In this document: positions 1 through 64,000 of the stretch, one piece after another
Numbering within the stretch: position 1 is the first letter of the stretch
Layout: every line of letters starts with the position of its first letter
IMG/VR virus record: IMGVR_UViG_3300028888_000074
Coordinates: 32,001 to 96,000 of that record
Direction: 5' to 3' (one strand)
DNA: 64,000 bases
Origin: a virus
Taxonomy: Duplodnaviria; Caudoviricetes
Notes under the pieces: model-generated
Databases searched by the model: none
Seen by the model: the letters and a program-made list of their open reading frames with translations, nothing else
What the model was told of the DNA's origin: nothing
Program-made: the position numbers and the translations under genes

Positions 1-219
1 GACGAGATGATATTCGGATTCGAATTCACATTAATAAGTGACGACTGGTATCGCGACAATGTGTTCCAGTGCTCTGGAGACATGCACGATAAGAAAATGA
101 ATGAGTTCGAATCAATGGTGAAACGTGCCGAGAACGGCAGAATTCTGTTCGCAAAACATTTTTGTGGAATCTGGTGGTGAAAGAAATCTAAAAAAAAATA
201 ACAATAATGCAACAAAATT

Positions 220-1626
220 ATGGAAAATAAAAACATAGCTGACATTCTTAAAAACGCTCCACTCGGAGTTTTATTGTATTCACCAATTTGTGGATTTGTA
301 AATTTTGTTCATGTTTTTTGTGATATTGGGAAACGTAATCACATATTAGTAACATCTCAATTTGGTGATAAGAATTTTGAGTTTGATGAATTTGGAAAAT
401 ATAATCCAGATGGTGAATGTATGTTATTTCCAAGTAAATTCCACCAAGTTTGGGATGACTGGCAGAATAGCTTGTTTAATTTTGGCATCTTTATTACGAA
501 TATTGATGGGTATAAGGAAACATTTGTTATTAGTGGGTTTGACACTTCACTCGCATATAATTCTCATGCTAGAGAAGTAACCATAAATAAACTTGAATAC
601 AGGTATGCCACAAAAGAGGAAAAAGATGCATTTATATATGAGCTAGAAAGAAACGGTTATTTTTGGGATGAAAATAATTGTCAAATTAAAATGAAAATGT
701 CTGATTCAAATAAAGAAGAAGTGTCTAATTTACACAATTATCTATATAATGAGGATAGACGTGTAAACAAACTTGAAATTGACAATTATAGATTAACCGC
801 ATTAGTACTGCTTATAACCAAACATAACCTAACAAAAAAAGAAATTGAAGATAGTCTTAATATGCTTTCAAAGGCTAATACAATTAAAGAAATCAATGAA
901 GTTAGTGATAATATCTCAAAATTATATGGACTAACATATCTTGATGATGCTGCTAAGGCAATAATTGAACAGCAGGCAAGTAGTGAAGAAAAAAAACCAA
1001 CATTTAAAATTGGTGATAATGTAAGGATTAAGGAAAGAAAAGGTGATGAAGAAAATTATTACTGTCATTTCACTGATGAAATGCTTGGGTTTGTAGGTGG
1101 TGTTTATAAAATCAAGAGTGTGACAGAACAGTCTTGCATTAGAGGTGAAAACTTAATAGATGACGATGGCTTTGTCTATACGCTTTGGGGTGTGGATTGG
1201 TCATGGGCCAGCTCAATGCTTGAGCCTGTTGAAAAAAAGGAAATAATCAACGAAAAGAAAACGCCTTATTTGGTGAAGGGAAATGATTATTTGTGTATTG
1301 AGGATTTCTATGTAAATTCTGAACACCAAGACTCATTGTTTGAATGTGGTGAAATCTGCCATAGTGACGAAGACAATACAGTGAAAAACCACAACGGATG
1401 CATGTTTATTGACGGTCATGACGGAAATGCGGAAGTTTATTTTCAGGAAATAGACACATTAAACAAGGAGTTGACAAAGGTGAAACAGTATGCATATGAG
1501 AGATGGCATAAACTCTGGGAAATAATTCCAGGCACTGATAAACCAGACATAACAAAAGAGGACCTGAATAATCTCGGAAGGTTCATGGAAATCGAACAAC
1601 TGAATAATTTTTTGGAAAAATTGTAA
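220..1626 (+). CDS. hypothetical multi-module phage protein
   Basis: 468-aa ORF; mosaic of small modules (e.g. YRYATKEEK..LERNGYFWD, FKIGDNVRIK); no function assignable. Confidence 0.75.
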   Translation: MENKNIADILKNAPLGVLLYSPICGFVNFVHVFCDIGKRNHILVTSQFGDKNFEFDEFGKYNPDGECMLFPSKFHQVWDDWQNSLFNFGIFITNIDGYKETFVISGFDTSLAYNSHAREVTINKLEYRYATKEEKDAFIYELERNGYFWDENNCQIKMKMSDSNKEEVSNLHNYLYNEDRRVNKLEIDNYRLTALVLLITKHNLTKKEIEDSLNMLSKANTIKEINEVSDNISKLYGLTYLDDAAKAIIEQQASSEEKKPTFKIGDNVRIKERKGDEENYYCHFTDEMLGFVGGVYKIKSVTEQSCIRGENLIDDDGFVYTLWGVDWSWASSMLEPVEKKEIINEKKTPYLVKGNDYLCIEDFYVNSEHQDSLFECGEICHSDEDNTVKNHNGCMFIDGHDGNAEVYFQEIDTLNKELTKVKQYAYERWHKLWEIIPGTDKPDITKEDLNNLGRFMEIEQLNNFLEKL

Positions 1627-1628
1627 AT

Positions 1629-1763
1629 ATGCTAACAATAATGTGTATATTAGGAAACTATTGGTCGAAACATTATTTCAATTTTACTGAAAATGATGTT
1701 TGGAATTATGGTTTGTTAGGTGTATTTTTCGCAAGAATATTTGGAATAGATTGGTTAAAGTAA
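1629..1763 (+). CDS. small hypothetical protein (44 aa)
   Basis: Read directly from the sequence: MLTIMCILGNYWSKHY...FGIDWLK*; fills the gap between co-oriented ORFs. Confidence 0.5.
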   Translation: MLTIMCILGNYWSKHYFNFTENDVWNYGLLGVFFARIFGIDWLK

Positions 1764-1773
1764 ATTATATTTT

Positions 1774-2019
1774 ATGAAAGAAGAAACTATAAAACTCGCA
1801 TGGGAGATTTACAAAAAAACGCTGTCATATGAACTGGACAGTCTTAAAGTGAACGATGACGGAACGACAACACACTTGCATTCAGATAGGTTTCTAGACG
1901 AACATCCAGAAAGAAGGGACTCACCAGAATTCACAGATAACGAAGAGAAAGAACAGGCGGAGCTGATTGCAACCATGGCCCGTGCATTCTATAATGGAAA
2001 ATCATTATTTAATAATTAA
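1774..2019 (+). CDS. hypothetical protein
   Basis: 81-aa ORF in a tightly packed co-directional run. Confidence 0.7.
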   Translation: MKEETIKLAWEIYKKTLSYELDSLKVNDDGTTTHLHSDRFLDEHPERRDSPEFTDNEEKEQAELIATMARAFYNGKSLFNN

Positions 2020-2033
2020 AAACATATAATATT

Positions 2034-2891
2034 ATGGCAAACAAAGACAGTTTAGGCGATAGAATGAAAGAGAACTACGAAGGTAGGTTCAAATTTAAAT
2101 TAATGAGAAGAACACCAGTTATAATTAGAATCGATGGACGTGCATTTCATACGTGGACTAGAGGATTTAACAAACCTTTTGATAAAGTCCTATCCAACGC
2201 AATGGACAAGACAATGAAACAACTCTGTGAGAATATTCAGGGATGTGTGTTTGGGTACACACAGTCCGATGAAGTAACATTGGTACTTAATGATTACAAG
2301 AAACTTGAGAGTTCTGCATGGTTCGACAACGAGGTTCAGAAAATATGCAGTGTTGCGGCATCAATGGCTACAATGTATTTTAATAGGAATTTCTCAGACG
2401 AGGTGCAATCATTTTATTCTTGGGTTTATTTTAACGATTACGACATTAATGAAAAATTCCCAAAAGAAAACAGGTATATGGTGTCAGACAGTAAAAAAGC
2501 CGTTGACTTAATCGGAGTATATCAAAAGAAAGTTTTTACTGCTTTGTTTGACGCACGATGTTTCAACATTCCTGAATCAGAAGTCACAAATTGTACAATT
2601 TGGAGGCAGCAGGATTGTAGTAGAAATAGCATTGAAATGGTTGGAAGAACATATTTTTCCGATAAAGAACTCTTCAAGAAGAATTGTTCCAATATCCAAG
2701 ATATACTGATGGAGAAATACAATGTCAACTGGAACGACTTCCCCACCAGGTACAAGAGGGGCTGCGCTTGCTACAAGATGAATAGGTCGGAAAACGAGGC
2801 CGAGCGCGGGAAATGGGTCGTCGATTACGACATGCCGATTATCACCCAGGACAGGGAGTATGTTGAAAAATGGGTCAGACTCGACGGATAA
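2034..2891 (+). CDS. thg1: tRNA(His) guanylyltransferase Thg1 / Thg1-like 3'-5' polymerase
   Basis: Motifs IRIDGRAFH, GYTQSDEV, FDAR, WRQQD..RNSI, KRG. Confidence 0.92.
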   Translation: MANKDSLGDRMKENYEGRFKFKLMRRTPVIIRIDGRAFHTWTRGFNKPFDKVLSNAMDKTMKQLCENIQGCVFGYTQSDEVTLVLNDYKKLESSAWFDNEVQKICSVAASMATMYFNRNFSDEVQSFYSWVYFNDYDINEKFPKENRYMVSDSKKAVDLIGVYQKKVFTALFDARCFNIPESEVTNCTIWRQQDCSRNSIEMVGRTYFSDKELFKKNCSNIQDILMEKYNVNWNDFPTRYKRGCACYKMNRSENEAERGKWVVDYDMPIITQDREYVEKWVRLDG

Positions 2892-2915
2892 AACACAGAC
2901 AAAAACAAGCACAGA

Positions 2916-3149
2916 ATGAATGCAATATTACTAGTAGCTCTGGCATTGGCCGTAACGGTCTTTTGCTGCAATAGGAAAAGAAAAATACCGAACATCCATG
3001 TAACGGAGAAAACAACGGAATGCAAGGATTGCGGAAAATCTGGAAGCGTAATCATGGCGAATTCGATGGAATACCACGGCCCGAACAGACCTCCGTTAAT
3101 CATACCCGATTCGGACTACGACAGTTTCATAAAGGTTTATAACAACTAG
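2916..3149 (+). CDS. small membrane-anchored hypothetical protein
   Basis: Hydrophobic N-terminus, CxxC. Confidence 0.6.
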   Translation: MNAILLVALALAVTVFCCNRKRKIPNIHVTEKTTECKDCGKSGSVIMANSMEYHGPNRPPLIIPDSDYDSFIKVYNN

Positions 3150-3170
3150 CAAATAAAAAATTTCAAAGAC

Positions 3171-3572
3171 ATGCTTACAATCATCACGCTTTTAACACTC
3201 GGAACTGGGCTCTTTTGGCTTGGCGCACGGAAGGAAATCGCCCCAGCCGCCTTTCTGGGCGGCGCACTGTGCCTGGCCGCAATCGTCTGCCTGCTCACCC
3301 TAATCAACATTAACAACAGGTTCGAGGAGGAGAAGGAGCACTACGCGAACCTGAAGATGCAGGTTGAGGACTACAACGCGCTTCCAGACTCTTGCAAGAA
3401 CGTCTCATTCGAGTACGACATCAGGGAGGACGTGCTCAGGATGAACAACGACATCTCCGACCACAAGGTCATGTCCAGAAGCCCGTGGGTAAATATATGG
3501 TATTGTAAGGATATTGGAAAACTTGAAAAATTGCAAATATATCATGAAAACAAAAATGAAACAAATTATTGA
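3171..3572 (+). CDS. hypothetical membrane protein
   Basis: Two N-terminal hydrophobic segments. Confidence 0.7.
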   Translation: MLTIITLLTLGTGLFWLGARKEIAPAAFLGGALCLAAIVCLLTLININNRFEEEKEHYANLKMQVEDYNALPDSCKNVSFEYDIREDVLRMNNDISDHKVMSRSPWVNIWYCKDIGKLEKLQIYHENKNETNY

Positions 3573-3711
3573 CCGATTGAAAGCTGCAAAGGCAGCTAAC
3601 CGCTCTGATGAAATTAGAGCATACGGTAAGTCTATAAACTATTCAAACGTTTGTAGAAATCGAAAAAAATACACAAGAAAACAAAAGCATAAAAAAAAGC
3701 TGGAGAATTAA
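3544..3711 (+). CDS. small basic protein
   Basis: K/R-rich, ends KKYTRKQKHKK; start codon uncertain. Confidence 0.6.
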   Translation: MKTKMKQIIDRLKAAKAANRSDEIRAYGKSINYSNVCRNRKKYTRKQKHKKKLEN

Positions 3712-3723
3712 CTCCAGCTTTTT
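3695..3723. terminator. bidirectional intrinsic terminator
   Basis: AAAAGCTGGAG-aattaa-CTCCAGCTTTT between convergent genes. Confidence 0.8.
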
Positions 3724-3728
3724 TATTT

Positions 3729-4265
3729 TTACAAACACTTCCAACGGTCGTTCATTTCATGTGTCCAATACTGTGAAAGTGCTACTGCAATTACATGAAC
3801 ATGATTAAAAGCCCATTGATATTTGTCCACATCATTTATGTTGATAAAGGCAATATCTCCCACTTCATCTTTTTCATTTCCATTGTGAGAAAATTGTTCT
3901 TCGTAAAATGATTTGTCTTTAGATAGACTAATAAGATATCTAAATGACACATTTTGCCTTTTATCTGATGTAGGGTCAGAATTAATTCCAATCAATTCAA
4001 TATGTTCATAATTAAGGTCAACACCTGTTTCTTCTTTAATTTCACGTAGTACTGCTTCTTCTGTCGTTTCGTCAAAATCCAAATATCCACAGCATAGGTT
4101 CCACATACCTCTATATTCTTCATCTGGCGTACCTTCTCCACGTTGTGATGCAAGAACATAGTATTGCTCATTTTCCTTTAAAATTGGAATACCAACAACA
4201 GCAACTGAACGGCTGAACCATCCAATGAAATTTCCGTTTTTATCGTAAGATTCTTGATTTTTCAT
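3729..4265 (-). CDS. Nudix hydrolase (ADP-ribose pyrophosphatase-like)
   Basis: Nudix box GYLDFDETTEEAVLREIKEETG; SDP..D.R and WAFNH motifs typical of ADPRase/NrtR-type Nudix. Confidence 0.85.
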   Translation of the reverse strand: MKNQESYDKNGNFIGWFSRSVAVVGIPILKENEQYYVLASQRGEGTPDEEYRGMWNLCCGYLDFDETTEEAVLREIKEETGVDLNYEHIELIGINSDPTSDKRQNVSFRYLISLSKDKSFYEEQFSHNGNEKDEVGDIAFININDVDKYQWAFNHVHVIAVALSQYWTHEMNDRWKCL

Positions 4266-4590
4266 TTTTAATAATTTTATCTAATTCTTTAGTTAATTTA
4301 TCATTTTCAGCATTTAGAGCCATAACTTGCATTGTAGATAGATAACACTTTCTGAAATAAGGAATTTCACGCCTTTGTTTGCGTGTAGCCATACAATAAG
4401 CCAAAATAATATCATAGTCTTTTGTGCTCATATGTTTATACATTCCACATTTCAACATCTGTAGAGATTTCTTATACCAAAGATATGGAAGTGGGTCCAT
4501 TCCAAGGTGTAATCTTGATATAGTATCAGCTTCCATTAAATCAATAATATCTTTATTGCTTACTTTTGGCAAGGATAAATTATTATTCAT
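4240..4590 (-). CDS. hypothetical protein
   Basis: 116-aa ORF overlapping the Nudix start. Confidence 0.65.
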   Translation of the reverse strand: MNNNLSLPKVSNKDIIDLMEADTISRLHLGMDPLPYLWYKKSLQMLKCGMYKHMSTKDYDIILAYCMATRKQRREIPYFRKCYLSTMQVMALNAENDKLTKELDKIIKNEKSRILR

Positions 4591-4605
4591 ATTTATAAAT
4601 TTTAA

Positions 4606-6003
4606 TAGTTTCTAGCAAGAAGTCTCCCTCCTTTAGGCGGGGGTTGAATTGCTCTTTGTTATTTTATGGTTATTATACACTTTTTTTTGGAAAAACCAAA
4701 TACCTTTTGTAATACACCAAACTATTTATACATACATGTTAAAAGCGTTCAAATACAGACTGTTGCCAGATACCGAACAGGCCGAGTACATCAAACGTAC
4801 CATCGGCTCGGCCAGGTTTGTCTACAACTGGCTGTTGAATGACTACAAGGAACAGCTTGACATTTATAACCAGAATAACAAGCAAGGAAACAAACCAATA
4901 ATCAAGGAAGTCACTGAAGCCAAAAAGGACAATTATTTCCTGTCTGGCGTGGATTCATTGGCCTTGGCCAATGCCAAGCTCAACCTGAACACGGCATTGA
5001 GGAACTTCTTCGACTCACGGAATGGAAAAAGAAAGGGCAGGAAAATCGGGTTCCCGAAACCACACAAGAAAACGAAATGCAGATGGAGTTACACAACGAA
5101 CAACCAGGGAGGAAACATAAGGGTTGAAAACGGGCACATCTGTCTACCGAAAATAAAGTGGGTCAAACTAATACAGCACAGGGAACTGGAAGGAGTGATA
5201 CGAAGCGCAACCGTTTCCATGGAACGGAACGGCGATTTCTATGTCTCGGTTCTCTGCAACGTGGAACAAGCAAAGAAACAAAGACAAAAACCAGATACAA
5301 TCAAGGTCGTCGGCCTTGATATGTCATACACCGAATTCGTTGTCGATTCCGACACGTTGTCTGACGATACGAAACCCAAGTACGTCAGGCAATACAGGAG
5401 TAATGAGAAGAAACGGTCAAGGCTTAACCGAGCCATGTCAAGAAAGGCAATCGGTTCCAGGAACAGGGACAAAGCCAGAGTCAGGCTTGCAAAGCTTGAC
5501 AGGCACATTGCAAACTGCCGAACTGATTTCGCCCACAAGATGAGCAGGCACTATGCTGAGAACTATGACGTTATTGTAATAGAAGACATAGACATGCAGT
5601 CGCAAGCCAGGAAAAAGATGAGGGGACACGGAAAGTCAGCCAACGACTTGGGCTGGGGACAGTTCAAGTCTTACCTGAAATACAAATGCGAGATATATGG
5701 GTCGCTTTTTGTTGTTGCGGACAAATGGTTTGCAAGTTCGAAGACATGTAACCTTTGCGGAACGGTCAACCACGGATTGACGTTGTCCGACAGGGAGTGG
5801 ACATGTCCAGAATGCGGAGCAACACTACATCGTGACTACAATGCGGCATGTAACCTCAGGGACTGGTATTTTGAAAGATATAATACCGTAGGGACTACGG
5901 GAATTCACGCTTGTGGAGATTCAGCCGATACAGCAGGGGGAACCCTGCTGCAAGCTGGGTCGTTGAAACAAGAAGCACCTTCCTTCAGGGAGGGGTAGTT
6001 CAC
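4606..6003 (+). mobile_element. IS200/IS605-family tnpB-only element 1 (target motif probably TTAA)
   Basis: Left-end hairpin CTCCCTCC-ttta-GGCGGGGG at 4624; right end GAAG-hairpin-TAGTTCAC ending at 6003; left boundary uncertain by about 1 nt. Confidence 0.85.
4736..5998 (+). CDS. tnpB: RNA-guided endonuclease TnpB
   Basis: MLKAFKYRL HTH start; RuvC-I VGLD, RuvC-II VIED, Zn finger CNLC/CPEC, RuvC-III RDYNAA. Confidence 0.95.
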   Translation: MLKAFKYRLLPDTEQAEYIKRTIGSARFVYNWLLNDYKEQLDIYNQNNKQGNKPIIKEVTEAKKDNYFLSGVDSLALANAKLNLNTALRNFFDSRNGKRKGRKIGFPKPHKKTKCRWSYTTNNQGGNIRVENGHICLPKIKWVKLIQHRELEGVIRSATVSMERNGDFYVSVLCNVEQAKKQRQKPDTIKVVGLDMSYTEFVVDSDTLSDDTKPKYVRQYRSNEKKRSRLNRAMSRKAIGSRNRDKARVRLAKLDRHIANCRTDFAHKMSRHYAENYDVIVIEDIDMQSQARKKMRGHGKSANDLGWGQFKSYLKYKCEIYGSLFVVADKWFASSKTCNLCGTVNHGLTLSDREWTCPECGATLHRDYNAACNLRDWYFERYNTVGTTGIHACGDSADTAGGTLLQAGSLKQEAPSFREG

Positions 6004-6039
6004 ATTAACAATACTATTATACAATAATATTTTTTAATT

Positions 6040-7236
6040 TCAAACTTTTAATTTCAATTGCATTCTAGCCATGTTTATCTCTGTGGAATCACCCATATGC
6101 TTTCCAGCATCGTCAGAAATCTTGATGCAATTTTCCCAATCTGAATTTCTATCAAGACGGCACCCTTTTAATTTCATAACAATGTTAGCTGGACTCCAAG
6201 ATACACCCGTATCATTTGTTAAGTTAGTACCTATACCGAAACTTACATTACATCTACCTTTAAACTCATCATTAATACGTTTTGCCTTATCAAAGTCAAG
6301 AGAATTACTGAAAACAATAAGTTTTGATTTAGGGTCAATTCCGAACGACCTAATCTTATTCAATATCTTAATACCAACTTCAATTTCATCACCGCTATCC
6401 TGTCTGAACCCAGACAATAGATGAGCTTGTTTTTTAGTCAGTGTGTTGAGAAACGAATCTGTTGTATATGTATCAACTAATGCGGTTCCAAGGTCACCTT
6501 GATATACATCAATCCAATCTTCAAGACTGAGATAGTTTGCACGTTTATAACCAAATGTAGCTCCATGAAACATAACCCATTCGTGAGGGAACGTCCCAAT
6601 AGGCTTCATATTGTATTTCATAGCGAAGTAAACATTTGATGTTCCAGCACATGTTTTAGACTCACTCTTGATTTGTTTAATAACAAATTCCTGTACATCA
6701 GCACTATATCTTCTTCTTGTTCCAAATTCACTGAAAACGATATTGTTTTTATTTGCTAACATAAGTTTATCGTGTAGATTGTTACAAATAGTGAAGATAC
6801 TTGGTTCCTCATTTAATGATTCCTCTTTTAGTTTGTTTCTAATTTCAGAATAAATTGATAAAACCATAATTTCATAAAGCGTAACTTTATACAGTTTATC
6901 AATTGCCTTGCAATGAAATACATTGTCTTCATCAAACCAAAAATCCATTTTGTCAGGATTAAATCTAAATGTTGACAACCATTCCCAATATGTTGCTGGA
7001 ATATATGGAATATTTTTTATACACCAGCACATTTCATCATCAGTTAATGAAAGTTGCTTTACTTCATTGATTTGTTCATTAAACATTTCAATAAATTTAT
7101 CCTTCAATTCTGGTTCCCAAGACTCTTCACGTCTGTCGGTAAATTCAAATATACCCTGTGCATTCGGGTATAGTTTAAAATAAGCATAGCTTGTGCTAAA
7201 TTTATAAAGGTCTGTGTCTAAAATACTTTTAACCAT
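6040..7236 (-). CDS. pncB: nicotinate phosphoribosyltransferase
   Basis: SILDTDLYK, EFGTRRR, GTSNV, GTFPHEW, RQDSGD, FGIGTNL, NIVMK, KISD. Confidence 0.93.
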   Translation of the reverse strand: MVKSILDTDLYKFSTSYAYFKLYPNAQGIFEFTDRREESWEPELKDKFIEMFNEQINEVKQLSLTDDEMCWCIKNIPYIPATYWEWLSTFRFNPDKMDFWFDEDNVFHCKAIDKLYKVTLYEIMVLSIYSEIRNKLKEESLNEEPSIFTICNNLHDKLMLANKNNIVFSEFGTRRRYSADVQEFVIKQIKSESKTCAGTSNVYFAMKYNMKPIGTFPHEWVMFHGATFGYKRANYLSLEDWIDVYQGDLGTALVDTYTTDSFLNTLTKKQAHLLSGFRQDSGDEIEVGIKILNKIRSFGIDPKSKLIVFSNSLDFDKAKRINDEFKGRCNVSFGIGTNLTNDTGVSWSPANIVMKLKGCRLDRNSDWENCIKISDDAGKHMGDSTEINMARMQLKLKV

Positions 7237-7306
7237 TTTCTTATGAATTAAGTTTTAATAATCTAAGTCTTGCATGATTGTTTTTCAATTCATCAAAATC
7301 TTTTAC

Positions 7307-8694
7307 GATTAACGTGCAAGAAAGCCCACTGCTTTAGCTGTGGGATGAATTGCACTCTATTATAATATACATTTTTTTTGAAAAAACCAAAACTTTTTCA
7401 AAAAACACACTATTTATAAGTACATGATACAGTACAGGACATATACAATCAGGCTGTTTCCGAACATGGAGCAGGAACAGGAACTCAAAAACCTGTCCCT
7501 TGCAAGGAACATTTTGTATAACATGCTTGTCGGAATCGAACAGAAAACCTATGAGGAGACAAGGAAAATAAAAACCGAGTTCGACCTAGACAGGGATATC
7601 ACTGTATTGCGAAAAGAACACCCGTTCCTGACCAAACTCAACTCCAAGGCGAGCCAGAGAGTCGCCAAGGAGGTGTATTCAGCATACAAATCGTTCTTCA
7701 GCCTTGTCAAAAAGGACAAGACGGCGAAACCGCCTAAGCAAATGAAAGACGTGAATAGGTTCCATACAGTGGCATACAACCAGACTGGCTGGAAGTTTAT
7801 CAGCGAGAACACATTAAAGTTGAACGGTTTAATCGTGAACTACAAGGGAATCCCTGGCATGGATTACAAGTCCATGGCGGTTAAGGAAGTCAAACTGAAA
7901 CGTGTGAATGGAAAGTATCTGCTGGACTTGAGTGTGGCAAACAGTGTGGAGGAAAAACAAACAATAACCAATGAAAACAAGGTGCTTGCGATAGACCTCG
8001 GCCTAAAGAACCTTTGCAACGGCGTGGACAACCTCGGCTCTGTTGTAGTGTTACCAAACAAAGCCAGGAAAATAAACAGGTACTTCAGGAAACAGATATC
8101 GGCTGTACAGTCGAAGATGGACAGGTGCATCAAGGGCAGCAGCCGACACTGCAAGCTCAAAAAAACGAAAAGGAAACTCTATAACAGGAGGAATGCACAG
8201 ATAAAACAGACTCTGCATATCCAGAGTAAAAAACTGGTGGATATGAACTACAAGACGATTGTAGTTGGTGACTTGAGTGTGAAGAAGCTGATGGATAAGG
8301 GGAGCAACAAGCTGACCAAGACTTCCAGAAGCTTCGGCGAATCATCGATAGCCACATTCATGGAATACCTTGCATACAAGTGCCAGAACAGCAACACCGA
8401 GCTGGTGACAATCAACGAGATGTGGACAACACAGCAGAACTGTCTGACTGGCAAGCTGTTCAAGGAGAAGGTCGGACTGTCCGACAGGACTGTCATGCTT
8501 TCGGATTCCATAGAGATAGACCGTGATTTGAACGCCGCAATCAACATAATGAAGCGGTACGAGCAGAATCACCTTGCGCTGCTGACAGCGCCGCTGGATG
8601 TTTCCAGTGTGGTCAACAGGCACAACCTGTTGACAGATACGTGTTCTTGAAACAGGTCAAGAACCCCACGGTTTTAACCGTGTGAGTATGTCAG
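7307..8694 (+). mobile_element. IS200/IS605-family tnpB-only element 2 (target motif TTAC)
   Basis: TTAC|GATTAACGTGCAAGAAAG-hairpin(CCCACTGCTTTAGCTGTGGG); right end GAAC-hairpin-GAGTATGTCAG; removing it restores the pncA reading frame. Confidence 0.92.
7424..8650 (+). CDS. tnpB: TnpB with atypical RuvC-II and degenerate Zn finger
   Basis: LAIDLG, IVVGDL (no canonical Glu), INEMWTTQ, DRDLNAAIN. Confidence 0.9.
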   Translation: MIQYRTYTIRLFPNMEQEQELKNLSLARNILYNMLVGIEQKTYEETRKIKTEFDLDRDITVLRKEHPFLTKLNSKASQRVAKEVYSAYKSFFSLVKKDKTAKPPKQMKDVNRFHTVAYNQTGWKFISENTLKLNGLIVNYKGIPGMDYKSMAVKEVKLKRVNGKYLLDLSVANSVEEKQTITNENKVLAIDLGLKNLCNGVDNLGSVVVLPNKARKINRYFRKQISAVQSKMDRCIKGSSRHCKLKKTKRKLYNRRNAQIKQTLHIQSKKLVDMNYKTIVVGDLSVKKLMDKGSNKLTKTSRSFGESSIATFMEYLAYKCQNSNTELVTINEMWTTQQNCLTGKLFKEKVGLSDRTVMLSDSIEIDRDLNAAINIMKRYEQNHLALLTAPLDVSSVVNRHNLLTDTCS

Positions 8695-9225
8695 AATGTT
8701 TATTTGGCACGATTCCATAATATGTATAGCATGCTCATGGTTTTCTTGTGTGGTCCCAGCACAACATGGTTCAATTAAGTAGATTTCAGTTTCTGGAAAC
8801 ATACTTGACAATTGAAAAGCAGTGCTTACGACACAAATATCTGTACATACACCACAAATGAATATTTTATCGCTGCTAGCATCAAAATCCCAGAATTTAT
8901 CATAAAGTTGTTTCTGTCCAGGGGCGAATGAATATTTTTCAATAAAATCAACATTTGGTTGTGAATATAAACTGTCGTAAATAGGCTTCACCAACTTGTG
9001 CCCATTTGTGTTTTGTATACAATGTGGTACTGGCAAGTGTCTACCTTCTTTTGTTGTAGTGTACTTGTCATTGTGAGTGTCAAGAGTACATATCACTTTG
9101 TCAAAACAAAAATTTTCAAGCAAACTTACATTTTCATCAATAACTTTTTGAAAATCTGGAACAGAAAGACAACCACCAAGAAAGTCGTTCTGCATGTCAA
9201 CTAATACAAGATAATCTTTATTCAT
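8674..9225 (-). CDS. pncA: nicotinamidase / isochorismatase-family cysteine hydrolase; C-terminus altered by the IS insertion
   Basis: VDMQNDF, DTH, PHC, EK, GVCTDICV; directly upstream of pncB once the IS is removed. Confidence 0.88.
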   Translation of the reverse strand: MNKDYLVLVDMQNDFLGGCLSVPDFQKVIDENVSLLENFCFDKVICTLDTHNDKYTTTKEGRHLPVPHCIQNTNGHKLVKPIYDSLYSQPNVDFIEKYSFAPGQKQLYDKFWDFDASSDKIFICGVCTDICVVSTAFQLSSMFPETEIYLIEPCCAGTTQENHEHAIHIMESCQINILTYSHG

Positions 9226-9232
9226 AATAATT

Positions 9233-10210
9233 TTAATTTAAGTTTTCCATACTTAATAATGCGTTTCCGCAAGTAATTCTATCCTGGTCCTCTTCAAGTG
9301 AAGGGATGAACACAATAACTTCCCATCCTTCATCGAGCAAAGGTTGTTCAAATTGTCTATAAACATCGTATTTGTAATACCCTTCTGGTGTGTTGATTCC
9401 GTTTGCATTGGCTTCGTTAGTCTCATGAATGGGTGTTATCTTTACGATGAATTTTTCCTTGTCGAACAATCTTGTTAGTTCCTTCGGGTCAAGGATGGTT
9501 TTGTCGGTGACTGGGAAATTTAACGTGTACTTTCTTCCTTTTGGCATTGGAAGTGTTTTTGATATTTCAGAGATTTCCTCCAAAGACAATGACCGTCCTC
9601 TGAACAATTCATTTCTTTGCTTTTCATCTGTGCTGTTTATTGATAATTGTAAACCAGCTTCTCCATCATAGTCTTCGTTTTTGATTTTGCAGAATTCGTT
9701 AAGTATTTCACCCATTCTAACTAATCCAAGATTTTTTGGCATCATGGTTGTGAAAACTGGGTGAATTGTGTCCGCTTTCATTTTTTGATTTACCAAATTA
9801 TGCAAGTCGTATTTCAAGAAATCAAAAACATTTTTTGTATTTAATGACGGTTCCCCCATACGTGCAAGGTGAAGATTAAATCTCTTTGTATATTTGCATT
9901 TACTAAAGTCAATGGCGTTTGACACTTCTTCGTTTAATTCGTCACGAGAAACATTACCGCCAAATCTAACCTTGGGACAATCACAAAACATGCAATTCAT
10001 GGAACATCCCTTTTGGGTTGAAATAGTAACAACCATCTTGTCAGACAGGTCAACTTCGTGATGCGGAACGCTGTTAATCTCTTTCTTGTAGCCAAGAAAA
10101 TCTGCCTTGATGTTGTTCTCTTTTCCATAATCACCTACATATAGGTATTCCATTTTCTTTTCGGTGTCACAATAAATGGCACCAGTTCTTGTTTTAAATT
10201 CTTTAATCAT
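9233..10210 (-). CDS. radical SAM protein, RlmN/Cfr-like
   Basis: ISTQKGCSMNCMFC (CxxxCxxC), MGEP, SINS, C-terminal TCG. Confidence 0.85.
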   Translation of the reverse strand: MIKEFKTRTGAIYCDTEKKMEYLYVGDYGKENNIKADFLGYKKEINSVPHHEVDLSDKMVVTISTQKGCSMNCMFCDCPKVRFGGNVSRDELNEEVSNAIDFSKCKYTKRFNLHLARMGEPSLNTKNVFDFLKYDLHNLVNQKMKADTIHPVFTTMMPKNLGLVRMGEILNEFCKIKNEDYDGEAGLQLSINSTDEKQRNELFRGRSLSLEEISEISKTLPMPKGRKYTLNFPVTDKTILDPKELTRLFDKEKFIVKITPIHETNEANANGINTPEGYYKYDVYRQFEQPLLDEGWEVIVFIPSLEEDQDRITCGNALLSMENLN

Positions 10211-10213
10211 AAT

Positions 10214-10585
10214 TTATATTATATCAACTGAAATTATATTTAATTTTTCATTATCAAAATAAGTTCTTACACCAAATGTTGGATTAATGCCATAATTCAA
10301 CATTTCTTGTAATATCTTTCCGTTCGGAGTGTTTAAGACTTCAACTTCACAAGATATATTATCGTTATTCAATTTCAATGAATTAATATCAACTTGATGT
10401 GATGCTTCTGAAATTGAAGTGTGTAATGCATAATCAGAAGGATTCATTTGGCCATAAATTATACTTGAACCATTATTATTCTTTATGTAGTTATCTATGG
10501 CATTTTTTATCGACTTTTCATCATATTTTCTACCATTTGATTGGTCAACATCAAATAATATTACATTAACTGTTAATTTTTCCAT
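10214..10585 (-). CDS. prohead-protease-like protein (T4 gp21/S77-like), apparently degenerate
   Basis: NGRKY, YGQMNP, ASHQV, EVLNTPNGKILQEML..G; the expected SSRG Ser motif reads GVRT; start taken at MEKL. Confidence 0.6.
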   Translation of the reverse strand: MEKLTVNVILFDVDQSNGRKYDEKSIKNAIDNYIKNNNGSSIIYGQMNPSDYALHTSISEASHQVDINSLKLNNDNISCEVEVLNTPNGKILQEMLNYGINPTFGVRTYFDNEKLNIISVDII

Positions 10586-10841
10586 ATTGTTTTTCTCTTT
10601 GTTTGTTAATTTCTTTCCACCACTTTTCACTATATTGGTAGTCATAACTGTACAAACCTAAACCAACAAGTACTATAGTTGGAATAAGTATTGCTAATGC
10701 TATCCAAAATAATGGAGTGCAATAAGAATACAATTGAACCATTCCACAAATTAAGCACACGCCAAGAGCAATAAGTAAAATTGCGGTAAAAACGTTAGCT
10801 AATAATTCACAAATTCTTTCAATTTTAGTCATAAATCTCAA
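10566..10841 (-). CDS. small membrane protein
   Basis: Two hydrophobic segments. Confidence 0.65.
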   Translation of the reverse strand: MRFMTKIERICELLANVFTAILLIALGVCLICGMVQLYSYCTPLFWIALAILIPTIVLVGLGLYSYDYQYSEKWWKEINKQREKQYGKINS

Positions 10842-11736
10842 ATTTAAGTCCTGTTTTGTTTTGAATATAATCTTTAATTGTAATTTCTTTTAATAAGTCC
10901 AAATCGAATACTGGATATTCACCACGAAGTTCGTTACCATAACATACTAACGGATTGTGAGTCACGCATATTACAGTACCGTTGAATACCATACATAAAT
11001 TTCTCAGAAGGTGGTCAAACTTGAATAAGTTCTCAAGGTCAAGCCCCTCATCAATTTCATCGATAAGAATCAATGACGCTGAATCAGTAAGAAGTTTATA
11101 ATTTTTATGGTCTTCAAATGTGAAATTCAACACATTCTGCATTTTAGTGAACAAATTGCCAAGCATGTGTTGTGTTTTTTGTCCTTTTGAACTGTTTGTG
11201 GCATTTAATCCACCACCATTGATAAAGCCAAATGCTGTTGCAGCATTAATAAAGTTGCAAGGGTCATCCTCAATTGCGTCAAGAGAAAAAACGTGAGTGA
11301 ACTTATCATCAATTCCATCTATGGTAATTGGAGCGCCTTTCAACATTTGAATGTTTTGGCTTGTCATACCGTCAAGTTCTTTTTTGTTAATCTCAAACAA
11401 AGAATCTTTATTTGCTCTAATGGTTTGGAGGATTGTCGATTTTCCAGAACCGTTTGAACCGACAATGTAATTAACATCGCCAAGTCTTATTGGAATGTCG
11501 AACTCAGAATTATTGAAACAACGGAACCCACCGTCAACCTTTACATGAAACTTTGTGTTTATTGTTTGGATGATTTCATTCATCGTCATTAACAAATCAC
11601 ACCTTTTGGCTTCAATTATACCCAATTCTTTATCATCACGATTGTGACTGGCACAATACATATCTATTTCTAAACCTTTCAGATTTTCCGTAAGAGTTTT
11701 AAGGGTTTTTCTGTCTGTATAATAATTTCTCACCAT
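10825..11736 (-). CDS. ABC-type ATPase
   Basis: Walker A GSNGSGKST, signature SKGQ, Walker B LIDEID, THNP. Confidence 0.85.
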   Translation of the reverse strand: MVRNYYTDRKTLKTLTENLKGLEIDMYCASHNRDDKELGIIEAKRCDLLMTMNEIIQTINTKFHVKVDGGFRCFNNSEFDIPIRLGDVNYIVGSNGSGKSTILQTIRANKDSLFEINKKELDGMTSQNIQMLKGAPITIDGIDDKFTHVFSLDAIEDDPCNFINAATAFGFINGGGLNATNSSKGQKTQHMLGNLFTKMQNVLNFTFEDHKNYKLLTDSASLILIDEIDEGLDLENLFKFDHLLRNLCMVFNGTVICVTHNPLVCYGNELRGEYPVFDLDLLKEITIKDYIQNKTGLKFEIYD

Positions 11737-11774
11737 GTTAACTGTTTTTCATTATATTATTTTGATTTGTAAGA

Positions 11775-11836
11775 CTATGATACCAAAATTTTCAATCAAA
11801 AACAAATTTGGTTTTTAGAATTGTTAATTGTATAAT
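11775..11836. promoter_or_regulatory. divergent pair of sigma70-like phage promoters
   Basis: TTGGTT-N17-TATAAT on + (about 11808-11836) and a TTGTTT...TATCAT equivalent on -; the motif recurs before many operons. Confidence 0.7.
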
Positions 11837-11853
11837 CATAAAAAAATTAAATA

Positions 11854-12909
11854 ATGAATGATAAAGAAAAATTAGATTACCTTAACAAAGAACTTGGAAC
11901 CGATTACCAATCATTTGACAAGGTTGATTGGGCTTATGTCTCATATCAGTATAAACTATCCGAGGACTTCATCCGTGAGTTTCAAGATATAGTTGACTGG
12001 CCTCAAATTTCAGTATACCAGAAGCTGTCTGAGGACTTTATGCGTGAGTTTAAGTATAGGATTAATTGGTTTGCTGTGTCAATATACCAAAATCTGTCGG
12101 AAGGCTTCATGCGTGAGTTTAAGGATGAGTTTGATTGGTCTAACATTTCAATATATCAAAGACTTTCCGAGGGACTCATACGTGACTTTAAGGATGAGGT
12201 TAATTGGTCTAGAATTTCAAAATATCAGAAGCTATCGGAGGGTTTCATACGTGAATTTAAAGATAATATTGATTGGTATTTAATTTCAATAAATCAGAAG
12301 CTTTCAGAAGACTTCATTAGAGAGTTTCATGACAGAGTCAAATGGTCTAACATTTCAATATACCAGAAATTATCAGAGGACTTCATCCGCGAGTTCAAGG
12401 ACATGGTGAATTGGGGTTGTATTTCAAAATACCAGAAACTGTCAGAGAATTTCATCAGAGAGTTTAGTGACATGGTTGACTGGTCTCAAATTGCAGCGCA
12501 TCAGAAACTTTCTGATAGTTTTATTTGTGAGTTCGGTAATAAAATCAGCCAAAATTTGATAAATAACAACTGGGCATACAAGGACGCTGAGTTTTTGAAA
12601 GCACAAGTGGAGAAAACTGGCTTGTACGAATGCCACGACGATTACTTCATTGCGTATAAGGGAATCCGTTCGGACAGGTACTCAAAGTATAACTTCCAAT
12701 ACCAATACCTTCCTGTTGAGACATACGAATCGTTCTGTGACTGTTCGCCAAGCGAACACTCATTCGGCTTGTCCGTGTGGACAGAAGGAAAGGCGAAAGA
12801 ATATAGTGACGAGTTTGTCGTGAAGGTAAAAGTTAAATACGAAGATGTTGGCCGTGTCGTGCATGACGGAGGCAAGATAAGATGCAGGAGAATAACAATA
12901 CTTGATTAA
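11854..12909 (+). CDS. tryptophan-repeat protein (9 x 23 aa) with a C-terminal globular domain
   Basis: Repeat consensus VDWxxISxYQKLSEDFIREFKDx. Confidence 0.85.
   Translation: MNDKEKLDYLNKELGTDYQSFDKVDWAYVSYQYKLSEDFIREFQDIVDWPQISVYQKLSEDFMREFKYRINWFAVSIYQNLSEGFMREFKDEFDWSNISIYQRLSEGLIRDFKDEVNWSRISKYQKLSEGFIREFKDNIDWYLISINQKLSEDFIREFHDRVKWSNISIYQKLSEDFIREFKDMVNWGCISKYQKLSENFIREFSDMVDWSQIAAHQKLSDSFICEFGNKISQNLINNNWAYKDAEFLKAQVEKTGLYECHDDYFIAYKGIRSDRYSKYNFQYQYLPVETYESFCDCSPSEHSFGLSVWTEGKAKEYSDEFVVKVKVKYEDVGRVVHDGGKIRCRRITILD
11923..12543 (+). repeat. 69-bp degenerate coding tandem repeat, 9 units
   Basis: Counted from the translation. Confidence 0.85.
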
Positions 12910-13114
12910 AATGAGAGAGCCGAAGGAAAAAGCCAAAAGGTTGTCAAAAGGACATTATGAGTATCGTGGTTATAAAATTGTGTGTGTCGGATACTACAAC
13001 CCAGAGCACAAAGTTTGCTGGGAATGTGTTGACGAAAACGGATGCGGTTTCGGACATGACTATTCATTGAAAGCGTGTAAGAGATGGATAGATATCGAGA
13101 TTGACGGTGAATAA
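12902..13114 (+). CDS. hypothetical protein
   Basis: 70-aa ORF overlapping the upstream stop. Confidence 0.7.
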   Translation: MIKMREPKEKAKRLSKGHYEYRGYKIVCVGYYNPEHKVCWECVDENGCGFGHDYSLKACKRWIDIEIDGE

Positions 13115-13189
13115 CAATATTATACATTTTGAATTTAAATTTTTTATTTGTATAATCAATTTAGTTTGAAATTAAAAAAAATAAAAATT

Positions 13190-13501
13190 ATGACAAATTT
13201 GGAAATACTGTTTTTAAGTTATGTGATTATCACTGTTTTATCTTTGTTTGTTGTAATATACAATTACTTGACAAAGTACGAAATCGAGAATCAAAGGGTA
13301 TATACAAGAATTGGGTTTGTTTTCAGACTTTTAGTTTCATTTTTGCCAGGCATGAATTTTGTTGGGTTGTTTATGAACATTTTTGAACCGATGGCCAGTA
13401 TATTTCAGTGGAAGGACATAAAGACTCAAGAATTATGCAGACGCGCAAAATTATGGGAAAATTTAAATTCATATTCAAAAATTAAGCAAAACAAGTGGTA
13501 A
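13190..13501 (+). CDS. hypothetical membrane protein
   Basis: Two hydrophobic segments; promoter motif upstream. Confidence 0.65.
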   Translation: MTNLEILFLSYVIITVLSLFVVIYNYLTKYEIENQRVYTRIGFVFRLLVSFLPGMNFVGLFMNIFEPMASIFQWKDIKTQELCRRAKLWENLNSYSKIKQNKW

Positions 13502-13815
13502 TGGAAAAAAATCTTGCAGAAGAATTTAGGAAAATCATTGACAATATGTCAGATGAAGAACTTAATCAGAAACTCAAAGAACTTGAACCTTTACATAATG
13601 TTGGTTTAAAAGCAGATGACTATTTGGCATTTTTAGAAGAAAAACAAAAGAATAAACGCATCACAACCAAGTGTGGATACTGCTTGACTGTTTTTGAATA
13701 TGATACTTCTGAATTAGAAGAAGAGGAAGACCGCGACATGAGAGGATATCATTATTACTATTATATTAAATGTCCAATTTGTGGAAATAGAATTTTAGTA
13801 AACGCATTGATGTAA
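13495..13815 (+). CDS. Zn-ribbon hypothetical protein
   Basis: CGYC...CPIC. Confidence 0.7.
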   Translation: MVMEKNLAEEFRKIIDNMSDEELNQKLKELEPLHNVGLKADDYLAFLEEKQKNKRITTKCGYCLTVFEYDTSELEEEEDRDMRGYHYYYYIKCPICGNRILVNALM

Positions 13816-13892
13816 TGAAAATATTATAAAACATAATAGTTATGATACCAAAAATTAACAAATATTATTCAAAAATCACAAGATAAGATAAT

Positions 13893-14144
13893 ATGGAAAA
13901 ATTCAAACATCTTTATAATTTTGGAGATATTGTAAAAATACAAACAGCCAAAAAAACAATCCGAATCGGTGTGATTGTCGGTATGGTTTTTTCAGGTGTA
14001 GTTTTTTCAAATTCAGACGACAACGATGCTTCGGTAATCTATCAATGCCATTCATATGATAAAGAAAGTGTAGAAATTCCATTTTATTTTAAGGATGTGG
14101 ATGAAAATAAAATAATCGAAAAGTTAGGTAGCATAATAGAATAA
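13893..14144 (+). CDS. hypothetical protein
   Basis: 83-aa ORF with YNFGDIV start motif. Confidence 0.65.
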   Translation: MEKFKHLYNFGDIVKIQTAKKTIRIGVIVGMVFSGVVFSNSDDNDASVIYQCHSYDKESVEIPFYFKDVDENKIIEKLGSIIE

Positions 14145-14147
14145 CTA

Positions 14148-15332
14148 ATGGAAAAATACCTTTTAAAATATATTAGAGGAAGCCATGCTCATGGTATTTC
14201 CACTCCACAGTCTGACGTTGACATGGGTGGTGTATTCGCTTGTGACAACAAACAACTGCTTGGTCTTGGATTTGACTATAAAGATGAAATTGCAGATGAA
14301 AGACACGATGTCGTGTATTGGGAACTTGGAAAGTTCGGAAATTTGTTATGCAAGTCAAACCCAACTGTTCTTGAAAGTCTTTTTGTCGATAAGGAGTTCA
14401 TTGTTGAACAAGATAAACTCTTTATGCCGTTTGTTGAAAATAGAAAAGCTTTTTTGACAAAGGAGTGTTTTAATCCTTTCGGAACGTATTCCGCCTCACA
14501 AATCAAGAAGTGCAGGGGACTTAACAAGCTGATTACCAATCCGTTAGTAGAAAGAAAGGACATTCTTGACTTCTGCTATACATTTCATAACCAGGGTAGT
14601 ATGCCATTGAATCAGTGGCTGAATAAATATAATCTCAATCAAAAATATTGCGGTCTAGTTAATATTCCTAATATGCCAAACTGTTATGGTTTGTATTATG
14701 ACTGGTGGAATCATTTTGCTGATGAAGACATTTCAATTGGTGACATTGAAGATATGTCTTTGGCTGGCAGTGATATGTACGAACTAATTGTTGACCACTA
14801 TAATCTTGATGTATATGATTTTGATACTGTTGCTGATTGGTTTAAGGAGTTGAAGCCAGCTGGGTATAAAGGTATTATGGATGAGGAAGGAAAATCCACA
14901 AGCTTAAGACTTTCTTCTGTTGTGAAATATGAAAAACCGTTGTGTTATGTGAATTACAATCAGGACGGCTATACATGCCATTGTAGGAAATATCGTGAGT
15001 ACAAGGAATGGGAGGCTAAAAGGAATCCTGTGCGTTATCAGTCAAATCTGAATAAAAATTACGACGCAAAGAACATGAGCGAATGTTTCAGACTTGTACA
15101 GACTTGCATTGAAATCGCAAATGGTGAGACTTATAAGGTAAACAGGAAAGGTATTGATTCTGAGTTACTTCTTAACATTAGAGGACACAAGTTTGAATAT
15201 GACGAACTTATGGAAATTCTTGACAAGAAAGTTGTTGAAATGAATGCAGCAATTGAAAAGTCAACAATTCCAGAAACAGTTGATGTGAATTTGGTTAATG
15301 ATTTGGTAATTGACATTAGAAAGAAAATTTAA
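14148..15332 (+). CDS. DNA polymerase beta-superfamily nucleotidyltransferase (predicted RNA repair type)
   Basis: RGSHAHG..TPQSDVDMGG, KSNPTVLESL, YDAKNM..CFRL, LLNIRG. Confidence 0.85.
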   Translation: MEKYLLKYIRGSHAHGISTPQSDVDMGGVFACDNKQLLGLGFDYKDEIADERHDVVYWELGKFGNLLCKSNPTVLESLFVDKEFIVEQDKLFMPFVENRKAFLTKECFNPFGTYSASQIKKCRGLNKLITNPLVERKDILDFCYTFHNQGSMPLNQWLNKYNLNQKYCGLVNIPNMPNCYGLYYDWWNHFADEDISIGDIEDMSLAGSDMYELIVDHYNLDVYDFDTVADWFKELKPAGYKGIMDEEGKSTSLRLSSVVKYEKPLCYVNYNQDGYTCHCRKYREYKEWEAKRNPVRYQSNLNKNYDAKNMSECFRLVQTCIEIANGETYKVNRKGIDSELLLNIRGHKFEYDELMEILDKKVVEMNAAIEKSTIPETVDVNLVNDLVIDIRKKI

Positions 15333-15428
15333 AACAATGATAAGTTTTTTAATTTTTATTATTTGGTTTTAGGATGAAGGTTATGATGTATTAAAAGAAA
15401 TTAACGAAAATTGCAAAAATTAACATAT

Positions 15429-15821
15429 ATGTGTTTAGTAGTAAAGAAAATAAGGCACTTAAACAATAAGCCTAAAATTGCAAAGAAAGATATTATTTGT
15501 TACAAGATGTTCAGGGTAAATAAACTCGGACTTCAAAGCCCGTATAGAGGTACAATATGGAATTGTGGCGATAACATAAAAAATGGGTATATGAATGCTG
15601 ACAATTTTCAAATGATGCCAGAGGATGGTATGATAAACAACGGATTGCATAGTTTTAGAAAACTAGAAAAACCAACAGATTGTCCATATACAAAATATAT
15701 AATCAAAATGACAAAAGATGATGATTGTGTTACTGTATGTTGTATAATCCCAAAAGGTTCAAGATATTGGATTGGAAGAGATAATGATTATTGCTCTGAA
15801 AAATTGTATCTCATGTATTAA
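15429..15821 (+). CDS. hypothetical phage protein
   Basis: MCL..KIAKKDIICYK..GLHSF..CIIPKGSRY. Confidence 0.7.
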   Translation: MCLVVKKIRHLNNKPKIAKKDIICYKMFRVNKLGLQSPYRGTIWNCGDNIKNGYMNADNFQMMPEDGMINNGLHSFRKLEKPTDCPYTKYIIKMTKDDDCVTVCCIIPKGSRYWIGRDNDYCSEKLYLMY

Positions 15822-15846
15822 TTTTTTTTTAGTTTTACATAAAATT

Positions 15847-16290
15847 ATGAGTAAATCAATAATAGAAATAAGGAGAAAAAGAGACGGTAAAATCCTTCGT
15901 GACGAAATCAACGATGCGTGCCAGACGCACAACATTTACGATGGGGACGTGCTTGTTGAATCCGACAAGGACTACAACATAGGGTACATTGAGGGGATTG
16001 GTTTTTGCAGCTTTTCCGAATATGAGGAGCTGGCAGACTACGAAGAACAACCTATGATGACACAGGAAGCAACGATTAAAGGCTGGGTTGCAGTTGACAC
16101 AGTAATGGGTATAAGGAGAGTCATTTTCTTTCCAAACAAACCCGTAAGGGATGTATTGGCACACTTTCATTATTGGGCAGCCACCTGGCCAAATTATGAA
16201 TCATTTCAATTAGGTTCAAACCTTTTCAAAGGTTTACGGTGGGAGGACGAGCCTGTTGAAGCAGAAATAACTATAAAAATAAATAGATAA
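15847..16290 (+). CDS. hypothetical protein
   Basis: ORF from MSKSII; ends LRWEDEPVEAEI. Confidence 0.7.
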   Translation: MSKSIIEIRRKRDGKILRDEINDACQTHNIYDGDVLVESDKDYNIGYIEGIGFCSFSEYEELADYEEQPMMTQEATIKGWVAVDTVMGIRRVIFFPNKPVRDVLAHFHYWAATWPNYESFQLGSNLFKGLRWEDEPVEAEITIKINR

Positions 16291-16452
16291 ATGATTACCG
16301 AAGATTATTCAAGTTCAAGTTTGGAAATCGCTAAATGCGGTGAATGCCCATTTTATTGGGGAGACGAAAGAAATGTTAGAAATAGCTTTTGCAGATATGG
16401 CAACGGTTGGGGATGGGGTTTTTCACCGACAGAAGAATGCCATTATATTTAA
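16291..16452 (+). CDS. small Cys-containing hypothetical protein (53 aa)
   Basis: Read directly: MITEDY...CGECPFY...C..C; abuts the previous stop. Confidence 0.55.
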   Translation: MITEDYSSSSLEIAKCGECPFYWGDERNVRNSFCRYGNGWGWGFSPTEECHYI

Positions 16453-16502
16453 TTTAGTTTATTGTTAACATTGAAAAAGTATGTGTATGAAAGAAGATTA
16501 TT

Positions 16503-16781
16503 GTGAGTGATATGACAAAGAAAGAAAAGCTTATAAATAGATTGAATAAGGCGTTTGACCTTAATTTTAATAACAAGACACCCATTATAACAAGAATGAA
16601 CAACAGGAATGGAGGTTTCAGTTGGATTGCTGGTGTTGGGGGAAGTTCAGTTGGAAGCACAAATTCAATAACAGAATGTTTAACTTGGGAAAAATGGGTT
16701 CTTTCTACAGAATTACACGAACTGTTGGAATACCACGAGAATGACATATATGATTCAAGTTGTAGAATAGAAAAAATTTAA
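16503..16781 (+). CDS. hypothetical protein
   Basis: 92-aa ORF; start uncertain. Confidence 0.65.
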   Translation: MSDMTKKEKLINRLNKAFDLNFNNKTPIITRMNNRNGGFSWIAGVGGSSVGSTNSITECLTWEKWVLSTELHELLEYHENDIYDSSCRIEKI

Positions 16782-16789
16782 ATATAAGT

Positions 16790-17347
16790 GTGATATTAGA
16801 GGAATTTCACGAAAAACATTGCATGGAATGCGGTTCTCAACGTTGCATTGGTGTATATGACAATGGGTGGTGTGAAGCTTGTAAACTGTACAAAAACGAA
16901 TTTGAAGATAATTCAAATTTTGTAAACAAACAATTGATTAATAAAAAAAAAATAGAGAACATGAAAAAACAAGTTTTAATATGTGACAGATGCGGTAAAG
17001 ATATATCGCAAGATACAATTCTACATGGCTGCAAAAGTAATATAAATATTGATTTGGAATTCTGCCACTATGGAAGTATGGGTGGTGAAGAGGATTTGGA
17101 ACACTTTGAATTGGACCTTTGTGACGATTGTTCTCGTGATTTATATTATAAATTAAAAAACTGGTTGAAAGAAAAGAAAGACAATTTAATTCCTGTTCTT
17201 GTTGACACGTTTTCGTATGACGAAGCTTTCGGAACATATGAGAAGGTGAGATGTCATGATTATACAAAAAACTACGAACCAATGAGGCTTACACCGCAAC
17301 AAATAAAAGAATTCATTGACAAAGGAATAAATTTGAAATTTGAATAA
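16790..17347 (+). CDS. Cys-rich hypothetical protein
   Basis: Several CxxC pairs. Confidence 0.65.
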   Translation: MILEEFHEKHCMECGSQRCIGVYDNGWCEACKLYKNEFEDNSNFVNKQLINKKKIENMKKQVLICDRCGKDISQDTILHGCKSNINIDLEFCHYGSMGGEEDLEHFELDLCDDCSRDLYYKLKNWLKEKKDNLIPVLVDTFSYDEAFGTYEKVRCHDYTKNYEPMRLTPQQIKEFIDKGINLKFE

Positions 17348-17359
17348 ATTATCATTGTT

Positions 17360-17797
17360 ATGATTAAAGAAGATTACGTCAGCTTTGAAACAGCAAAGTT
17401 GTTGAAAGAAAAAGGTTTTGATGAGAAGTGTTTTCAGTATTGGCATGAGAAAGACAACGAGTTGGTACACAGCCGAAGTCCGTGCCCTATTCGTAACATC
17501 ACAAATCCTTGTTTCTTCGGGCCTGCCGCCCCGACATTGCAGATGGCGATGAAGTGGCTGCGTGATGTGCATAGTTGTTATATTACAACTTATTGGGAAT
17601 TTAAAAATTACAATGAAAATGGCAATCCAGTATTTAAAGATATTATTTGGAGTTATAACATATCAATTCCAAAATATAACAGTGCAAGAAATGGTGACGG
17701 AGATTATTTTGATATGGACAGTGAAAAAGAAGATTATACTACATCCGAGGAAGCTTGCGAAGCAGCCATCAAATATTGTCTGGAAAACCTTATCTGA
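17360..17797 (+). CDS. hypothetical phage protein
   Basis: EDYVSFETAKLLKEKGF..APTLQMAMKWLR..EEACEAAIKYCL. Confidence 0.8.
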   Translation: MIKEDYVSFETAKLLKEKGFDEKCFQYWHEKDNELVHSRSPCPIRNITNPCFFGPAAPTLQMAMKWLRDVHSCYITTYWEFKNYNENGNPVFKDIIWSYNISIPKYNSARNGDGDYFDMDSEKEDYTTSEEACEAAIKYCLENLI

Positions 17798-17966
17798 CCT
17801 ATGACAAAAGCGGAATATGAAGTGACAAAACGATGGTGCCATGTCAGGTGTTTGAAACCAAAAGAACAATGCAAGAAGTGTTCCATCTTGAAATATTATG
17901 AAACTGTTTTTGGAAAAACGGAAAAAAAATAGTAGTATAGATTTACAAAAAATAAATAACAAAGCA

Positions 17967-18224
17967 ATGAAATTAGAAAAAATTGATTTATTGGAGTGGG
18001 GATGGCATAAAACAGGAGACCCAAGCAAACCGAAAGGAGGATTTTTGTGGGTAAATCCAGATTACCCTGAATTCTATATAATGTACGATGAACCTGAAGG
18101 ATGCGCATATGTGCTTTACAGATATGCAAAAGGTGGAAGCGATGCCTATAATAGCATTGTAGAGATTTACAGATTCATGGATATCCATAAAGGATATGAG
18201 CATGAACAGGATTTTGGGCTTTAA
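17967..18224 (+). CDS. hypothetical protein
   Basis: ORF from MKLEKID. Confidence 0.6.
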   Translation: MKLEKIDLLEWGWHKTGDPSKPKGGFLWVNPDYPEFYIMYDEPEGCAYVLYRYAKGGSDAYNSIVEIYRFMDIHKGYEHEQDFGL

Positions 18225-18338
18225 GAAAAGCAAAAACCATCATATCAAAGTAGACTGAGACAATAACGGAAGAGTTGTTTTTTTTTAAATTTAATTGTAT
18301 AATCATAATTGAATAAAAAAATTAAAAAAAAAAATATT

Positions 18339-18779
18339 ATGAAAATCTACATTTTATTAGACGAGTACTTGAATTCAGAACACCACTGTGACTTTGTTGA
18401 TGTGTTCGACAGTGCAGAAGCTGTTTTGAAATATATATCAGAACACCAGACTGATGGTCATAAATTCAAATATGAGACAAGAGAATTTCAAGACCCACCT
18501 ACTGGAATCAAAATTGATTACCCAAATGTTACACCAATTACAACCCCTCTTAAACCTGGAGAAACATATCCGCTTGGTATAACATGGGGTGGTTATGCTT
18601 ATCCTCCATGCTTCAAAGGAGGACCGTGTACAAATCCAAACTACGACTGCATCAACTGTCCAAGGCCATATGGAGGTGGAGGAACATATTCAACAAACAC
18701 TATTGATGAACTAAAGCCAAACACTATTGATGAACTAAAGCCAAAGAATACAGTAACCACAAACATAAAGACAGAATAA
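18339..18779 (+). CDS. hypothetical protein
   Basis: Promoter motif upstream; Cys/Pro/Gly-rich C-terminal half. Confidence 0.7.
   Translation: MKIYILLDEYLNSEHHCDFVDVFDSAEAVLKYISEHQTDGHKFKYETREFQDPPTGIKIDYPNVTPITTPLKPGETYPLGITWGGYAYPPCFKGGPCTNPNYDCINCPRPYGGGGTYSTNTIDELKPNTIDELKPKNTVTTNIKTE
18694..18741 (+). repeat. exact 24-bp tandem duplication (in frame)
   Basis: CAAACACTATTGATGAACTAAAGC x2. Confidence 0.9.
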
Positions 18780-18832
18780 TGTCATATCATTACATCATTA
18801 CATAATAGTTTTAGTATTAAACGAATAAAAGT

Positions 18833-19063
18833 ATGAAAAAAATTTTAATTTTTATTTTGGGTGTTATCTTTATGTGCGGATGTGCTGAAAGAGACTATAG
18901 CTATGATGACAAAATGCCGTTTCTAGATAGAGTTATTGTTATTGATAGTTGCGAGTATATAGAAGGTACATATGCACTTACTCATAAGGGTAACTGCAAA
19001 TATTGTGCCGCCAGAAGAAAAGCCGAAATGGAAGAAGTCATTAATAATTTAAAATTAAAATAA
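18833..19063 (+). CDS. putative lipoprotein
   Basis: MKK + hydrophobic stretch + CGC lipobox. Confidence 0.7.
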   Translation: MKKILIFILGVIFMCGCAERDYSYDDKMPFLDRVIVIDSCEYIEGTYALTHKGNCKYCAARRKAEMEEVINNLKLK

Positions 19064-19116
19064 TACAGTAAACAAAATTCATTTATAGAAAATTTACCTT
19101 AAAAAAATAATTTAAA

Positions 19117-19596
19117 ATGATTGAAAATTTTGTATTTAATGACGTTGTTTTATATTCTAAGGGCTGGTATAGAAAGACTGATTTGGTTTCTGACCTTGGA
19201 TATATTTTCAGTAAAATTTATGGCTGGACACCTAAAACAGAAGAAGAAGTTGCAAGATTTATGCTGATTGCGATAGACCATCTATACACAGAACTGGAAA
19301 TACCGTTTGATTATAACTGTAACGGGAAATATAAAAATTCATTTGCATCGTTTAGCGACGAGATTAAAAAACGCATGAGATTATATGATGTGTCATATGA
19401 CATGGCCATTATACTTTTTTGTTTATCTATTTTCCAACAACTTGACAATACTCAAATAAAACTTAATCCACCTCATTTTGGGAAAAAAGAACATTTCAGA
19501 CTTGGTATAATGTTTGGAGAATATCCAATTTCACAAACTTATGCTGAAATGAACAGACGTGTAAATAATTTTTTTAATAGAAATAAGCATGACTAA
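19117..19596 (+). CDS. hypothetical protein
   Basis: 159-aa ORF. Confidence 0.7.
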   Translation: MIENFVFNDVVLYSKGWYRKTDLVSDLGYIFSKIYGWTPKTEEEVARFMLIAIDHLYTELEIPFDYNCNGKYKNSFASFSDEIKKRMRLYDVSYDMAIILFCLSIFQQLDNTQIKLNPPHFGKKEHFRLGIMFGEYPISQTYAEMNRRVNNFFNRNKHD

Positions 19597-19954
19597 ATTC
19601 AATGTGTTAACTTGGGATTTTAATACCGACAAACTGGAGCATTATGACGTCATTCCGTATTTTGTTGAACGTTATAAAGAAAGAGTTGAGCGCTCCGAAG
19701 ATGAAACAATAAAACGAGATATTGATAATTATCCAGAATATAAGGCACGTTTTGGTGTTCCAGAAACAATTGATGAATTCAAAAAATTTGTCGAAGACGA
19801 ATCAATGTATATGTTCTGGTCGAGATGCGAATGGGAAATGATTATCCATGGATGGCCAGTACAACGTGAAGAATATAAAATAGATGTCCATGAACAAATT
19901 ATGATGAATATTGACGTCATTGCGGATATTTTGAATAAAGAACTTAACCACTAA
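19589..19954 (+). CDS. hypothetical phage protein
   Basis: YMFWSRCEWE..WP..KIDVHEQI. Confidence 0.75.
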   Translation: MTKFNVLTWDFNTDKLEHYDVIPYFVERYKERVERSEDETIKRDIDNYPEYKARFGVPETIDEFKKFVEDESMYMFWSRCEWEMIIHGWPVQREEYKIDVHEQIMMNIDVIADILNKELNH

Positions 19955-19967
19955 AAAGGAAAACCAA

Positions 19968-20453
19968 ATGATTACAACTTGTGCAATGGTTTTGATAAAC
20001 CAGGAAGGCGATATACTTGCTTGCCACGGAACTGGAAAACCGAAAAACTATGGTTACGATTTTCCAAAAGGTTGTGTTGACGATGAAAACGAATCACACT
20101 TTGAGGCCGCTTGCCGTGAATTGAAAGAAGAAACTGGGCTCACTATAGAACAGCTTGAATTAGATGGTATTACAGTGTCAGAATACATAATAGACGGCGG
20201 TGTATATAAACATAATCACGAAAAAAACATTCATTTGTTTTTATGTCCATTGAAAACATTCCCTAATCTGGAAACATTGGAATGTACAACTTCTTTTCAA
20301 ACAAAGGAAGGAAAATCCCTGCCAGAAATGGATGGATACAAAATCATCACAAAAGAAGAAAGGAATTTGTTCAACAAAGTATTGTGGAATAAATTTGAAT
20401 TAATTGACGCTTTAAATTCAAAAGTTGAATATAAAAACAGTAAAAATGTTTGA
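19968..20453 (+). CDS. Nudix hydrolase
   Basis: FPKGCVDDENESHFEAACRELKEETGL, PEMDGY. Confidence 0.88.
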   Translation: MITTCAMVLINQEGDILACHGTGKPKNYGYDFPKGCVDDENESHFEAACRELKEETGLTIEQLELDGITVSEYIIDGGVYKHNHEKNIHLFLCPLKTFPNLETLECTTSFQTKEGKSLPEMDGYKIITKEERNLFNKVLWNKFELIDALNSKVEYKNSKNV

Positions 20454-21375
20454 AGAAATCAAAAAAAGAAGAGTAAGAAAATTGTTTTACAACACTGGCT
20501 TTGTAGATGTGTTGAACAAGGTATGTAGCGTAATGATGAGTATAACAAAAGATGGTGTGAATGAAAACTCAAACAAACAATATTGGAATACCTGGAAATG
20601 GGCTCGTGTCGTTTTGCACCAAAAATTAGAAGAAATCACCAGGTGTGAATACGATTCGGTTACAACGGATTACATCTATTCATATTATAATGAATTGGTT
20701 AAGAGATTTGAACATGTTGACAATGTAGTTGGTGCGAAGATTGATGATTACATTGAAAAAAAGCTATTGGAACAGAAAGACGAAATTGTTTTTGCAATAG
20801 ATGTTGACAGTGTCCTGAGAAACAATCTTGGCGAAATGGTGAAACTTTACAATCAGGAGTTTAATGAAAACATGACTGTTGAGGATATCAAGAACTATAA
20901 GACTGATATATCGTTTCCACGAATTGAGGAAGAGACTGGCCAAACATCAAGCCAATGGTTTTTCCAGGACCACTCTGAAGAGCTTTTTGTGAAAGCAAAA
21001 CCGTTTGAAAATGCAAGCGAAGATGTTGCAGAACTGAGAAAGCTTGGAAAGGTAATCATTGTCACATACCAAAAAACAACACTAAATAAAGTACAGACAT
21101 TGGAATGGTTGGATAACAATGGTATTAAATATGATGGAATTGTGTTTGTCAAGGACAAATCAATCGTTGATTGTGATTATTTCATTGACGATAACGATTG
21201 GAATTTCAATGGATGCAAGGCAAGTCATGGCATTTTGATAGATGCGCCGTATAACCAAAATTTGAATTTGGAAGAGCTTAGGCGAAAAACATATTGTAAA
21301 GAAATAATAAGATTCAACTCGCTGCATGATTTTGTTGTTGAGTTGAAAGACTCTTTAAATTATAAACAACATTGA
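20446..21375 (+). CDS. 5'(3')-deoxyribonucleotidase-like HAD phosphatase with an extra N-terminal domain
   Basis: IDVDSVL, IVT, K..WL, DYFIDD, APYN. Confidence 0.8.
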   Translation: MFEEIKKRRVRKLFYNTGFVDVLNKVCSVMMSITKDGVNENSNKQYWNTWKWARVVLHQKLEEITRCEYDSVTTDYIYSYYNELVKRFEHVDNVVGAKIDDYIEKKLLEQKDEIVFAIDVDSVLRNNLGEMVKLYNQEFNENMTVEDIKNYKTDISFPRIEEETGQTSSQWFFQDHSEELFVKAKPFENASEDVAELRKLGKVIIVTYQKTTLNKVQTLEWLDNNGIKYDGIVFVKDKSIVDCDYFIDDNDWNFNGCKASHGILIDAPYNQNLNLEELRRKTYCKEIIRFNSLHDFVVELKDSLNYKQH

Positions 21376-21983
21376 GACAAAAAAGTTTATTAAGAGATGA
21401 AGATGAAAAATTATCTGAAGAAATAGGTGATTTCCTTGACAAAACATTCTATCTTGAAGAAACAACAGATTCCACAAGAATTAAAGACAAAAAACTTCAA
21501 ATATCTGGAATAGATACAATATTCACATATCAAGGACAAAAATATGAATGTGATGAGAAGGCGGCTGTTAGATACAGAAATCTGAAAACATTCTCACTTG
21601 AGTTGTCTTTTATTGACAAAAACGGAGACATTGCTGTTGGATGGTTTTTAAGCCAAAAAAACAGAAACAACTCCTATCTTTTTGTGTGGATTGATGACGG
21701 AGAAATTGAGATTGCGTTGGTTGAGAAATCTGCCATTTTGAAATATCTACAGAGCCTTGGATGGACCAATGAATTGTTATTAAAAAAACAACGGAAAATA
21801 AGGTATGCACTAGACAATGATAAATTCGAATATCTTGGAAATTTAGACAATGATGGATTAAAATTCCATTACTCGAAACAACTTGTTGAAAAACCGATAA
21901 ATATATTGTTATATAGGGATGTTTATCGAAAATTGGCTATATTCAATAAATTTTATTCAATAAAAGAATTTGGAAAAAAATAA
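21372..21983 (+). CDS. putative PD-(D/E)XK nuclease-fold protein
   Basis: Q.SGID...DEK...LEL pattern. Confidence 0.5.
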   Translation: MRQKSLLRDEDEKLSEEIGDFLDKTFYLEETTDSTRIKDKKLQISGIDTIFTYQGQKYECDEKAAVRYRNLKTFSLELSFIDKNGDIAVGWFLSQKNRNNSYLFVWIDDGEIEIALVEKSAILKYLQSLGWTNELLLKKQRKIRYALDNDKFEYLGNLDNDGLKFHYSKQLVEKPINILLYRDVYRKLAIFNKFYSIKEFGKK

Positions 21984-22040
21984 TATTTATGTTAAAAGTT
22001 GAACAAACTTTAAAAATAATTTTAAAATTAAATTAAGAAT

Positions 22041-22619
22041 ATGAAAAAGATTTTTAATTTTTTTGCCATTGTTTTAATGGTGTTTGCTTTTGCTTCTTGT
22101 AATGGATGTAAGAGCGGTCAGGATGTGATTCCTCAAGACCAGGATGTTATTGTTGCTGGTTATGACTATGACAGCGTTGTTGTCGGGGATTACGACTATA
22201 TAGCTTCTCAATACAAGAGATTTTTGTTCTATGAGGTTGATGTTGTATTTGACACACTTCTTAATGCTGGAACCGATGTGAATATTGTCTCAATCGGTAC
22301 GGTGTTCCAGGTTGGTGACACATGTGTGATGATTTTCCATAACCCAGGAAAATGTGGTGAGAAACCAGAAATCATAAAAGAATGCGACCACTGGATGGAA
22401 TGCAGTGATATGACAGCAAGAAACCCGATTATGTACGATTCCTGCATGGCTTTGGCAAAACCTTACATGTGTAACATGCCGACAAGAAAGCTAACGTTTA
22501 GAAAACGTGTCGGCCCTCCGTTCCCGAAACATGGCGAATACATCTTCGGAAACGGATACCTGTTCATCGAGAGCCATACAGGTGAGATTACTGGTACAGC
22601 CGTACCTTGCAACAAATAA
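22041..22619 (+). CDS. putative lipoprotein
   Basis: MKK..FAFASC lipobox. Confidence 0.75.
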   Translation: MKKIFNFFAIVLMVFAFASCNGCKSGQDVIPQDQDVIVAGYDYDSVVVGDYDYIASQYKRFLFYEVDVVFDTLLNAGTDVNIVSIGTVFQVGDTCVMIFHNPGKCGEKPEIIKECDHWMECSDMTARNPIMYDSCMALAKPYMCNMPTRKLTFRKRVGPPFPKHGEYIFGNGYLFIESHTGEITGTAVPCNK

Positions 22620-22642
22620 CATTTGTTGGAAACAAAAAATCA

Positions 22643-22675
22643 AAAGCGCTTGGAATTTTTCTTAAGCGCTTTTTT
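22643..22675 (+). terminator. intrinsic terminator
   Basis: AAAAGCGCTT..AAGCGCTTTTTT. Confidence 0.75.
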
Positions 22676-22722
22676 GTTTTTTTCATTTTTAAAAAGTATA
22701 ATCAATAAAAAAACACTTAAAG

Positions 22723-24231
22723 GTCAACTACCCACGACTAAAGTCGTGGGCTTGTGGAGCAAAGGACAGAACCCTGTAACGGATTAAGCCTTTGACATGG
22801 CGCGTTGACAAGCGCTCTTACATCATCTTGGTACAACCAATTTGATTTACGTTCTTTGAAATACTTTTTTAGAATATTGACACTACCATTTATATCAGCG
22901 TTCAGCATACTGCCGTCGGAAGACATGTATAAGCCACGCTCTACCCTTATTCCTGAAAAGGTGTGTTTCTCTTCGGAAATTCCGTATGTCGGAATCGGGT
23001 CGTCGTCAAGCGAGCTCGCCTTTGATGTGTAGCTCTCCTCCTGGGGACAGTATGCTATGCCGTGCAGTTCACACTTGTATTTCAGTTTCTGGCGGAACTT
23101 ATGCAGCGGTATCATCACGGTGTTCTGGTTATTGACCTTACCAATGCTGATTTCCTGTTTCTGTTCCTTGTTGTAACCGACAACAAGTGTTGTCACACCG
23201 AACTCAAGGCATTTGTCCACGATAAGTTTGACCGACTTTCCGAAATAGTCGTCAATCCTGTGCGACCTTCCGTTCATCAGGCGAAGCATCTTTGGTGTGT
23301 TGGCCGACTTTACATGTTCGTTCTTGGCATATTCGCCCTTTAGCATTGCAACTTTCTTATTGTAATAGTGATTTATGCTTTTTAGTCTTCGCCCGTCAAT
23401 AAGGAACTGACGGGTTTCACCATTAGAAAAGATTGTGCAAGCGGCAAGGTTGTCAACACCAAGGTCTATGGACATGTAACCGTCACCTTCAGCCTGTCTG
23501 AGTTGGTTTCCTGCCTCGTAAATAAATTCTATTGAGAACTGCCGACCGTTGTACTGCGGGATTATACGGATTTCCTTGAATTCAGTTACATTTCTGAGAT
23601 TCTTCGGAATGGTGAGCAGGATTCTCCTGTCGTCAATCCCGTACTTTTCGCGGAATTCCTTGGTGAGTCCGATAGCGACAGTCCCGTTCTTTTGGATACG
23701 ACAGCTTCTCCCCTGAATGGTACAGATTGCCAGACCTTCGGAATCCTTATAACGGGGAAGTCTCACCTGTTCGGAATACCTGCCTGACTTTTTCAGTGCA
23801 AGCAGTTTGAAGAACGACTGCATGTCCCTGTCGACAAGTCTGAGAATCTGTTGCGCACAGTCGGAGAGAAGTATGTGGTAGTTCTCATTGTCCTTGCATT
23901 CGTTATAGTTTGCATAGTAGGACAGGTAGGATTGTGTGTTGAAATAGTGCTGGCGCACGGAATACAGGCCGACATTGTACATCCTTGCGGAATGGTAACA
24001 GAGGTTTCTGAGGATGGACAAGTCCACCTCGTGTTTCTGTTTGGTCTGAAGTATTTTCGTTGTCAGGTACATTTCCGTGTGTTGTATATATAAATAGTAG
24101 GTTATTTCAAAAAAGTTTATAATATATTATATTTATAAAAAAAAAAATAAGAATAATAATAAAAAAAAAGAAAAGGCTAGCCTGCAATTCCTCCCACCAC
24201 TAAAGTAGTGGGTTTCCTTGCAGGAGTTATC
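22723..24231 (-). mobile_element. IS200/IS605-family tnpB-only element 3 (target motif TCAT)
   Basis: On the - strand: TTCAT|GATAACTCCTGCAAGGAAA-hairpin(CCCACTACTTTAGTGGTGGG); right end CAAG-CCCACGACTTTAGTCGTGGG-TAGTTGAC. Confidence 0.9.
22738..24072 (-). CDS. tnpB: TnpB (IS1341-like), atypical RuvC-II, no Zn finger
   Basis: MSIDLG, LVVGYN, QEESYTSK, NADINGSVNI. Confidence 0.92.
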   Translation of the reverse strand: MYLTTKILQTKQKHEVDLSILRNLCYHSARMYNVGLYSVRQHYFNTQSYLSYYANYNECKDNENYHILLSDCAQQILRLVDRDMQSFFKLLALKKSGRYSEQVRLPRYKDSEGLAICTIQGRSCRIQKNGTVAIGLTKEFREKYGIDDRRILLTIPKNLRNVTEFKEIRIIPQYNGRQFSIEFIYEAGNQLRQAEGDGYMSIDLGVDNLAACTIFSNGETRQFLIDGRRLKSINHYYNKKVAMLKGEYAKNEHVKSANTPKMLRLMNGRSHRIDDYFGKSVKLIVDKCLEFGVTTLVVGYNKEQKQEISIGKVNNQNTVMIPLHKFRQKLKYKCELHGIAYCPQEESYTSKASSLDDDPIPTYGISEEKHTFSGIRVERGLYMSSDGSMLNADINGSVNILKKYFKERKSNWLYQDDVRALVNAPCQRLNPLQGSVLCSTSPRL

Positions 24232-24660
24232 ATGAAACATATTGCTTTTAATAATTTTTCCCATATCACTTTCAAGTACAGAACTGAAAACGATACAATA
24301 AAAAGGATTAAGAAGGGCGAACACTATTGCCAACATCCTTTCTTGGAAGCTATAATAGAAGAGGATTACGATTCAAAATTTGGTACGGTACGCTATTTTA
24401 ATAACTGGAGTAGCACTGCACAAGAAGACAGATGGTATAGCGGAAACGCTTATTTCAAGACTATAGAAGAAGTTGTTAAAGACTGGAATGACCACGTCTT
24501 TTATGCCGAACAAGAAGACATATGGTATAATAAACCATGGATTGAAATAACATTGCTTGACGGGTCGAAACGGATATCATTTCTTAACAATGATGAAGAG
24601 CTTGAAAATGAACTCGCTTTATATGGGAAACTAAAATTTTGTACACATGTCAACGAATAA
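24232..24660 (+). CDS. hypothetical protein
   Basis: Start MKHIAF sits exactly at the IS left junction. Confidence 0.7.
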   Translation: MKHIAFNNFSHITFKYRTENDTIKRIKKGEHYCQHPFLEAIIEEDYDSKFGTVRYFNNWSSTAQEDRWYSGNAYFKTIEEVVKDWNDHVFYAEQEDIWYNKPWIEITLLDGSKRISFLNNDEELENELALYGKLKFCTHVNE

Positions 24661-24666
24661 CGTGTT

Positions 24667-25254
24667 TCACATTTTGTTTTTTTTCAATATCTTAATATCG
24701 TTATCATCGAATATAACATAATTGGTGACATTTTGCTTGAAATTCTTGTCGAACCATTTTATTCCGACATAACCGATTGACTTAAGGAACTTTGAAGTTT
24801 CCTTATCGCTTCCACACAAGGACGCAATTGTTCCATAAATATCACCTCCGTCTTCACATTCCAGAATATACCTGCATTCATATTGCCAAAAATCGCGTTT
24901 AGCCTCTTGGCTTGCATATGCCTCTCTGCCATATTCACTTTCGGTTGTGTAATATTTGAAAAAGAGGTTTGCAATACGCCTCTTTTCCTGTTGGCTTATA
25001 GACTTGTAGGAAAGATATTTTCCATCTGGAACCTCAACCGTATACACAATACCATTACCAGCATATTGTTTGGCTGCTTCAATTGAATTTGTGAAATAAT
25101 GTCCATATCCGTACATTTGTTCTCCCCATCCAGTGGACAAATATTTTGAGTCAAACTTGTCGAAATCGGCGTTACTTAACGAACCATGATATAACTCAAG
25201 TTCATTGATAACTTCGGTAACCATTTTCCTTACATCGTTTTGATTGAATTCCAT
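24667..25254 (-). CDS. putative ADP-ribosyltransferase-fold (ART-PolyVal-like) protein with an N-terminal shared peptide
   Basis: LYHGS..FDKFD..STG.G..YGYGHYFT..A..YA, GYVGI, NYVIFD..DIKI. Confidence 0.65.
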   Translation of the reverse strand: MEFNQNDVRKMVTEVINELELYHGSLSNADFDKFDSKYLSTGWGEQMYGYGHYFTNSIEAAKQYAGNGIVYTVEVPDGKYLSYKSISQQEKRRIANLFFKYYTTESEYGREAYASQEAKRDFWQYECRYILECEDGGDIYGTIASLCGSDKETSKFLKSIGYVGIKWFDKNFKQNVTNYVIFDDNDIKILKKNKM

Positions 25255-25324
25255 TTAAGATTTTTTTTTATAAATAGTTGTGTTTTCCCGATTAAAAATG
25301 TATAATAACAAAAAAAGAAATATT

Positions 25325-25927
25325 ATGAGTACAAGTAGAAGTTTTAGATTAACGGATGAATTGGTTGAAAAATACAAACCTTACACACCGTCAAGTGAAG
25401 AAACCAACGACAATTTCATAAACCAGATTGAAATTGAAATCCTAGTCAAGTGTATGTCAGACAACAACGATTGTGACGTAAAGGAGATTTTCAATTACAT
25501 AAAAGGAAGACTATGGATGTACAGGGCGTGTGTTGAACATGCAGCAGAATATGATATCTATCGTTGGTACAAAGAAGATGAGGATAATATACTCACCATA
25601 TATGGTTATCATGAACAGTATTGTGGCCATGAAATAGATGATGAAACAAATGACATTGTTGAGGAACTTGTATTAACCGCAAAACTTGTCAATGCTGGAG
25701 ATTATTTTGACAGTGAATCACACTTCTTCGATTTGAAAAATGAAATCAAAGACAAACTTGATTATATCAGAGGAGTTTATTTTGACAACAAATTGACTGA
25801 TATTATGGATGAATTCAAGAAGTATGAATTGACTGATGATGATTTTAATGAATATGGTGAATTGAAAGAAACAAAAAACAAAATCGACGCTGAGGATGGT
25901 GGCGTTTTGTTTGATTCTTTGGACTAA
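25325..25927 (+). CDS. acidic hypothetical protein
   Basis: Follows promoter TTGTGT-N17-TATAAT. Confidence 0.7.
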   Translation: MSTSRSFRLTDELVEKYKPYTPSSEETNDNFINQIEIEILVKCMSDNNDCDVKEIFNYIKGRLWMYRACVEHAAEYDIYRWYKEDEDNILTIYGYHEQYCGHEIDDETNDIVEELVLTAKLVNAGDYFDSESHFFDLKNEIKDKLDYIRGVYFDNKLTDIMDEFKKYELTDDDFNEYGELKETKNKIDAEDGGVLFDSLD

Positions 25928-25980
25928 CAAACTATTTATTGAAAATAAAATAATTGATTTAGATTAAAATTGTTTTCAAA

Positions 25981-26376
25981 ATGAAGAAAGTATTAAACGA
26001 GGAAGGACTTAAAGAAATGGTCAAAACAATGGTTTTGCAAACCTTGGAAGAATCATACATAATGAACAAAATACAGGACAGGCGTTCAACACAAGCAAAT
26101 AACCAAATGAAACTGAAAAGTCTCCGAGAATTGCTTTTGAGCGTCGGAATTGATAAAATAACCGAAAAAAACGTGCATGGTGATGTCGGATATATGTTCA
26201 CTATTCCGATGGACAAGGCTGTTTCTGCGGCAAAACAACTTAAGAGTGAAGGAGTGGCGTTTAAAACATTAAGACAAGACGGCCATTATCAGGATGGTGA
26301 AATTTGGGATGCCACAATGTTCGCTTATTTTGGAAGATACCAAATGATGGAAGGTGAAATTAAAAAAACCAAATAA
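25981..26376 (+). CDS. hypothetical protein with shared N-terminal peptide
   Basis: LNEEGLKEMVKTMVLQTLEE; CTATTTAT upstream. Confidence 0.7.
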   Translation: MKKVLNEEGLKEMVKTMVLQTLEESYIMNKIQDRRSTQANNQMKLKSLRELLLSVGIDKITEKNVHGDVGYMFTIPMDKAVSAAKQLKSEGVAFKTLRQDGHYQDGEIWDATMFAYFGRYQMMEGEIKKTK

Positions 26377-26928
26377 ATGGAAGAAATTCGGAAAAAGATT
26401 AAAAATCAATACAAATCATCAGTTGAAAGTTATATTGTGACTTTCAAAAACTGTTATTTTAAAAATGTGGAATGCGAAGATTATTGGGTTGGAGAAGAAA
26501 TCGGTGGTGTGTTTTTTATCAATGATTTCTTCTTTGATTTCAACGATATACGATATGCAATTGACAACCAGGTGTTAGGTACGGAATTGTTTGCTTGGTA
26601 TGATTATGTTGTCAATATTGGAACCAACAACAGCGAAACACAGACTCCAACATTGAAGGAATGGTGGGAATCTAAAAATGATAACGACAAGAGATTGAAA
26701 TACGAATTGTCGCTTTATCGGAAAAACATAATGGATTTCAAAAAAGAAAACCTTGTATTGACAAATGACTCCCCAACGGAAGATGGCTATTACGTAGTTC
26801 TTTATCTTGGTTTTGACGGCGTGTTTCAACGGACAAACCAATGGAAAAACGGAAAGTGGTCAAGTCCGATTCGTGACAAACTGATTGCCAGGAGCGCAGA
26901 CCCGATAAAACTTAAAACGCTTGTTTAA
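26377..26928 (+). CDS. hypothetical phage protein
   Basis: YWVGEEIGGV..DIRYAID..WYDY. Confidence 0.7.
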   Translation: MEEIRKKIKNQYKSSVESYIVTFKNCYFKNVECEDYWVGEEIGGVFFINDFFFDFNDIRYAIDNQVLGTELFAWYDYVVNIGTNNSETQTPTLKEWWESKNDNDKRLKYELSLYRKNIMDFKKENLVLTNDSPTEDGYYVVLYLGFDGVFQRTNQWKNGKWSSPIRDKLIARSADPIKLKTLV

Positions 26929-27035
26929 CCAAAAACATAACGAAATTAACGGATTGTTGAATAAAACCACAATCCGTTTTTTCTTGTATCATTGAAACTA
27001 TTTATTATGAAATAAACATTAAAGATTTTAATATT

Positions 27036-28052
27036 ATGTATGAAGAATATAATACAGTTTTTTTGTACGGAGATGTGACATATAAAACAAGTGGAGGAGA
27101 TATAAAAATGGCAAAATCAATAACTTGGGATGAGAATTATATTGGTGAGTATGAGGAAGGTAGCTATAATTATGAAGCTGTTGGACTTTGTGGTATAACA
27201 TCTGGTATTACAAATAAAGAATCCATTATACCATATAACAGAGTTTTAACTTTGTTTCCAATTTTCTCAAGTGCAACATATGATTCAGTAACCAAGGGTT
27301 TGACGTTGAAAACAGGTGATGTGGATATTAAAATAAACACGCCAAAGATGACAGGCGTGAATGATTCAAGTGGTGGTGGAAATGGAGGACCAAAAGCTGG
27401 AGTTTCGAGTTTTGATTACTTAGGTTTATCATTTGATTATATATTCTGGAAAAGTCATTTCGGTGATTATTTCTTTAACGCACAAATTCCGCCGACAATG
27501 CATAATATCAGACATATTTTGAGAATATATGGATTGGATGAGAAATATGGTGGTAGTAATAATGAAACTTATCTATATGATGATGTTGTGTATGACACAA
27601 CACAAAATACATGCGTTTTAATTGACTCTTCGAATATCAATAGTGCAAACATACGTCCAGCTGTCATCAATGTTGATTGTAATTTGGCGTCAGATTTTAG
27701 GTTTACTCAAGAGTCTGATGGCTCTTACACAAGTTCTAAATATGACTGTTTCGTAAATATAAAACCAATTAATGATGACATGGTTCAAGTTAAAATTGCC
27801 ACTGTCAACTCCTCTTATTCATCTGAAGAAAATTTTATTATATATGACCAGTTAAATGATGGAAATGAAGGTGGTAGTAATACGAGAACATTACAAATTT
27901 ACGATGGTTATTATAATACTGATGGTCTTTATACAATATTTGCAACCGTACCACCATATATGCACAATATATTGCATATGATGAAAATGTGTGGCTGGTA
28001 TGGAAGTTACAGTGTAGGAGGTGGAGGAGGAGGAGAAGAGATAGCAGTGTAA
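27036..28052 (+). CDS. putative virion/structural protein with an internal two-fold repeat
   Basis: LYGDV../PPTMHNIRH and LYDDV../PPYMHNILH; Gly linkers; CTATTTAT upstream. Confidence 0.65.
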   Translation: MYEEYNTVFLYGDVTYKTSGGDIKMAKSITWDENYIGEYEEGSYNYEAVGLCGITSGITNKESIIPYNRVLTLFPIFSSATYDSVTKGLTLKTGDVDIKINTPKMTGVNDSSGGGNGGPKAGVSSFDYLGLSFDYIFWKSHFGDYFFNAQIPPTMHNIRHILRIYGLDEKYGGSNNETYLYDDVVYDTTQNTCVLIDSSNINSANIRPAVINVDCNLASDFRFTQESDGSYTSSKYDCFVNIKPINDDMVQVKIATVNSSYSSEENFIIYDQLNDGNEGGSNTRTLQIYDGYYNTDGLYTIFATVPPYMHNILHMMKMCGWYGSYSVGGGGGGEEIAV

Positions 28053-28054
28053 AT

Positions 28055-28084
28055 AAATGGCGGAACCAATGATTCCGCCATTTA
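28055..28084. terminator. bidirectional intrinsic terminator
   Basis: AAATGGCGGAA-ccaatga-TTCCGCCATTT. Confidence 0.8.
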
Positions 28085-28142
28085 TTTTAGTTATATCCAC
28101 CTATAAATTCTCTGACTGATATTCCATTATCATCCGTTTTAT

Positions 28143-29445
28143 GATTTACACTGGAGAAAACCAACGACTTCAGTCGTTGGATGAATCCAGTTATTTAATT
28201 ATACATTTTTAAAATTAAAAAAGCAAAAAAAAAAACAATGCCCGTGGTGCTTTTTACACATAACGGACTATTTATTGTTATAAACATAACAATAAAATGC
28301 TGACATACAAGTACAAGCTATACGCATCCAAAAGAAACAAACGCATCGAAACCCTGATGCGTGAGGCTTGCTTTGTATGGAACCATTGCGTTGCCCTTCA
28401 GAAGAAGTACTATGAAATGTACGGCAAGTACATAGGCGGAAACAGGATGAAGACACACTTCGCAAAGAGGTACAAGATGCAGAACCTTCACTCTCAAAGC
28501 GTGCAGGAGGTGATTGAACGCCTCGACTGTGCATACCAGAGGTTCTTCGCCCACAAGTCCAAGAGACCTCCGAAATTCAAGAAGTTCTCGGATATGTCAT
28601 CCGTGGTTTTCAAACAGGGAGGGTTCAAACTGAAAGGCAACAAATTCACGATAAACAAACTGAAAACAACATTCAAGTTCTCTTTGAGCCGTCCGCTCAG
28701 GGGAGAGACAAAGAGGTTGTCGGTCAAGCGGTCACCGCTTGGAGACTACTACATCTGTGTGGTCACCGACGCCGAAGCCAAAAGATACGGAAAGACACAC
28801 AATGGTGCATCCGTTGGCATTGACTTCGGTCTGAAAACCTATCTCACACTATCAGACGGACAGGCGGTCGAGAACCCGCAGTTCCTTAAACACAACCTCG
28901 CATCATTGAGAAAGGCATCCAGAAAATTTAGCAACGCAAAGCGTGGCTCGAACAACAGAAGACGGAAACGCATGGACCTTGACAGATGCCATGAAAAGGT
29001 TGTGAATTCACGCACCGACTGGCAGTGGAAACTTGCCCATGCGATATGCCGCTCATATGACAACATATTCGTCGAGGACCTTGTCCTTACTGGTATGTCG
29101 AAGAGGTGGGGAAGGAAAATGAACGACCTGGCACACGGAAGGTTCGTGGAAATCCTCGGAATGGTTGCGTCGAAATACGGATGCAACCTGCACAAGATTG
29201 ACAGGTTCTATCCGTCAAGCAAAACTTGCGAGTGCGGGTTTGTCAATGAGAACCTGTCACTGAAGGACAGGGAGTGGGTCTGCCCGCATTGCGGAAGGAC
29301 AAACGACAGGGACTTGAATGCTGCAAGAAATATACTTCGTCGGGGCATCGACGAATTGGCGAGTGCAAATGCTGCTGGCGTCAACGCCATCAGCGTGCAT
29401 GTTTAAGTCAAGAATCCCACGAATTTATTCGTGGGAGTATGTCAA
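28143..29445 (+). mobile_element. IS200/IS605-family tnpB-only element 4 (target motif TTAT)
   Basis: TTTAT|GATTTACACTGGAGAAAA-CCAACGACTTCAGTCGTTGG; IS608-like right end GAAT-CCCACGAATTTATTCGTGGG-AGTATGTCAA; removing it restores a reading frame. Confidence 0.92.
28297..29406 (+). CDS. tnpB: compact RNA-guided endonuclease TnpB (369 aa)
   Basis: VGIDFG, FVEDL, PSSKTCECG, CPHCG, DRDLNAARN. Confidence 0.95.
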   Translation: MLTYKYKLYASKRNKRIETLMREACFVWNHCVALQKKYYEMYGKYIGGNRMKTHFAKRYKMQNLHSQSVQEVIERLDCAYQRFFAHKSKRPPKFKKFSDMSSVVFKQGGFKLKGNKFTINKLKTTFKFSLSRPLRGETKRLSVKRSPLGDYYICVVTDAEAKRYGKTHNGASVGIDFGLKTYLTLSDGQAVENPQFLKHNLASLRKASRKFSNAKRGSNNRRRKRMDLDRCHEKVVNSRTDWQWKLAHAICRSYDNIFVEDLVLTGMSKRWGRKMNDLAHGRFVEILGMVASKYGCNLHKIDRFYPSSKTCECGFVNENLSLKDREWVCPHCGRTNDRDLNAARNILRRGIDELASANAAGVNAISVHV

Positions 29446-29878
29446 ATGTATTCATCTCAATCAATGAATCAGTACATGGTTGCCAGGTTCCTTTTTTTGC
29501 TGATTCTTGTAGCGAGTCTGCCCTGAAATCGACTTCTTCTATTTCCGTATCGCCAGTTTCCCTGATATAATCAATACAGCATTGAACCAGTCTTTCCTGT
29601 AGTTTTTTCGCTTTTTCTGAATCATAGTGATGGTACTTTTCAAATTGTTTCACTTCGTCTTCAGCATCTGGATTCAGTATTGGAATTTCGTTTTCGCTTT
29701 GGAATAATGTTACTTGGTAAATGTTTGTCTCAGTCTTAAGCGAACTGTTTTTGTTTGCATTATCCACCTTTTCCTTAACCAAGTCGGATATTTGTTTGTT
29801 TTCAAAACAAGAGCGGTCTATAACGTTTTTTATCGTTCCATTTTGTATTGAAGTTTCAATCAAATATAAAATTCTCAT
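29408..29878 (-). CDS. hypothetical protein, C-terminus replaced by the IS end
   Basis: Last residues FDILPRINSWDS are encoded by the IS right end; the native tail lies at 28089-28142. Confidence 0.7.
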   Translation of the reverse strand: MRILYLIETSIQNGTIKNVIDRSCFENKQISDLVKEKVDNANKNSSLKTETNIYQVTLFQSENEIPILNPDAEDEVKQFEKYHHYDSEKAKKLQERLVQCCIDYIRETGDTEIEEVDFRADSLQESAKKGTWQPCTDSLIEMNTFDILPRINSWDS

Positions 29879-29892
29879 CTGTTTACATTGTT

Positions 29893-30501
29893 TTATTCTC
29901 CACACCAAACCAATGTGGGATTATTCTTATGTACTTGTATGTCATATTTTTGCATGAAATCATATAGATTGAATGGTGTTGTCAATATATGCACACCGTT
30001 TTTTGTATGATTAATCATGGCGATTTTGTTTTCTTGATTTTTCGGTTGTAAACTATTGATGAAGTCGCACATTTCATAAACATATTTGTACCTGGATTTT
30101 ACATCTTGAAGCTCATCCCAATCAATATCAACAATCCAGATTGCGTTTTTTGACCCACAAGCTCCAGCAACAGAGTCGAAAATCTTATATGGTTTATGAT
30201 AATCCTCATTTGATATTCTATCGGCAAATTCTTTCAGGCAAGCCAAAGTGCATTTCTTGAATGATTTTCTATTTGGATTAAGGTAAATTCTTGCGTTGTT
30301 TTTCTGTGCAAGCTCAATCAAGTCGTCCTTTAAATCAATTAACTGATTTTCCCTATGCAAATAAACCGTCTTAATAGCAATGGAATTCTTATCCATGTCT
30401 GGATTTTCCTTTCTACGTTTCAGTACCTGAAGCATATAGAAATCATCGTCATTTTCAAAGTTTAGAATCTTGTTTAATTCTGAAAAATTATCAACTGCCA
30501 T
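29893..30501 (-). CDS. hypothetical protein, possible primase-polymerase (AEP)-like fold
   Basis: WIVDID and TKNGVH motifs. Confidence 0.45.
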   Translation of the reverse strand: MAVDNFSELNKILNFENDDDFYMLQVLKRRKENPDMDKNSIAIKTVYLHRENQLIDLKDDLIELAQKNNARIYLNPNRKSFKKCTLACLKEFADRISNEDYHKPYKIFDSVAGACGSKNAIWIVDIDWDELQDVKSRYKYVYEMCDFINSLQPKNQENKIAMINHTKNGVHILTTPFNLYDFMQKYDIQVHKNNPTLVWCGE

Positions 30502-30512
30502 AAATGAAAATT

Positions 30513-31202
30513 CTAATGTTTTTTATTTTTATATGTTTTTGCAACCGTTTTAACTTTGTCCAGATATGTCGGGCTTTGCGCATATGAACCGATTCTTTTA
30601 ACATATTCTTCCTCGTTTGGTTTTATATTGCGAAATATGTCAAGTTCCCATAAAACCCTGTCTATAACACTCATTTTCCAGTTTTTATATTTGGCATAAA
30701 CATCATTCTTATTGTTTGTCAGCATAGCTGTGGTTTCTCGTCTTTGCGGGATTGTCATACCGAACAAGTTGTTGCTTCTGTTTGGGGTAACCTTTCCGCA
30801 CTGACTTTCAATTACAGCCTGTGCCATGATGTATTCTGGGTACCACACATCAAGCGATTTTATGTAATCCCAAACAGAATCTTCATTTAACATGTGGTAT
30901 TTTTCCCTTTCAACAGAGACCTTTCCGATTTCGGTATAAATGTGGCATTTCTCCGCCAGGGTTTTGACATAATCCAATTCAAATTGCAATGAATCACCAA
31001 GTGTTTTGATTTTGGCTTCATAACTGTTTGCTAGTTTTTTTTGCTCTTTGTCTTTTTTTAATGGTGTGTATATGTTAAAGAACAAAGATATGACAAGCAG
31101 TATTAAGGTAGGAATTGTAATCATCCAACCGTTTTTGTTTGTAAGTTTATGCATTTTAAGACCGTATAAAGCCTTTTTGTTAATTTTCTTGTACATTTTC
31201 AA
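30513..31202 (-). CDS. membrane-anchored glucosaminidase (GH73-like) cell-wall hydrolase
   Basis: N-terminal TM; AQAVIES.C, NNLFGM, YAQSPTY. Confidence 0.75.
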   Translation of the reverse strand: MKMYKKINKKALYGLKMHKLTNKNGWMITIPTLILLVISLFFNIYTPLKKDKEQKKLANSYEAKIKTLGDSLQFELDYVKTLAEKCHIYTEIGKVSVEREKYHMLNEDSVWDYIKSLDVWYPEYIMAQAVIESQCGKVTPNRSNNLFGMTIPQRRETTAMLTNNKNDVYAKYKNWKMSVIDRVLWELDIFRNIKPNEEEYVKRIGSYAQSPTYLDKVKTVAKTYKNKKH

Positions 31203-31554
31203 ATTCGTTTTTTGTTATATAATGGTATTCTTGTGTTGATGGGTTGAATTCCACATACTTGGTGTTACCATTTCCCTTAAACACAAAATACCTGTAATTC
31301 TCGTAAACATAATCAAAAGGTTCGAACACAAGTTGTGAATTAGAATTTCTGGATTCCCGTTTCACGTTGATTCTGGCTATCAGGTTTTTGTCGACATCGT
31401 AAGCTAAAACAGTGTTAAACCAATCAATACTTGAAAAGACAAAACACCTGTCACTGTTGGACAGATTCAATTCGTATGGTATGTTGGATTGGGCCGATGT
31501 CGCTGTTGTTAAGAATAACACAATTAAAATTAAAAAATATTTTAATTTGAACAT
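31180..31554 (-). CDS. secreted hypothetical protein
   Basis: Signal peptide ending TSA-Q. Confidence 0.65.
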   Translation of the reverse strand: MFKLKYFLILIVLFLTTATSAQSNIPYELNLSNSDRCFVFSSIDWFNTVLAYDVDKNLIARINVKRESRNSNSQLVFEPFDYVYENYRYFVFKGNGNTKYVEFNPSTQEYHYITKNEFENVQEN

Positions 31555-31631
31555 AGGTTTTGGTTTGTTTTAAATTGAAATGGGCGCAAACATAAATTCA
31601 CGCCCACTCCATGTATTCATAACAGCATTTG

Positions 31632-31826
31632 TTATTGGGCATTCTTCACTGCTTGGATAGCCTCTCTAACTTCCTTGCACTTTTTGGAAATGTCCATCAA
31701 GGCCATACGAACATCCTTTGCGGCTGTCTTGTTACCTTTTTCCATGAATGCGTTCATTCTTTCTCTTGTGTACTCTGAATCCACAAGCTCCAAAAATTCG
31801 TTCCAAAGTTTTTCTAAATTTTGCAT
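31632..31826 (-). CDS. histone H1-like (Hc1-family) small protein
   Basis: EKGNKTAAKDVRMALMDISKKCKEVR resembles the Hc1 GNKAA..R.R..L..R pattern. Confidence 0.7.
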   Translation of the reverse strand: MQNLEKLWNEFLELVDSEYTRERMNAFMEKGNKTAAKDVRMALMDISKKCKEVREAIQAVKNAQ

Positions 31827-31905
31827 GTTGAATCTTTTTAATTTGTTATTATTAAAGTTTTGTAATTTAAGATTACTTTTTTTTTCTCAAAAAAACAAAT
31901 GAATT

Positions 31906-32091
31906 TTAATTTTTTTTCACTTGCCATTTCATGAAATCCTTTGTGGCTGTTATCGGCACATTGTCAAAGTCATCCACAGCATTGAATATAACCTTAACAG
32001 TATCAACCGACAAGTCAATGACTGTTCCGCTGCATTCCTGACCGTTGTAATTTACAATGACATCGTCCCCTATTTCAAAAATCTCATCCAT
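31906..32091 (-). CDS. small SH3/KOW-like hypothetical protein
   Basis: FEIGDDV..GTVID. Confidence 0.6.
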   Translation of the reverse strand: MDEIFEIGDDVIVNYNGQECSGTVIDLSVDTVKVIFNAVDDFDNVPITATKDFMKWQVKKN

Positions 32092-32095
32092 ATTA

Positions 32096-32665
32096 TTATA
32101 ATTGTAATTTACATTCGTTTTCCTTATTCTTCAAATCCTGCAAGACCTTTTCAATCCATACAGGCCTGTTGTCATGCGCATCAAGTGCCACATTGTACAT
32201 GAAAGGATATTCAAGATAGAACTTGTCCTTTGAGTGCGTGTGACCGAAAAGGTTGATGGTGCACTGCTTCAACGTCTCCTTCTCCAAATTCGATGTGATG
32301 CACGGAAAATGCGTCAGAAAGAACGAATATCCGTTGTACTTGATTCTGTCCGCATACAGTATGGAAGTAACGTTAGGAAGCGTCTTATATGCCTCAATGC
32401 GCTTGTTTGTGTCGTGGTTTCCCAATATAATGTGAATTTCGCCATTCAATTGGCTTAACAACTCAATTCCATCCTCTGTTCCAGCATTTCCTCCTAACAT
32501 CAAATCACCAAGGACATACACCAAGTCGTCTTTCGTGACAACCTCGTTCCAGTTCTCAACAACAGCTCGGTTCATATCACCAATTGATTCAAATCCCCTC
32601 GGCTTGTAAAGGAACTCCTTGTCGTGATTGAAATGCAGGTCGGAAGTAAAATAAATCTCACCCAT
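32096..32665 (-). CDS. calcineurin-like metallophosphoesterase
   Basis: SDLHFNH, LGD, GNHD, THFP, FGHTH. Confidence 0.9.
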   Translation of the reverse strand: MGEIYFTSDLHFNHDKEFLYKPRGFESIGDMNRAVVENWNEVVTKDDLVYVLGDLMLGGNAGTEDGIELLSQLNGEIHIILGNHDTNKRIEAYKTLPNVTSILYADRIKYNGYSFFLTHFPCITSNLEKETLKQCTINLFGHTHSKDKFYLEYPFMYNVALDAHDNRPVWIEKVLQDLKNKENECKLQL

Positions 32666-32751
32666 AAAATCTACATGTTTTTCTTTTCAGTCACTATTGT
32701 ACATTTTAAAAACGAGAAAACCAAACTATTTATGTAAAAAAATATTTTCAA

Positions 32752-33201
32752 ATGGTTGAAATGAGAATTGTAAGATATGAAGAGCAGCCACTAAGATGTT
32801 TTGGTAGATTATATATAAACGACACGTACATATGTGATACTCTTGAGGATACAGACAGGCATCTGGAAGATTACCTGTCAGACATCGAAACGGGTAAAAA
32901 AAAGAAAATATATGGAAAAACGGCTATTCCAATTGGAAAATATCCATTGAAATATGAATGGTGGGCAAAGCACAAGAATTATTATCCTTGGGTTAAAAAT
33001 GTGCCATTCTTCAGTGGAATTCTAATACACGGAGGGTCCAATGAAAATCACTCTCTTGGATGTATTCTTGTCGGAAAAAGAAGCGGTGATATCCTAACAC
33101 AAAGTTTTGTTGCCCTTAACAAGATAAGGGAATACTTCAAGACAGACAAAAGCGGTGTATTAAATATTGTCAGGGAGTTGGAAAACACAAAGCAACAATA
33201 A
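32752..33201 (+). CDS. DUF5675-like protein (possible peptidoglycan peptidase)
   Basis: G.LYI..CDTLE, TAIP.G.Y, VP.FSGILIHGG...S.GCILVG. Confidence 0.75.
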   Translation: MVEMRIVRYEEQPLRCFGRLYINDTYICDTLEDTDRHLEDYLSDIETGKKKKIYGKTAIPIGKYPLKYEWWAKHKNYYPWVKNVPFFSGILIHGGSNENHSLGCILVGKRSGDILTQSFVALNKIREYFKTDKSGVLNIVRELENTKQQ

Positions 33202-33205
33202 CAAA

Positions 33206-33248
33206 AATGGTCGGAAAAATATTAAAATATTCCGACCATATTTTTTTT
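33206..33248. terminator. bidirectional intrinsic terminator
   Basis: ATGGTCGGAA..TTCCGACCAT followed by a T-run. Confidence 0.75.
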
Positions 33249-33261
33249 GTTTAACAGATTA

Positions 33262-33522
33262 TTATTCTTGTTTTTGACCCACATGCTGGAAGCAGTATTC
33301 TTCGCTTTGCAAGACAAGTCTTTCGCATTGTGTACCTTTCTTTGTGATTCCTTTGCATTGAACCAGTGTATCGGTCTCAACGGTGTCTGAAACACAGATT
33401 GTGGTGTCGCTGTTCACTTCTAGTGTGTCAATACTTGTTGAATTTGAACCTGTTCCAAAATCGCATGACACTGCGAACATTGTCAGGATTGCAAAAGCAA
33501 ATACAAATAAAATCTTTTTCAT
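33262..33522 (-). CDS. small lipoprotein with a C-terminal CCCH-type motif
   Basis: FAVSC lipobox; QCKGITKKGTQC...YCFQH. Confidence 0.75.
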   Translation of the reverse strand: MKKILFVFAFAILTMFAVSCDFGTGSNSTSIDTLEVNSDTTICVSDTVETDTLVQCKGITKKGTQCERLVLQSEEYCFQHVGQKQE

Positions 33523-33563
33523 TTTTTAATTTTTTTTTTAACACCCAAAAGTTTGGGCAATTA

Positions 33564-34349
33564 TTAACTTTTCGTTTCCACGACTTTATCATCAGATAAA
33601 TAGCGCAAGTTTCCGTTTTCGTCGATGTAGAAAACCTGTTGCACGTCGATGCAATGTATGATGTAGTCTTTGCAATCTAAACTGATTGGTGAGTTAATCC
33701 ACGTGTGACCGCAAATTTGAACCATGTTTTCTGGGAAGGTTATTTTATCGCTGATTTTTATATTGAATCTATTTGACAGGTTTTCCGTTGGTTCGTATTC
33801 TCTGATGTCCGACCACACCATTGAGCCAACAAACTGGTCACCGCCCCTATAAAGCGAAATGTCGCACAATGCATATATCTTTCTTCTGAGCGGATTAAGT
33901 TCTTCAGCTGAATAATGGAATGAACCGTCAAATACATTAAGATAGTGATTAACCCATATAGGGTTAACACCAGCATGTGTAAGCAGGAAGTGTTTACCAT
34001 TTATGTCGATTTCGTATGCCAGTTGGAACAGGTCCTCATTTTCATCGAACAGTTTCTCAATTGTCTCTATGTTTTTCCAGTCGTGTCTGCATGAGCACAG
34101 GTTGCGGCTTTTGAATGCATAGCTATCGTGGTTTCCGTAGAGCAATGTTACGTTGTCCTTGTGTTCCCTTGCGAATTCCAGTATTTCCTTGAAGTTTTCA
34201 ATTGCATCAAGCGGCATGATACCTTCAATACCAGTGTATGGGTCAAGGTAGTCGCCGAGGAATATGATGTTTGCATCTGGATATTCCTTCACATCTTTCC
34301 AGAATTTTCTTCCGTGCACATCAGGCACAATCAAAAGTTTTTTCTCCAT
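33564..34349 (-). CDS. calcineurin-like metallophosphoesterase
   Basis: PDVHG, LGDYLD, GNHD, THAG, QICGHT. Confidence 0.9.
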   Translation of the reverse strand: MEKKLLIVPDVHGRKFWKDVKEYPDANIIFLGDYLDPYTGIEGIMPLDAIENFKEILEFAREHKDNVTLLYGNHDSYAFKSRNLCSCRHDWKNIETIEKLFDENEDLFQLAYEIDINGKHFLLTHAGVNPIWVNHYLNVFDGSFHYSAEELNPLRRKIYALCDISLYRGGDQFVGSMVWSDIREYEPTENLSNRFNIKISDKITFPENMVQICGHTWINSPISLDCKDYIIHCIDVQQVFYIDENGNLRYLSDDKVVETKS

Positions 34350-34372
34350 TTGTCAAATTGTGTTAAAATATG

Positions 34373-34687
34373 TTATTTCAGGGACATTTCCTTTGAAATT
34401 TCCCGATAGATTTTCTCACCTTTCTCGTTTAATTTCCATTTCCATACGATTTCCTTGTCTTCCGTAACTTCTTTCTCAATGTCTATGACATATTCTTTCC
34501 AAGCGTCGGTCATTTCGTAGTATAGAAGGCTAACGCTTGCGCATGTTATTTTGAAGTCGGTCTTTTTAACATATTTTAGGTTATCCACCTGTATGGTGAA
34601 TGTTCCTTCGACTTTCTTCTTGTTGAATATGTCTAATATCTCAAGTATTTTCTGATTAGTTTTTTTCTGTTGTTTCCAGTAATCCAT
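34373..34687 (-). CDS. hypothetical protein
   Basis: 104-aa ORF coupled to the upstream stop. Confidence 0.65.
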   Translation of the reverse strand: MDYWKQQKKTNQKILEILDIFNKKKVEGTFTIQVDNLKYVKKTDFKITCASVSLLYYEMTDAWKEYVIDIEKEVTEDKEIVWKWKLNEKGEKIYREISKEMSLK

Positions 34688-35751
34688 TATCTTCTTGGGC
34701 TTCTGCTTGTTGAGCTGTTTGATGAGTTGTTATAGCTGCGGCTTGTGCTAGAATTGTTGTATGAAGGTCTTGAATAGTTGTTTTGCGTGGACCTGCTTGG
34801 TTGTGTGTATGTGGACCTTTGCGGTTGTGTATAGGTCGACCGACTAGGCTGTGTCTGAGGTCTTGTGTAAGGACTTCTTGTAGGTTGTGGAGTGTATTGC
34901 TGTCTGCTCGGTTGAGTGGTCGTGCTAGGCCTTGTTTGTTGAGTAGGTGTTGTCGGTTTGTTTTCGTACCTTGGTTGATATACGGTCCTGCTTGACGGCT
35001 GTTGTGTCCTGCTTTCAGTTCTCTGAGGTTGTGTTGTTGTCGTTGTGGCTGGTTTCTGAGCATGTGTTACAGTTCTGCTAGTAGCAGGAGCTTGTTCTCT
35101 TTCAACATTGGTCCTTGTGGTTTCAGTGCGTTGGACCGTTGTCGATTTTGCTGTTTCGGTTCTTGAATTGGTTCCCATTGGTTTAACCGTTCTTGTCACT
35201 TCAGTCTTCTGCGGTTCGGTCTCCGTGACTTTTGTCGGACCCGAATTTCTACCTCCGACAGGATTCCCAATACTTTGTGTTGTTTCCCTATGACCGTAAT
35301 GATTATTGGATTCGTTATTATGATTTGAATATTGCTGGTGTTGTTTATGCCAGTAGAAATAATCGTAATGGTTATGATGGTATGGTCTCCATGAAAAGTG
35401 GTTTGGACCATATGACCACGGATTCCACATGTATGGATGGTAAAAGTATGAATATGGATTATGCCAATAGTTGTATTGCCACGGGTTGTAAAACGGGTTG
35501 TAATAATGATATGTTATAATCGGCCTGTAGTAGTGGTTGTAATACGAATAGGTATTGTATCCACCGAAATACCTGTCGTGCATTACAATGGTCAGGTATG
35601 TGTCGTTATAGCTAGGATAATCTGTAACGACAACCGTTTGCTGCTGTGGTCTGTAGTACTCGTCTGTTGTGTAATACACATCATCGTAGTATTGTGTTGT
35701 GATACAGCTTGTAAGCAACACTGCCAATAATATCAAAACAATCTTTTTCAT
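34687..35751 (-). CDS. lipoprotein with a Tyr/His/Pro-rich core and a disordered T/Q/R/S tail
   Basis: MKKIVLILLAVLLTSC lipobox; YYNPFYNPW-type repeats; TQPSRS repeats. Confidence 0.8.
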   Translation of the reverse strand: MKKIVLILLAVLLTSCITTQYYDDVYYTTDEYYRPQQQTVVVTDYPSYNDTYLTIVMHDRYFGGYNTYSYYNHYYRPIITYHYYNPFYNPWQYNYWHNPYSYFYHPYMWNPWSYGPNHFSWRPYHHNHYDYFYWHKQHQQYSNHNNESNNHYGHRETTQSIGNPVGGRNSGPTKVTETEPQKTEVTRTVKPMGTNSRTETAKSTTVQRTETTRTNVEREQAPATSRTVTHAQKPATTTTTQPQRTESRTQQPSSRTVYQPRYENKPTTPTQQTRPSTTTQPSRQQYTPQPTRSPYTRPQTQPSRSTYTQPQRSTYTQPSRSTQNNYSRPSYNNSSTSRSYNNSSNSSTSRSPRR

Positions 35752-35755
35752 TTTT

Positions 35756-36307
35756 TTATAGATTATCAACATAATTATACAATTTTGCAATGTCACCTTC
35801 ACTTATCAATGGCAACATTATGTTAAAAGAATTTATACAATCGTTAATTATTTTTAAAAATTCAATTGAATCGGTATCAAAACCTTCCTTTCTGAATTTG
35901 TTATGTATTACATATTCAATTGTTTTTGGGTCGAAATAGTCGTTTTCATCCCACACTTCTCTAAGGGCTTGTTCTTTATCTTCAGCTTTATCGCTGCCTT
36001 TTAGATTATATCTTGCAACGGTAAGCAAATGACCTTTCAATTCAGAACACCAATGCTTCTTAAGGTTTGTTTCACTATGAAATGAAGAATGTCTTATAAG
36101 GCACCAGTTTTCTATTATCTGAGAAGACAAATTCTCAATTCTTTGTTTGTAGTCTTTCTTTTTGAAAGCCATTTCAAGCAAAAAATCCTTATGTTCGTTT
36201 AGAACAGTGTCACAAACAGTGTCAATATCCTTCTTGCTTTCAACAAACTCAAAGACAACATCTTTTATGATTGACCTCAATTCGTTTTCAGTTAACGTGA
36301 TTATCAT
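35756..36307 (-). CDS. hypothetical protein with shared N-terminal peptide
   Basis: LTENELRSIIKDVVFEFVE. Confidence 0.7.
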   Translation of the reverse strand: MIITLTENELRSIIKDVVFEFVESKKDIDTVCDTVLNEHKDFLLEMAFKKKDYKQRIENLSSQIIENWCLIRHSSFHSETNLKKHWCSELKGHLLTVARYNLKGSDKAEDKEQALREVWDENDYFDPKTIEYVIHNKFRKEGFDTDSIEFLKIINDCINSFNIMLPLISEGDIAKLYNYVDNL

Positions 36308-36423
36308 CTTTAAAATAATTTCAACTACTTATAATATATAAGTATACAGTTTTTTTCTATTAAAAACAAGTTTCTGTATAAATAGAAAGTTAAAAACAAT
36401 AAAAGTTTAACACAAATATATTC

Positions 36424-37173
36424 ATGACAAAAAGTAAGAAATGGAATGGAATTGAAACATTTTCATGGCAAGGATTTGATTGGATTAAAAGACCTCTTTG
36501 GGGCATAAATCACACTGGTGATGATTTTACATATGTTGACGAAAACATGGTAACAGTTTCAAATGAAGGGTGTTTGGTTGTTGATTTCAAAAACAATCCG
36601 ATGCTTTTGGAGTCTGCTGATGGTTCTATGGTTGAAAAACCATATGGAAGAGGGTATTGCAGAAGCGTTGAAGAATTCAAATATGGAACATTTGAATGGG
36701 AAATGAAATGCCCTTGTGGAAATTATATGTGGCCAGCATTATGGATGTCATCGGACTATTCATGGCCACCAGAAATAGACTGCATGGAGGGCTGGTCGGG
36801 AAAAAATCCGAAATACATAAAAAGATTGTTATTCCGAAACATTAAGCCGACAATGCATTGGACAAAAGACGGTAAACATTTGGAAGAAACAAAGAACAAC
36901 ATTTTGTCATGTTTGCTAAAGTGCGGTGACAAATTTGACAAATATAAAGTTGTATGGACTCCAGATTATGTTAAAGTGTTTTATAACAATGTGCTGGTAA
37001 AAAAATTCACAGACAAGGATATGCTTGCCGAAATGAACAAACCAGAAGTCAAATTCCATGCTATTATTTCAGTAAAACCCTATGGTGGTTTTTCAAAAAA
37101 CGATTATGAGGATTATCTTGGAAATCCAAACAACAAAATGATTGTAAAATCATTCAGATATTTACCACTTTAA
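36424..37173 (+). CDS. glycoside hydrolase family 16 protein
   Basis: FKYGTFE, WPALWM, WPPEIDCME catalytic ExDxxE, WTPD. Confidence 0.88.
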   Translation: MTKSKKWNGIETFSWQGFDWIKRPLWGINHTGDDFTYVDENMVTVSNEGCLVVDFKNNPMLLESADGSMVEKPYGRGYCRSVEEFKYGTFEWEMKCPCGNYMWPALWMSSDYSWPPEIDCMEGWSGKNPKYIKRLLFRNIKPTMHWTKDGKHLEETKNNILSCLLKCGDKFDKYKVVWTPDYVKVFYNNVLVKKFTDKDMLAEMNKPEVKFHAIISVKPYGGFSKNDYEDYLGNPNNKMIVKSFRYLPL

Positions 37174-37177
37174 AAGA

Positions 37178-37207
37178 AAAACGGGCGCATAAAAACGCCC
37201 GTCTTTG
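37178..37207. terminator. bidirectional intrinsic terminator
   Basis: ACGGGCG-cataaaaa-CGCCCGT between convergent genes. Confidence 0.75.
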
Positions 37208-38080
37208 TTATGCCATGGCTGGCATAAGTTCCATTGCCTTGGACCACAGTTTCTGATTGTATTCAATCTCTTTTCTGATTGATGTAATCTTTTTCTGCTT
37301 TCTTGGCTTGTTCTTGTTGTTGAGTGCGTAATATCCTCCTCTGATAAGCTTTTCCTGACACACATTGAAAACACTCCACAGGTCATTACCTGTATCGGAC
37401 TTTCTCAAAGGATTTAGAATGTCCCGAATCATGTCATCGTCATAACCAATCTTTACATCGTTATTGTCAATGTTCTTTCTGATTCTAACGACAGATTTCG
37501 CCAATTCAATTTTCTGTTCGTCGGTAACCGTGACTTTCTTCATCTCATTCATTGTGCATACAATGTTCGGAATCTCACTAATTGTCTTCTTGACAATTTC
37601 GCGCAAAGTCTCGAAATCATAATTAATGTGCTTGATTGACAGGTCAGCAAATTCATCCGTAGCAACAACAAGGCCGTTAGAACATACAAGTCTGAACATT
37701 CCAACACGGAACTTGAAACTGTTAAACCCATCGTGACCATTCGTCAAGATGATTCGAGGATAAGAATCAACGGTTTCGGTACCATCTTCGTTCTTGGTTG
37801 TAATTTTCACATCAGGATTTTGAAAAGCAATCAGGTGGAATGAACGAATGCCGCTTGAGTTTTTCTTGGCACGGCATTGTTTAGCCTCAACAGGAAGCCA
37901 CCCAAGTTTCTCCAAGTCACTGACAACAGTTGAAGTGTTTGCCTGAATGTATCTGCTTGAAACATTAGGATTTGTCGGAGTTTCCTTGAAAGCATAAGGG
38001 CAACGGGCCTTAAGCTCATCCATGGTTAAAAAATTGGTTGACAAATTGTCATCTGAAAAGCGTACCATTGTGTCTGCCAT
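37208..38080 (-). CDS. DUF932/DUF945-family protein
   Basis: PRIILTNGHDG..SF...GMFRLVCSNG, DLWSVFNVCQEKLIRGG. Confidence 0.85.
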   Translation of the reverse strand: MADTMVRFSDDNLSTNFLTMDELKARCPYAFKETPTNPNVSSRYIQANTSTVVSDLEKLGWLPVEAKQCRAKKNSSGIRSFHLIAFQNPDVKITTKNEDGTETVDSYPRIILTNGHDGFNSFKFRVGMFRLVCSNGLVVATDEFADLSIKHINYDFETLREIVKKTISEIPNIVCTMNEMKKVTVTDEQKIELAKSVVRIRKNIDNNDVKIGYDDDMIRDILNPLRKSDTGNDLWSVFNVCQEKLIRGGYYALNNKNKPRKQKKITSIRKEIEYNQKLWSKAMELMPAMA

Positions 38081-38225
38081 AATTCTAAAATTTTTAGTGG
38101 TTAAAAAAAAAATTTCTTTCGATTTTAAGTTTACAAATTATTTTTGAAAAAACAAAAAGGTAGTCAAAAAAATTTTTAACTACCTTAACAACATGTTTTT
38201 AATGAAATATAACTAACCCAATACT

Positions 38226-39845
38226 TTAGTTTTCACCATAGTTGTCAGCCATTTCAATATCAACCACGCCCTTGTCAATGTCTTCAGACTCTTTTTTCAG
38301 GAACTTTAGACATTTCAGTTTAAAGCATTCCTTTACTGGGTCATTTGCAATTCTCAAACAAATTCCTTCTCTCGGAACTTTGTTGTTACACAACGGCTCA
38401 TTAAGTTCCATCCCGAAATGTTCCTTGTCGGATTTCATCGCTTCGAGGGCATTTTCATGCCAATGGCTTTCGCTGTTTATGGTTGGGTACAAATCGGACA
38501 GTTTTCCATGATACAAAAGCTGATACGGTAAAATTCTGTCGGAAATATCAGGAAAATTATCGACAAGATTGTTTGTAAAATTGATAACTTCGCTAATTTC
38601 ATATTCCTTGTGTGTGCCGTCTTCCATTTTCTCGTTCACACGGTAAATCATCAGCTTGTTGGTTCCTGGCTCGCACCCATAATCGTATCCTTTCTGAATC
38701 ATCTTGTCAGAACCAGTAATGTATCCTACAATCTCACCGTAAATTGTAATATTCTCAGGAATCTTTCCTTTAAGAAGGTCGTTATATTCACCCCAGATAT
38801 CAACTGAGTAAAATCCACTGTTAACCTGTTTGTTAATATAACGGTTCTTGATTACTGTTCTGGAAGAATATACATTATAATATTCTGTCGCAAAATTCTT
38901 CAGCTTGCTATTTTCAATCTTCGCTATTCTCTTTTCAAGGTCGGAAATTGAGTTTAACATGAATTCCTCAGACATGTTTGTTGCAACATCGCCACGAAGC
39001 ATCTTGTTGTAGTAGTTGATAGAACGGTCATATCGACTGATTTTTCTGTCCTTGAAACCGTTGATGAAATCACGAATCTTATTCATCAGCGTAGGCTTTT
39101 TGACTAGGATATTGCCCATAACAAAACTCGTACCATGAACCTTTACACTCACATCAACAACAGTTTCTGGATTCAATCTCCACATATTGCTATTCAATTG
39201 TGAAGTATCGTAATGAAAGGCAAACTCACCGTCAAGCATACGGTCAAACCTTTTGATTTTGTTCTTGCGTTTTCCACTTCCTCCACCACTTCTTACTGGA
39301 TTAGTTTTTGGAACATACGCCTTGATGAACAACTTGTCGTTGATTGTGTCAAAATCAAATGGGATAAAATTTCCGTTTTCATCATACTTAACATAATCGG
39401 CAAGATTAATATCGGCAAGTTCAGAATCCCAGTTTATAAATGATTCAAAGCGCATTAGAACACCCATGGACGGACATCCACGAAGACGAATCATCTTTAC
39501 ACGTCCATTCTTGTTGAAATAACCAACCATTTTCTTTGCCTCGTCATTTTTTCCTTCACCAATAAGCTTCTCAACTTCTGCATGGTTTGCATTACGTTCT
39601 CGCTCACCAATTTCATACATATTATTGACAGAAAGAAACTGTGAGTTCAGTTCGGTTTCATTCTTGCAATAAATCATATAGTCGCCTTCATTTACATCGT
39701 TCTTGTTAACCACAACGGAAAATCCGTCAATGATAGCCTGCTTGAGATTGTCTGAATTCTCAATATCCTTCAATTCACCAACCTTTACGATTGTAGCACA
39801 ATACTCTTCCTTGAAATTGTCTGATTTTGTAAAAATCTGTTTCAT
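38226..39845 (-). CDS. ATP-dependent RNA ligase (DRB0094/Rnl5-like, N-terminal OB domain)
   Basis: IENSDNL, RLRG..SMG, KVHGTS (motif I), YGEIVG, REGIC, KLK. Confidence 0.8.
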   Translation of the reverse strand: MKQIFTKSDNFKEEYCATIVKVGELKDIENSDNLKQAIIDGFSVVVNKNDVNEGDYMIYCKNETELNSQFLSVNNMYEIGERERNANHAEVEKLIGEGKNDEAKKMVGYFNKNGRVKMIRLRGCPSMGVLMRFESFINWDSELADINLADYVKYDENGNFIPFDFDTINDKLFIKAYVPKTNPVRSGGGSGKRKNKIKRFDRMLDGEFAFHYDTSQLNSNMWRLNPETVVDVSVKVHGTSFVMGNILVKKPTLMNKIRDFINGFKDRKISRYDRSINYYNKMLRGDVATNMSEEFMLNSISDLEKRIAKIENSKLKNFATEYYNVYSSRTVIKNRYINKQVNSGFYSVDIWGEYNDLLKGKIPENITIYGEIVGYITGSDKMIQKGYDYGCEPGTNKLMIYRVNEKMEDGTHKEYEISEVINFTNNLVDNFPDISDRILPYQLLYHGKLSDLYPTINSESHWHENALEAMKSDKEHFGMELNEPLCNNKVPREGICLRIANDPVKECFKLKCLKFLKKESEDIDKGVVDIEMADNYGEN

Positions 39846-39846
39846 A

Positions 39847-40254
39847 TTATTTGTTATTTTTGTTATTGTTAAAAAATTTGTTAACAACTGTGTTTAATGA
39901 ATATTGGATGTTGCTTCGGTATTCTTTTTCCATATCAGTACGTCTTTTCTCGACTTCTTCAATAAATTTATCAAGCACAAAATTCATAACTCTATCGGAC
40001 ATTTTAATGTGATAACCAAAAACATGGTTGATTGCATAAGCTTCGCTGGATATATTGTCAATTACAATAAAAATACTGCTATCATCTGATTTAATGTAAA
40101 ACTTGTCCATTTTAGGGACCATAAGAAGTTCGGTTTCCTTGTTTTGTAACAATTGTGACACGATTATCATCAACGACCTTTCTTCACTTGAAATTGGGGT
40201 ACAAGCAGACTTATTCCAAAATCTGTAAAATTTCAATTTATAATTTTTCCACAT
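39847..40254 (-). CDS. hypothetical protein
   Basis: 135-aa ORF between the TROVE-like gene and the ligase. Confidence 0.7.
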   Translation of the reverse strand: MWKNYKLKFYRFWNKSACTPISSEERSLMIIVSQLLQNKETELLMVPKMDKFYIKSDDSSIFIVIDNISSEAYAINHVFGYHIKMSDRVMNFVLDKFIEEVEKRRTDMEKEYRSNIQYSLNTVVNKFFNNNKNNK

Positions 40255-40273
40255 AGTTGTTTTTTATTTCAAA

Positions 40274-41893
40274 TTAACACTCAATTAAACTCAAGGTTGC
40301 TTGACTGAAAACCTTTTGGATGATTTCCTCTTGCGTTGGCATTTCTTTCTTTGTCGGTTCGTTCACATCACCACCAAGAAGGAAGCTGATAACAGCGCCG
40401 TCAAAACCAGAAAAATGATACATGCCTCCATGTTCCATAGTTGACGGGAAATCTTGGGTTTGTCTTCCGCCAGTGCAATACCACCAGACAACTTTGAAAT
40501 TTTCAACATATTCCTTAGGAAACACTTCGGATAAGCTTTCAATCATTTCCTCGTAATTTGATTTTCCTGTTGATGTTGGATTAAATTGCATGTCTGAAAC
40601 CACAAGCAATGTTGTAGGATAGTCCTCAATTTTGATTTGAGGGTTATTTTTGCGAGTATCAACAAGAAGGTCTATTACACTTTGGAAGTTTGTCGAACCA
40701 TATGCCCAATTCGAGTTGGCAATCAGTTGTCCATACTTCTCTGAAAAGGTACCATTTACTTTCATAAGTCTTGATACTGTTGAAAACAGTGCAACAGTAT
40801 TGTGGAAGTCTCCAGTATTCAACTCGGAAAAATAGATACCAAGGGCCAAGCAAACATCAAACGGCTCTGTACCACTGTTGTCAATGGTTTCCCACGTCAT
40901 TGACCCTGACAAGTCAAGTGCGCACAGCACGTTTCCATCCAGAGGATTTCCGTCAGCCTTTGCTGTTTTGACAAGGTTGTCAAACTGTTTGTCAATTGTC
41001 AGTTTGTGTGCCCGACTGATATTTGTATTGTTATTGCCAAGCAATCTCAACTTTCTGCCAAGCTCATATGGATATCCGTTGAATTTAACAACAGGTTGTG
41101 CATTAACCCACGAAATATAATCACCTGAAAGATTGTGTCTGTCAAGAAAATTCCCACTGACAAGTTTTAACAACGCCTTTCCAGGAATCTCATTCCAATT
41201 AATGTCTTTGTATCTTTTGCTACAAATTACACGTTGGAATTCATGTGCTTTTCCACTTGATTTCAATTTTCTATATTCCTCATAAGTGGATTTGCTGTAG
41301 TACACAAACATCTTTGCAATCCTGTTTGTTCTCATAGCCCAGAGTGTCTTGCATTTCTTGTTGGCACGAATTCTTGGCAAATACTTTATAACCAAACCGC
41401 ATTGACTTTGGTCATTTAATCCAGCGTGAATTAAATCGAAAAAATATTCGTAGTTCAAATATTTGTCCGCACCGTCAAATGCCATTAAAACCCAAATATC
41501 CTTCCATGAACCTACAATCGGCAACAACCAAAGGTTCTTGTAGAAAATCTCAGGCTGATATTTTGCAAGCCAAAGAAGTCTCATAAACGCTTCATCCCTT
41601 CTTCCCTGACCCTTTTGGACAGCCAATGTTTTGTTTCCTGAACCAAGGTTTGTCTGTCTCGTTACCATTCTTAAATAGAATGGAAACTTAACCGCATTCA
41701 GGTGGTCTTCAGCCCACAAAGCTTCCTGGTCAGCCCAAACTTCACTAAGCTCACGACCAGCGAAGACACCTGCCTTTGCGAATTGGTCGCACAACACACT
41801 TCCAATTGTGGAATAAGAAATCGCACCATTCTCAGTCATGGCGCCGTTTGCTCCTGCGCCAAAAATGTTTTCCTTAATAAAACCGTTATTCAT
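40274..41893 (-). CDS. DUF2828 / TROVE-like protein with a C-terminal vWA domain
   Basis: TENGA, KGQGRR, GSWKD, KYLPR, MIDAS DLSGSM, STNFQ, VSDMQF. Confidence 0.85.
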   Translation of the reverse strand: MNNGFIKENIFGAGANGAMTENGAISYSTIGSVLCDQFAKAGVFAGRELSEVWADQEALWAEDHLNAVKFPFYLRMVTRQTNLGSGNKTLAVQKGQGRRDEAFMRLLWLAKYQPEIFYKNLWLLPIVGSWKDIWVLMAFDGADKYLNYEYFFDLIHAGLNDQSQCGLVIKYLPRIRANKKCKTLWAMRTNRIAKMFVYYSKSTYEEYRKLKSSGKAHEFQRVICSKRYKDINWNEIPGKALLKLVSGNFLDRHNLSGDYISWVNAQPVVKFNGYPYELGRKLRLLGNNNTNISRAHKLTIDKQFDNLVKTAKADGNPLDGNVLCALDLSGSMTWETIDNSGTEPFDVCLALGIYFSELNTGDFHNTVALFSTVSRLMKVNGTFSEKYGQLIANSNWAYGSTNFQSVIDLLVDTRKNNPQIKIEDYPTTLLVVSDMQFNPTSTGKSNYEEMIESLSEVFPKEYVENFKVVWWYCTGGRQTQDFPSTMEHGGMYHFSGFDGAVISFLLGGDVNEPTKKEMPTQEEIIQKVFSQATLSLIEC

Positions 41894-42026
41894 ATCCAAT
41901 ATGTTTTTTTTGTTGAACTTTATTTTTGTGAATGTTATATTACAAAAAAGATTTTTAAAAACCAAAATATAAAAATTTTTTTTTTCACTTAAAAACTATT
42001 TATGAATGATTAAATATATTTGAATT

Positions 42027-42449
42027 ATGGTAGACAACGATAAATTAACAAAAATCATCACGGAGTCCATTGACAACACTTTAAACGAAATGCGCTTAAG
42101 AGAATGTATAAAAAACATGGTACGTGAATGTTTGGGTGAAATAATTGAAGAGGGAAAAAACAAAAAAGGAAATTCAAATTCCCAGCTTAAAAGATTTTTT
42201 GACAAACCTGGCATAAACGACGCTCAATATGCATATAAACTTGCTGGTGTAAAACCAAAACACGGTAAAGACACCAAGGAAATGAAAAACGCAAGAAGTC
42301 TATTCGCAAAAAAGAAAAACGGGTTTGTAGACAAATTCGGTAATAAGTACAAATTCAATTCAAAAGAGGTCAACAAACTGACTTCATTGATATCAAACAA
42401 CAAACTGTCTGAAAATGTTGACAAACCGAAGGATGAAAATTTGAAATAA
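42027..42449 (+). CDS. basic protein with shared N-terminal peptide
   Basis: KLTKIITESIDNTLNE..IKNMVRECLGEIIEE; CTATTTAT upstream. Confidence 0.7.
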   Translation: MVDNDKLTKIITESIDNTLNEMRLRECIKNMVRECLGEIIEEGKNKKGNSNSQLKRFFDKPGINDAQYAYKLAGVKPKHGKDTKEMKNARSLFAKKKNGFVDKFGNKYKFNSKEVNKLTSLISNNKLSENVDKPKDENLK

Positions 42450-42454
42450 ATAAA

Positions 42455-42482
42455 ATGGCCACCAAAAACGGTGGCCTTTTTG
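42455..42482. terminator. bidirectional intrinsic terminator
   Basis: GGCCACC-aaaaac-GGTGGCC followed by TTTTT. Confidence 0.75.
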
Positions 42483-42483
42483 T

Positions 42484-42900
42484 TTAAAAATAACAAATGT
42501 TATATAAAATCCTTCCGACAGAGGACTGTCCTTCCCTGATATAGTTCCCATCTATATTGTACAGGATTTTCCCTACAGAGGACTGTCCTTCCCTGATATA
42601 CTTTCCATCAATATTGTACAGGATTCTGCCGACAGACGATTGGCCCTCCCTGATGTATTTTCCGTCAATATTGTATAATATTGTTCCGAGTGACGATTGT
42701 GTGTCCCTGATTCTGTTTTCATTAATATTGCACAATATTGTTCCGACAGAAGACTGGCCTTCTCTGATGTAATATCTACCGTTACCACTTTGGTTCATAC
42801 TGGCATACGGCAAAGCATCGCTTGTGTTTGTGAAAAAAAATGACATAGCAAATACCAATAAATAAATTTGAAAAAATAATATCCCTTTAAAAAATTTCAT
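42484..42900 (-). CDS. secreted/membrane protein with five 19-aa repeats (5-fold beta-flower-like)
   Basis: YIREGQSSVGxILYNIDGK x5 after a hydrophobic N-terminus. Confidence 0.75.
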   Translation of the reverse strand: MKFFKGILFFQIYLLVFAMSFFFTNTSDALPYASMNQSGNGRYYIREGQSSVGTILCNINENRIRDTQSSLGTILYNIDGKYIREGQSSVGRILYNIDGKYIREGQSSVGKILYNIDGNYIREGQSSVGRILYNICYF

Positions 42901-42937
42901 GATTTGATTATATCAATTTCTTTTTAATAAAACAAAT

Positions 42938-43336
42938 CTAATCGGAAATTTTTTTCCATTCCCTGATTCGTTTGTTGCACTGGTATGTTCCAGGTGTCAA
43001 TCCGCCTTTATCTGTAGCCCAAATCAAAAGACTGAACATATATTCGAAATTTTCAGTGATGTCGTCATACAAGTCATGAAGATGGTTGTCGAGTTCTTTT
43101 GGGAATTGCCGTCCCTGAACATCGTTCTCTGTTCCCTTGATAGCCTTGTCCAGACACCCAAGAATCAAGGCGATATCCTCGATTGGGTAGTTTCCACCCC
43201 AAGGAGCATATTGGTCAATCCCCCAGCCTATTCTTCCATTTCTTGAATTTGAATCGAAAACAAAAGTTTCGAAATTAATAGCGGCCAACAATTTGATGTG
43301 GTCATCAGTCAATGTGATTTTCTTAATACTAGCCAT
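42938..43336 (-). CDS. hypothetical phage protein
   Basis: LTDDHIKLL..EDIALILG..PGTY. Confidence 0.75.
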   Translation of the reverse strand: MASIKKITLTDDHIKLLAAINFETFVFDSNSRNGRIGWGIDQYAPWGGNYPIEDIALILGCLDKAIKGTENDVQGRQFPKELDNHLHDLYDDITENFEYMFSLLIWATDKGGLTPGTYQCNKRIREWKKISD

Positions 43337-43342
43337 AATTTG

Positions 43343-44506
43343 TTAATTGTTATATCTTATGTTTGTTATTCTTACCCATTGTGAATCTTTATACTCTTCA
43401 AGTGTTTTACTGTTTGTATAGCTCATAGCTGACTTCAGGTAGTCGGTTTCGTTTTCAGCCCAACCTTTCAAATCAAATTCAACCATTTGATGTTTAACAA
43501 TTCCTTCAGATGTTTTCAGTTTGTTTGTTATTGAGTTTGCTGTGTTTATTTGAGATTGGGCCTTTTTTGTACTCATTCCGAACATTTCTTTCCATACTTC
43601 CAATTTACCTTTCTTTACATAATTTGTGTATATGTTTGTGAAATTATTTCTTTGAATTTCCCTGCCATAAGTTAACAAAGTTTTAATCGGTCTGAAAATT
43701 TTATATCCGTTTACGTTAAAGTATGATTTACCATATGTGGTCTTTCCAGCACTTTCCATTGTCTTGTTGAACAATCCACCAATCATTACATAATCAGCAT
43801 AAACAAGAGCCTTTTGAATGTCACGGTATCCTCTTATATTGCCATCTGCAATAATTTTACATTTCCCGTTTGTTGCTTTTTTCTGTTCATATGTTTCCTT
43901 TAACAGACTAAAATACGGAAAGTGTATGCCCGTGTTGCTGGATGACAAACAACAAGAACCACCACCTATCCCAAGTCTGACATAATCACACCCAGCGGCT
44001 TCATACCATGCATATGTCGATGGATTTGCAATGTTGCCACTCATGATTATAACTCTGTCACCATATTTCTCTTTGATTTTCTTTATCAAATCAATCAGCT
44101 TTCCCATATGCCCGTTTGCAAGGTCAATACAGATTTTTAATTTTAATTTTTCTTCAACAAACCAACCAAGTTCAATTTCCATGAATTTAAAAATGTCTTG
44201 TTCTGCAAAATATTTTTCAGCTTCAGACAAAGAAAAAGAAACAAATGTCTGCTGGTTGTTCAAACAAGTGGAAAGTCTCTCACCAATGGTATACGTTCTT
44301 GGAAGCACGGTTCTAATTTTCGACTTATTAAAGTCTGAAAGATTTTCCAGAGACACAACACTGCTCATACACGAAGCGAATATAGGCAAATAGCCGTCTT
44401 CATCATATGGATTACACTCACTTCTTGATGATATTCCGCTTATGCAGTCAGGTATAATTGACACATCGTCATAATTCAATTTACAATCTCTAACAATATT
44501 TTCCAT
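43343..44506 (-). CDS. GMP reductase / IMP dehydrogenase family protein
   Basis: LNYDDVSIIP, IDLANGH, GIGGGSCC, IIADG, SEG, SAMSY. Confidence 0.85.
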   Translation of the reverse strand: MENIVRDCKLNYDDVSIIPDCISGISSRSECNPYDEDGYLPIFASCMSSVVSLENLSDFNKSKIRTVLPRTYTIGERLSTCLNNQQTFVSFSLSEAEKYFAEQDIFKFMEIELGWFVEEKLKLKICIDLANGHMGKLIDLIKKIKEKYGDRVIIMSGNIANPSTYAWYEAAGCDYVRLGIGGGSCCLSSSNTGIHFPYFSLLKETYEQKKATNGKCKIIADGNIRGYRDIQKALVYADYVMIGGLFNKTMESAGKTTYGKSYFNVNGYKIFRPIKTLLTYGREIQRNNFTNIYTNYVKKGKLEVWKEMFGMSTKKAQSQINTANSITNKLKTSEGIVKHQMVEFDLKGWAENETDYLKSAMSYTNSKTLEEYKDSQWVRITNIRYNN

Positions 44507-44523
44507 AATAAAATTTTGCTTTG

Positions 44524-44745
44524 TTAATTAATAATTAAATCACCAACACTGACAAGAATCGCCCCGAAACACAATCCACAAAGAAAAACCAAAAACAAAA
44601 TGGTATTTATTGTTTCGCGATTATAAGTATTTGAATACCAACTGAGTATTTGTTTGTTTGTGCTTTCCTTAATTTTACTTACATGCGAAAACAATGCAAG
44701 CAGAAAAACACACAAACATAATATTTCGATTATAATTGCCAGCAT
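44524..44745 (-). CDS. small membrane protein
   Basis: Two hydrophobic segments. Confidence 0.65.
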   Translation of the reverse strand: MLAIIIEILCLCVFLLALFSHVSKIKESTNKQILSWYSNTYNRETINTILFLVFLCGLCFGAILVSVGDLIIN

Positions 44746-45848
44746 TATTTTAAGTCGTTAAAATTTTTTAATATTTCTTTTTGTTTATTATTAAGTTTTT
44801 TAGGCATTTTGTATTTGACAACTACTGCGTAGTCGCCGAAAACAGAATTGTTATTCATATTCGACATTCCTTTCCCATGAAACACAAACGCCTGGTTATC
44901 CTTTGTAAGTTCTGGAGCCTTCAAAGTAACACTGCTTCCGTCAATGCACTTTACCTCCTTTGTGAAACCAAGAAGTGCTTCATTAAATGGGACTTCTTCA
45001 TAATGCACAAGATTCATCGAATCATATCTTTCAAAATATGAATCGTCTTGGATGTCCACACGCAACAACAAGTCTCCACTAACTCCATTTGAATCCTGCG
45101 GCATGTTCCCAAGTCCAGCGACTTTCATGACCATTCCATCATCCAATCCTCTTGGAATGTGTATTGTCTCTCTGGTTGTTTCGGTTTCAAGGCCGCTACC
45201 GTTACAATGCTTGCAAGGTTTTGATATTAGTTTACCGCTTCCACCGCAATGCGGGCAAACGCTTCTCGTCATTGAGAATTGACCTGGGCCAAACTGTGTT
45301 GTTTTCGTTATAAAACCACTTCCGTTACAGTGTGGACATGTTGAAGACTTCCCGTCAGCCGAGCCAGTTCCGTTGCAATGCGAGCATAGTTTCTGTCTTC
45401 TAATGGTAACTTCCTTGTCCACACCGCGATAGGCTTCTTCAAGCGTTAGCATGACACTTGCTTCCGTGTTACTTCCTTTTGACACTCTTCCATGACCGAA
45501 ATCATCATCAAAGAAAGAAGCGAAACCTCCCATGCCTCCAAAATTTTGGGCCATTCTTCTGAACATTTCCATCGGGTCGATTCCTCCGTTGAAATCCATA
45601 AACCCATTGTCGTATTGGTTCCTTTTATTCTGGTCGGACAAAACCTCATATGCTTCGGCAATCTCCTTGAATTTCTCTTCAGCACTTTTCTTCTCTTCGT
45701 CACTAGCATTTGCCCATCTGTCTGGATGGTATTTCAAAGCCAAAGTTCTATACTTCTTTTTGCAAATAGAATTGAATTCTTCACCATGAAGTTTTTTTTC
45801 ATCATCACTGATACCTAAAATTCCGTAATAGTCTTTGTTTGTGCTCAT
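44745..45848 (-). CDS. dnaJ: chaperone DnaJ
   Basis: J-domain HPD, G/F region, four CxxCxGxG repeats, C-terminal domain. Confidence 0.95.
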
Positions 45849-45906
45849 TATGTTTTTAATTTAAATTCCAATTGCTATTATTGCAAAATAAAATGTAAAA
45901 ACCAAA

Positions 45907-45914
45907 CTATTTAT
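45907..45914 (+). promoter_or_regulatory. CTATTTAT motif (putative late promoter), representative copy
   Basis: Also at 4722, 7410, 25932, 26998, 28268, 32726, 41996, 47793 (+) and 24090, 25270, 36378, 56819 (-), each upstream of a co-oriented start codon. Confidence 0.7.
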
Positions 45915-45951
45915 AGGTTAGGTTTAATAATAATTACCATTTGAATATATC

Positions 45952-47805
45952 ATGTCTCAAAATATAAAGAATAATTACGTAAGGTACATAGACTCAAAGC
46001 TATATAACAAACATTATTATGATTATATGTTGTTTCGAGGTGAAACAGTTGGTGATTGCGGGGCTGATATCGATGGTAAGATGATAGCTGACTTCTCAAC
46101 ACTTGACATTGTAAGCGGAAGCCTTTATTCGACACGAACATGGAGTGGTGCAACTACGGATGACATCTTGTTAAAGGATATCGGTTTGACAGGTGTCGAC
46201 AACGGTTTCATATATTATGACAAGGACAGGATATCAAATATTGAATTCCTGAAAATATACCTGGAAAGTGAATATGAGATGAAATCTGGTGACACAAGAT
46301 TCTTCATGACACCTGTAACAGGAAACACCAAACTTTATCAATATCCTATGTATCTTGTCGACTCTGACGAGGGAAGATACATTGCATGCAAGGGTGGCTT
46401 CTACCAAGGATTTTTCAAACTTGAGGGGTTTGACTATGAGGTTTTGCCTACAACAATGACAGAGGATATTGTGCTTCATTTCGAAATCAGGCCAAGAAGT
46501 GATTATGAAATACTTAGCGGTACTGTTAATACCATACACCCAGAAAACAACGGGACATTCTTTTTCATTGGCACACGGGCTGAAAACAAGTTCTGGCCTT
46601 ATTACAAGACAGAAGAAGAGATGGAAAGACGCCCTGACGAGCAAATTCCGTATGATGCTGACGAGCTGTGTTTGGTAAACAACCACGAATGGCTTGTGAA
46701 AGACAGTTGTGGTTATATTGCTGGAAAAGAAATAGTTGGCAAAACGAAAAACAAACATACGGTTATAACGGACATTAACACATCAAAAAATGTGTATGAG
46801 AATTACCTGAAGACATATGATTTTGCACCATACAATTATTGCGGATGCTCTGAAAGTGAAGACGGAGGTGATGATACTGGACATACTGGAAATTGCGACA
46901 GTTATATAGCCGATGACTATTTTGAAACTTGTGAGAAAAGCACATGTCCAGACGACAACGGAAAGGCTGTAACGGACGAATATGTTGAGGATAGCATTGA
47001 CTTGAGGAATATAACATTGGAGGATTCAGCTGGCAATGAGATTGGAAAACATGGCTATTACGAGATAAAGGACAGCGACAACAAATTCCTTATGTTCGAC
47101 AGAACCGAAGACGGTTTTACCACGGATAATTGGATTGAAGGCACAAGGGTTACATTGACTGGCAGGACAGACTGGCCAAACGCCAATTACTTTATCATCA
47201 TGAACAGGACTGAAACTGGATACACAACCGACACGATAGACCAATACAATGAAACACATGGTTATGACTATGACATATACAAGGATATAAGGAACAACGT
47301 GTTCTCATTGAGGGTTACTGAAAATGGAGCCATAGGTTACAGATATGGCATATTGAACTGTGATGACAATATTGAAAATCACTACGAAGTGTTTGAGGAA
47401 TACTCAAAGGATGGAATGGTGAAGATGGATGAGTGGAACAGTATCAATGTTAGGTTTGCCATAATCAATCCAGCACAGGACAAATGTGACAAGAGACCGA
47501 GAAGAATGAGAATTATGATTTATGTCAACGGATTCTTGAAATTCATAAGCAAGGAACTTGATTCATTCTCATTCAGAGGTCTTGACGAAACCGTGGAAAG
47601 ACAGGAAGGCGTTCCATATAACATATCTTTAGGTGGCGGTTCAATCGGCCTGCTTGAGACAATTCTTCCGAACTACTACAAAATACCTGAGTATATCCTT
47701 CCGATAGAAAGGGATTACTGCGGAACATTCATAGGCGACATAAGGTCGTTCCAAATATATCAAGGATTTTTGAGTTATTCGTGCATACTCAACTATTTAT
47801 CATAG
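45952..47805 (+). CDS. putative virion structural protein
   Basis: 617 aa, acidic and beta-rich, LamG-like C-terminus (IYVNG..GTFIGDI..F.IY); CTATTTAT upstream. Confidence 0.6.
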   Translation: MSQNIKNNYVRYIDSKLYNKHYYDYMLFRGETVGDCGADIDGKMIADFSTLDIVSGSLYSTRTWSGATTDDILLKDIGLTGVDNGFIYYDKDRISNIEFLKIYLESEYEMKSGDTRFFMTPVTGNTKLYQYPMYLVDSDEGRYIACKGGFYQGFFKLEGFDYEVLPTTMTEDIVLHFEIRPRSDYEILSGTVNTIHPENNGTFFFIGTRAENKFWPYYKTEEEMERRPDEQIPYDADELCLVNNHEWLVKDSCGYIAGKEIVGKTKNKHTVITDINTSKNVYENYLKTYDFAPYNYCGCSESEDGGDDTGHTGNCDSYIADDYFETCEKSTCPDDNGKAVTDEYVEDSIDLRNITLEDSAGNEIGKHGYYEIKDSDNKFLMFDRTEDGFTTDNWIEGTRVTLTGRTDWPNANYFIIMNRTETGYTTDTIDQYNETHGYDYDIYKDIRNNVFSLRVTENGAIGYRYGILNCDDNIENHYEVFEEYSKDGMVKMDEWNSINVRFAIINPAQDKCDKRPRRMRIMIYVNGFLKFISKELDSFSFRGLDETVERQEGVPYNISLGGGSIGLLETILPNYYKIPEYILPIERDYCGTFIGDIRSFQIYQGFLSYSCILNYLS

Positions 47806-47838
47806 AGAAAATAAGTTTGAACACATATAATACACAAT

Positions 47839-49059
47839 ATGGCTAAAAATAACAGCGAAACATTATTGAGGGGTGCAAATGCCGCAACATATGGAGATGT
47901 CAACGGCATTACTTTTTATAAATTACAGTCAAAATTCTCTGGCGACACGACAAAGGATTGCAGTTTGACAGGTGAAGAGGTTGACAGAAACTTCTATTTC
48001 CTTCGTGGCTATGACATTGAAAGCGTCACATATGAAAACGGCCTGCTTACAATACAACGTGTTGACCACGACTATGCCCCTATTGAGATTGAATTGGGAT
48101 TGACCCCAGGAAGCGGTTCTTCTTCTGACTGTTGCGATGAGTTGTCAGCGGAAATCGAAGAGCTGTCCAACGACGTAAATGAATTGAAATCACAAACGTC
48201 CGAATTCCTGAAAGATACATATGTTTGTGGTGTGACCATAAACGCAAACAATGATTTGGTGATTACCAGAAACGACGGTGCAACGTTCACCGTTCATTTG
48301 GGTGGAGGAACACCAGGAGGTGGTGGAGAAGGTGGTGATTATGACATTGCCGATGATTCAACGACATTCCTGAAAATCAAAAACTACCACATCGGTGCAT
48401 ATGTAGATGGTGGTGGAGGATACAGAAACACTTTGGCTTCAACTGATTATGTTGGAAGTGCCGAGACAAGAGCGGTACAAAACGCAAACAACTATACCGA
48501 TGATAAGTTGAGAATATTCAGTGCTCATGTTATTAATCATATTGATACTGTTGACAACCAGCTTTATCAGGAAATTTTGAAGAACAGGGGTGATATTGAA
48601 ACGCTGAACGGAACCTACAAGGATAATGGTTCTGTTGTATTCACTTTCTATCGTGAACTTGATGATGCACTTCTTGCTGGTGATGTTATTAACCCTCAAG
48701 GTATTACAGAGAATGATAGCCTAATAAAGAAAATACATGTAGACAACGACAACGGTGACCTTGCAAGATACTATGTATCAAACAAGGCAAGCGATATGAC
48801 AATCATCGTTGATGGTGAATCCAGAAACCTTGATGCTTATATAAACGGTTTGAACAACCAGATAGCTAATTTACAGAACAGAATCAATGAGCTTGAAGGT
48901 GGTATCGAACAAACAATTAAGAACACCATTAAACGTTACCTTGTCGGAACTGATTATGAAATCAAGATTACCGAAACATTGGATGACAGATTGAAGGTTG
49001 GATTCACAGATGACGCTGTGTTCGGTGACCCAGCTGGCATAAATCCAGTTAACCACTAA
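47839..49059 (+). CDS. putative virion structural protein with coiled coils
   Basis: LTGEEVDRNF motif, Gly linkers, heptad segments; CTATTTAT upstream. Confidence 0.6.
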   Translation: MAKNNSETLLRGANAATYGDVNGITFYKLQSKFSGDTTKDCSLTGEEVDRNFYFLRGYDIESVTYENGLLTIQRVDHDYAPIEIELGLTPGSGSSSDCCDELSAEIEELSNDVNELKSQTSEFLKDTYVCGVTINANNDLVITRNDGATFTVHLGGGTPGGGGEGGDYDIADDSTTFLKIKNYHIGAYVDGGGGYRNTLASTDYVGSAETRAVQNANNYTDDKLRIFSAHVINHIDTVDNQLYQEILKNRGDIETLNGTYKDNGSVVFTFYRELDDALLAGDVINPQGITENDSLIKKIHVDNDNGDLARYYVSNKASDMTIIVDGESRNLDAYINGLNNQIANLQNRINELEGGIEQTIKNTIKRYLVGTDYEIKITETLDDRLKVGFTDDAVFGDPAGINPVNH

Positions 49060-49064
49060 AACAA

Positions 49065-49096
49065 AAACGGAGACCAATCGGTCTCCGTTTCTTTTT
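49065..49096. terminator. bidirectional intrinsic terminator
   Basis: AAACGGAGACC-aatc-GGTCTCCGTTT. Confidence 0.8.
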
Positions 49097-49900
49097 CTAA
49101 CGCCTTAGGACGTTTTCATTGAATTTGATTATAACATCTTTCATGTCCTGTGGGAATCTTGATTTGAATTCTTCCATGACACAATGAGGTATACCATAAT
49201 ACGCTTCGGCAATTGAGCCAGCCATGCAAGCAATCGTGTCAGAATCACCACCAATCCAAATCGATTTTTTTATTGTATCGATGAAATCAAATCCATTTAA
49301 AAAACACATAATAGCTTCAGGAACAGTAATTTGACAAGTCGCATCAAAACCATGTGACTCCGTGCCGAGTTCTTCAAACGGTTTGTCAAGGTCGTACACA
49401 AAATCTTCTGCGAGAATTCTTTTCATGTCTTCCTTACCCGCTCCACTTCTTGCAAGATAAATAGCTTCCGCTATAGCCTTTGCACCTGTTACTCCGTTGT
49501 CTGTATTATGTGTGACTATTGCTGATTTTTCAGCAAGTTCCAAACATTCTTCCAACGTATTTGCATAATAAGCACAAGGTGAAACTCTCATAGCAGAACC
49601 GTTGCCGAAACTACCAAATGGCTCGTAAGTATCACTATTTAGCCATTTTTTAAATCTAGGACCATAGCCGACATAACCGTATTGTTTCCCCCACTGTTTT
49701 AGTTTCTTACCAAGAAGATTGGTGTCAGTTCCTCCGCAACAGTTCAACCAGTCCATTACAGCAACAGTCAAAACACTATCATCAGTAAATTCACCAGACT
49801 TGGTAAGCTCTACATCAAAAACAGTTTTGGTTCGGTCAAAGTTGTTGAACTCGTAGACCGAACCATAATAATCACCAATAATTCCTCCAATGTAATTCAC
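49097..49900 (-). CDS. ADP-ribosylglycohydrolase (DraG/ARH family)
   Basis: GGIIGD..GS.YEF, FTDDS, SFGNGSAMRVSP, THN, GGDSDTIA. Confidence 0.92.
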   Translation of the reverse strand: MNYIGGIIGDYYGSVYEFNNFDRTKTVFDVELTKSGEFTDDSVLTVAVMDWLNCCGGTDTNLLGKKLKQWGKQYGYVGYGPRFKKWLNSDTYEPFGSFGNGSAMRVSPCAYYANTLEECLELAEKSAIVTHNTDNGVTGAKAIAEAIYLARSGAGKEDMKRILAEDFVYDLDKPFEELGTESHGFDATCQITVPEAIMCFLNGFDFIDTIKKSIWIGGDSDTIACMAGSIAEAYYGIPHCVMEEFKSRFPQDMKDVIIKFNENVLRR

Positions 49901-49902
49901 GA

Positions 49903-50289
49903 TTATTCGTTTTCAGAGCTTATTCGCTTAATGTAGTCCACATTGTGTGCTCTACAATTGCTTGCTTTCTCGATGAAATCGTCAATTGCGTTCATCTGAG
50001 CAGACAGCTTCTCCATGAAAGCCGCACATTTGTTTGCTGCATACTTGTAAGCCATGTTCTCAGCTTTTGCATGGGCGATTCGCATACCAAGCGCAATGTC
50101 AAATTCGTCTTCGGGATGACATTTTGCAACGGCTGTCTTATCGAAATAATAATCGTAGCAACCATACTCATCTGCAAGACCATCAACCATACCTTGCAGT
50201 CTGCAAGCGACAGCCTTTTTCTCGTTGTTTACATAAAATTCGGGCTCACCGAAAAACGTTACTTTTACTTTGTCAAATTTTCTACACAT
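49903..50289 (-). CDS. hypothetical phage protein
   Basis: AVAKCHPEDEFD...G.RIA motif. Confidence 0.75.
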   Translation of the reverse strand: MCRKFDKVKVTFFGEPEFYVNNEKKAVACRLQGMVDGLADEYGCYDYYFDKTAVAKCHPEDEFDIALGMRIAHAKAENMAYKYAANKCAAFMEKLSAQMNAIDDFIEKASNCRAHNVDYIKRISSENE

Positions 50290-50358
50290 AATTTTTCAAT
50301 TTTAAAATTTTCTACTATAATGCTACAAAATATTTTCCACAAAACCAAATGATAATTG

Positions 50359-51450
50359 TTATTTTTTTTCTTTGAAATTATCACCATAATGATAAGTGAC
50401 CCAAGTTTTATATGAATTGTCCCTATTTTTCAATGCTTCACACCACTCGGTGTTTTCAAGATACCATTCAACCGTTTCGTGCACTGATTCCTCAACAGTG
50501 TACTTTGGTGTCCATCCAAGTTCATTCGTTATCTTGTCATGGTTGAGGTCGTACCTGAAATCATGTGACTTTCCACGAGGGTCTGGAATGAATTTTATCA
50601 GTTTTTCATATTCACTTTGCTTGTTGTTTGTCAAAGTGCAATATTCCTTTATTATCAGCTTTACCAAATCGATGTTTGAAACACATGCGTCGCCGCCAAT
50701 ACAATATAATTCACCGACACATCCGTCGTGTACCAACATGTCAATTGCGTTGCATATGTCGTGTACATTGGTCCAGTCCCTCATTTGCTTTCCTTTACCG
50801 TAAATAGGAATTTCCTGTTTGTTTACCAGTCTGTCTATGGTTAGAGGAACAAGCTTTTCGAGATATTGGTATCCACCGATTGCATTACCGCAACATAGGC
50901 TTATTATCGGAAGGTCATAAGCCTCATAATAGGTCTTACCAAAAAGGTATTGTGCTGCTTTTGAAGTGCTGTATGGACTGTGAGGGTCTATCGGCGTGTT
51001 TTCGTCAAACGGTTTGTCATCAACAGACAATGAACCGAAAATCTCATCAGTTATCATATTGAAGAACTTTCTATCTGATTTGTCAGTCCAATGATGCTTG
51101 GCAACATTTAGCAAATTCAATGTACCCATTACATTTGTTTCAACAAAAACATTAGGGTTTGACATACTTCTATCCACGTGCGACTCTGCCGCCATATGTA
51201 TCACATAGTCGAAATCATACATTGCAAACAATTTGTCCACCAAATATTTGTCACATATGCTTCCATGTGCATAAACATAATTTTCCTCATTCTCAATGTC
51301 TTTTAGATTGTCCTGATTACCTGCATACGTCATAGCATCAAGGTTTACAACCTTGTATGTCGGATACTTTGTCACGAACAGCCTAACAAGGTGCGACCCT
51401 ATGAATCCGCAACCTCCAGTGATTAAAACCGTTTTGTCAATCTGTTCCAT
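50359..51450 (-). CDS. rmlB: dTDP-glucose 4,6-dehydratase
   Basis: TGGCGFIGS, TYAGN, AAESHVDRS, TDE, PHSPYSTSK. Confidence 0.93.
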   Translation of the reverse strand: MEQIDKTVLITGGCGFIGSHLVRLFVTKYPTYKVVNLDAMTYAGNQDNLKDIENEENYVYAHGSICDKYLVDKLFAMYDFDYVIHMAAESHVDRSMSNPNVFVETNVMGTLNLLNVAKHHWTDKSDRKFFNMITDEIFGSLSVDDKPFDENTPIDPHSPYSTSKAAQYLFGKTYYEAYDLPIISLCCGNAIGGYQYLEKLVPLTIDRLVNKQEIPIYGKGKQMRDWTNVHDICNAIDMLVHDGCVGELYCIGGDACVSNIDLVKLIIKEYCTLTNNKQSEYEKLIKFIPDPRGKSHDFRYDLNHDKITNELGWTPKYTVEESVHETVEWYLENTEWCEALKNRDNSYKTWVTYHYGDNFKEKK

Positions 51451-51452
51451 AA

Positions 51453-52037
51453 TTAAATACCTTTAAAATCATTGAAGTCAATTCCTTGTGCATCTTTTTC
51501 TGAGATGATTAATTCGTCAAGGTTCCTTATTCTGTTCCATTTCGGAGACAACGCATAAATCGACTTTTTCCAATCAAACGGAATAGTGTCCCATTTTATG
51601 CACCCTTCACTTGCCTTGTCATAACGGTTGTCACATTTGTACTGGAAGACCGTATTGTTTTTTAAGGCGACAAATCCGTGTGCAAAACCGCGTGGAATGA
51701 AAAATTGATTATGGTTTTCAGCCGTAAGATGTGCGCAATAAGGAATGCCAAATGTCGGTGAATTTTTCCGAATGTCAATGACAACATCAAGCACCGAACC
51801 ACTGACCACACGCACAAGTTTTGCCTGTTCCGATTCTCCTGTCTGGAAATGCATGCCCCTCAAAACGCCTCTTGAAGAACAGCTTTGGTTGTCCTGAACA
51901 AAATTTGTGTCAACACCTATAATTTCTTTGAATTCCTTGTCATTGAAGGTTTCCATAAAATAACCCCTTTCGTCCGTATAAACTTTCGGTGCGAACAACA
52001 CAGGGCCGTCTTTGTATTTATAAACAAATTCGTACAT
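51453..52037 (-). CDS. rmlC: dTDP-4-dehydrorhamnose 3,5-epimerase
   Basis: DERGYF, QDNQS.S..GVLRGMHFQ, QAKLVR, PRGFAHGF, YKCD. Confidence 0.93.
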   Translation of the reverse strand: MYEFVYKYKDGPVLFAPKVYTDERGYFMETFNDKEFKEIIGVDTNFVQDNQSCSSRGVLRGMHFQTGESEQAKLVRVVSGSVLDVVIDIRKNSPTFGIPYCAHLTAENHNQFFIPRGFAHGFVALKNNTVFQYKCDNRYDKASEGCIKWDTIPFDWKKSIYALSPKWNRIRNLDELIISEKDAQGIDFNDFKGI

Positions 52038-52042
52038 AATAG

Positions 52043-53923
52043 TTAATTTTGATTAAAATTTTTATTTATTTTTTCAGCACTTGGAATGTGCAGTGTTTCC
52101 CTTAATCTGTCAGAGACGTCATCAATTTTAACCTTATCATATGTTGCATCTGGTTTTAGCCAAATTAATCTTCGTCCAACAACGTTCAATCCAAGATTTT
52201 GTAATGGAATAGCATAAAGACTTAATTGCAAAGTATAATAAGATGCATTTTGGTCTAACATGTCATTAAATGGCCATAATAAAGTTTGACCTCTGATATT
52301 TTTATACAAGTCTTCGTTGGTGTTATGTGTTATCATCATATTTTCGCCATAAGCAAATGTTCGTGTTTGGCTATCAACTTGTATACATCTTGTTGGAACC
52401 ATATCAACTGGTTCAATGGTTGTTATATTAATATATTTTGTGTAGTCAGCTTTTGGTTGTTCAATATTTATTTTTCTAACCAAAAAAGGATATTCTTTTG
52501 TTGTAAATGTTATATCAAAACCATCAATAGCTTTAGTATTGCAATATTTTTTACATTTTATGTTTGTGCATTTTATACCTAAAGAAGACAGCAATTCAAT
52601 TGAAAATTTCATTTGGCTTTCTTTTGTTGTGGTAAGCACGAATCTTTTTCTTGTTTTGTTGTAATATCCGTCAGTATCCATCAAACCTCGAAGTAACTGT
52701 AATTTTATTTCTTTTGAAGCAGTTAAATATTCGATTGGAATATGCTTGTTTTTTAATAAATTGTATTTTTTTAATTTTGTAGCTAAGCCATATATCGTTC
52801 TACTTTTTGCTTTCCCACATCCGTGTTGTGACACATCTGGCCCAATTGAAAACCCTCTTTTTTCTATCTCTTCAAATATTTCATCATACATGTTTGTAAT
52901 CATACCACATGCAGAATGTCCGTCTCCAAGCCAAACACCCAAAACATAAGGGTCGATAAGTACTTCTGAATTCCCATCAATTCCAGGAAACATTCTTATT
53001 TTTGGTATGTTTATTGTATTTTTTCTATTAGGGTGACTTTTCATGAATTCAAAAATTTCTTCAGTTGTCATAATTTTTTCGGTTTTATATTTTTCTCCGC
53101 TTGTAAATGTTACCAACCAATTGTGCTCGTAATCAGCAATAACCGATGTGTTGTTGTTGAAATTGATTTTGTAACACTTATTATGATGTATATCTGAAGC
53201 GTTTATCACTGTTGTTTCATTTCCATCACCATCATATACAATATCACCAGCTTCAATTGTTTCCATTGTTTTCCACCCACATTTAGTTAAAATCGGTGTA
53301 TTTACATCCAACCCCTTATAATCAAAAATTATAAGCCCATTTCTAGGCGAATTCGGTTTTTCGACATAATAAAACAATATGTCGAAAGTACCAGCATATT
53401 GTGTTCCATCCTGATTAAAAACTTTTGTTTCAGCAAGTATTGGTACAATAAATTCTGGTATATCGTTCCAGAATTTTACAACAGCCTCTTCTTGTGGACA
53501 GGTTGGATGTGGAATTCCATCAATGAATTTATCCTTGCATTCGGGCAATATTTTGTCTTCCTGTCCTGTCATGTAATAGAACATGCTTTCGCCGAATGCA
53601 TGCACGTCTGTTCCGAAACTGCATGCATGGTCTGATTTTACCTTCCATTTGGCAAGTATCTGCTCCTTCGTCATGCCATAATACTTGTATGACGGGTCCT
53701 GGTCCCTCTGCCATTTCTTGACGCAGTTCTCAGCCATCTGTTCTCCAGTAATCGGTTTGTATTTGTGTGTAACATCTGACACGCACATATACTTTACACC
53801 GTCAAGATAATATTCATGCGGTTCTTCAAGAAAAACCAATTTATTGGTGTAATTGTCTACAATCTGTTCTCGTATCTTTTCTATTTCGGGTAAGTTGTAA
53901 TACTTTTCCCATTTGTTTTTCAT
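52043..53923 (-). CDS. PD-(D/E)XK exonuclease-like protein interrupted by an intein
   Basis: H.Y, GT.VH, E, AGTFD, DYK|intein|TN, Y.LQLSLY. Confidence 0.85.
   Translation of the reverse strand: MKNKWEKYYNLPEIEKIREQIVDNYTNKLVFLEEPHEYYLDGVKYMCVSDVTHKYKPITGEQMAENCVKKWQRDQDPSYKYYGMTKEQILAKWKVKSDHACSFGTDVHAFGESMFYYMTGQEDKILPECKDKFIDGIPHPTCPQEEAVVKFWNDIPEFIVPILAETKVFNQDGTQYAGTFDILFYYVEKPNSPRNGLIIFDYKGLDVNTPILTKCGWKTMETIEAGDIVYDGDGNETTVINASDIHHNKCYKINFNNNTSVIADYEHNWLVTFTSGEKYKTEKIMTTEEIFEFMKSHPNRKNTINIPKIRMFPGIDGNSEVLIDPYVLGVWLGDGHSACGMITNMYDEIFEEIEKRGFSIGPDVSQHGCGKAKSRTIYGLATKLKKYNLLKNKHIPIEYLTASKEIKLQLLRGLMDTDGYYNKTRKRFVLTTTKESQMKFSIELLSSLGIKCTNIKCKKYCNTKAIDGFDITFTTKEYPFLVRKINIEQPKADYTKYINITTIEPVDMVPTRCIQVDSQTRTFAYGENMMITHNTNEDLYKNIRGQTLLWPFNDMLDQNASYYTLQLSLYAIPLQNLGLNVVGRRLIWLKPDATYDKVKIDDVSDRLRETLHIPSAEKINKNFNQN
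52322..53314 (-). mobile_element. class 3 intein with LAGLIDADG homing endonuclease (331 aa)
   Basis: Starts GLDVNTPI, block B ADYEHNW, LGVWLGDG / LRGLMDTDG, block F TRCIQV, ends ITHN followed by Thr. Confidence 0.88.
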
Positions 53924-54303
53924 TGTTCAAGTTTTTTCCTTCTTATTTCAGCGACTTTCTCTTTCAAAAGCCTTCTCTCAAGTTTTTCCTTTATTGTATC
54001 CCCATGACACGCAAGCGGATGGCAATAACATTCAAGGTATATGTCTTCCCCGTTTTTATATTTCTCGTAAATCTCATCAACCTGTTCCTTGAAAGACTGG
54101 TTGTTGGCGTATTCAAGGTCAAAATAACCAGAATACCTTTCAATGGCCTCATCCCTTGTCCTGACACGGTAAATGGCTTTGGTTCCCCTCAATGGCAAAT
54201 GTGTGTAAGGATTGCCAAGTATGCTTGCTCCACGAAAAATAGGGTAATTGTTCTTTTCGTGTGAATGGTCGTCGTTTTTCCTGTTATATACAATAATTGC
54301 CAT
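53920..54303 (-). CDS. DUF4326-like protein
   Basis: R.S.LGNPY, R.EAIERY, LECYCHPLACHGD. Confidence 0.85.
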   Translation of the reverse strand: MAIIVYNRKNDDHSHEKNNYPIFRGASILGNPYTHLPLRGTKAIYRVRTRDEAIERYSGYFDLEYANNQSFKEQVDEIYEKYKNGEDIYLECYCHPLACHGDTIKEKLERRLLKEKVAEIRRKKLEQ

Positions 54304-54305
54304 AT

Positions 54306-54437
54306 TTACCAGAACTCTTCGTCGTCGTTATCACTATTGCTTTCGTTTTCATAATCGAAATCATCATCTAATAAACTCTCAACAAACATTTCCATTTCCA
54401 AATCCACAGGCTTCCAATCAGTCATTTCAAAAGCCAT
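54306..54437 (-). CDS. small highly acidic protein (43 aa)
   Basis: Read directly: MAFEMTDWKPVDLEMEMFVESLLDDDFDYENESNSDNDDEEFW*; promoter TTGGTT-N17-TATAAT at about 54478-54506. Confidence 0.65.
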   Translation of the reverse strand: MAFEMTDWKPVDLEMEMFVESLLDDDFDYENESNSDNDDEEFW

Positions 54438-54585
54438 AACTTCATGTTTTTTTTTATGTTATTTTTTCCAAACACCATTATACAAATTAAAATCGCTAAA
54501 ACCAAATATAGTGTGATGTTGACAATTGTGGTTTGTATAATTATATTATGTATTATAATAATATTGTATAAATTTTGGCTATATT

Positions 54586-55506
54586 ATGAGAGTTAAAGGA
54601 ATATTGCTTGCAGGTGGAAGCGGAACGAGGCTTTTCCCCATTACAAAAGGTGTTTCAAAGCAATTGTTACCGATTTACGACAAACCAATGGTCTATTATC
54701 CATTGTCTACACTTATGGGTGCTGGGATACAGGATATATTGATTATAACCACACCTCAGGACCAGGAAAACTTCAAAAGGCTTCTTGGTGACGGAAGTTG
54801 TTTGGGTATAAATCTGAGCTATGCTGTTCAAGCTGAGCCTAAGGGCATTGCGCAGGCGTTCACTATAGCTGAAGACTGCGGATTCGCGGACAAAAACACG
54901 CCGCTTGCATTGATTCTTGGCGACAATATATTCCATTGCGCTGGATTCTTCGAGCTGTTGCGGGACTGTGTGCTTAAAACATGCGGGGATTTTTATGATG
55001 ATGAATGCGCCACCATTTTCGGGTATTGGGTTACCGACCCAGAAAGATACGGTGTTGCGGAAATTGACAATGACGGAAGATGCCTGTCAATTGAGGAGAA
55101 GCCAGTTGACCCCAAATCTAATTATGCCGTTGTTGGGCTTTATTTCTATCCCAGAGGCGTTACTGAGATGGTGAAGGGTATCACACCGTCTGGTCGTGGA
55201 GAGCTCGAAATAACGGCTCTTAACCAGCTTTATTTGGATAAAGGAAAACTATCGGTTGAAGTGCTTCCTCGTGGATGTGCGTGGTTTGACTGTGGTTTGT
55301 TTGACAGCATGCTTGACGCAAGCAATTATGTTGCAACGGTTGAAAAAAGACAGGGGCTCCAGATTGCGTGTCTTGAGGAGATTGCATTAAACAACGAATG
55401 GATTGACGAAGAACAAGTACTGTCTTGCACCGAGGATATGAGAAAAAACAGCTATGGGCAATATATTTTCAATATTATTAACAATAATAACAGCCAAACA
55501 TTTTAA
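54586..55506 (+). CDS. rmlA: glucose-1-phosphate thymidylyltransferase
   Basis: GILLAGGSGTRLFP.T..VSKQLLPIYDKPM, LGDNIF, EEKP, RGELEIT. Confidence 0.95.
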   Translation: MRVKGILLAGGSGTRLFPITKGVSKQLLPIYDKPMVYYPLSTLMGAGIQDILIITTPQDQENFKRLLGDGSCLGINLSYAVQAEPKGIAQAFTIAEDCGFADKNTPLALILGDNIFHCAGFFELLRDCVLKTCGDFYDDECATIFGYWVTDPERYGVAEIDNDGRCLSIEEKPVDPKSNYAVVGLYFYPRGVTEMVKGITPSGRGELEITALNQLYLDKGKLSVEVLPRGCAWFDCGLFDSMLDASNYVATVEKRQGLQIACLEEIALNNEWIDEEQVLSCTEDMRKNSYGQYIFNIINNNNSQTF

Positions 55507-55509
55507 AAA

Positions 55510-55749
55510 ATGAAAAAAAACACACAATATCAAGTAGTTAAAGATATTCAAATTGTTGGAGGGAACACAATAAAGAAAGGAACGTCAATACAAAGAACCA
55601 GCGGACTGTATTATATGGAGGGCTTTTTGCTTCCGAAAGACTATCAAGAAGATTTCGACAACCTAATCGAATACGAGGAGGGGAACGGATGGAACTATAT
55701 CGTACCTATAAGAGAGGTTGAAGCTTTCAAAACAAAGAAAAACAATTAG
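55510..55749 (+). CDS. hypothetical protein
   Basis: 79-aa ORF. Confidence 0.65.
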   Translation: MKKNTQYQVVKDIQIVGGNTIKKGTSIQRTSGLYYMEGFLLPKDYQEDFDNLIEYEEGNGWNYIVPIREVEAFKTKKNN

Positions 55750-56801
55750 CTATGTAGCGCATCATATATCTGATGTGCATAACCCCTTCTTTTAGGCCTT
55801 CCTTTCGGGTCTGGACCAGGTCTTTCGAAATTGTCGCAGAATAAATTTGTTGCATCTGTGTAATTTGTTGCACTTCTCAATTGTGACAAGCCAAGACTTG
55901 GCTTTGTTGTTAATTCGTTTTTCAAAAACTCCAATTGCGCATCCAGGGTTTTATAATCCAAACCGTTTTGATTACAAAAAGAAATCAAATTTTGTTTACG
56001 GCCTCCGCTTGGATGCCATTGTGCTATACCATATGCTCCTTCGCTATTTTCACATGTCGGGTTTATACCACCAGATTCGTGTACTAGATTTCCGACAACA
56101 CCGCAAGCCTGTACCTCGTTCAAACCAAGTCCAGAATTCACAAGCCACCTCACACATTTAATTGCTCTGGCCATTACGGTTTTTGACATTTTTTCGATTT
56201 TCTCATCGCCACTTCCAGTCGGTGTGGATGTTTCGCCAACACTGCACATATTCAAATTGTAAGCAGGAACACCGTCAACCCTTAAATGCTGGAAAAACCA
56301 ATTATCACTTGCATTGCCTTTTTTTCCATAAACAAACGAGGTTTGATAATTGTTCTTGTAACTTGACTCCCATATTCCGCCTCCCATATACATTTGTGTA
56401 TGCCCATACCTCCAGCAGGAGGCATTTATTTCGTCGATATGCCAATAATTGACAATATCACCATTGCTGAAGTTTGAGTTGTTTGCACAATATTGTATAA
56501 GCTCAGACCTGTTTTTTATACCACGGTTTATGATGTTATAACCAAGATTTCTTAATGAATTCGAATAATTACACCCTCCGTCGTTATTCGGTTTTACAAA
56601 TCCTTCCCTTGGATATGCGGCTCCGCCCACATCTTTGTACACTCCGTGTGTGATGTAATACGCCATTCTATATACATATGTAGCGCAATACCCCTCTATT
56701 CCATCTTTTTTGTCTGGGCGTTTTCCTTTTATTGTTTTATCACCAAGTTCTTTAAATACAACATCCTTGGCTTCTTGTGGTGTGCGATAATCGGTTGCCA
56801 T
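55746..56801 (-). CDS. two-domain cell-wall hydrolase: CHAP/NlpC-like + phage tail lysozyme
   Basis: YCATYV..YGHTQMY; GVVGNLVHESG, YGIAQW, FERP; CTATTTAT upstream. Confidence 0.8.
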   Translation of the reverse strand: MATDYRTPQEAKDVVFKELGDKTIKGKRPDKKDGIEGYCATYVYRMAYYITHGVYKDVGGAAYPREGFVKPNNDGGCNYSNSLRNLGYNIINRGIKNRSELIQYCANNSNFSNGDIVNYWHIDEINASCWRYGHTQMYMGGGIWESSYKNNYQTSFVYGKKGNASDNWFFQHLRVDGVPAYNLNMCSVGETSTPTGSGDEKIEKMSKTVMARAIKCVRWLVNSGLGLNEVQACGVVGNLVHESGGINPTCENSEGAYGIAQWHPSGGRKQNLISFCNQNGLDYKTLDAQLEFLKNELTTKPSLGLSQLRSATNYTDATNLFCDNFERPGPDPKGRPKRRGYAHQIYDALHS

Positions 56802-56931
56802 AATTAATTTTCTTTTAAATAAATAGAATAAAAGTTTGTATTACTTGTTTTTTTAAAAAAACTTTTGTACTATTACTTGCGTAAAGCAGAAAGTAATTTA
56901 TTAATTATAAACACATTTAAAATTTATACTT

Positions 56932-57459
56932 ATGTTCAATTTAATTTTAGACGGCAGAGTAGGCAAGAATGGTGCCGAAATCAAAACATCGAAAGGCGGG
57001 AAACAATATTTGAAATTTTCCCTGGCAAACAACTCATATTCTGGTGGACAGAACAAAACAACATGGTTTGATGTGATTTGTTATAAACCAGAAATCATCA
57101 ATGGAATTGGAAACTACCTTAAGAAAGGAAGTTTCGTTTATGTACACACCAATGTGATTGAAGATGTGACACACAATGTGGACCAGAACCAAAAGGTTTG
57201 GATTAATCGTATTGTCACCGCAGACGGGATTGAATTTCCACAAGTGGGAAAACGGGATGATGACAATGCGTCTTCCGAAGTTTCCACGTATACGGCGACA
57301 ACCAAACAATATGTAAATGAATTAACTACGAATATGCCGCAGGCGCAAACATCAACGCAAATCAATGAGGAACAAGTAAAGGCCTATGCCGAACAAATGA
57401 CAACACCGACAGACGACAGCAATATGTATAGCGGTGATTCAGACGACTTACCATTTTAA
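56932..57459 (+). CDS. ssb: single-stranded DNA-binding protein
   Basis: GRVGK, FSLA, TTWF, YLKKGS, C-terminal DDLPF. Confidence 0.9.
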   Translation: MFNLILDGRVGKNGAEIKTSKGGKQYLKFSLANNSYSGGQNKTTWFDVICYKPEIINGIGNYLKKGSFVYVHTNVIEDVTHNVDQNQKVWINRIVTADGIEFPQVGKRDDDNASSEVSTYTATTKQYVNELTTNMPQAQTSTQINEEQVKAYAEQMTTPTDDSNMYSGDSDDLPF

Positions 57460-57483
57460 ACATTGTATGTTTATTTAAACATT

Positions 57484-57517
57484 AAGGTGCAATTGTGCTT
57501 GATTGCACCTTTTTTTT
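57484..57517 (+). terminator. intrinsic terminator
   Basis: AAGGTGCAAT..ATTGCACCTT followed by a T-run. Confidence 0.75.
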
Positions 57518-57554
57518 AACAAAAAAAAAAATAATTAATCAAAACATATTTAAT

Positions 57555-57878
57555 ATGACGATTAGAAAAATTGAAACAAAAGATGATTTTAATTCCTTTA
57601 TCAACAAGGAAGGAACTATTAATTGTGTGAAATTCGGAGCAAACTGGTGCGGACCGTGTCACGCTTTGGACAATAGACTATCCCAAGTTAATGATGGCGA
57701 GCTTGACGGGGCATTGTTTGGTGTAGTAAATGTTGAAGATTTGTCCGAAGTGGCCGAGGAAATGGGAATTATGAACATTCCAGTAATTAGCTTGTTTAAA
57801 AACGGCCAAGAAGTTGACCGAATTGTAGGCTTGTGCGAATGGGGAGAAATCAATAACAGAATTCAAAATGCGAAGTAA
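57555..57878 (+). CDS. trxA: thioredoxin
   Basis: WCGPC, cis-Pro IP, FKNG. Confidence 0.9.
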   Translation: MTIRKIETKDDFNSFINKEGTINCVKFGANWCGPCHALDNRLSQVNDGELDGALFGVVNVEDLSEVAEEMGIMNIPVISLFKNGQEVDRIVGLCEWGEINNRIQNAK

Positions 57879-58087
57879 TGGTTTGGTTTTGGGCAATAAT
57901 CAAATTTATCGTTAGCGCTTCCGCCATTTTTTCACTGCTGTTGTTTGTTGTTGTATGCATAACAAGCGTTACAAACCCAGAAATAGAGGTTGTTGATGGT
58001 GAGACAATAAACAAAAACCAAAAAGCAGCAATCGTTTTGAGTATCATAAGCGCCGTACTTTTCGGAATTCTCATTGCAATCCCTTGA
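57878..58087 (+). CDS. small membrane protein
   Basis: Two TM segments. Confidence 0.65.
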   Translation: MVWFWAIIKFIVSASAIFSLLLFVVVCITSVTNPEIEVVDGETINKNQKAAIVLSIISAVLFGILIAIP

Positions 58088-58088
58088 T

Positions 58089-58319
58089 ATGGACACAAGT
58101 TGGCTGAACGAGAAAATAGAATATATACCAAAGCATAATTTTATTTATAAAATTGTTTGTTTTTTTGTCGGGCACAAATTGACATATCAAGAAATGTATA
58201 TAATGTTATGCCAGATAAACAAATCAAAATTTGGTGACAAATCAAAGGAACTTTCCATAAACAAAATATTAAATATTTATAAAAAATTACACAACAATAA
58301 TTTACCAAAAGACTTTTAA
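58089..58319 (+). CDS. hypothetical protein
   Basis: ORF from MDTSW. Confidence 0.55.
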   Translation: MDTSWLNEKIEYIPKHNFIYKIVCFFVGHKLTYQEMYIMLCQINKSKFGDKSKELSINKILNIYKKLHNNNLPKDF

Positions 58320-58323
58320 TGAA

Positions 58324-59088
58324 ATGATGACCGAAGATGATTATAAACATTTTGTTTGTGTTGTCGCTGGTGACAATCCAGATTTGCTTATGGATGAGTA
58401 CGACAAAAACAAAAATCTTGAAAAACAGGTTGTATTCAAATATAAAGACGCTGACAAAATAAGAAACTCATATATAAGCGAATACGAAAAGATATTGTTG
58501 AACAAAGAAATCACCAAATCCGAAAGGGAATACATTGAATTGGCTTTGGATGATATTAAAAATATGTCACCAGAGGATTTTTATTATGATTTGATTACCA
58601 CAAGCAATTATGAGGTCGACGAAGATACTGGAGATGCCGTATATTTTTCAAACAAACAAGGAAAATTGTCTTATTACCAAATCGGAAAGCTATTCAGTAT
58701 ACCATTCTTATTGAAAGACGGACGTGAAACATTTCAAGCCAAGAAAAAAGACATTGATTGGGAAAGAATCCATATGGCTGGTGGTGATGTCTATAAAAGA
58801 GCTTGGGAAATGGTTATGGATGGAAGCAAACCGACAAACGAAATTGAAGAGCAAATATTCGAAAACATGAAAGACAAAACAACATATTTCCAAAAATTTG
58901 AAACAAAAGAAAATTATGTTACAAGCAACACAGCTTTTTGGGGGTATGCTTTCCTGTCTGAAAAGACGGGCTGGATTGACGCTGACGATTGTGAAGACCA
59001 ATTTGTCTGGATGTCAAATTTTTACGATACATTTATAAAAAATCTCGACGATGAAACAATCCTGACTATTTATGAATGCAAAAAATAG
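58324..59088 (+). CDS. hypothetical phage protein
   Basis: HFVCVVAGDNP..FYDTFIKNLDDETILTIYEC. Confidence 0.75.
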   Translation: MMTEDDYKHFVCVVAGDNPDLLMDEYDKNKNLEKQVVFKYKDADKIRNSYISEYEKILLNKEITKSEREYIELALDDIKNMSPEDFYYDLITTSNYEVDEDTGDAVYFSNKQGKLSYYQIGKLFSIPFLLKDGRETFQAKKKDIDWERIHMAGGDVYKRAWEMVMDGSKPTNEIEEQIFENMKDKTTYFQKFETKENYVTSNTAFWGYAFLSEKTGWIDADDCEDQFVWMSNFYDTFIKNLDDETILTIYECKK

Positions 59089-59093
59089 TTTGA

Positions 59094-59369
59094 ATGAAAG
59101 GAAGATATTCAGTCAAGAGTGACAACAACGAAAAAACACATGCATTCACAAAATCAGACAAGGGAAATGATTTGTATATATTTGAAAATGACGGGGGATG
59201 GACCAAAAAAGGTGCCTCTTACACTGAAATAAATGGAAAAGTCGCGTTTATTGATGCCGATGGAGGACCTATGATATCACCTGGGTGGTCAAACAACGAA
59301 ATAGAAGTCATTGAATTAACACTGGACGAAAACAGGAATGTTATAGCAAAACTAAGGGAAAAGCTTTAA
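59094..59369 (+). CDS. hypothetical protein
   Basis: FIDADGGPMI motif. Confidence 0.7.
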   Translation: MKGRYSVKSDNNEKTHAFTKSDKGNDLYIFENDGGWTKKGASYTEINGKVAFIDADGGPMISPGWSNNEIEVIELTLDENRNVIAKLREKL

Positions 59370-59440
59370 ACTTTTCCTTTTTTGCTTTTATTGATTTTTT
59401 TATATATAATAACAAGACAAAATTGTAATTTACAAAATAT

Positions 59441-60691
59441 ATGACTATTAGAGATTATTACAGTATATTGGCACACATAAGGTCAATCATAAAAGGCACT
59501 GAATTTGAAGGTCATGTGTTTTCAGTTGGCGGATGTGAGAGAGACAAGCATCTTGGCAGGGAAATAAAAGACATAGACCTTGTTTTAGATATTGAAAACG
59601 GTGGAATTAAATTTGCCAATTGGCTTCAAACAAACAACTATACCAAAGGTTCGGTTGTTGTTTTTGAGAGATTCGGAACTGCAATGTTCCATCTGGCTCA
59701 ATTTCCAGAATACGAATTGGAGGCTGTGCAAACACGAAAGGAAAACTATTCTGACAAAAACAGCAGAAATCCAGAAACTTCATATGGTACAATACAAGAG
59801 GATTGTAAGAGAAGGGATTTTACAATCAACGCCCTTTATCACAACATATCGACAACTGAAGATTTGGATTTGACTGGATATGGTCTGAATGACTTAGAAA
59901 ACGAGTTGATTCGTACCTGTGGTGAACCAGATATAATATTCAATGATGACCCATTGCGGATTTTGAGAGCAATAAGATTTGCAACACAATTAAAATTCGG
60001 TATAGACGAAGAAACACAAAAAGGTATGGAACAAAACGCCAATAGGCTTTCCATTATTTCAAAAGAAAGAATACAAAGTGAACTAAACAAGATTCTTGAA
60101 TCTGAAAAACCATATTATGGGTTTTGGACTATGGATTTTTTGCATATCACAAAGTATGTATTCAAAAATGCAACATCATCTGGACTATGGGATTTTACTG
60201 GGAAATTAATTGAATACAAACAAACGAATTGCGAAAACGATATAATTTCACAATCGTTTGTCTTGTTCGCTAAAGTTATCGGAATTAATCCTGTAATTGA
60301 AATTCTTCATGATTTGAAATACCCCAATAAAACGATTGAAAAAGTTGAAAAAAGATATTGGTTGACAGAAACATATAAATTATTTAAAAATAATTTAACT
60401 AAGCGTGTTGTCCGTAAAATGGAATACGAATGCGGTGATGAAACAACATTTAACATGGTTGTAACATTGTTGAAAGTGGATGGTGTTAAAGTGCCACGCA
60501 ACAAAAAAACAATGTGCGGATACAAACTTCCAATAAACGGCAACGACGTGATGAAATATATCGGTACAAATGAAGGCAAAGAAGTTAAGATATATTTGCA
60601 AAAATACATGAATATTGCATACAAAAGGCCATCAATAACACGCTTTGAATTGATAATCAGAATGCTATTGTTTAGGTGGTTTAATAGATAA
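59441..60691 (+). CDS. cca: class II tRNA nucleotidyltransferase (CCA-adding enzyme type)
   Basis: VGGCERD, DID, EDCKRRDFTINAL, DDPLRILRAIRF, ERI..EL.K. Confidence 0.88.
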   Translation: MTIRDYYSILAHIRSIIKGTEFEGHVFSVGGCERDKHLGREIKDIDLVLDIENGGIKFANWLQTNNYTKGSVVVFERFGTAMFHLAQFPEYELEAVQTRKENYSDKNSRNPETSYGTIQEDCKRRDFTINALYHNISTTEDLDLTGYGLNDLENELIRTCGEPDIIFNDDPLRILRAIRFATQLKFGIDEETQKGMEQNANRLSIISKERIQSELNKILESEKPYYGFWTMDFLHITKYVFKNATSSGLWDFTGKLIEYKQTNCENDIISQSFVLFAKVIGINPVIEILHDLKYPNKTIEKVEKRYWLTETYKLFKNNLTKRVVRKMEYECGDETTFNMVVTLLKVDGVKVPRNKKTMCGYKLPINGNDVMKYIGTNEGKEVKIYLQKYMNIAYKRPSITRFELIIRMLLFRWFNR

Positions 60692-61669
60692 CCATTTGTT
60701 ATGTATCTTTAATGCCTTGTGGTACATATTTTTATATTTCTTTTTATAATCTTTTAAAAAATACTGCTTTGCCCTTTCAAAATGAAGCCTGTCCAAAGGC
60801 TTTATTTCCTCTATCGGCATTTTTTCCTTTAGATGGCGCACATATTCATATGACGTGTATTTGGTGTTCTCATCTGAATACCTTTTTCTCTGCAAATCAT
60901 TGAATTTTTTCATATAATCCAAATACACAATTATCCATGATGTCATCGGATTGTCACTATGTGTGTTGTTGACCATTTCATCATTGTAATTCAAATTTTC
61001 AATAATGGATATAAGAGATTCCATTTCGTTAAGCCCAAGTGTTTTTTCAGTCATAGACTGACCTGTTGTTGTTATATCCTCCATCCTCATTTTAGGGTAC
61101 AGCCTTAATGAGGCATTATATTGGTTCAGTCTGGCTTGTATTTCTGTCGGACTGAAATAATAAAGGCATTTTGAAACGACCGAAGGAAAATAATTCTTAT
61201 CCCACTGTGGATTGTGTGTCAGCCTTTTCTGCATGTTGTTGTCTATGAAGTGTGACATTTCATGGTACAAGGCAATAAGCGTTTTTGCAACAACCTTCTT
61301 GAATTGCATCTGGTTTAGTTTTGACAGGTCTGGAACCAGTTTCCTCAAATATATGGTATTTGTAAGGAATTCGTATTGCCCGTCATTTCCAGACATTTCA
61401 CCGCCATTGAACACAACATGCAAGGTTCCCCTTTTTGTGAACATATTGTCGCCACGCATCTTGTCCAAGTATCTTTTTGGAATATATCTTTCAATATCCT
61501 CCCTATCTACTTCAACATCATGGTATTCCCTGTTTGCCAAAGCGAATTTGAGAATCTCGATTGACAAATCATAGACGCCATCATCCAAAACGTGTTGGGA
61601 CTCGTTCAATATAGTCCCAACACATTCTGTTATCATGTTTTCAATATCTTTACATGTTATATTAATCAT
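60665..61669 (-). CDS. putative zincin metallopeptidase with shared N-terminal peptide
   Basis: LYHEMSH (HExxH), downstream YYFSPTEIQARL; N-terminal IENMITECVGTILNE. Confidence 0.65.
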   Translation of the reverse strand: MINITCKDIENMITECVGTILNESQHVLDDGVYDLSIEILKFALANREYHDVEVDREDIERYIPKRYLDKMRGDNMFTKRGTLHVVFNGGEMSGNDGQYEFLTNTIYLRKLVPDLSKLNQMQFKKVVAKTLIALYHEMSHFIDNNMQKRLTHNPQWDKNYFPSVVSKCLYYFSPTEIQARLNQYNASLRLYPKMRMEDITTTGQSMTEKTLGLNEMESLISIIENLNYNDEMVNNTHSDNPMTSWIIVYLDYMKKFNDLQRKRYSDENTKYTSYEYVRHLKEKMPIEEIKPLDRLHFERAKQYFLKDYKKKYKNMYHKALKIHNKWLSIKPPKQ

Positions 61670-64000
61670 AATTCATTAAGATTTTAAACAAATTTTCCAA
61701 ATTATCAAGCCTTTCACGCAAATCCTTGTTTTCTTCGTACAATTTGTCTATTGCAGCCAACGCCACAATGGACAATCTTTCATATGAAACTCCGTAGTTG
61801 CCGTCACCATCGATATTTACAAGTTCTGGATATATTTCGGCAAGCTTCTGAGCTGACGTACCGATATATACCTGGTCATTGCTTCCATCAGTCCACTTGA
61901 AATATTTCTTTGGTATGTTTTTCAATGAATCAAGATTGCATGCAATATCCCCAATGAATTTTTTCTTGTTCTCATCAGAGATTGAGTACATGTATCCATT
62001 ATGCATAAATATCTGCGGGTCATAGAACAATGTGTCTGTATGTGCTGAATTATAACCTATGGCATATGTATACATGTTTGCGCTTTCAACAACATTCAAA
62101 CTTGTTGAGCCGCCTCCACCAGAGTTTGATATGGTGTCACTATTGAAATGACCTTCCTTTACAACAACAGGATAAAACATAGAATCGTTATCATAATATG
62201 TACTATTATAATTCCATGTTAATGTATCCCAATAATATGTTGGTAAATCATCACCAGTAAATGCTACCAATTGTCCTAGTCCTGGTTGGCCATATATGGA
62301 AACTAAAGCTGTTGAACCACTTGTTGACGTTCCATATTTTTTTGGAGACCATACAAACATATCGAAAATAAATTCATGCATATCTCCAGACCCATAGAAA
62401 ATATTATCTTGGTTGCCAATATTATCATTACGACATATCCTATAACTTCCACCTGTATATGGGTCTATACATATTGCTGGAGCGTGCATTGCCATGTCGC
62501 CATGAACCTCAATGGTCTGACCGTACAAAACTAAAATTTCTGTTGAACTTGGTATCCAAGAGAAATCTGACTCCTCAAAATGGTTTTTATGATATGTATT
62601 TGACTCAAAATCAAAAAACTTGCTTAAGCCTTCCTCAAATTGTAAAATTATCGGCTTGTACCTTGTGGCATTGTTCACTTGTTCACCACTAACTGGAATT
62701 GCCTGATTATTGAAATATACATTGAATTTGGTCCCAGGCTTTAATGGCTCTTCAAAACCACTGTACACTTCAACTAAGAACTTATTTTGTCCGTCGCCAC
62801 TTACTGTGTATAATATATTTTCAACATTGTTGTAGCTAGAACCTGTTCCACTTGGGCCTTGATAACCTCTTGGGCCTTGGTTTCCGTTGTTTCCAGTATT
62901 ACCTTGTGGACCACGAACACCCTGATAACCTTGATAGCCTTCAGAGCCACCGCCTTCGGAATCATACGTTAAACTATTGAAATGTCCTTCTTTAACCAAA
63001 CCAGGATAAAACACCTCACCTTTAGAATAATCATGATATGTATGCCCCATCTTTGCTATGTCAACATAATAATCTGGGAGCAACCCAATAGGATAATTAA
63101 CCTCAGCTATATTCACATTTTCAACACCATAATACTGTGTTGTACAAAGTGTTGTTCCAGAATCACAAACATCATCAGATATCCAATTAAACATTGAATA
63201 GATAAATTCATGATAATCAGTAGTATTAAGATTATATAGAGTAAATGAAGAAAATCCCCAAGAATTAACAAAGTATTGCTCAAGTGTATATGGGTCAAGA
63301 CCATTCATGATTGCTGGCCTTGTATAGTCCATATTGCCATTCATACAACTACCATAGAACAGTAACATTTCGCTACTGTTTGGTATATCATTGTATTCTA
63401 CTTTTTCGAAATGTGATTGTTGTTTTGTTGTTGAACTAAAAGAAAATAAAGCTGATAGTGTTGTTAAGTTTCCACTAGCATTATATATTTCAAATATAAC
63501 TGGATAATATTCATTAGCAACATTTGTATTCAACATTGTTAATGAATGATTAAATATAACACCAACTTTTTCACCATTTTGAATCGGTTTTTCAAAACCT
63601 TTATAAGGCATAACCTTAAATACATTTGTTCCTTGGTATTTGTCAAAAGTTATCAGTAAGTTTTCTGGCAATATACCGTCTATACCATTGACGCCATCAT
63701 TACCCTGAGGACCAACTTTTCCTTGTGGACCATCATTGCCTTGTGCACCAACTTTTCCTTGTGGACCATCATGACCTTGCGACCCATCATTACCCTGAGG
63801 ACCAACTTTTCCTTGTGGACCATCATTGCCTTGTGCACCAACTTTTCCTTGTGGACCATCATTACCCTGAGCACCAACCTTACCCTGAGGACCAACTTTT
63901 CCTTGTGGACCATCATTGCCTTGTGCACCAACCTTACCCTGAGGACCATCGTTGCCTTGAGCACCGACTTTTCCTTGTGGACCATCATTGCCTTGAGCAC
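61662..64000 (-). CDS. tail fibre protein (partial; start lies beyond the window) with collagen repeats, a duplicated globular domain and a C-terminal S74 chaperone
   Basis: The frame stays open from 63998 (AQGNDGPQGKVG repeats) into the 63671 ORF; SDENKK, FKW, IGTSAQ..YPELV, VSYERL, terminal coiled coil. Confidence 0.85.
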   Translation of the reverse strand, partial: AQGNDGPQGKVGAQGNDGPQGKVGAQGNDGPQGKVGPQGKVGAQGNDGPQGKVGAQGNDGPQGKVGPQGNDGSQGHDGPQGKVGAQGNDGPQGKVGPQGNDGVNGIDGILPENLLITFDKYQGTNVFKVMPYKGFEKPIQNGEKVGVIFNHSLTMLNTNVANEYYPVIFEIYNASGNLTTLSALFSFSSTTKQQSHFEKVEYNDIPNSSEMLLFYGSCMNGNMDYTRPAIMNGLDPYTLEQYFVNSWGFSSFTLYNLNTTDYHEFIYSMFNWISDDVCDSGTTLCTTQYYGVENVNIAEVNYPIGLLPDYYVDIAKMGHTYHDYSKGEVFYPGLVKEGHFNSLTYDSEGGGSEGYQGYQGVRGPQGNTGNNGNQGPRGYQGPSGTGSSYNNVENILYTVSGDGQNKFLVEVYSGFEEPLKPGTKFNVYFNNQAIPVSGEQVNNATRYKPIILQFEEGLSKFFDFESNTYHKNHFEESDFSWIPSSTEILVLYGQTIEVHGDMAMHAPAICIDPYTGGSYRICRNDNIGNQDNIFYGSGDMHEFIFDMFVWSPKKYGTSTSGSTALVSIYGQPGLGQLVAFTGDDLPTYYWDTLTWNYNSTYYDNDSMFYPVVVKEGHFNSDTISNSGGGGSTSLNVVESANMYTYAIGYNSAHTDTLFYDPQIFMHNGYMYSISDENKKKFIGDIACNLDSLKNIPKKYFKWTDGSNDQVYIGTSAQKLAEIYPELVNIDGDGNYGVSYERLSIVALAAIDKLYEENKDLRERLDNLENLFKILMNYD
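63685..64000 (-). repeat. collagen-like G-X-Y coding repeat (18/36-bp units)
   Basis: GAQGND / GPQGKV alternating. Confidence 0.9.

Follow-up and report, generated by a model that had tools for sequence, protein, structure and literature searches.

Four insertions in a stretch of phage DNA of 64,000 nucleotides (the window, meaning the whole stretch that was analysed) are non-autonomous, tnpB-only IS200/IS605 elements of unrelated lineage with IS608-type ends, and they belong to an ordinary, already known type, as a sequence-only reading had correctly proposed. Their anatomy, exact junctions, insertion polymorphism, multiple copies, conserved RNA structure and catalytic residues and purifying selection are all observed, and the whole is very probably best explained by tnpB-only insertion sequences with TnpA supplied in trans and homing by TnpB. 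The window belongs to a 116-kb contig that represents about 32% of a huge phage genome according to CheckV; a megablast search with 25 kb of sequence gave no match among deposited phage genomes. The genome carrying the elements is of the huge lytic type. For comparison, we used a complete 361-kb relative (G001) for the empty sites of elements 1 and 2, a syntenic sister contig (L140) for those of elements 3 and 4, and a second contig (L141) for element 3.

Element 1 (1398 bp, 4606–6003, plus strand) is supported by its sequence, by Pfam and NCBIfam matches and by an exact empty site in G001. It directly follows TTAA (4602–4605), its target and predicted transposon-adjacent motif (TAM), and has the left guide AAGT (4620–4623) before a hairpin at 4624–4643 and the right guide GAAG (5972–5975) before a hairpin at 5976–5995, the cleavage site TCAC (6000–6003) forming its last bases. 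Its tnpB spans 4736–5998 and encodes 420 aa from the ATG at 4736; the mechanically called reading frame, starting from TTG at 4649, has 449 aa. The predicted omegaRNA guide template, starting ATTAACAATACT, occupies 6004–6023 on the plus strand from the first flanking base after TCAC. Element 2 (1388 bp, 7307–8694, plus strand), supported by its sequence, a 95% identical copy in G001 and its right junction, follows the target and predicted TAM TTAC (7303–7306), which also precedes a second, independent insertion. Its left end consists of the guide AAAG (7321–7324) and a hairpin at 7325–7344, and its right end of GAAC (8661–8664), a hairpin at 8665–8684 and the cleavage site TCAG (8691–8694); tnpB (7424–8650) encodes 408 aa, and the predicted guide template, starting AATGTTTATTTG, takes up the flank after TCAG (8695–8714, plus strand). 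This template falls within the 3' end of pncA, a gene on the opposite strand.

Element 3 (1509 bp, 22723–24231) is on the minus strand and is supported by its sequence and by the empty alleles of L140 and L141. Read along that strand, its target and predicted TAM TCAT (24235–24232), identified from the sequence, is followed by the left guide GAAA (24216–24213), a hairpin (24212–24193), tnpB (24072–22738; 444 aa), the right guide CAAG (22754–22751), a hairpin (22750–22731), the cleavage site TGAC (22726–22723) and the predicted guide template, which starts CTTTAAGTGTTT with the first flanking bases after TGAC (22722–22703). The gene at 24232–24660 has ATGA, the reverse complement of this TCAT, at its start codon. 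Element 4 (1303 bp, 28143–29445, plus strand), supported by its sequence, two further copies and an empty site in L140, follows TTAT (28139–28142), the target and predicted TAM common to all three copies in the contig. It has the guide AAAA (28157–28160) and a hairpin at 28161–28180 on the left, tnpB at 28297–29406 (369 aa), and GAAT (29412–29415), a hairpin at 29416–29435 and the cleavage site TCAA (29442–29445) on the right; its predicted guide template, starting ATGTATTCATCT (29446–29465, plus strand), matches the flank in the L140 empty site.

Both ends of all four elements have subterminal imperfect palindromes and lack terminal inverted repeats. The hairpins are 20 nt long with loops of 4–5 nt (TTTA, TTCA or TTTTA), and their stems covary among relatives. 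The left cleavage sites lie 18–19 nt before the hairpin foot in all four elements, in agreement with the spacing claimed earlier, and the elements end, cleavage tetranucleotide included, 8 nt (elements 1 and 3) or 10 nt (elements 2 and 4) beyond the right hairpin foot. In IS608, cleavage takes place 19 nt upstream of the left hairpin and 10 nt downstream of the right one, the four nucleotides directly 5' of a hairpin foot serve as its guide, and altering the left guide shifts the target predictably (PMC3201880). At each of the eight ends here, base 1 of the guide pairs with base 2 of the cleavage site, base 2 with base 1 and base 4 with base 4; guide position 3 is A, as in IS608, with the exception of the G in the left guide of element 1. 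Computed from the window's own 4-mer frequencies with two offsets allowed per end, the joint probability of finding all eight predicted tetranucleotides in place by chance is about 1e-16. The sequence-only reading had named a guide and a cleavage tetranucleotide for all eight ends, had the omegaRNA guides begin at 6004, 8695, 22722 (minus strand) and 29446, and had given protein sizes of 369–444 aa, all of which were found as described. The pair AAGT/TTAA of element 1, put forward there as less sure, is right because the junction of the G001 empty site matches the prediction; a 72% relative of the element (L001) has AAGA with TTAT, covarying as the rule predicts. A search of the contig with the hairpin pattern for orphan IS ends returned only those already known and one match at contig position 10039, outside the window, which has no resemblance to an IS end.

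Empty-site alleles had been set beforehand as the check by which the predicted ends could be refuted, and in silico the junctions were as predicted for all four elements. For element 1, the G001 sequence joins window position 4605 straight to 6004, reading TTTTAA and then ATTAAC, and the guide has one mismatch in its first 12 nt to the sequence right of the junction. Element 2 is absent from its locus in G001, where homology resumes exactly at 8695 and fixes the right junction at 8694|8695; the empty site there has CAAT, not TTAC, and the left junction was set by the second insertion after TTAC, not by the empty site. For element 3, both L140 and L141 join 22722 to 24232, with CCAT in place of TCAT, and the first 11 nt of the guide are the same in the two empty sites. 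For element 4, L140 joins 28142 to 29446 with TTTAT kept, and its sequence after TTTAT is identical to the guide over at least 20 nt, so that in that phage the guide finds a perfectly matching target with its TTAT. The motif occurs once in the empty sites of G001, L140 and L141, and insertion thus took place without target-site duplication. As the empty alleles of elements 3 and 2 read CCAT and CAAT, not every empty site is a predicted substrate.

An exact 20-mer of the predicted element 3 empty site had no match in viral contigs; the true empty site has a single base change in the motif and was found via the neighbouring gene. Eight matches to this 20-mer in metagenome contigs were attributed to chance, having no flanking homology. 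In G001 the two genes flanking element 3 are 68 kb apart, which made this genome unusable as an empty site for the element; at the element 4 locus it is missing the neighbouring 338-aa gene as well, leaving only the right junction informative.

The same ends recur in other copies, which speaks for mobility. Element 4 has two further copies in the contig, at contig positions 30442–31747 (minus strand, 96%) and 115359–115947 (plus strand, 93%; cut by the contig end), and the three copies follow TTAT in different flanks, as do insertions in L028, L029 and L033. The 95% identical copy of element 2 in G001 has the same ends at another locus, while the neighbouring phage DNA is no more than 74–86% identical; this independent insertion, at about 170 kb in G001 and G002, follows TTAC, and so do insertions in L126, L127 and L137. 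Five insertions related to element 3 follow TCAT. The pairing of guide to motif is kept by the two further element 4 copies and, a few exceptions apart, by about 25 related insertions that other viral contigs carry. The left-end pairs among these relatives are GAAA/TCAT (six times), AAAG/TTAC (at least eight insertions), AAAA/TTAT (at least seven), AATA/TTAT and AATG/TTAC (twice each) and AAGA/TTAT (once), and the right-end pairs are CAAG/TGAC, AAAG/TTAC, GAAC/TCAG, GAAT/TCAA and GAAA/TCAT. The rule is broken in the L035 group (AATA with TTAC), in L005 and L009 (AAAG with TTAA), in L128 (GAAC with TCAT) and in a subgroup of relatives with the right-end guide CAAT.

All four reading frames match Pfam OrfB_IS605 (PF01385) and Cas12f1-like_TNB (PF07282) above threshold, and score 289.9, 174.6, 138.9 and 248.6 bits against NF040570 of NCBIfam (cut-off 100). 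The RuvC D-E-D triad is canonical in elements 1 and 4 and has a relocated, invariant glutamate in elements 2 and 3. Element 1 has the canonical D/E/D motifs together with a CxxC...CxxC zinc finger; in element 4, D176, E260, D339 and the zinc-finger cysteines are invariant, and residues 13–351 match the ISDra2 TnpB structures at E=8e-37. Close relatives of the element 4 TnpB were not confirmed in a species-representative genome collection. Element 2 has VVGDL in place of the canonical RuvC-II glutamate, while D191, E332 and D368 are invariant, the alternative glutamate E332 (GEQWTTQQ) being so in 19 proteins of the family. In element 3, VVGYNK stands at the position of the canonical RuvC-II glutamate, and the D, EESYTSK and NADING motifs are invariant, the glutamate of EESYTSK in eight family proteins. 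Both proteins lack the zinc-finger cysteines (CxxC pairs), and without these and the canonical glutamate their activity would rest on the conserved alternative one. By these residue features they belong to known RuvC-II-rearranged clades; such zinc-finger-less clades are regarded as probably active, and some rearranged branches are enriched in viruses (PMC10691335). Purifying selection is seen in the pN/pS of 0.10 for the tnpB of element 4 and 0.12 for that of element 2.

The right ends of all four elements have conserved folds of omegaRNA type with compensatory base changes (RNAalifold). Compensatory pairs make up 19 of the 32 predicted pairs in element 3, 17 of 36 in element 4 and 15 of 56 in element 2; in element 1 they number 5 of 54, based on two sequences only (the element and L001). 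The predicted helices include a long-range pairing that reaches the final bases of the element. No Rfam family was found at gathering thresholds in the whole window. The guides are simply adjacent phage DNA, and the contig holds no second target with fewer than two mismatches.

Neither the 116-kb contig nor the complete genome of the relative G001 has a match to tnpA (PF01797), and the lack of the gene in the contig is the reason for filing the elements as non-autonomous, tnpB-only and IS1341-group-like. A related 339-kb phage (G003) carries an element with both tnpA and tnpB and with a left end almost the same as in a TnpB-only element of the element 3 family in that phage; its TnpB is of a different clade from that of the family. 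The shared left end fits trans-mobilisation. A Y1 tnpA of a related phage element lies at 1462–1866 of L026. By what is established for related systems, the left guide, four nucleotides before the left hairpin, would pair with the target tetranucleotide and the right guide, placed likewise, with the last four nucleotides of the element, and these pairings would direct cutting by the Y1 transposase TnpA supplied in trans and single-strand "peel-and-paste" insertion just 3' of TTAA, TTAC, TCAT or TTAT. The omegaRNA scaffold would come from roughly the last 150–200 nt of the element, a stretch shared in part with the 3' end of tnpB, and the guide from transcription running on into the flank. The same transposon-adjacent motif is common to TnpA and TnpB (PMC10055086). 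Each TnpB may be expected to read exactly its four-base motif as TAM, and all four may cut. The TnpB–omegaRNA complex would then cut element-free copies of the site, with the target motif followed by the guide sequence, either at the donor joint after excision or in a co-infecting sister phage, and recombination with an occupied copy would restore or spread the element.

The lack of tnpA in the contig and in G001, together with the AACTATTTAT box that precedes each tnpB as it does many phage genes and the documented cases of exapted TnpBs (PMC10691335), could also indicate immobilised, domesticated proteins that serve the phage by cutting the DNA of rival phages or hosts or by RNA-guided regulation. 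We consider this very unlikely, as each of the four elements has preserved both ends, both guides and both cleavage motifs, the insertions are polymorphic among close sister phages, element 4 is present in three copies with different flanks, and the catalytic residues are kept, not lost; the guides, moreover, are merely adjacent phage DNA with no other match in the contig at fewer than two mismatches. That the elements are decaying relics with readable ends and inactive TnpBs, leaving part of the nuclease panel dead, would apply particularly to elements 2 and 3 with their VVGDL and VVGYNK motifs and missing CxxC pairs, but it is very unlikely given that all reading frames are intact, that the alternative glutamate is invariant in both families and element 2 has its low pN/pS, that the RNA scaffolds are conserved with compensatory changes, and that the literature holds the rearranged clades probably active (PMC10691335).

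One further reading is possible, if doubtful: the TnpBs may be phage-resident lineages, not stray bacterial insertion sequences, that act, with no need for their own transposase, as a gene drive or in marker exclusion between co-infecting huge phages. Such lineages would have adopted the phage's own promoter-like box and would spread mainly when empty sites are cut under RNA guidance and then filled by recombinational copying, and the CCAT and CAAT alleles at the element 3 and element 2 sites would be resistance alleles.

The elements resemble IS608 of Helicobacter pylori in their subterminal imperfect hairpins with 4-nt guides 5' of the hairpin feet, in a left target that lies outside the element 18–19 nt upstream of the left hairpin, in a right cleavage site formed by the last four nucleotides with 8–10 nt from hairpin foot to end, and in insertion 3' of the target without duplication. 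The left pair of IS608, AAAG/TTAC, is that of element 2 and its right pair, GAAT/TCAA, that of element 4 (PMC3201880), whereas the present elements lack tnpA, reside in a phage instead of a bacterial chromosome and in three cases of four target other tetranucleotides (TTAA, TCAT, TTAT). The IS608 guide and cleavage rule is thus readable from raw sequence and predicts junctions to the base in uncultured phage DNA.

Element 4 TnpB matches the chains of ISDra2 TnpB from Deinococcus radiodurans (PDB 8BF8, 8EXA, 8H1J), a system that is alike in its 3'-end guide-RNA scaffold overlapping tnpB, its flank-derived guide and a TAM equal to the left target motif (here predicted), but differs in being autonomous, with its own TnpA, and in its 5-nt motif TTGAT; elements 2 and 3 are further set apart from it by their other TnpB clades, relocated RuvC-II glutamate and missing zinc finger. 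With the RIIr branches (Altae-Tran et al. 2023, PMC10691335), these two share the substituted RuvC-II glutamate, the lack of a C4 zinc finger and a conserved alternative glutamate further downstream. The analysis yields four compact TnpB–omegaRNA pairs (369–444 aa), each with a defined right end and a predicted TAM of its own, and those of elements 2 and 3 are reasonable candidates for TAM screens since their clades are little-tested. The element 4 guide and its perfect target in L140 make a natural system for testing TnpB homing between phages.

The elements leave current understanding unchanged and provide a well-documented case, from huge phages, of TnpB elements that lack a transposase and are polymorphic in their insertion. 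They are like the IS1341 group of ISfinder in carrying tnpB only. TnpB-only elements and protein-less derivatives are known from that group and from the ISGst1-5 and PATE-like mini-elements of Geobacillus stearothermophilus (Meers et al. 2023, PMC10055086); these families share their left and right ends with autonomous elements, have clade-specific TAM and transposon-encoded motifs and owe their maintenance to TnpB homing (PMC10055086). They differ from the present elements, the host replicon of which is a huge phage and the tnpB genes of which have the phage's own promoter-like box. A 357-bp mini-derivative of element 3 with the same ends, found in L013, is of the PATE type (cf. PMC10055086).

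The ends of el1 (4606–6003, +), el2 (7307–8694, +), el3 (22723–24231, −) and el4 (28143–29445, +) were read against a pairing rule derived from two pairs published for IS608, AAAG/TTAC and GAAT/TCAA: bases 1, 2 and 4 of the guide, the tetranucleotide 5′ of the hairpin foot, pair with bases 2, 1 and 4 of the cleavage site, guide position 3 being A in IS608. Before the left hairpin, el1 to el4 carry AAGT, AAAG, GAAA and AAAA, and the tetranucleotides thus predicted, TTAA, TTAC, TCAT and TTAT, lie 18–19 nt upstream. The guides before the right hairpin, GAAG, GAAC, CAAG and GAAT, likewise predict the last four bases of the elements, TCAC, TCAG, TGAC and TCAA, with 8 or 10 nt between hairpin foot and element end; the corresponding distances published for IS608 are 19 nt (left) and 10 nt (right; PMC3201880). 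All eight guide and cleavage tetranucleotides were thus found where the sequence-only reading had placed them, with a joint chance of ~1e-16 for the predicted set (window's 4-mer frequencies, two offsets allowed per end).

That reading had also named empty-site alleles, beforehand, as the evidence that could refute its junctions, and those in three relatives showed the junctions as predicted. In the complete 361-kb phage G001, position 4605 is joined directly to 6004 at the el1 site, and homology picks up exactly at 8695 at the el2 site. Because the left flank of the latter reads CAAT and not TTAC, the left junction of el2 was fixed by a second copy (95% identical), found elsewhere in G001 and in another relative, G002; here too TTAC precedes the element and TCAG closes it. 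The gene adjoining el3 led to L140, a syntenic sister contig (86–98% identical), in which 22722 is joined to 24232 and 28142 to 29446; the el3 junction is repeated in a second sister contig, L141. The motif is present once in each empty site, and there was therefore no target duplication. For el4, the contig holds two further copies outside the window (contig positions 30442–31747, −, 96% identical; 115359–115947, 93%, cut by the contig end). Their flanks are unrelated, TTAT precedes all three copies, and similarity sets in no more than a few bases from TTAT and stops exactly at TCAA.

By anatomy, el1–el4 are IS200/IS605 elements with IS608-type ends. Their four ORFs carry OrfB_IS605 and Cas12f1-like_TNB domains and all exceed the NCBIfam cut-off for the TnpB family, and the elements have ~42% G+C in surroundings of ~33%. 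A Y1 transposase gene was found neither in the 115,947-bp contig (~32% complete by CheckV), whose nearest relatives found are phage contigs of 339–361 kb, nor in complete G001. The window covers bases 32001–96000 of this IMG/VR virus contig. Possession of tnpA is the only feature of the group that the elements lack, and they are placed with the tnpB-only (IS1341-like), nonautonomous members.

Canonical RuvC motifs are present in the TnpBs of el1 and el4, together with a CxxC...CxxC zinc finger, and the el4 protein gave a match to structures of ISDra2 TnpB (E=8e-37). Those of el2 and el3 have neither the canonical RuvC-II glutamate nor the cysteines; their first and third aspartates are invariant and an alternative invariant glutamate lies further on (E332 in el2, within EESYTSK in el3). 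This layout matches the clades published as "RuvC-II rearranged"; their authors consider these clades probably active and find some of them enriched in viruses (PMC10691335). Comparison of the two full-length el4 copies gave a pN/pS of 0.10, and that of el2 with its copy in G001 gave 0.12.

The last ~200 nt of the element form a series of predicted helices with compensatory changes in all four families. The numbers of pairs so changed, by family, are 19 of 32 (el3), 17 of 36 (el4) and 15 of 56 (el2); el1 and its single relative have 5 of 54. Each family also has a predicted long-range helix between an upstream segment and the element's final bases, which we take to resemble the pseudoknot adjoining the guide in solved TnpB omegaRNAs. 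Since the predicted scaffolds stop at the element boundary, the first bases of the guide templates are 6004, 8695, 22722 (−) and 29446, as had been proposed. Rfam gave no match in the window at gathering thresholds.

Among related elements gathered from viral contigs and from assemblies, guide and target changed together. At the left end, six separate el3-family insertions combine GAAA with TCAT, the el2 family and several el4-family members combine AAAG with TTAC, and the relative of el1 combines AAGA with TTAT; other pairs are AAAA/TTAT, AATA/TTAT and AATG/TTAC. Recurrent right-end pairs are CAAG/TGAC, AAAG/TTAC, GAAC/TCAG, GAAT/TCAA and GAAA/TCAT. The exceptions are the L035 group, L005 and L009, L128, and a subgroup with the right-end guide CAAT, several of which seem to be copies at a single locus passed on by vertical descent. 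A 357-bp el3 derivative without tnpB (L013:1330–1686, IMGVR_UViG_3300031994_000137) follows TCAT, ends in TGAC and keeps both ends and the RNA region (left 188 nt and right 176 nt, 89–95% identical to el3); by sequence, it is a PATE-type mini element retaining a predicted omegaRNA scaffold.

Insertions of el1–el4 are polymorphic among close relatives, though the transposase gene is absent from the contig and G001. As el2 is 95% identical between phages and the neighboring DNA 74–86%, the comparison points to its recent movement. In the related 339-kb phage G003, an autonomous IS605-type element near the terminal repeat (L026:1228–2549) encodes a 134-aa Y1 TnpA and a TnpB. Its left end is nearly identical to that of L008, a TnpB-only el3-family element of the same phage, and the two TnpBs belong to different clades, so element ends and nuclease seem to behave as exchangeable modules. 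This fits ends that are interchangeable and mobilized in trans by a shared TnpA. TnpB cutting followed by recombination is a published model of spread (PMC10055086), and it is plausible here because in L140 TTTAT is followed by a sequence that matches the el4 guide perfectly. In contrast to this intact target, the motif is CAAT in the empty el2 allele of G001 and CCAT in the empty el3 alleles, which also mismatch the guide at its base 12.

Published precedents exist for TnpB in phages, for rearranged catalytic sites, for PATE-type minis and for a motif shared by TnpA and TnpB. The reading of el1–el4 is correct and could be verified unusually cleanly; of practical use is the resulting small panel of compact predicted nucleases, for which the right ends are defined and four TAMs are predicted.

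Antisense within a Nudix / 116-aa ORF / pncB / pncA string (3729–9225, −), el1 and el2 split the operon into three pieces; the genes are uninterrupted in G001. With el2 in its 3′ end, pncA (8674–9225, −) encodes 183 aa, the final 6 read from el2's right end; without el2 the protein has 198 aa, and 4 nt separate the end of its stop codon (7241) from the pncB ATG (7236). Similarly, el4 replaces the last residues of a neighboring 172-aa ORF, leaving 166 aa (29408–29908, −).

The 8-mer CTATTTAT, mostly as AACTATTTAT, occurs 18 times (3.2 expected): before the four tnpB genes (4720–4729, 7408–7417, 24099–24090 on the minus strand, 28266–28275), 6–21 nt upstream of the start codon, and at 14 other sites; it lies 15–41 nt upstream of many phage gene starts. 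This distribution suggests that the tnpB genes have promoters matching the transcription signal of the phage itself. The box is also found in el1 and el3 relatives located in other huge-phage contigs, and in other viral contigs a TAnnTTTG-type box takes its place in many members of the el4 family. In el4, a 10+10-nt palindrome, TTATTGTTAT...ATAACAATAA (28270–28296), lies after the promoter-like box and ahead of the tnpB start codon and is retained through compensatory changes upstream of tnpB in L028, L029, L030 (TTATTAATAT...ATATTAATAA), L033 and L056; it may form a hairpin for translational or transcriptional control. The closest el4 relative outside the contig (L028:2300–2320, 87% aa identity) sits directly after a full ACTATTTAT box, and the TTAT target can thus coincide with a promoter-like motif; none of the three el4 copies in the contig is at such a box.

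Follow-up and report, generated by a model that had tools for sequence, protein, structure and literature searches.

TnpB elements of jumbo phages appear specialised for life within phage genomes and carry a two-way cassette that copies phage promoter types

Introduction

Insertion sequences such as IS1, IS2 and IS10 (pOUT) have an outward-facing promoter near one end, which can drive neighbouring genes. Classically, promoters of this kind activate silent host genes by accident or produce antisense RNA. TnpB and its omega-RNA are known from the IS200/IS605 family, including ISDra2, IS608, the Geobacillus ISGst elements and the tnpB-only IS1341-type and PATE-like derivatives (Karvelis 2021; Meers 2023, PMC10055086). 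T4-like phages harbour the free-standing homing endonuclease genes seg and mob (Edgell 2010, PMC2988022, as summarised in PMC13565253). Homing by TnpB elements in phages has been proposed only in theory, as 'non-restorative homing' (PMC13565253).

The window analysed here is a stretch of 64,000 nt within a 116-kb phage record that covers about 32% of the genome. The phage comes from gut or rumen and would belong to a clade of 340–410-kb jumbo phages whose hosts are probably Bacteroidota. An earlier note on the window had described divergent TnpB elements with a shared layout and phage-type motifs, and this core observation was confirmed by domain searches, alignment and enrichment.

Results

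Anatomy and mobility of the elements

Four ORFs in the window carry the Pfam domains OrfB_IS605 and Cas12f1-like_TNB (Table 1). Their pairwise identity is 21–28%, so that the TnpBs are as divergent as had been claimed. With two further family 4 copies outside the window (T5 and T6, 95–97% identity), the record contains six tnpB copies. T1 and T4 keep the D-E-D triad of RuvC; T2 and T3 have D...D and an alternative conserved Glu.

Table 1. Positions of elements, tnpB genes and promoter-like sites (window numbering unless marked)
Feature	Position	Strand	Remarks
Element 1 (T1), tnpB-only IS200/IS605-type	4605..6003	+	between NAPRTase gene and ORF 4240-4590; empty site in syntenic G001; hairpins at both ends
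T1 left-end two-tier hairpin	4614..4653	+	IS608-like, TTTA loop; alignment of six left ends, fold
T1 outward promoter-like site, TTTGGTTTTT-N-TGTATAAT	4672..4700	-	points at ORF 4240-4590, ~82 nt downstream
T1 CTATTTAT	4722..4729	+	6 nt 5' of tnpB ATG
T1 tnpB, 420 aa	4736..5998	+	RuvC D195/E283/D367 and CxxC...CxxC zinc finger intact
Element 2 (T2)	7305..8694	+	within 3' tail of pncA-like gene, upstream of NAPRTase gene; ends from copies elsewhere in G001 and locus L050 and from G001 empty site
T2 outward promoter-like site, TTTTGGTTTTTT-N-TGTATATT	7364..7392	-	points at NAPRTase gene, start at 7236
T2 CTATTTAT	7410..7417	+	6 nt 5' of tnpB ATG
T2 tnpB, 408 aa	7424..8650	+	lacks canonical RuvC-II Glu and zinc-finger cysteines; Glu just before WTTQQ
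Native promoter-like site, TTTGGTTTTT-N-TTGTATAAT	11807..11836	+	17-18 nt before ORF 11854-12909
Element 3 (T3)	22723..24231	-	antisense between ORFs 22041-22619(+) and 24232-24660(+); left end abuts start codon of second ORF
T3 tnpB, 444 aa	22738..24072	-	D203, D393 and E345/E346 in QEESYTSK invariant in family; lacks zinc finger
T3 CTATTTAT	24090..24097	-	17 nt 5' of tnpB ATG; preceded by TTTTTGAAA-N7
Element 4 (T4)	28143..29445	+	between convergent genes, 3' of terminator of ORF 27036-28052
T4 outward promoter-like site, TTTGCTTTTTT-N-TGTATAAT	28198..28227	-	faces 3' end of convergent gene
T4 CTATTTAT	28268..28275	+	21 nt 5' of tnpB ATG
T4 tnpB, 369 aa	28297..29406	+	D-E-D triad and zinc finger intact
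T4-family copies outside window (T5, T6)	record 30481-31590(-) and 115518-end(+)		near-identical to T4
Native back-to-back pair	32696..32733		TTGGTTTT...TGTACAAT (minus) abutting CTATTTAT (plus); between divergent genes; clear
Second native back-to-back pair	45875..45914		CTATTTAT at 45907(+); reverse site with weaker -10 AATAAT

The left-end hairpins align across the six copies, and a right-end hairpin with a conserved tail was found by folding; both resemble those of IS608. Five of the eight ends gave DNA-fold z-scores of -2.2 to -5.1 and the right end of T2 gave -1.9, while the two T1 hairpins are visible yet fold no better than shuffles. For omega-RNA, which in this family overlaps the 3' end of tnpB and takes its guide from the flank past the right end, no Rfam family was detected in the elements at threshold.

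At the T1 and T2 loci, clean empty sites without target duplication are present in the syntenic relative G001, and comparison of occupied and empty sites places the end of the left flanks at TTTTA or CTTTT. Synteny with G001 is broken at T3 to T6, and the comparison covers T1 and T2. A 95%-identical copy of T2 occupies a different locus in G001. Elements 1–3 are antisense to both neighbours. The proposal that all four lie antisense to an interrupted transcript holds for these three; element 4 interrupts none, being placed after a terminator between convergent genes.

Neither the 116-kb record nor the complete genome of G001 yielded a Y1_Tnp, which extends the earlier statement that the window has no tnpA; the elements are thus non-autonomous tnpB-only derivatives. 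A full-genome search had been suggested, and the record covers about 32% of it. Since the related jumbo phage G006 encodes a Y1 TnpA, the lack here may reflect only the missing 68% of the genome. Autonomous relatives with tnpA are found in G006 and in phage-like contigs. Taken together, non-autonomous tnpB-only members of the IS200/IS605 family, in four deeply diverged lineages, are the best explanation of the elements.

The TnpBs could instead be domesticated phage genes that act against competitors or the host as RNA-guided weapons, or as regulators with a dead nuclease, and would then have native promoters like any ordinary phage gene. In favour of this, each copy is an intact ORF that follows a phage promoter motif, TnpB and Cas12-like systems are commonly encoded by phages (PMC12607003), and T2 and T3 have neither the RuvC-II glutamate in its canonical form nor the zinc finger. 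These two proteins nevertheless retain an invariant alternative Glu ahead of (Y/W)T(S/T)(K/Q). Both hairpin-bearing ends are intact, close relatives have copies at different loci with the orthologous sites empty, three T4 copies stand at different loci of one record, and G006 carries a Y1 tnpA, all of which makes domestication very improbable.

A shared cassette with a phage promoter-like motif before tnpB

The six copies have a common order: left-end hairpin, outward TTTGG...TGTATAAT-type promoter (weak in element 3), CTATTTAT and tnpB. Their aligned upstream regions run from an IS608-like hairpin through TATACA and a T-run to CTTTTT-N10-12-CTATTTAT. The single layout reported for the four elements is thus found in the two extra copies also, and CTATTTAT stands 6–21 nt before the tnpB ATG as described (Table 1).

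The record contains 26 copies of CTATTTAT on both strands, and 21 of these lie in sense orientation within 80 nt upstream of a gene start, as crudely called from the longest ORFs. It is the top 8-mer before gene starts in this record, with 13-fold enrichment. In the complete relatives it ranks second, with about 13-fold enrichment in each (42/66 copies before gene starts in G001, 23/36 in G006). The question raised earlier, whether the motif precedes starts more often than expected, is thus answered positively in three genomes. It is found at ~9% of native genes vs 6/6 tnpB genes. Sites have a median distance of ~22 nt to the ATG and no conserved -35, and in 58 native sites conservation is confined to the octamer and an A at position -1. 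Native sites are usually at least 14 nt from the ATG; those of T1 and T2, at 6 nt, are closer than almost any, implying a leaderless or nearly leaderless mRNA. The phage encodes sigma-70-family proteins. Its distribution marks CTATTTAT as a genuine promoter-like motif of the phage. Portal, tail-sheath, tail-fibre and adaptor-like genes bear it in G001, and from the portal, sheath and fibre genes we infer that tnpB would be expressed on the late programme.

The native sites were also considered as transposon remnants. This was ruled out, since the left-end hairpin signature within 160 nt upstream of CTATTTAT is restricted to TnpB elements (6/26 sites here, 1/66 in G001) and is absent upstream of native sites.

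Outward promoter-like sites

Outward sites are clear in elements 1, 2 and 4, as first reported; that of element 3, described as weak, is not convincing. The first 10 nt of the T1 site are identical to native sites at window position 11807 and at 354948 in G001, and its spacing is 1 nt below the native range. The T5 and T6 sites face a gene start about 95–115 nt away, and in 5/6 copies a gene start in the same orientation follows the outward promoter at 80–130 nt. The T4 site has nothing useful ahead, which counts against an outward function. TTTG-N18-20-TGTATAAT occurs five times in the record vs 0.6 in local shuffles, four of the five being native sites, and at seven sites in G001 vs 0.8 in shuffles; native sites of the class are thus few, with four in this record and seven in G001. 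The match of the cassette to native divergent promoters, also claimed earlier, is clear at the first of the two pairs in Table 1; the second is present with a weaker -10.

A generic sigma-70 scan of the region gave no excess of sites (13 found vs 15.8 expected). The outward sites, with a -35 that is weak by E. coli standards, were not flagged, because TTGGTT matches TTGACA at only 3/6 positions. The lack of excess, together with the missing outward site of T3, would suit a model in which the forward promoter alone is genuine. The block of TATACA, T-run and AACCAA would then be a bipartite forward promoter or a left end recognised by the transposase, and the outward promoter an opposite-strand by-product. 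In agreement with such a model, TTTTT(G/C)AAA-N7-(C/A)TATTTAT on the forward strand is common to T2, T3 and native G006 sites, AACCAA immediately adjoins the motif at native sites, and T2 resembles a tandem repeat of that upstream half. However, 6/7 CCAA-ATATTTAT modules of G006 lie between divergent genes, and their reverse strands are full TTTG-N20-TAnnTTTG promoters 20–40 nt before a minus-strand gene. TATACA (TGTATA on the other strand) stands at a constant distance from TTTGG in the T1, T2 and T4 families and many relatives, and the co-oriented gene start just downstream in five of the six copies is a further point against the by-product model. It is therefore considered unlikely.

Covariation with the resident phage

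In this record and G001, TAnnTTTG is not enriched before gene starts, and TTTG-N18-20-TGTATAAT is used instead. In G006, TTTG-N19-21-TAnnTTTG is present at 62 sites vs 7.0 in shuffles, 35 of them upstream of genes, and no TGTATAAT-type site was found in the genome. Native G006 usage is TTTG-N20-TAnnTTTG with (A/C)TATTTAT, and its TnpB elements have the same. The outward half is of the TGTATAAT type in the elements of this record and TTTG-N19-20-TAnnTTTG in three G006 elements; two of these three, including the copy before gene 37751, fit the extended native consensus. The forward motif is ATATTTAT in the G006 elements vs CTATTTAT in all record and G001 elements, and ATATTTAT is enriched 7.5-fold in G006 vs only about 3-fold in the record and G001. 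These comparisons support the view that both cassette halves follow the promoter types of the resident phage, as judged from their sequences; the covariation amounts to two phage lineages, elements inside one phage not being independent. A relative at locus L091 is a counter-example, with GATATTTATC in the element though its flanks contain CTATTTAT.

Distribution among phages and bacteria

Close TnpB homologues are almost exclusively on phage-like contigs. For T1, none of the top 120 homologues came from NCBI genomes, and every context examined was phage-like. Among 185,579 species genomes, one T3 relative above 50% identity was detected (81%, next best 46%); it lies on an Alloprevotella MAG contig beside a gene that matches phage-only PHROGs. 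The earlier note had asked whether the motif is phage-specific. In family 3, TATTTAT was absent within 120 nt upstream in 38/38 bacterial relatives and present in 12/12 phage-borne relatives of at least 62% identity, about 17–30 nt before the ATG. T4-family relatives (52–57% identical) in Parabacteroides phage PF672P2 and csAssE-Sib are without CTATTTAT and have TAtcTTTG or TAtaTTTG before tnpB. For the outward motif phage specificity did not hold, as most relatives carry in this half a canonical Bacteroidota-type promoter, TTTG-N19-20-TAnnTTTG. The tnpB-only relatives run antisense to the genes on both sides in the majority of the phage contexts inspected.

Family members on many contigs with no relation to each other have kept the cassette. 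It was thus not acquired in this phage, a correction to the first interpretation; each element family inherits it as part of the element, and many other phage contigs contain it. Such conservation could also mean that these IS lineages inherited the cassette from their ancestor as a promoter region for host RNA polymerase, and that the likeness to the phage reflects a shared host promoter grammar with no phage-specific adaptation. The host-type outward half of most relatives agrees with this, as does TATTTATA upstream of tnpA in autonomous T1-family copies. The forward half is harder to accommodate: CTATTTAT differs from the known Bacteroidota -7 motif, and in three jumbo phages its gene set is separate from the TAnnTTTG, TGTATAAT or sigma-54-like classes. 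Its absence from the bacterial relatives and from the T4-family relatives of small Bacteroidales phages, the near absence of the lineages from bacterial species genomes, and the variation of both halves with the resident phage also speak against an ancestral region, which we regard as an improbable though the strongest competing account.

Discussion

The interpretation in the earlier note is partly supported. Its view that the elements are phage-resident lineages, and the match of both promoter motifs to native phage promoter classes, are backed by four lines of data: the enrichment of the motifs, the empty sites found in a relative, the covariation seen with a second phage, and the lack of the motifs in bacterial relatives. 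The jumbo-phage TnpB elements appear to be specialised for life within phage genomes. As a whole, the data are best explained by non-autonomous, phage-circulating tnpB-only elements with a heritable two-way promoter cassette, late-type forward and early/host-type outward (probability about 0.6). Of this reading, the anatomy, the statistics on the motifs, the empty sites, the distribution and the covariation were observed.

As we infer it, the activity of the promoters, their timing, the relief of polarity and the homing of the TnpB elements would be connected as follows. Four lineages would circulate in a clade of 340–410-kb gut or rumen jumbo phages. The forward half, (C/A)TATTTAT, would be the clade's own -10-only motif before structural genes and would drive tnpB and the 3'-end guide RNA with the late genes. 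The reverse half would be built like the early or host-type promoters of the resident phage and would send transcription through the left end to the adjoining phage gene. As the elements nearly always lie antisense to the operon that they interrupt, their outward promoter points the same way as that operon; it could restore downstream gene expression, and an insertion would then be close to neutral. To spread within a phage, the elements would need Y1 TnpA in trans, either from an autonomous copy such as that of G006 or from the part of this genome beyond the record. Spread between co-infecting phages would proceed by TnpB cleavage of empty sites and then recombinational repair.

A broader reading, tentative and a little short of even odds in our judgement, is that a guild of TnpB-only transposons co-evolved with a Bacteroidota jumbo-phage clade. 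Its portable bidirectional cassette would track the resident early- and late-type consensus in both halves. The elements would be operon-neutral, RNA-guided counterparts of the free-standing homing endonuclease genes of T4, expressed late and spreading by guided cleavage between co-infecting genomes. If so, they might give rise to new divergent promoter modules in the phages.

Comparison with known systems

The single conserved AT-rich octamer before structural genes, without a -35, resembles the -10-only, gp55-type late promoters of T4. Its sequence differs from the TATAAATA of T4, and the likeness is thus an analogy to that promoter class and not membership. Unlike the outward promoters of IS1, IS2 and IS10, the one described here follows the consensus of the resident phage and lies back to back with a late-type promoter, as in native divergent modules. 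As far as PMC13565253 summarises them, seg and mob of T4 are selfish nuclease genes between conserved phage genes, wired to middle or late phage promoters and spreading by cutting the empty allele of co-infecting relatives; the present elements share the placement and would share the promoter use and spread. In contrast to seg and mob as so summarised, they have an RNA-guided nuclease, true transposon ends, an antisense position in the operon and an outward promoter of their own. With the IS200/IS605 family they share a RuvC-fold TnpB, subterminal hairpins at both ends in place of terminal inverted repeats, insertion 3' of a short T-rich motif without target duplication, non-autonomous copies depending on Y1 TnpA in trans, and the expectation of empty-site cleavage. 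Unlike described members of that family, they have a conserved two-way promoter cassette between left-end hairpin and tnpB, its halves correspond to promoter classes of the resident phage and vary along with the phage, and the lineages hardly occur outside phage genomes, in which they nearly always lie antisense within operons.

Phage and probable host

The window corresponds to bases 32001-96000 of the 115,947-nt IMG/VR virus record G000, which CheckV estimated to be about 32% complete. Its closest relatives are jumbo-phage contigs of 340-410 kb. The nearest of these is G001, a contig of 361,445 nt rated as complete. It shares synteny with the record, and in the region of the NAD-salvage genes the proteins are 70-92% identical. 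No match was obtained when 20 kb of sequence was compared with GenBank phages by megablast. Gene calls throughout the analysis were crude, and Shine-Dalgarno motifs were not enriched before genes. Relatives of the TnpB proteins occur in phages and MAGs of Bacteroidales. Together, the jumbo-phage relatives, the synteny with G001, the lack of Shine-Dalgarno enrichment and the provenance of the TnpB relatives suggest Bacteroidota as the host.

Anatomy of the TnpB elements

OrfB_IS605 and TNB domains were identified in four ORFs of the window (elements T1-T4) with a mutual identity of 21-28%. With the two further family-4 copies, T5 and T6, six elements are present in 116 kb of the record, compared with one in the complete 361-kb G001. 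IS608-like hairpins mark the left and right ends of all elements. At the positions of T1 and T2, G001 has empty sites without target duplication; empty sites for T3-T6 were also sought in G001, where synteny is broken at those positions. The sole G001 element is a 95% relative of T2 at another locus, and comparison with it set the boundaries of T2 to 7305 and 8694. T2 sits within the 3' tail of a pncA-like (isochorismatase) gene, whose final seven codons are now the T2 right end (8674-8694). Its former C-terminal codons, about 21 as judged from the uninterrupted G001 gene, persist as an orphan remnant across T2 at 7240-7304.

Coordinates of the TnpB elements and of the promoter-like site next to T1
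Feature	Position	Strand	TnpB	Right-end tail	Remarks
T1	window 4605-6003	+		5955-6003	
T2	window 7305-8694	+	7424-8650	8646-8694	
T3	window 22723-24231	-	22738-24072	22723-22775	
T4	window 28143-29445	+		29397-29445	
T5, family-4 copy	record G000:C1:30481-31590	-			95-97% protein identity to the copy at window 28297-29406; same left-end cassette
T6, family-4 copy	record G000:C1:115518-115946	+			95-97% protein identity to the copy at window 28297-29406; same left-end cassette
Native promoter-like site	window 6016-6043	-			near-consensus TTGAAA-N16-TATAAT with TTGTATAAT; just past the NAPRTase gene; now reads into the T1 right end

The D-E-D triad and the zinc finger are intact in the TnpBs of T1 and T4. 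The T2 and T3 proteins are missing the canonical RuvC-II Glu as well as all four cysteines of the zinc finger, and retain a conserved Glu directly before (Y/W)T(S/T)(K/Q), in the form WTTQQ or SYTSK. Such a placement resembles a catalytic site described as 'rearranged', and may represent the same arrangement. The right-end tails group the families otherwise than the proteins do. T2 and T4 share GAGTATGTCA(G/A), and T1 and T3 share GGTAGTT(C/G)AC, at odds with the protein comparison, in which T4 is nearest to T1. Element ends and nuclease genes may have been shuffled.

Scans of the window for Rfam families and tRNAs gave no hits, and hence no catalogued omega-RNA. The earlier note had reported no tnpA in the window. 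A Y1 tnpA is likewise absent from the 116-kb record, itself only about 32% of the genome, and from G001; it is not absent from the group as a whole, since the complete jumbo phage G006 has seven TnpB matches, one of them adjoined by tnpA. Autonomous tnpA-tnpB relatives of T1 were also found in phage-like contigs.

A probable late-type motif precedes every tnpB

Between the left-end hairpin and tnpB, each element carries a two-way promoter-like cassette. Its forward motif, CTATTTAT, ends 6, 6, 17 and 21 nt before the tnpB start in T1-T4 respectively. The same octamer is the most enriched 8-mer within 80 nt before crude gene starts in the record (21 of 26 sites, 13-fold), and with the same enrichment it ranks second in G001 (42/66) and G006 (23/36). 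The objection that it might be no commoner before starts than expected in such AT-rich DNA therefore fails, and CTATTTAT stands as a true upstream motif. It is carried by about 9% of native genes as against all six tnpB genes. At native sites, which lie at a median of about 22 nt from the ATG, only the octamer and an A at position -1 are conserved, and a -35 is lacking. With a gap of just 6 nt, the tnpB mRNAs of T1 and T2 would be nearly leaderless, unlike those of native genes.

Genes behind CTATTTAT in G001 encode portal, tail-sheath, tail-fibre, adaptor-like and HNH endonuclease-like proteins. PHROG annotation of the corresponding genes in the record was uninformative, so the late assignment of the motif rests on G001. 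One of the G001 products, of 634 aa (L076:17359-19263, plus strand), has an HNH homing-endonuclease-like C-terminal domain and is encoded among structural genes with CTATTTAT upstream.

Native CTATTTAT promoters could be imagined as remnants of transposon left ends. However, in the 160 nt upstream of the motif the hairpin signature of a left end was found at TnpB elements only and at no native site, and the native sites are thus no such remnants. Nor is the motif part of the element target, as it lies internally, between hairpin and tnpB.

The outward motif and native bidirectional modules

On the opposite strand, T1, T2 and T4-T6 carry TTTGG/TTTGC...TGTATA(A/T)T, with the variant ...AGTATAAT in T6. 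The T5 and T6 sites are weaker and begin TTGTTT, and that of T3 is a poor version. Local shuffles gave 0.6 occurrences of TTTG-N18-20-TGTATAAT for the record and 0.8 for G001, whereas the actual counts are five and seven. All but one of the record's five sites are native and lie upstream of genes, and the native site at 11807 has its initial ten bases identical to those of the T1 outward site. This promoter class is small. The -35 of the outward sites is weak by E. coli rules, and a generic promoter scan gave no excess of sites in the region.

In this uncultured jumbo-phage clade there are three promoter classes: a sigma-54-like class, TTTGG...TGTATAAT or TAnnTTTG, and CTATTTAT. The sigma-54-like motif TGGCAY-N5-TTGCW stands before genes at 16 of 20 sites in G000 and 10 of 15 in G001 (13-14-fold enriched). 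It is nearly missing from G006, where TTTG-N20-TAnnTTTG serves; related jumbo phages therefore use differing early promoter systems and have CTATTTAT in common. The phages encode sigma-70-family proteins (G000 19198-19386 and two in G001).

The earlier note had likened the cassette to two native back-to-back promoter pairs. The pair at 32696-32733 is as described, whereas that at 45875-45914 is weaker. Six of the seven CCAA-ATATTTAT modules of G006 lie between divergent genes, with a complete TTTG...TAnnTTTG promoter on the reverse strand of each. Together with the back-to-back pairs, they show a compact bidirectional early/late module to be native to the clade, imitated with a longer spacer by the element cassette. 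A conserved, two-way module of about 45 nt in G006, TATTTTTCAAAC-NN-CCAAATATTTATTAAAAAAATATT, has at least seven occurrences, nearly all between divergent genes (for example 4873, 28698, 53005, 119448 and 215862; loci L180-L196), and looks like a repeated promoter cassette in itself.

Orientation relative to interrupted operons

T1, T2, T3 and T5 are antisense to both flanking genes, and most tnpB-only relatives in other phage contexts are placed likewise (L045, L089-L099, L197-L201; G006 38044, 264789 and 293190). The tnpA-bearing copies L046 and L047 have the orientation of their flanks. Antisense placement directs the outward promoter down the interrupted operon, and in five of the six copies the outward site is followed after 80-130 nt by the start of a co-oriented phage gene. 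The exception is T4, positioned after a terminator between convergent genes; the claim that all four window elements oppose the transcript they interrupt thus fails for this element. IS608-type insertion has a replication-strand bias, which was considered as a cause of the antisense orientation. It would not account for the pattern, because the bias predicts the opposite, co-orientation with leading-strand genes.

The native promoter-like site just beyond T1 now reads into its right end; insertion of T1 seems to have separated this promoter from ORF 4240-4590. The outward promoter of T1 itself lies 82 nt upstream of that ORF, a layout which fits the anti-polarity idea without being proof of it. 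Of nine terminator-like hairpins in 4000-9500, eight are antisense to both tnpB genes. On the strand opposite T3, the first bases of its left end (24221-24234) form the sequence AGGAG, which stands 7 nt upstream of the ATG at 24232 of the adjacent phage gene; T3 may supply a ribosome-binding-like sequence to this gene, in a phage without general Shine-Dalgarno use.

The cassette is heritable and covaries with the phage

The order of hairpin, TATACA with T-run, TATTTAT and tnpB is kept in T1 relatives (72% and 53% identity), in a T2-like copy and in 12 of 12 T3 relatives at ≥62% identity, all on other phage contigs. The cassette is thus heritable and did not originate in this phage.

In G006, native promoters are of the Bacteroidota type TTTG-N19-21-TAnnTTTG, which occurs at 62 sites (7.0 in shuffles), 35 of them before genes, and TGTATAAT-type sites are absent; the record and G001 show the reverse usage. 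The elements follow suit. The outward promoter of the G006 TnpB elements is TTTG-N19-20-TAnnTTTG, with two of three also fitting the extended native consensus of G006, and that of the record's elements is of the TGTATAAT type. Similarly, ATATTTAT is enriched 7.5-fold in G006 compared with about 3-fold in the record and G001, and it is the forward motif of the G006 elements, CTATTTAT being that of every element in the record and G001. The basis of this covariation is a pair of phage lineages, and the fit is imperfect at one locus, L091. T4 relatives (52-57% identity) in Parabacteroides phage PF672P2 and csAssE-Sib have TAnnTTTG without CTATTTAT.

Among 185,579 species genomes only one T3 relative exceeded 50% identity (81%, on an Alloprevotella MAG contig), the second-best being 46%. 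The gene beside the 81% copy matches phage-only PHROG families; the cassette of this copy has the TAnnTTTG/TATTTATA form. TATTTAT within 120 nt upstream was found in none of 38 bacterial relatives, and no NCBI genome was among the best 120 T1 homologues. Outside phages the element lineages are nearly absent. When viral contigs were scanned with single proteins, only one or two very close relatives emerged, and family alignments reached further; the exact hairpin-to-CTATTTAT DNA pattern, which was too strict, matched one additional viral locus.

Discussion

The earlier observation of shared promoter motifs is confirmed. Its interpretation, phage-resident elements with late tnpB expression, a polarity-cancelling outward promoter and homing, is partly supported and is made stronger by the covariation, but it calls for correction as to the origin of the cassette, T4 and tnpA. 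As we would read the motifs, the elements borrow the phage transcription programme to express the nuclease, and the outward promoter appears to pay for the element's place in the operon. The locus and its relatives offer a concrete, testable case of transposon lineages living in phage genomes. If true, this would account for the commonness of TnpB in large phages, be a new route by which mobile elements lower their cost to the host genome, and provide natural promoter cassettes and TAM/guide pairs for Bacteroidota phage work.

Cas12 descends from TnpB, whose natural role is actively studied. TnpB is frequent in phages (PMC12607003) and has been annotated in crAss-like phages (PMC11054128). TnpB-driven homing has been demonstrated in bacteria and for plasmids (PMC10055086, PMC10690162), whereas its extension to co-infecting phages is so far a theoretical proposal (PMC13565253). 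No description of phage-matched promoter cassettes in IS605 elements was found in the literature searched.
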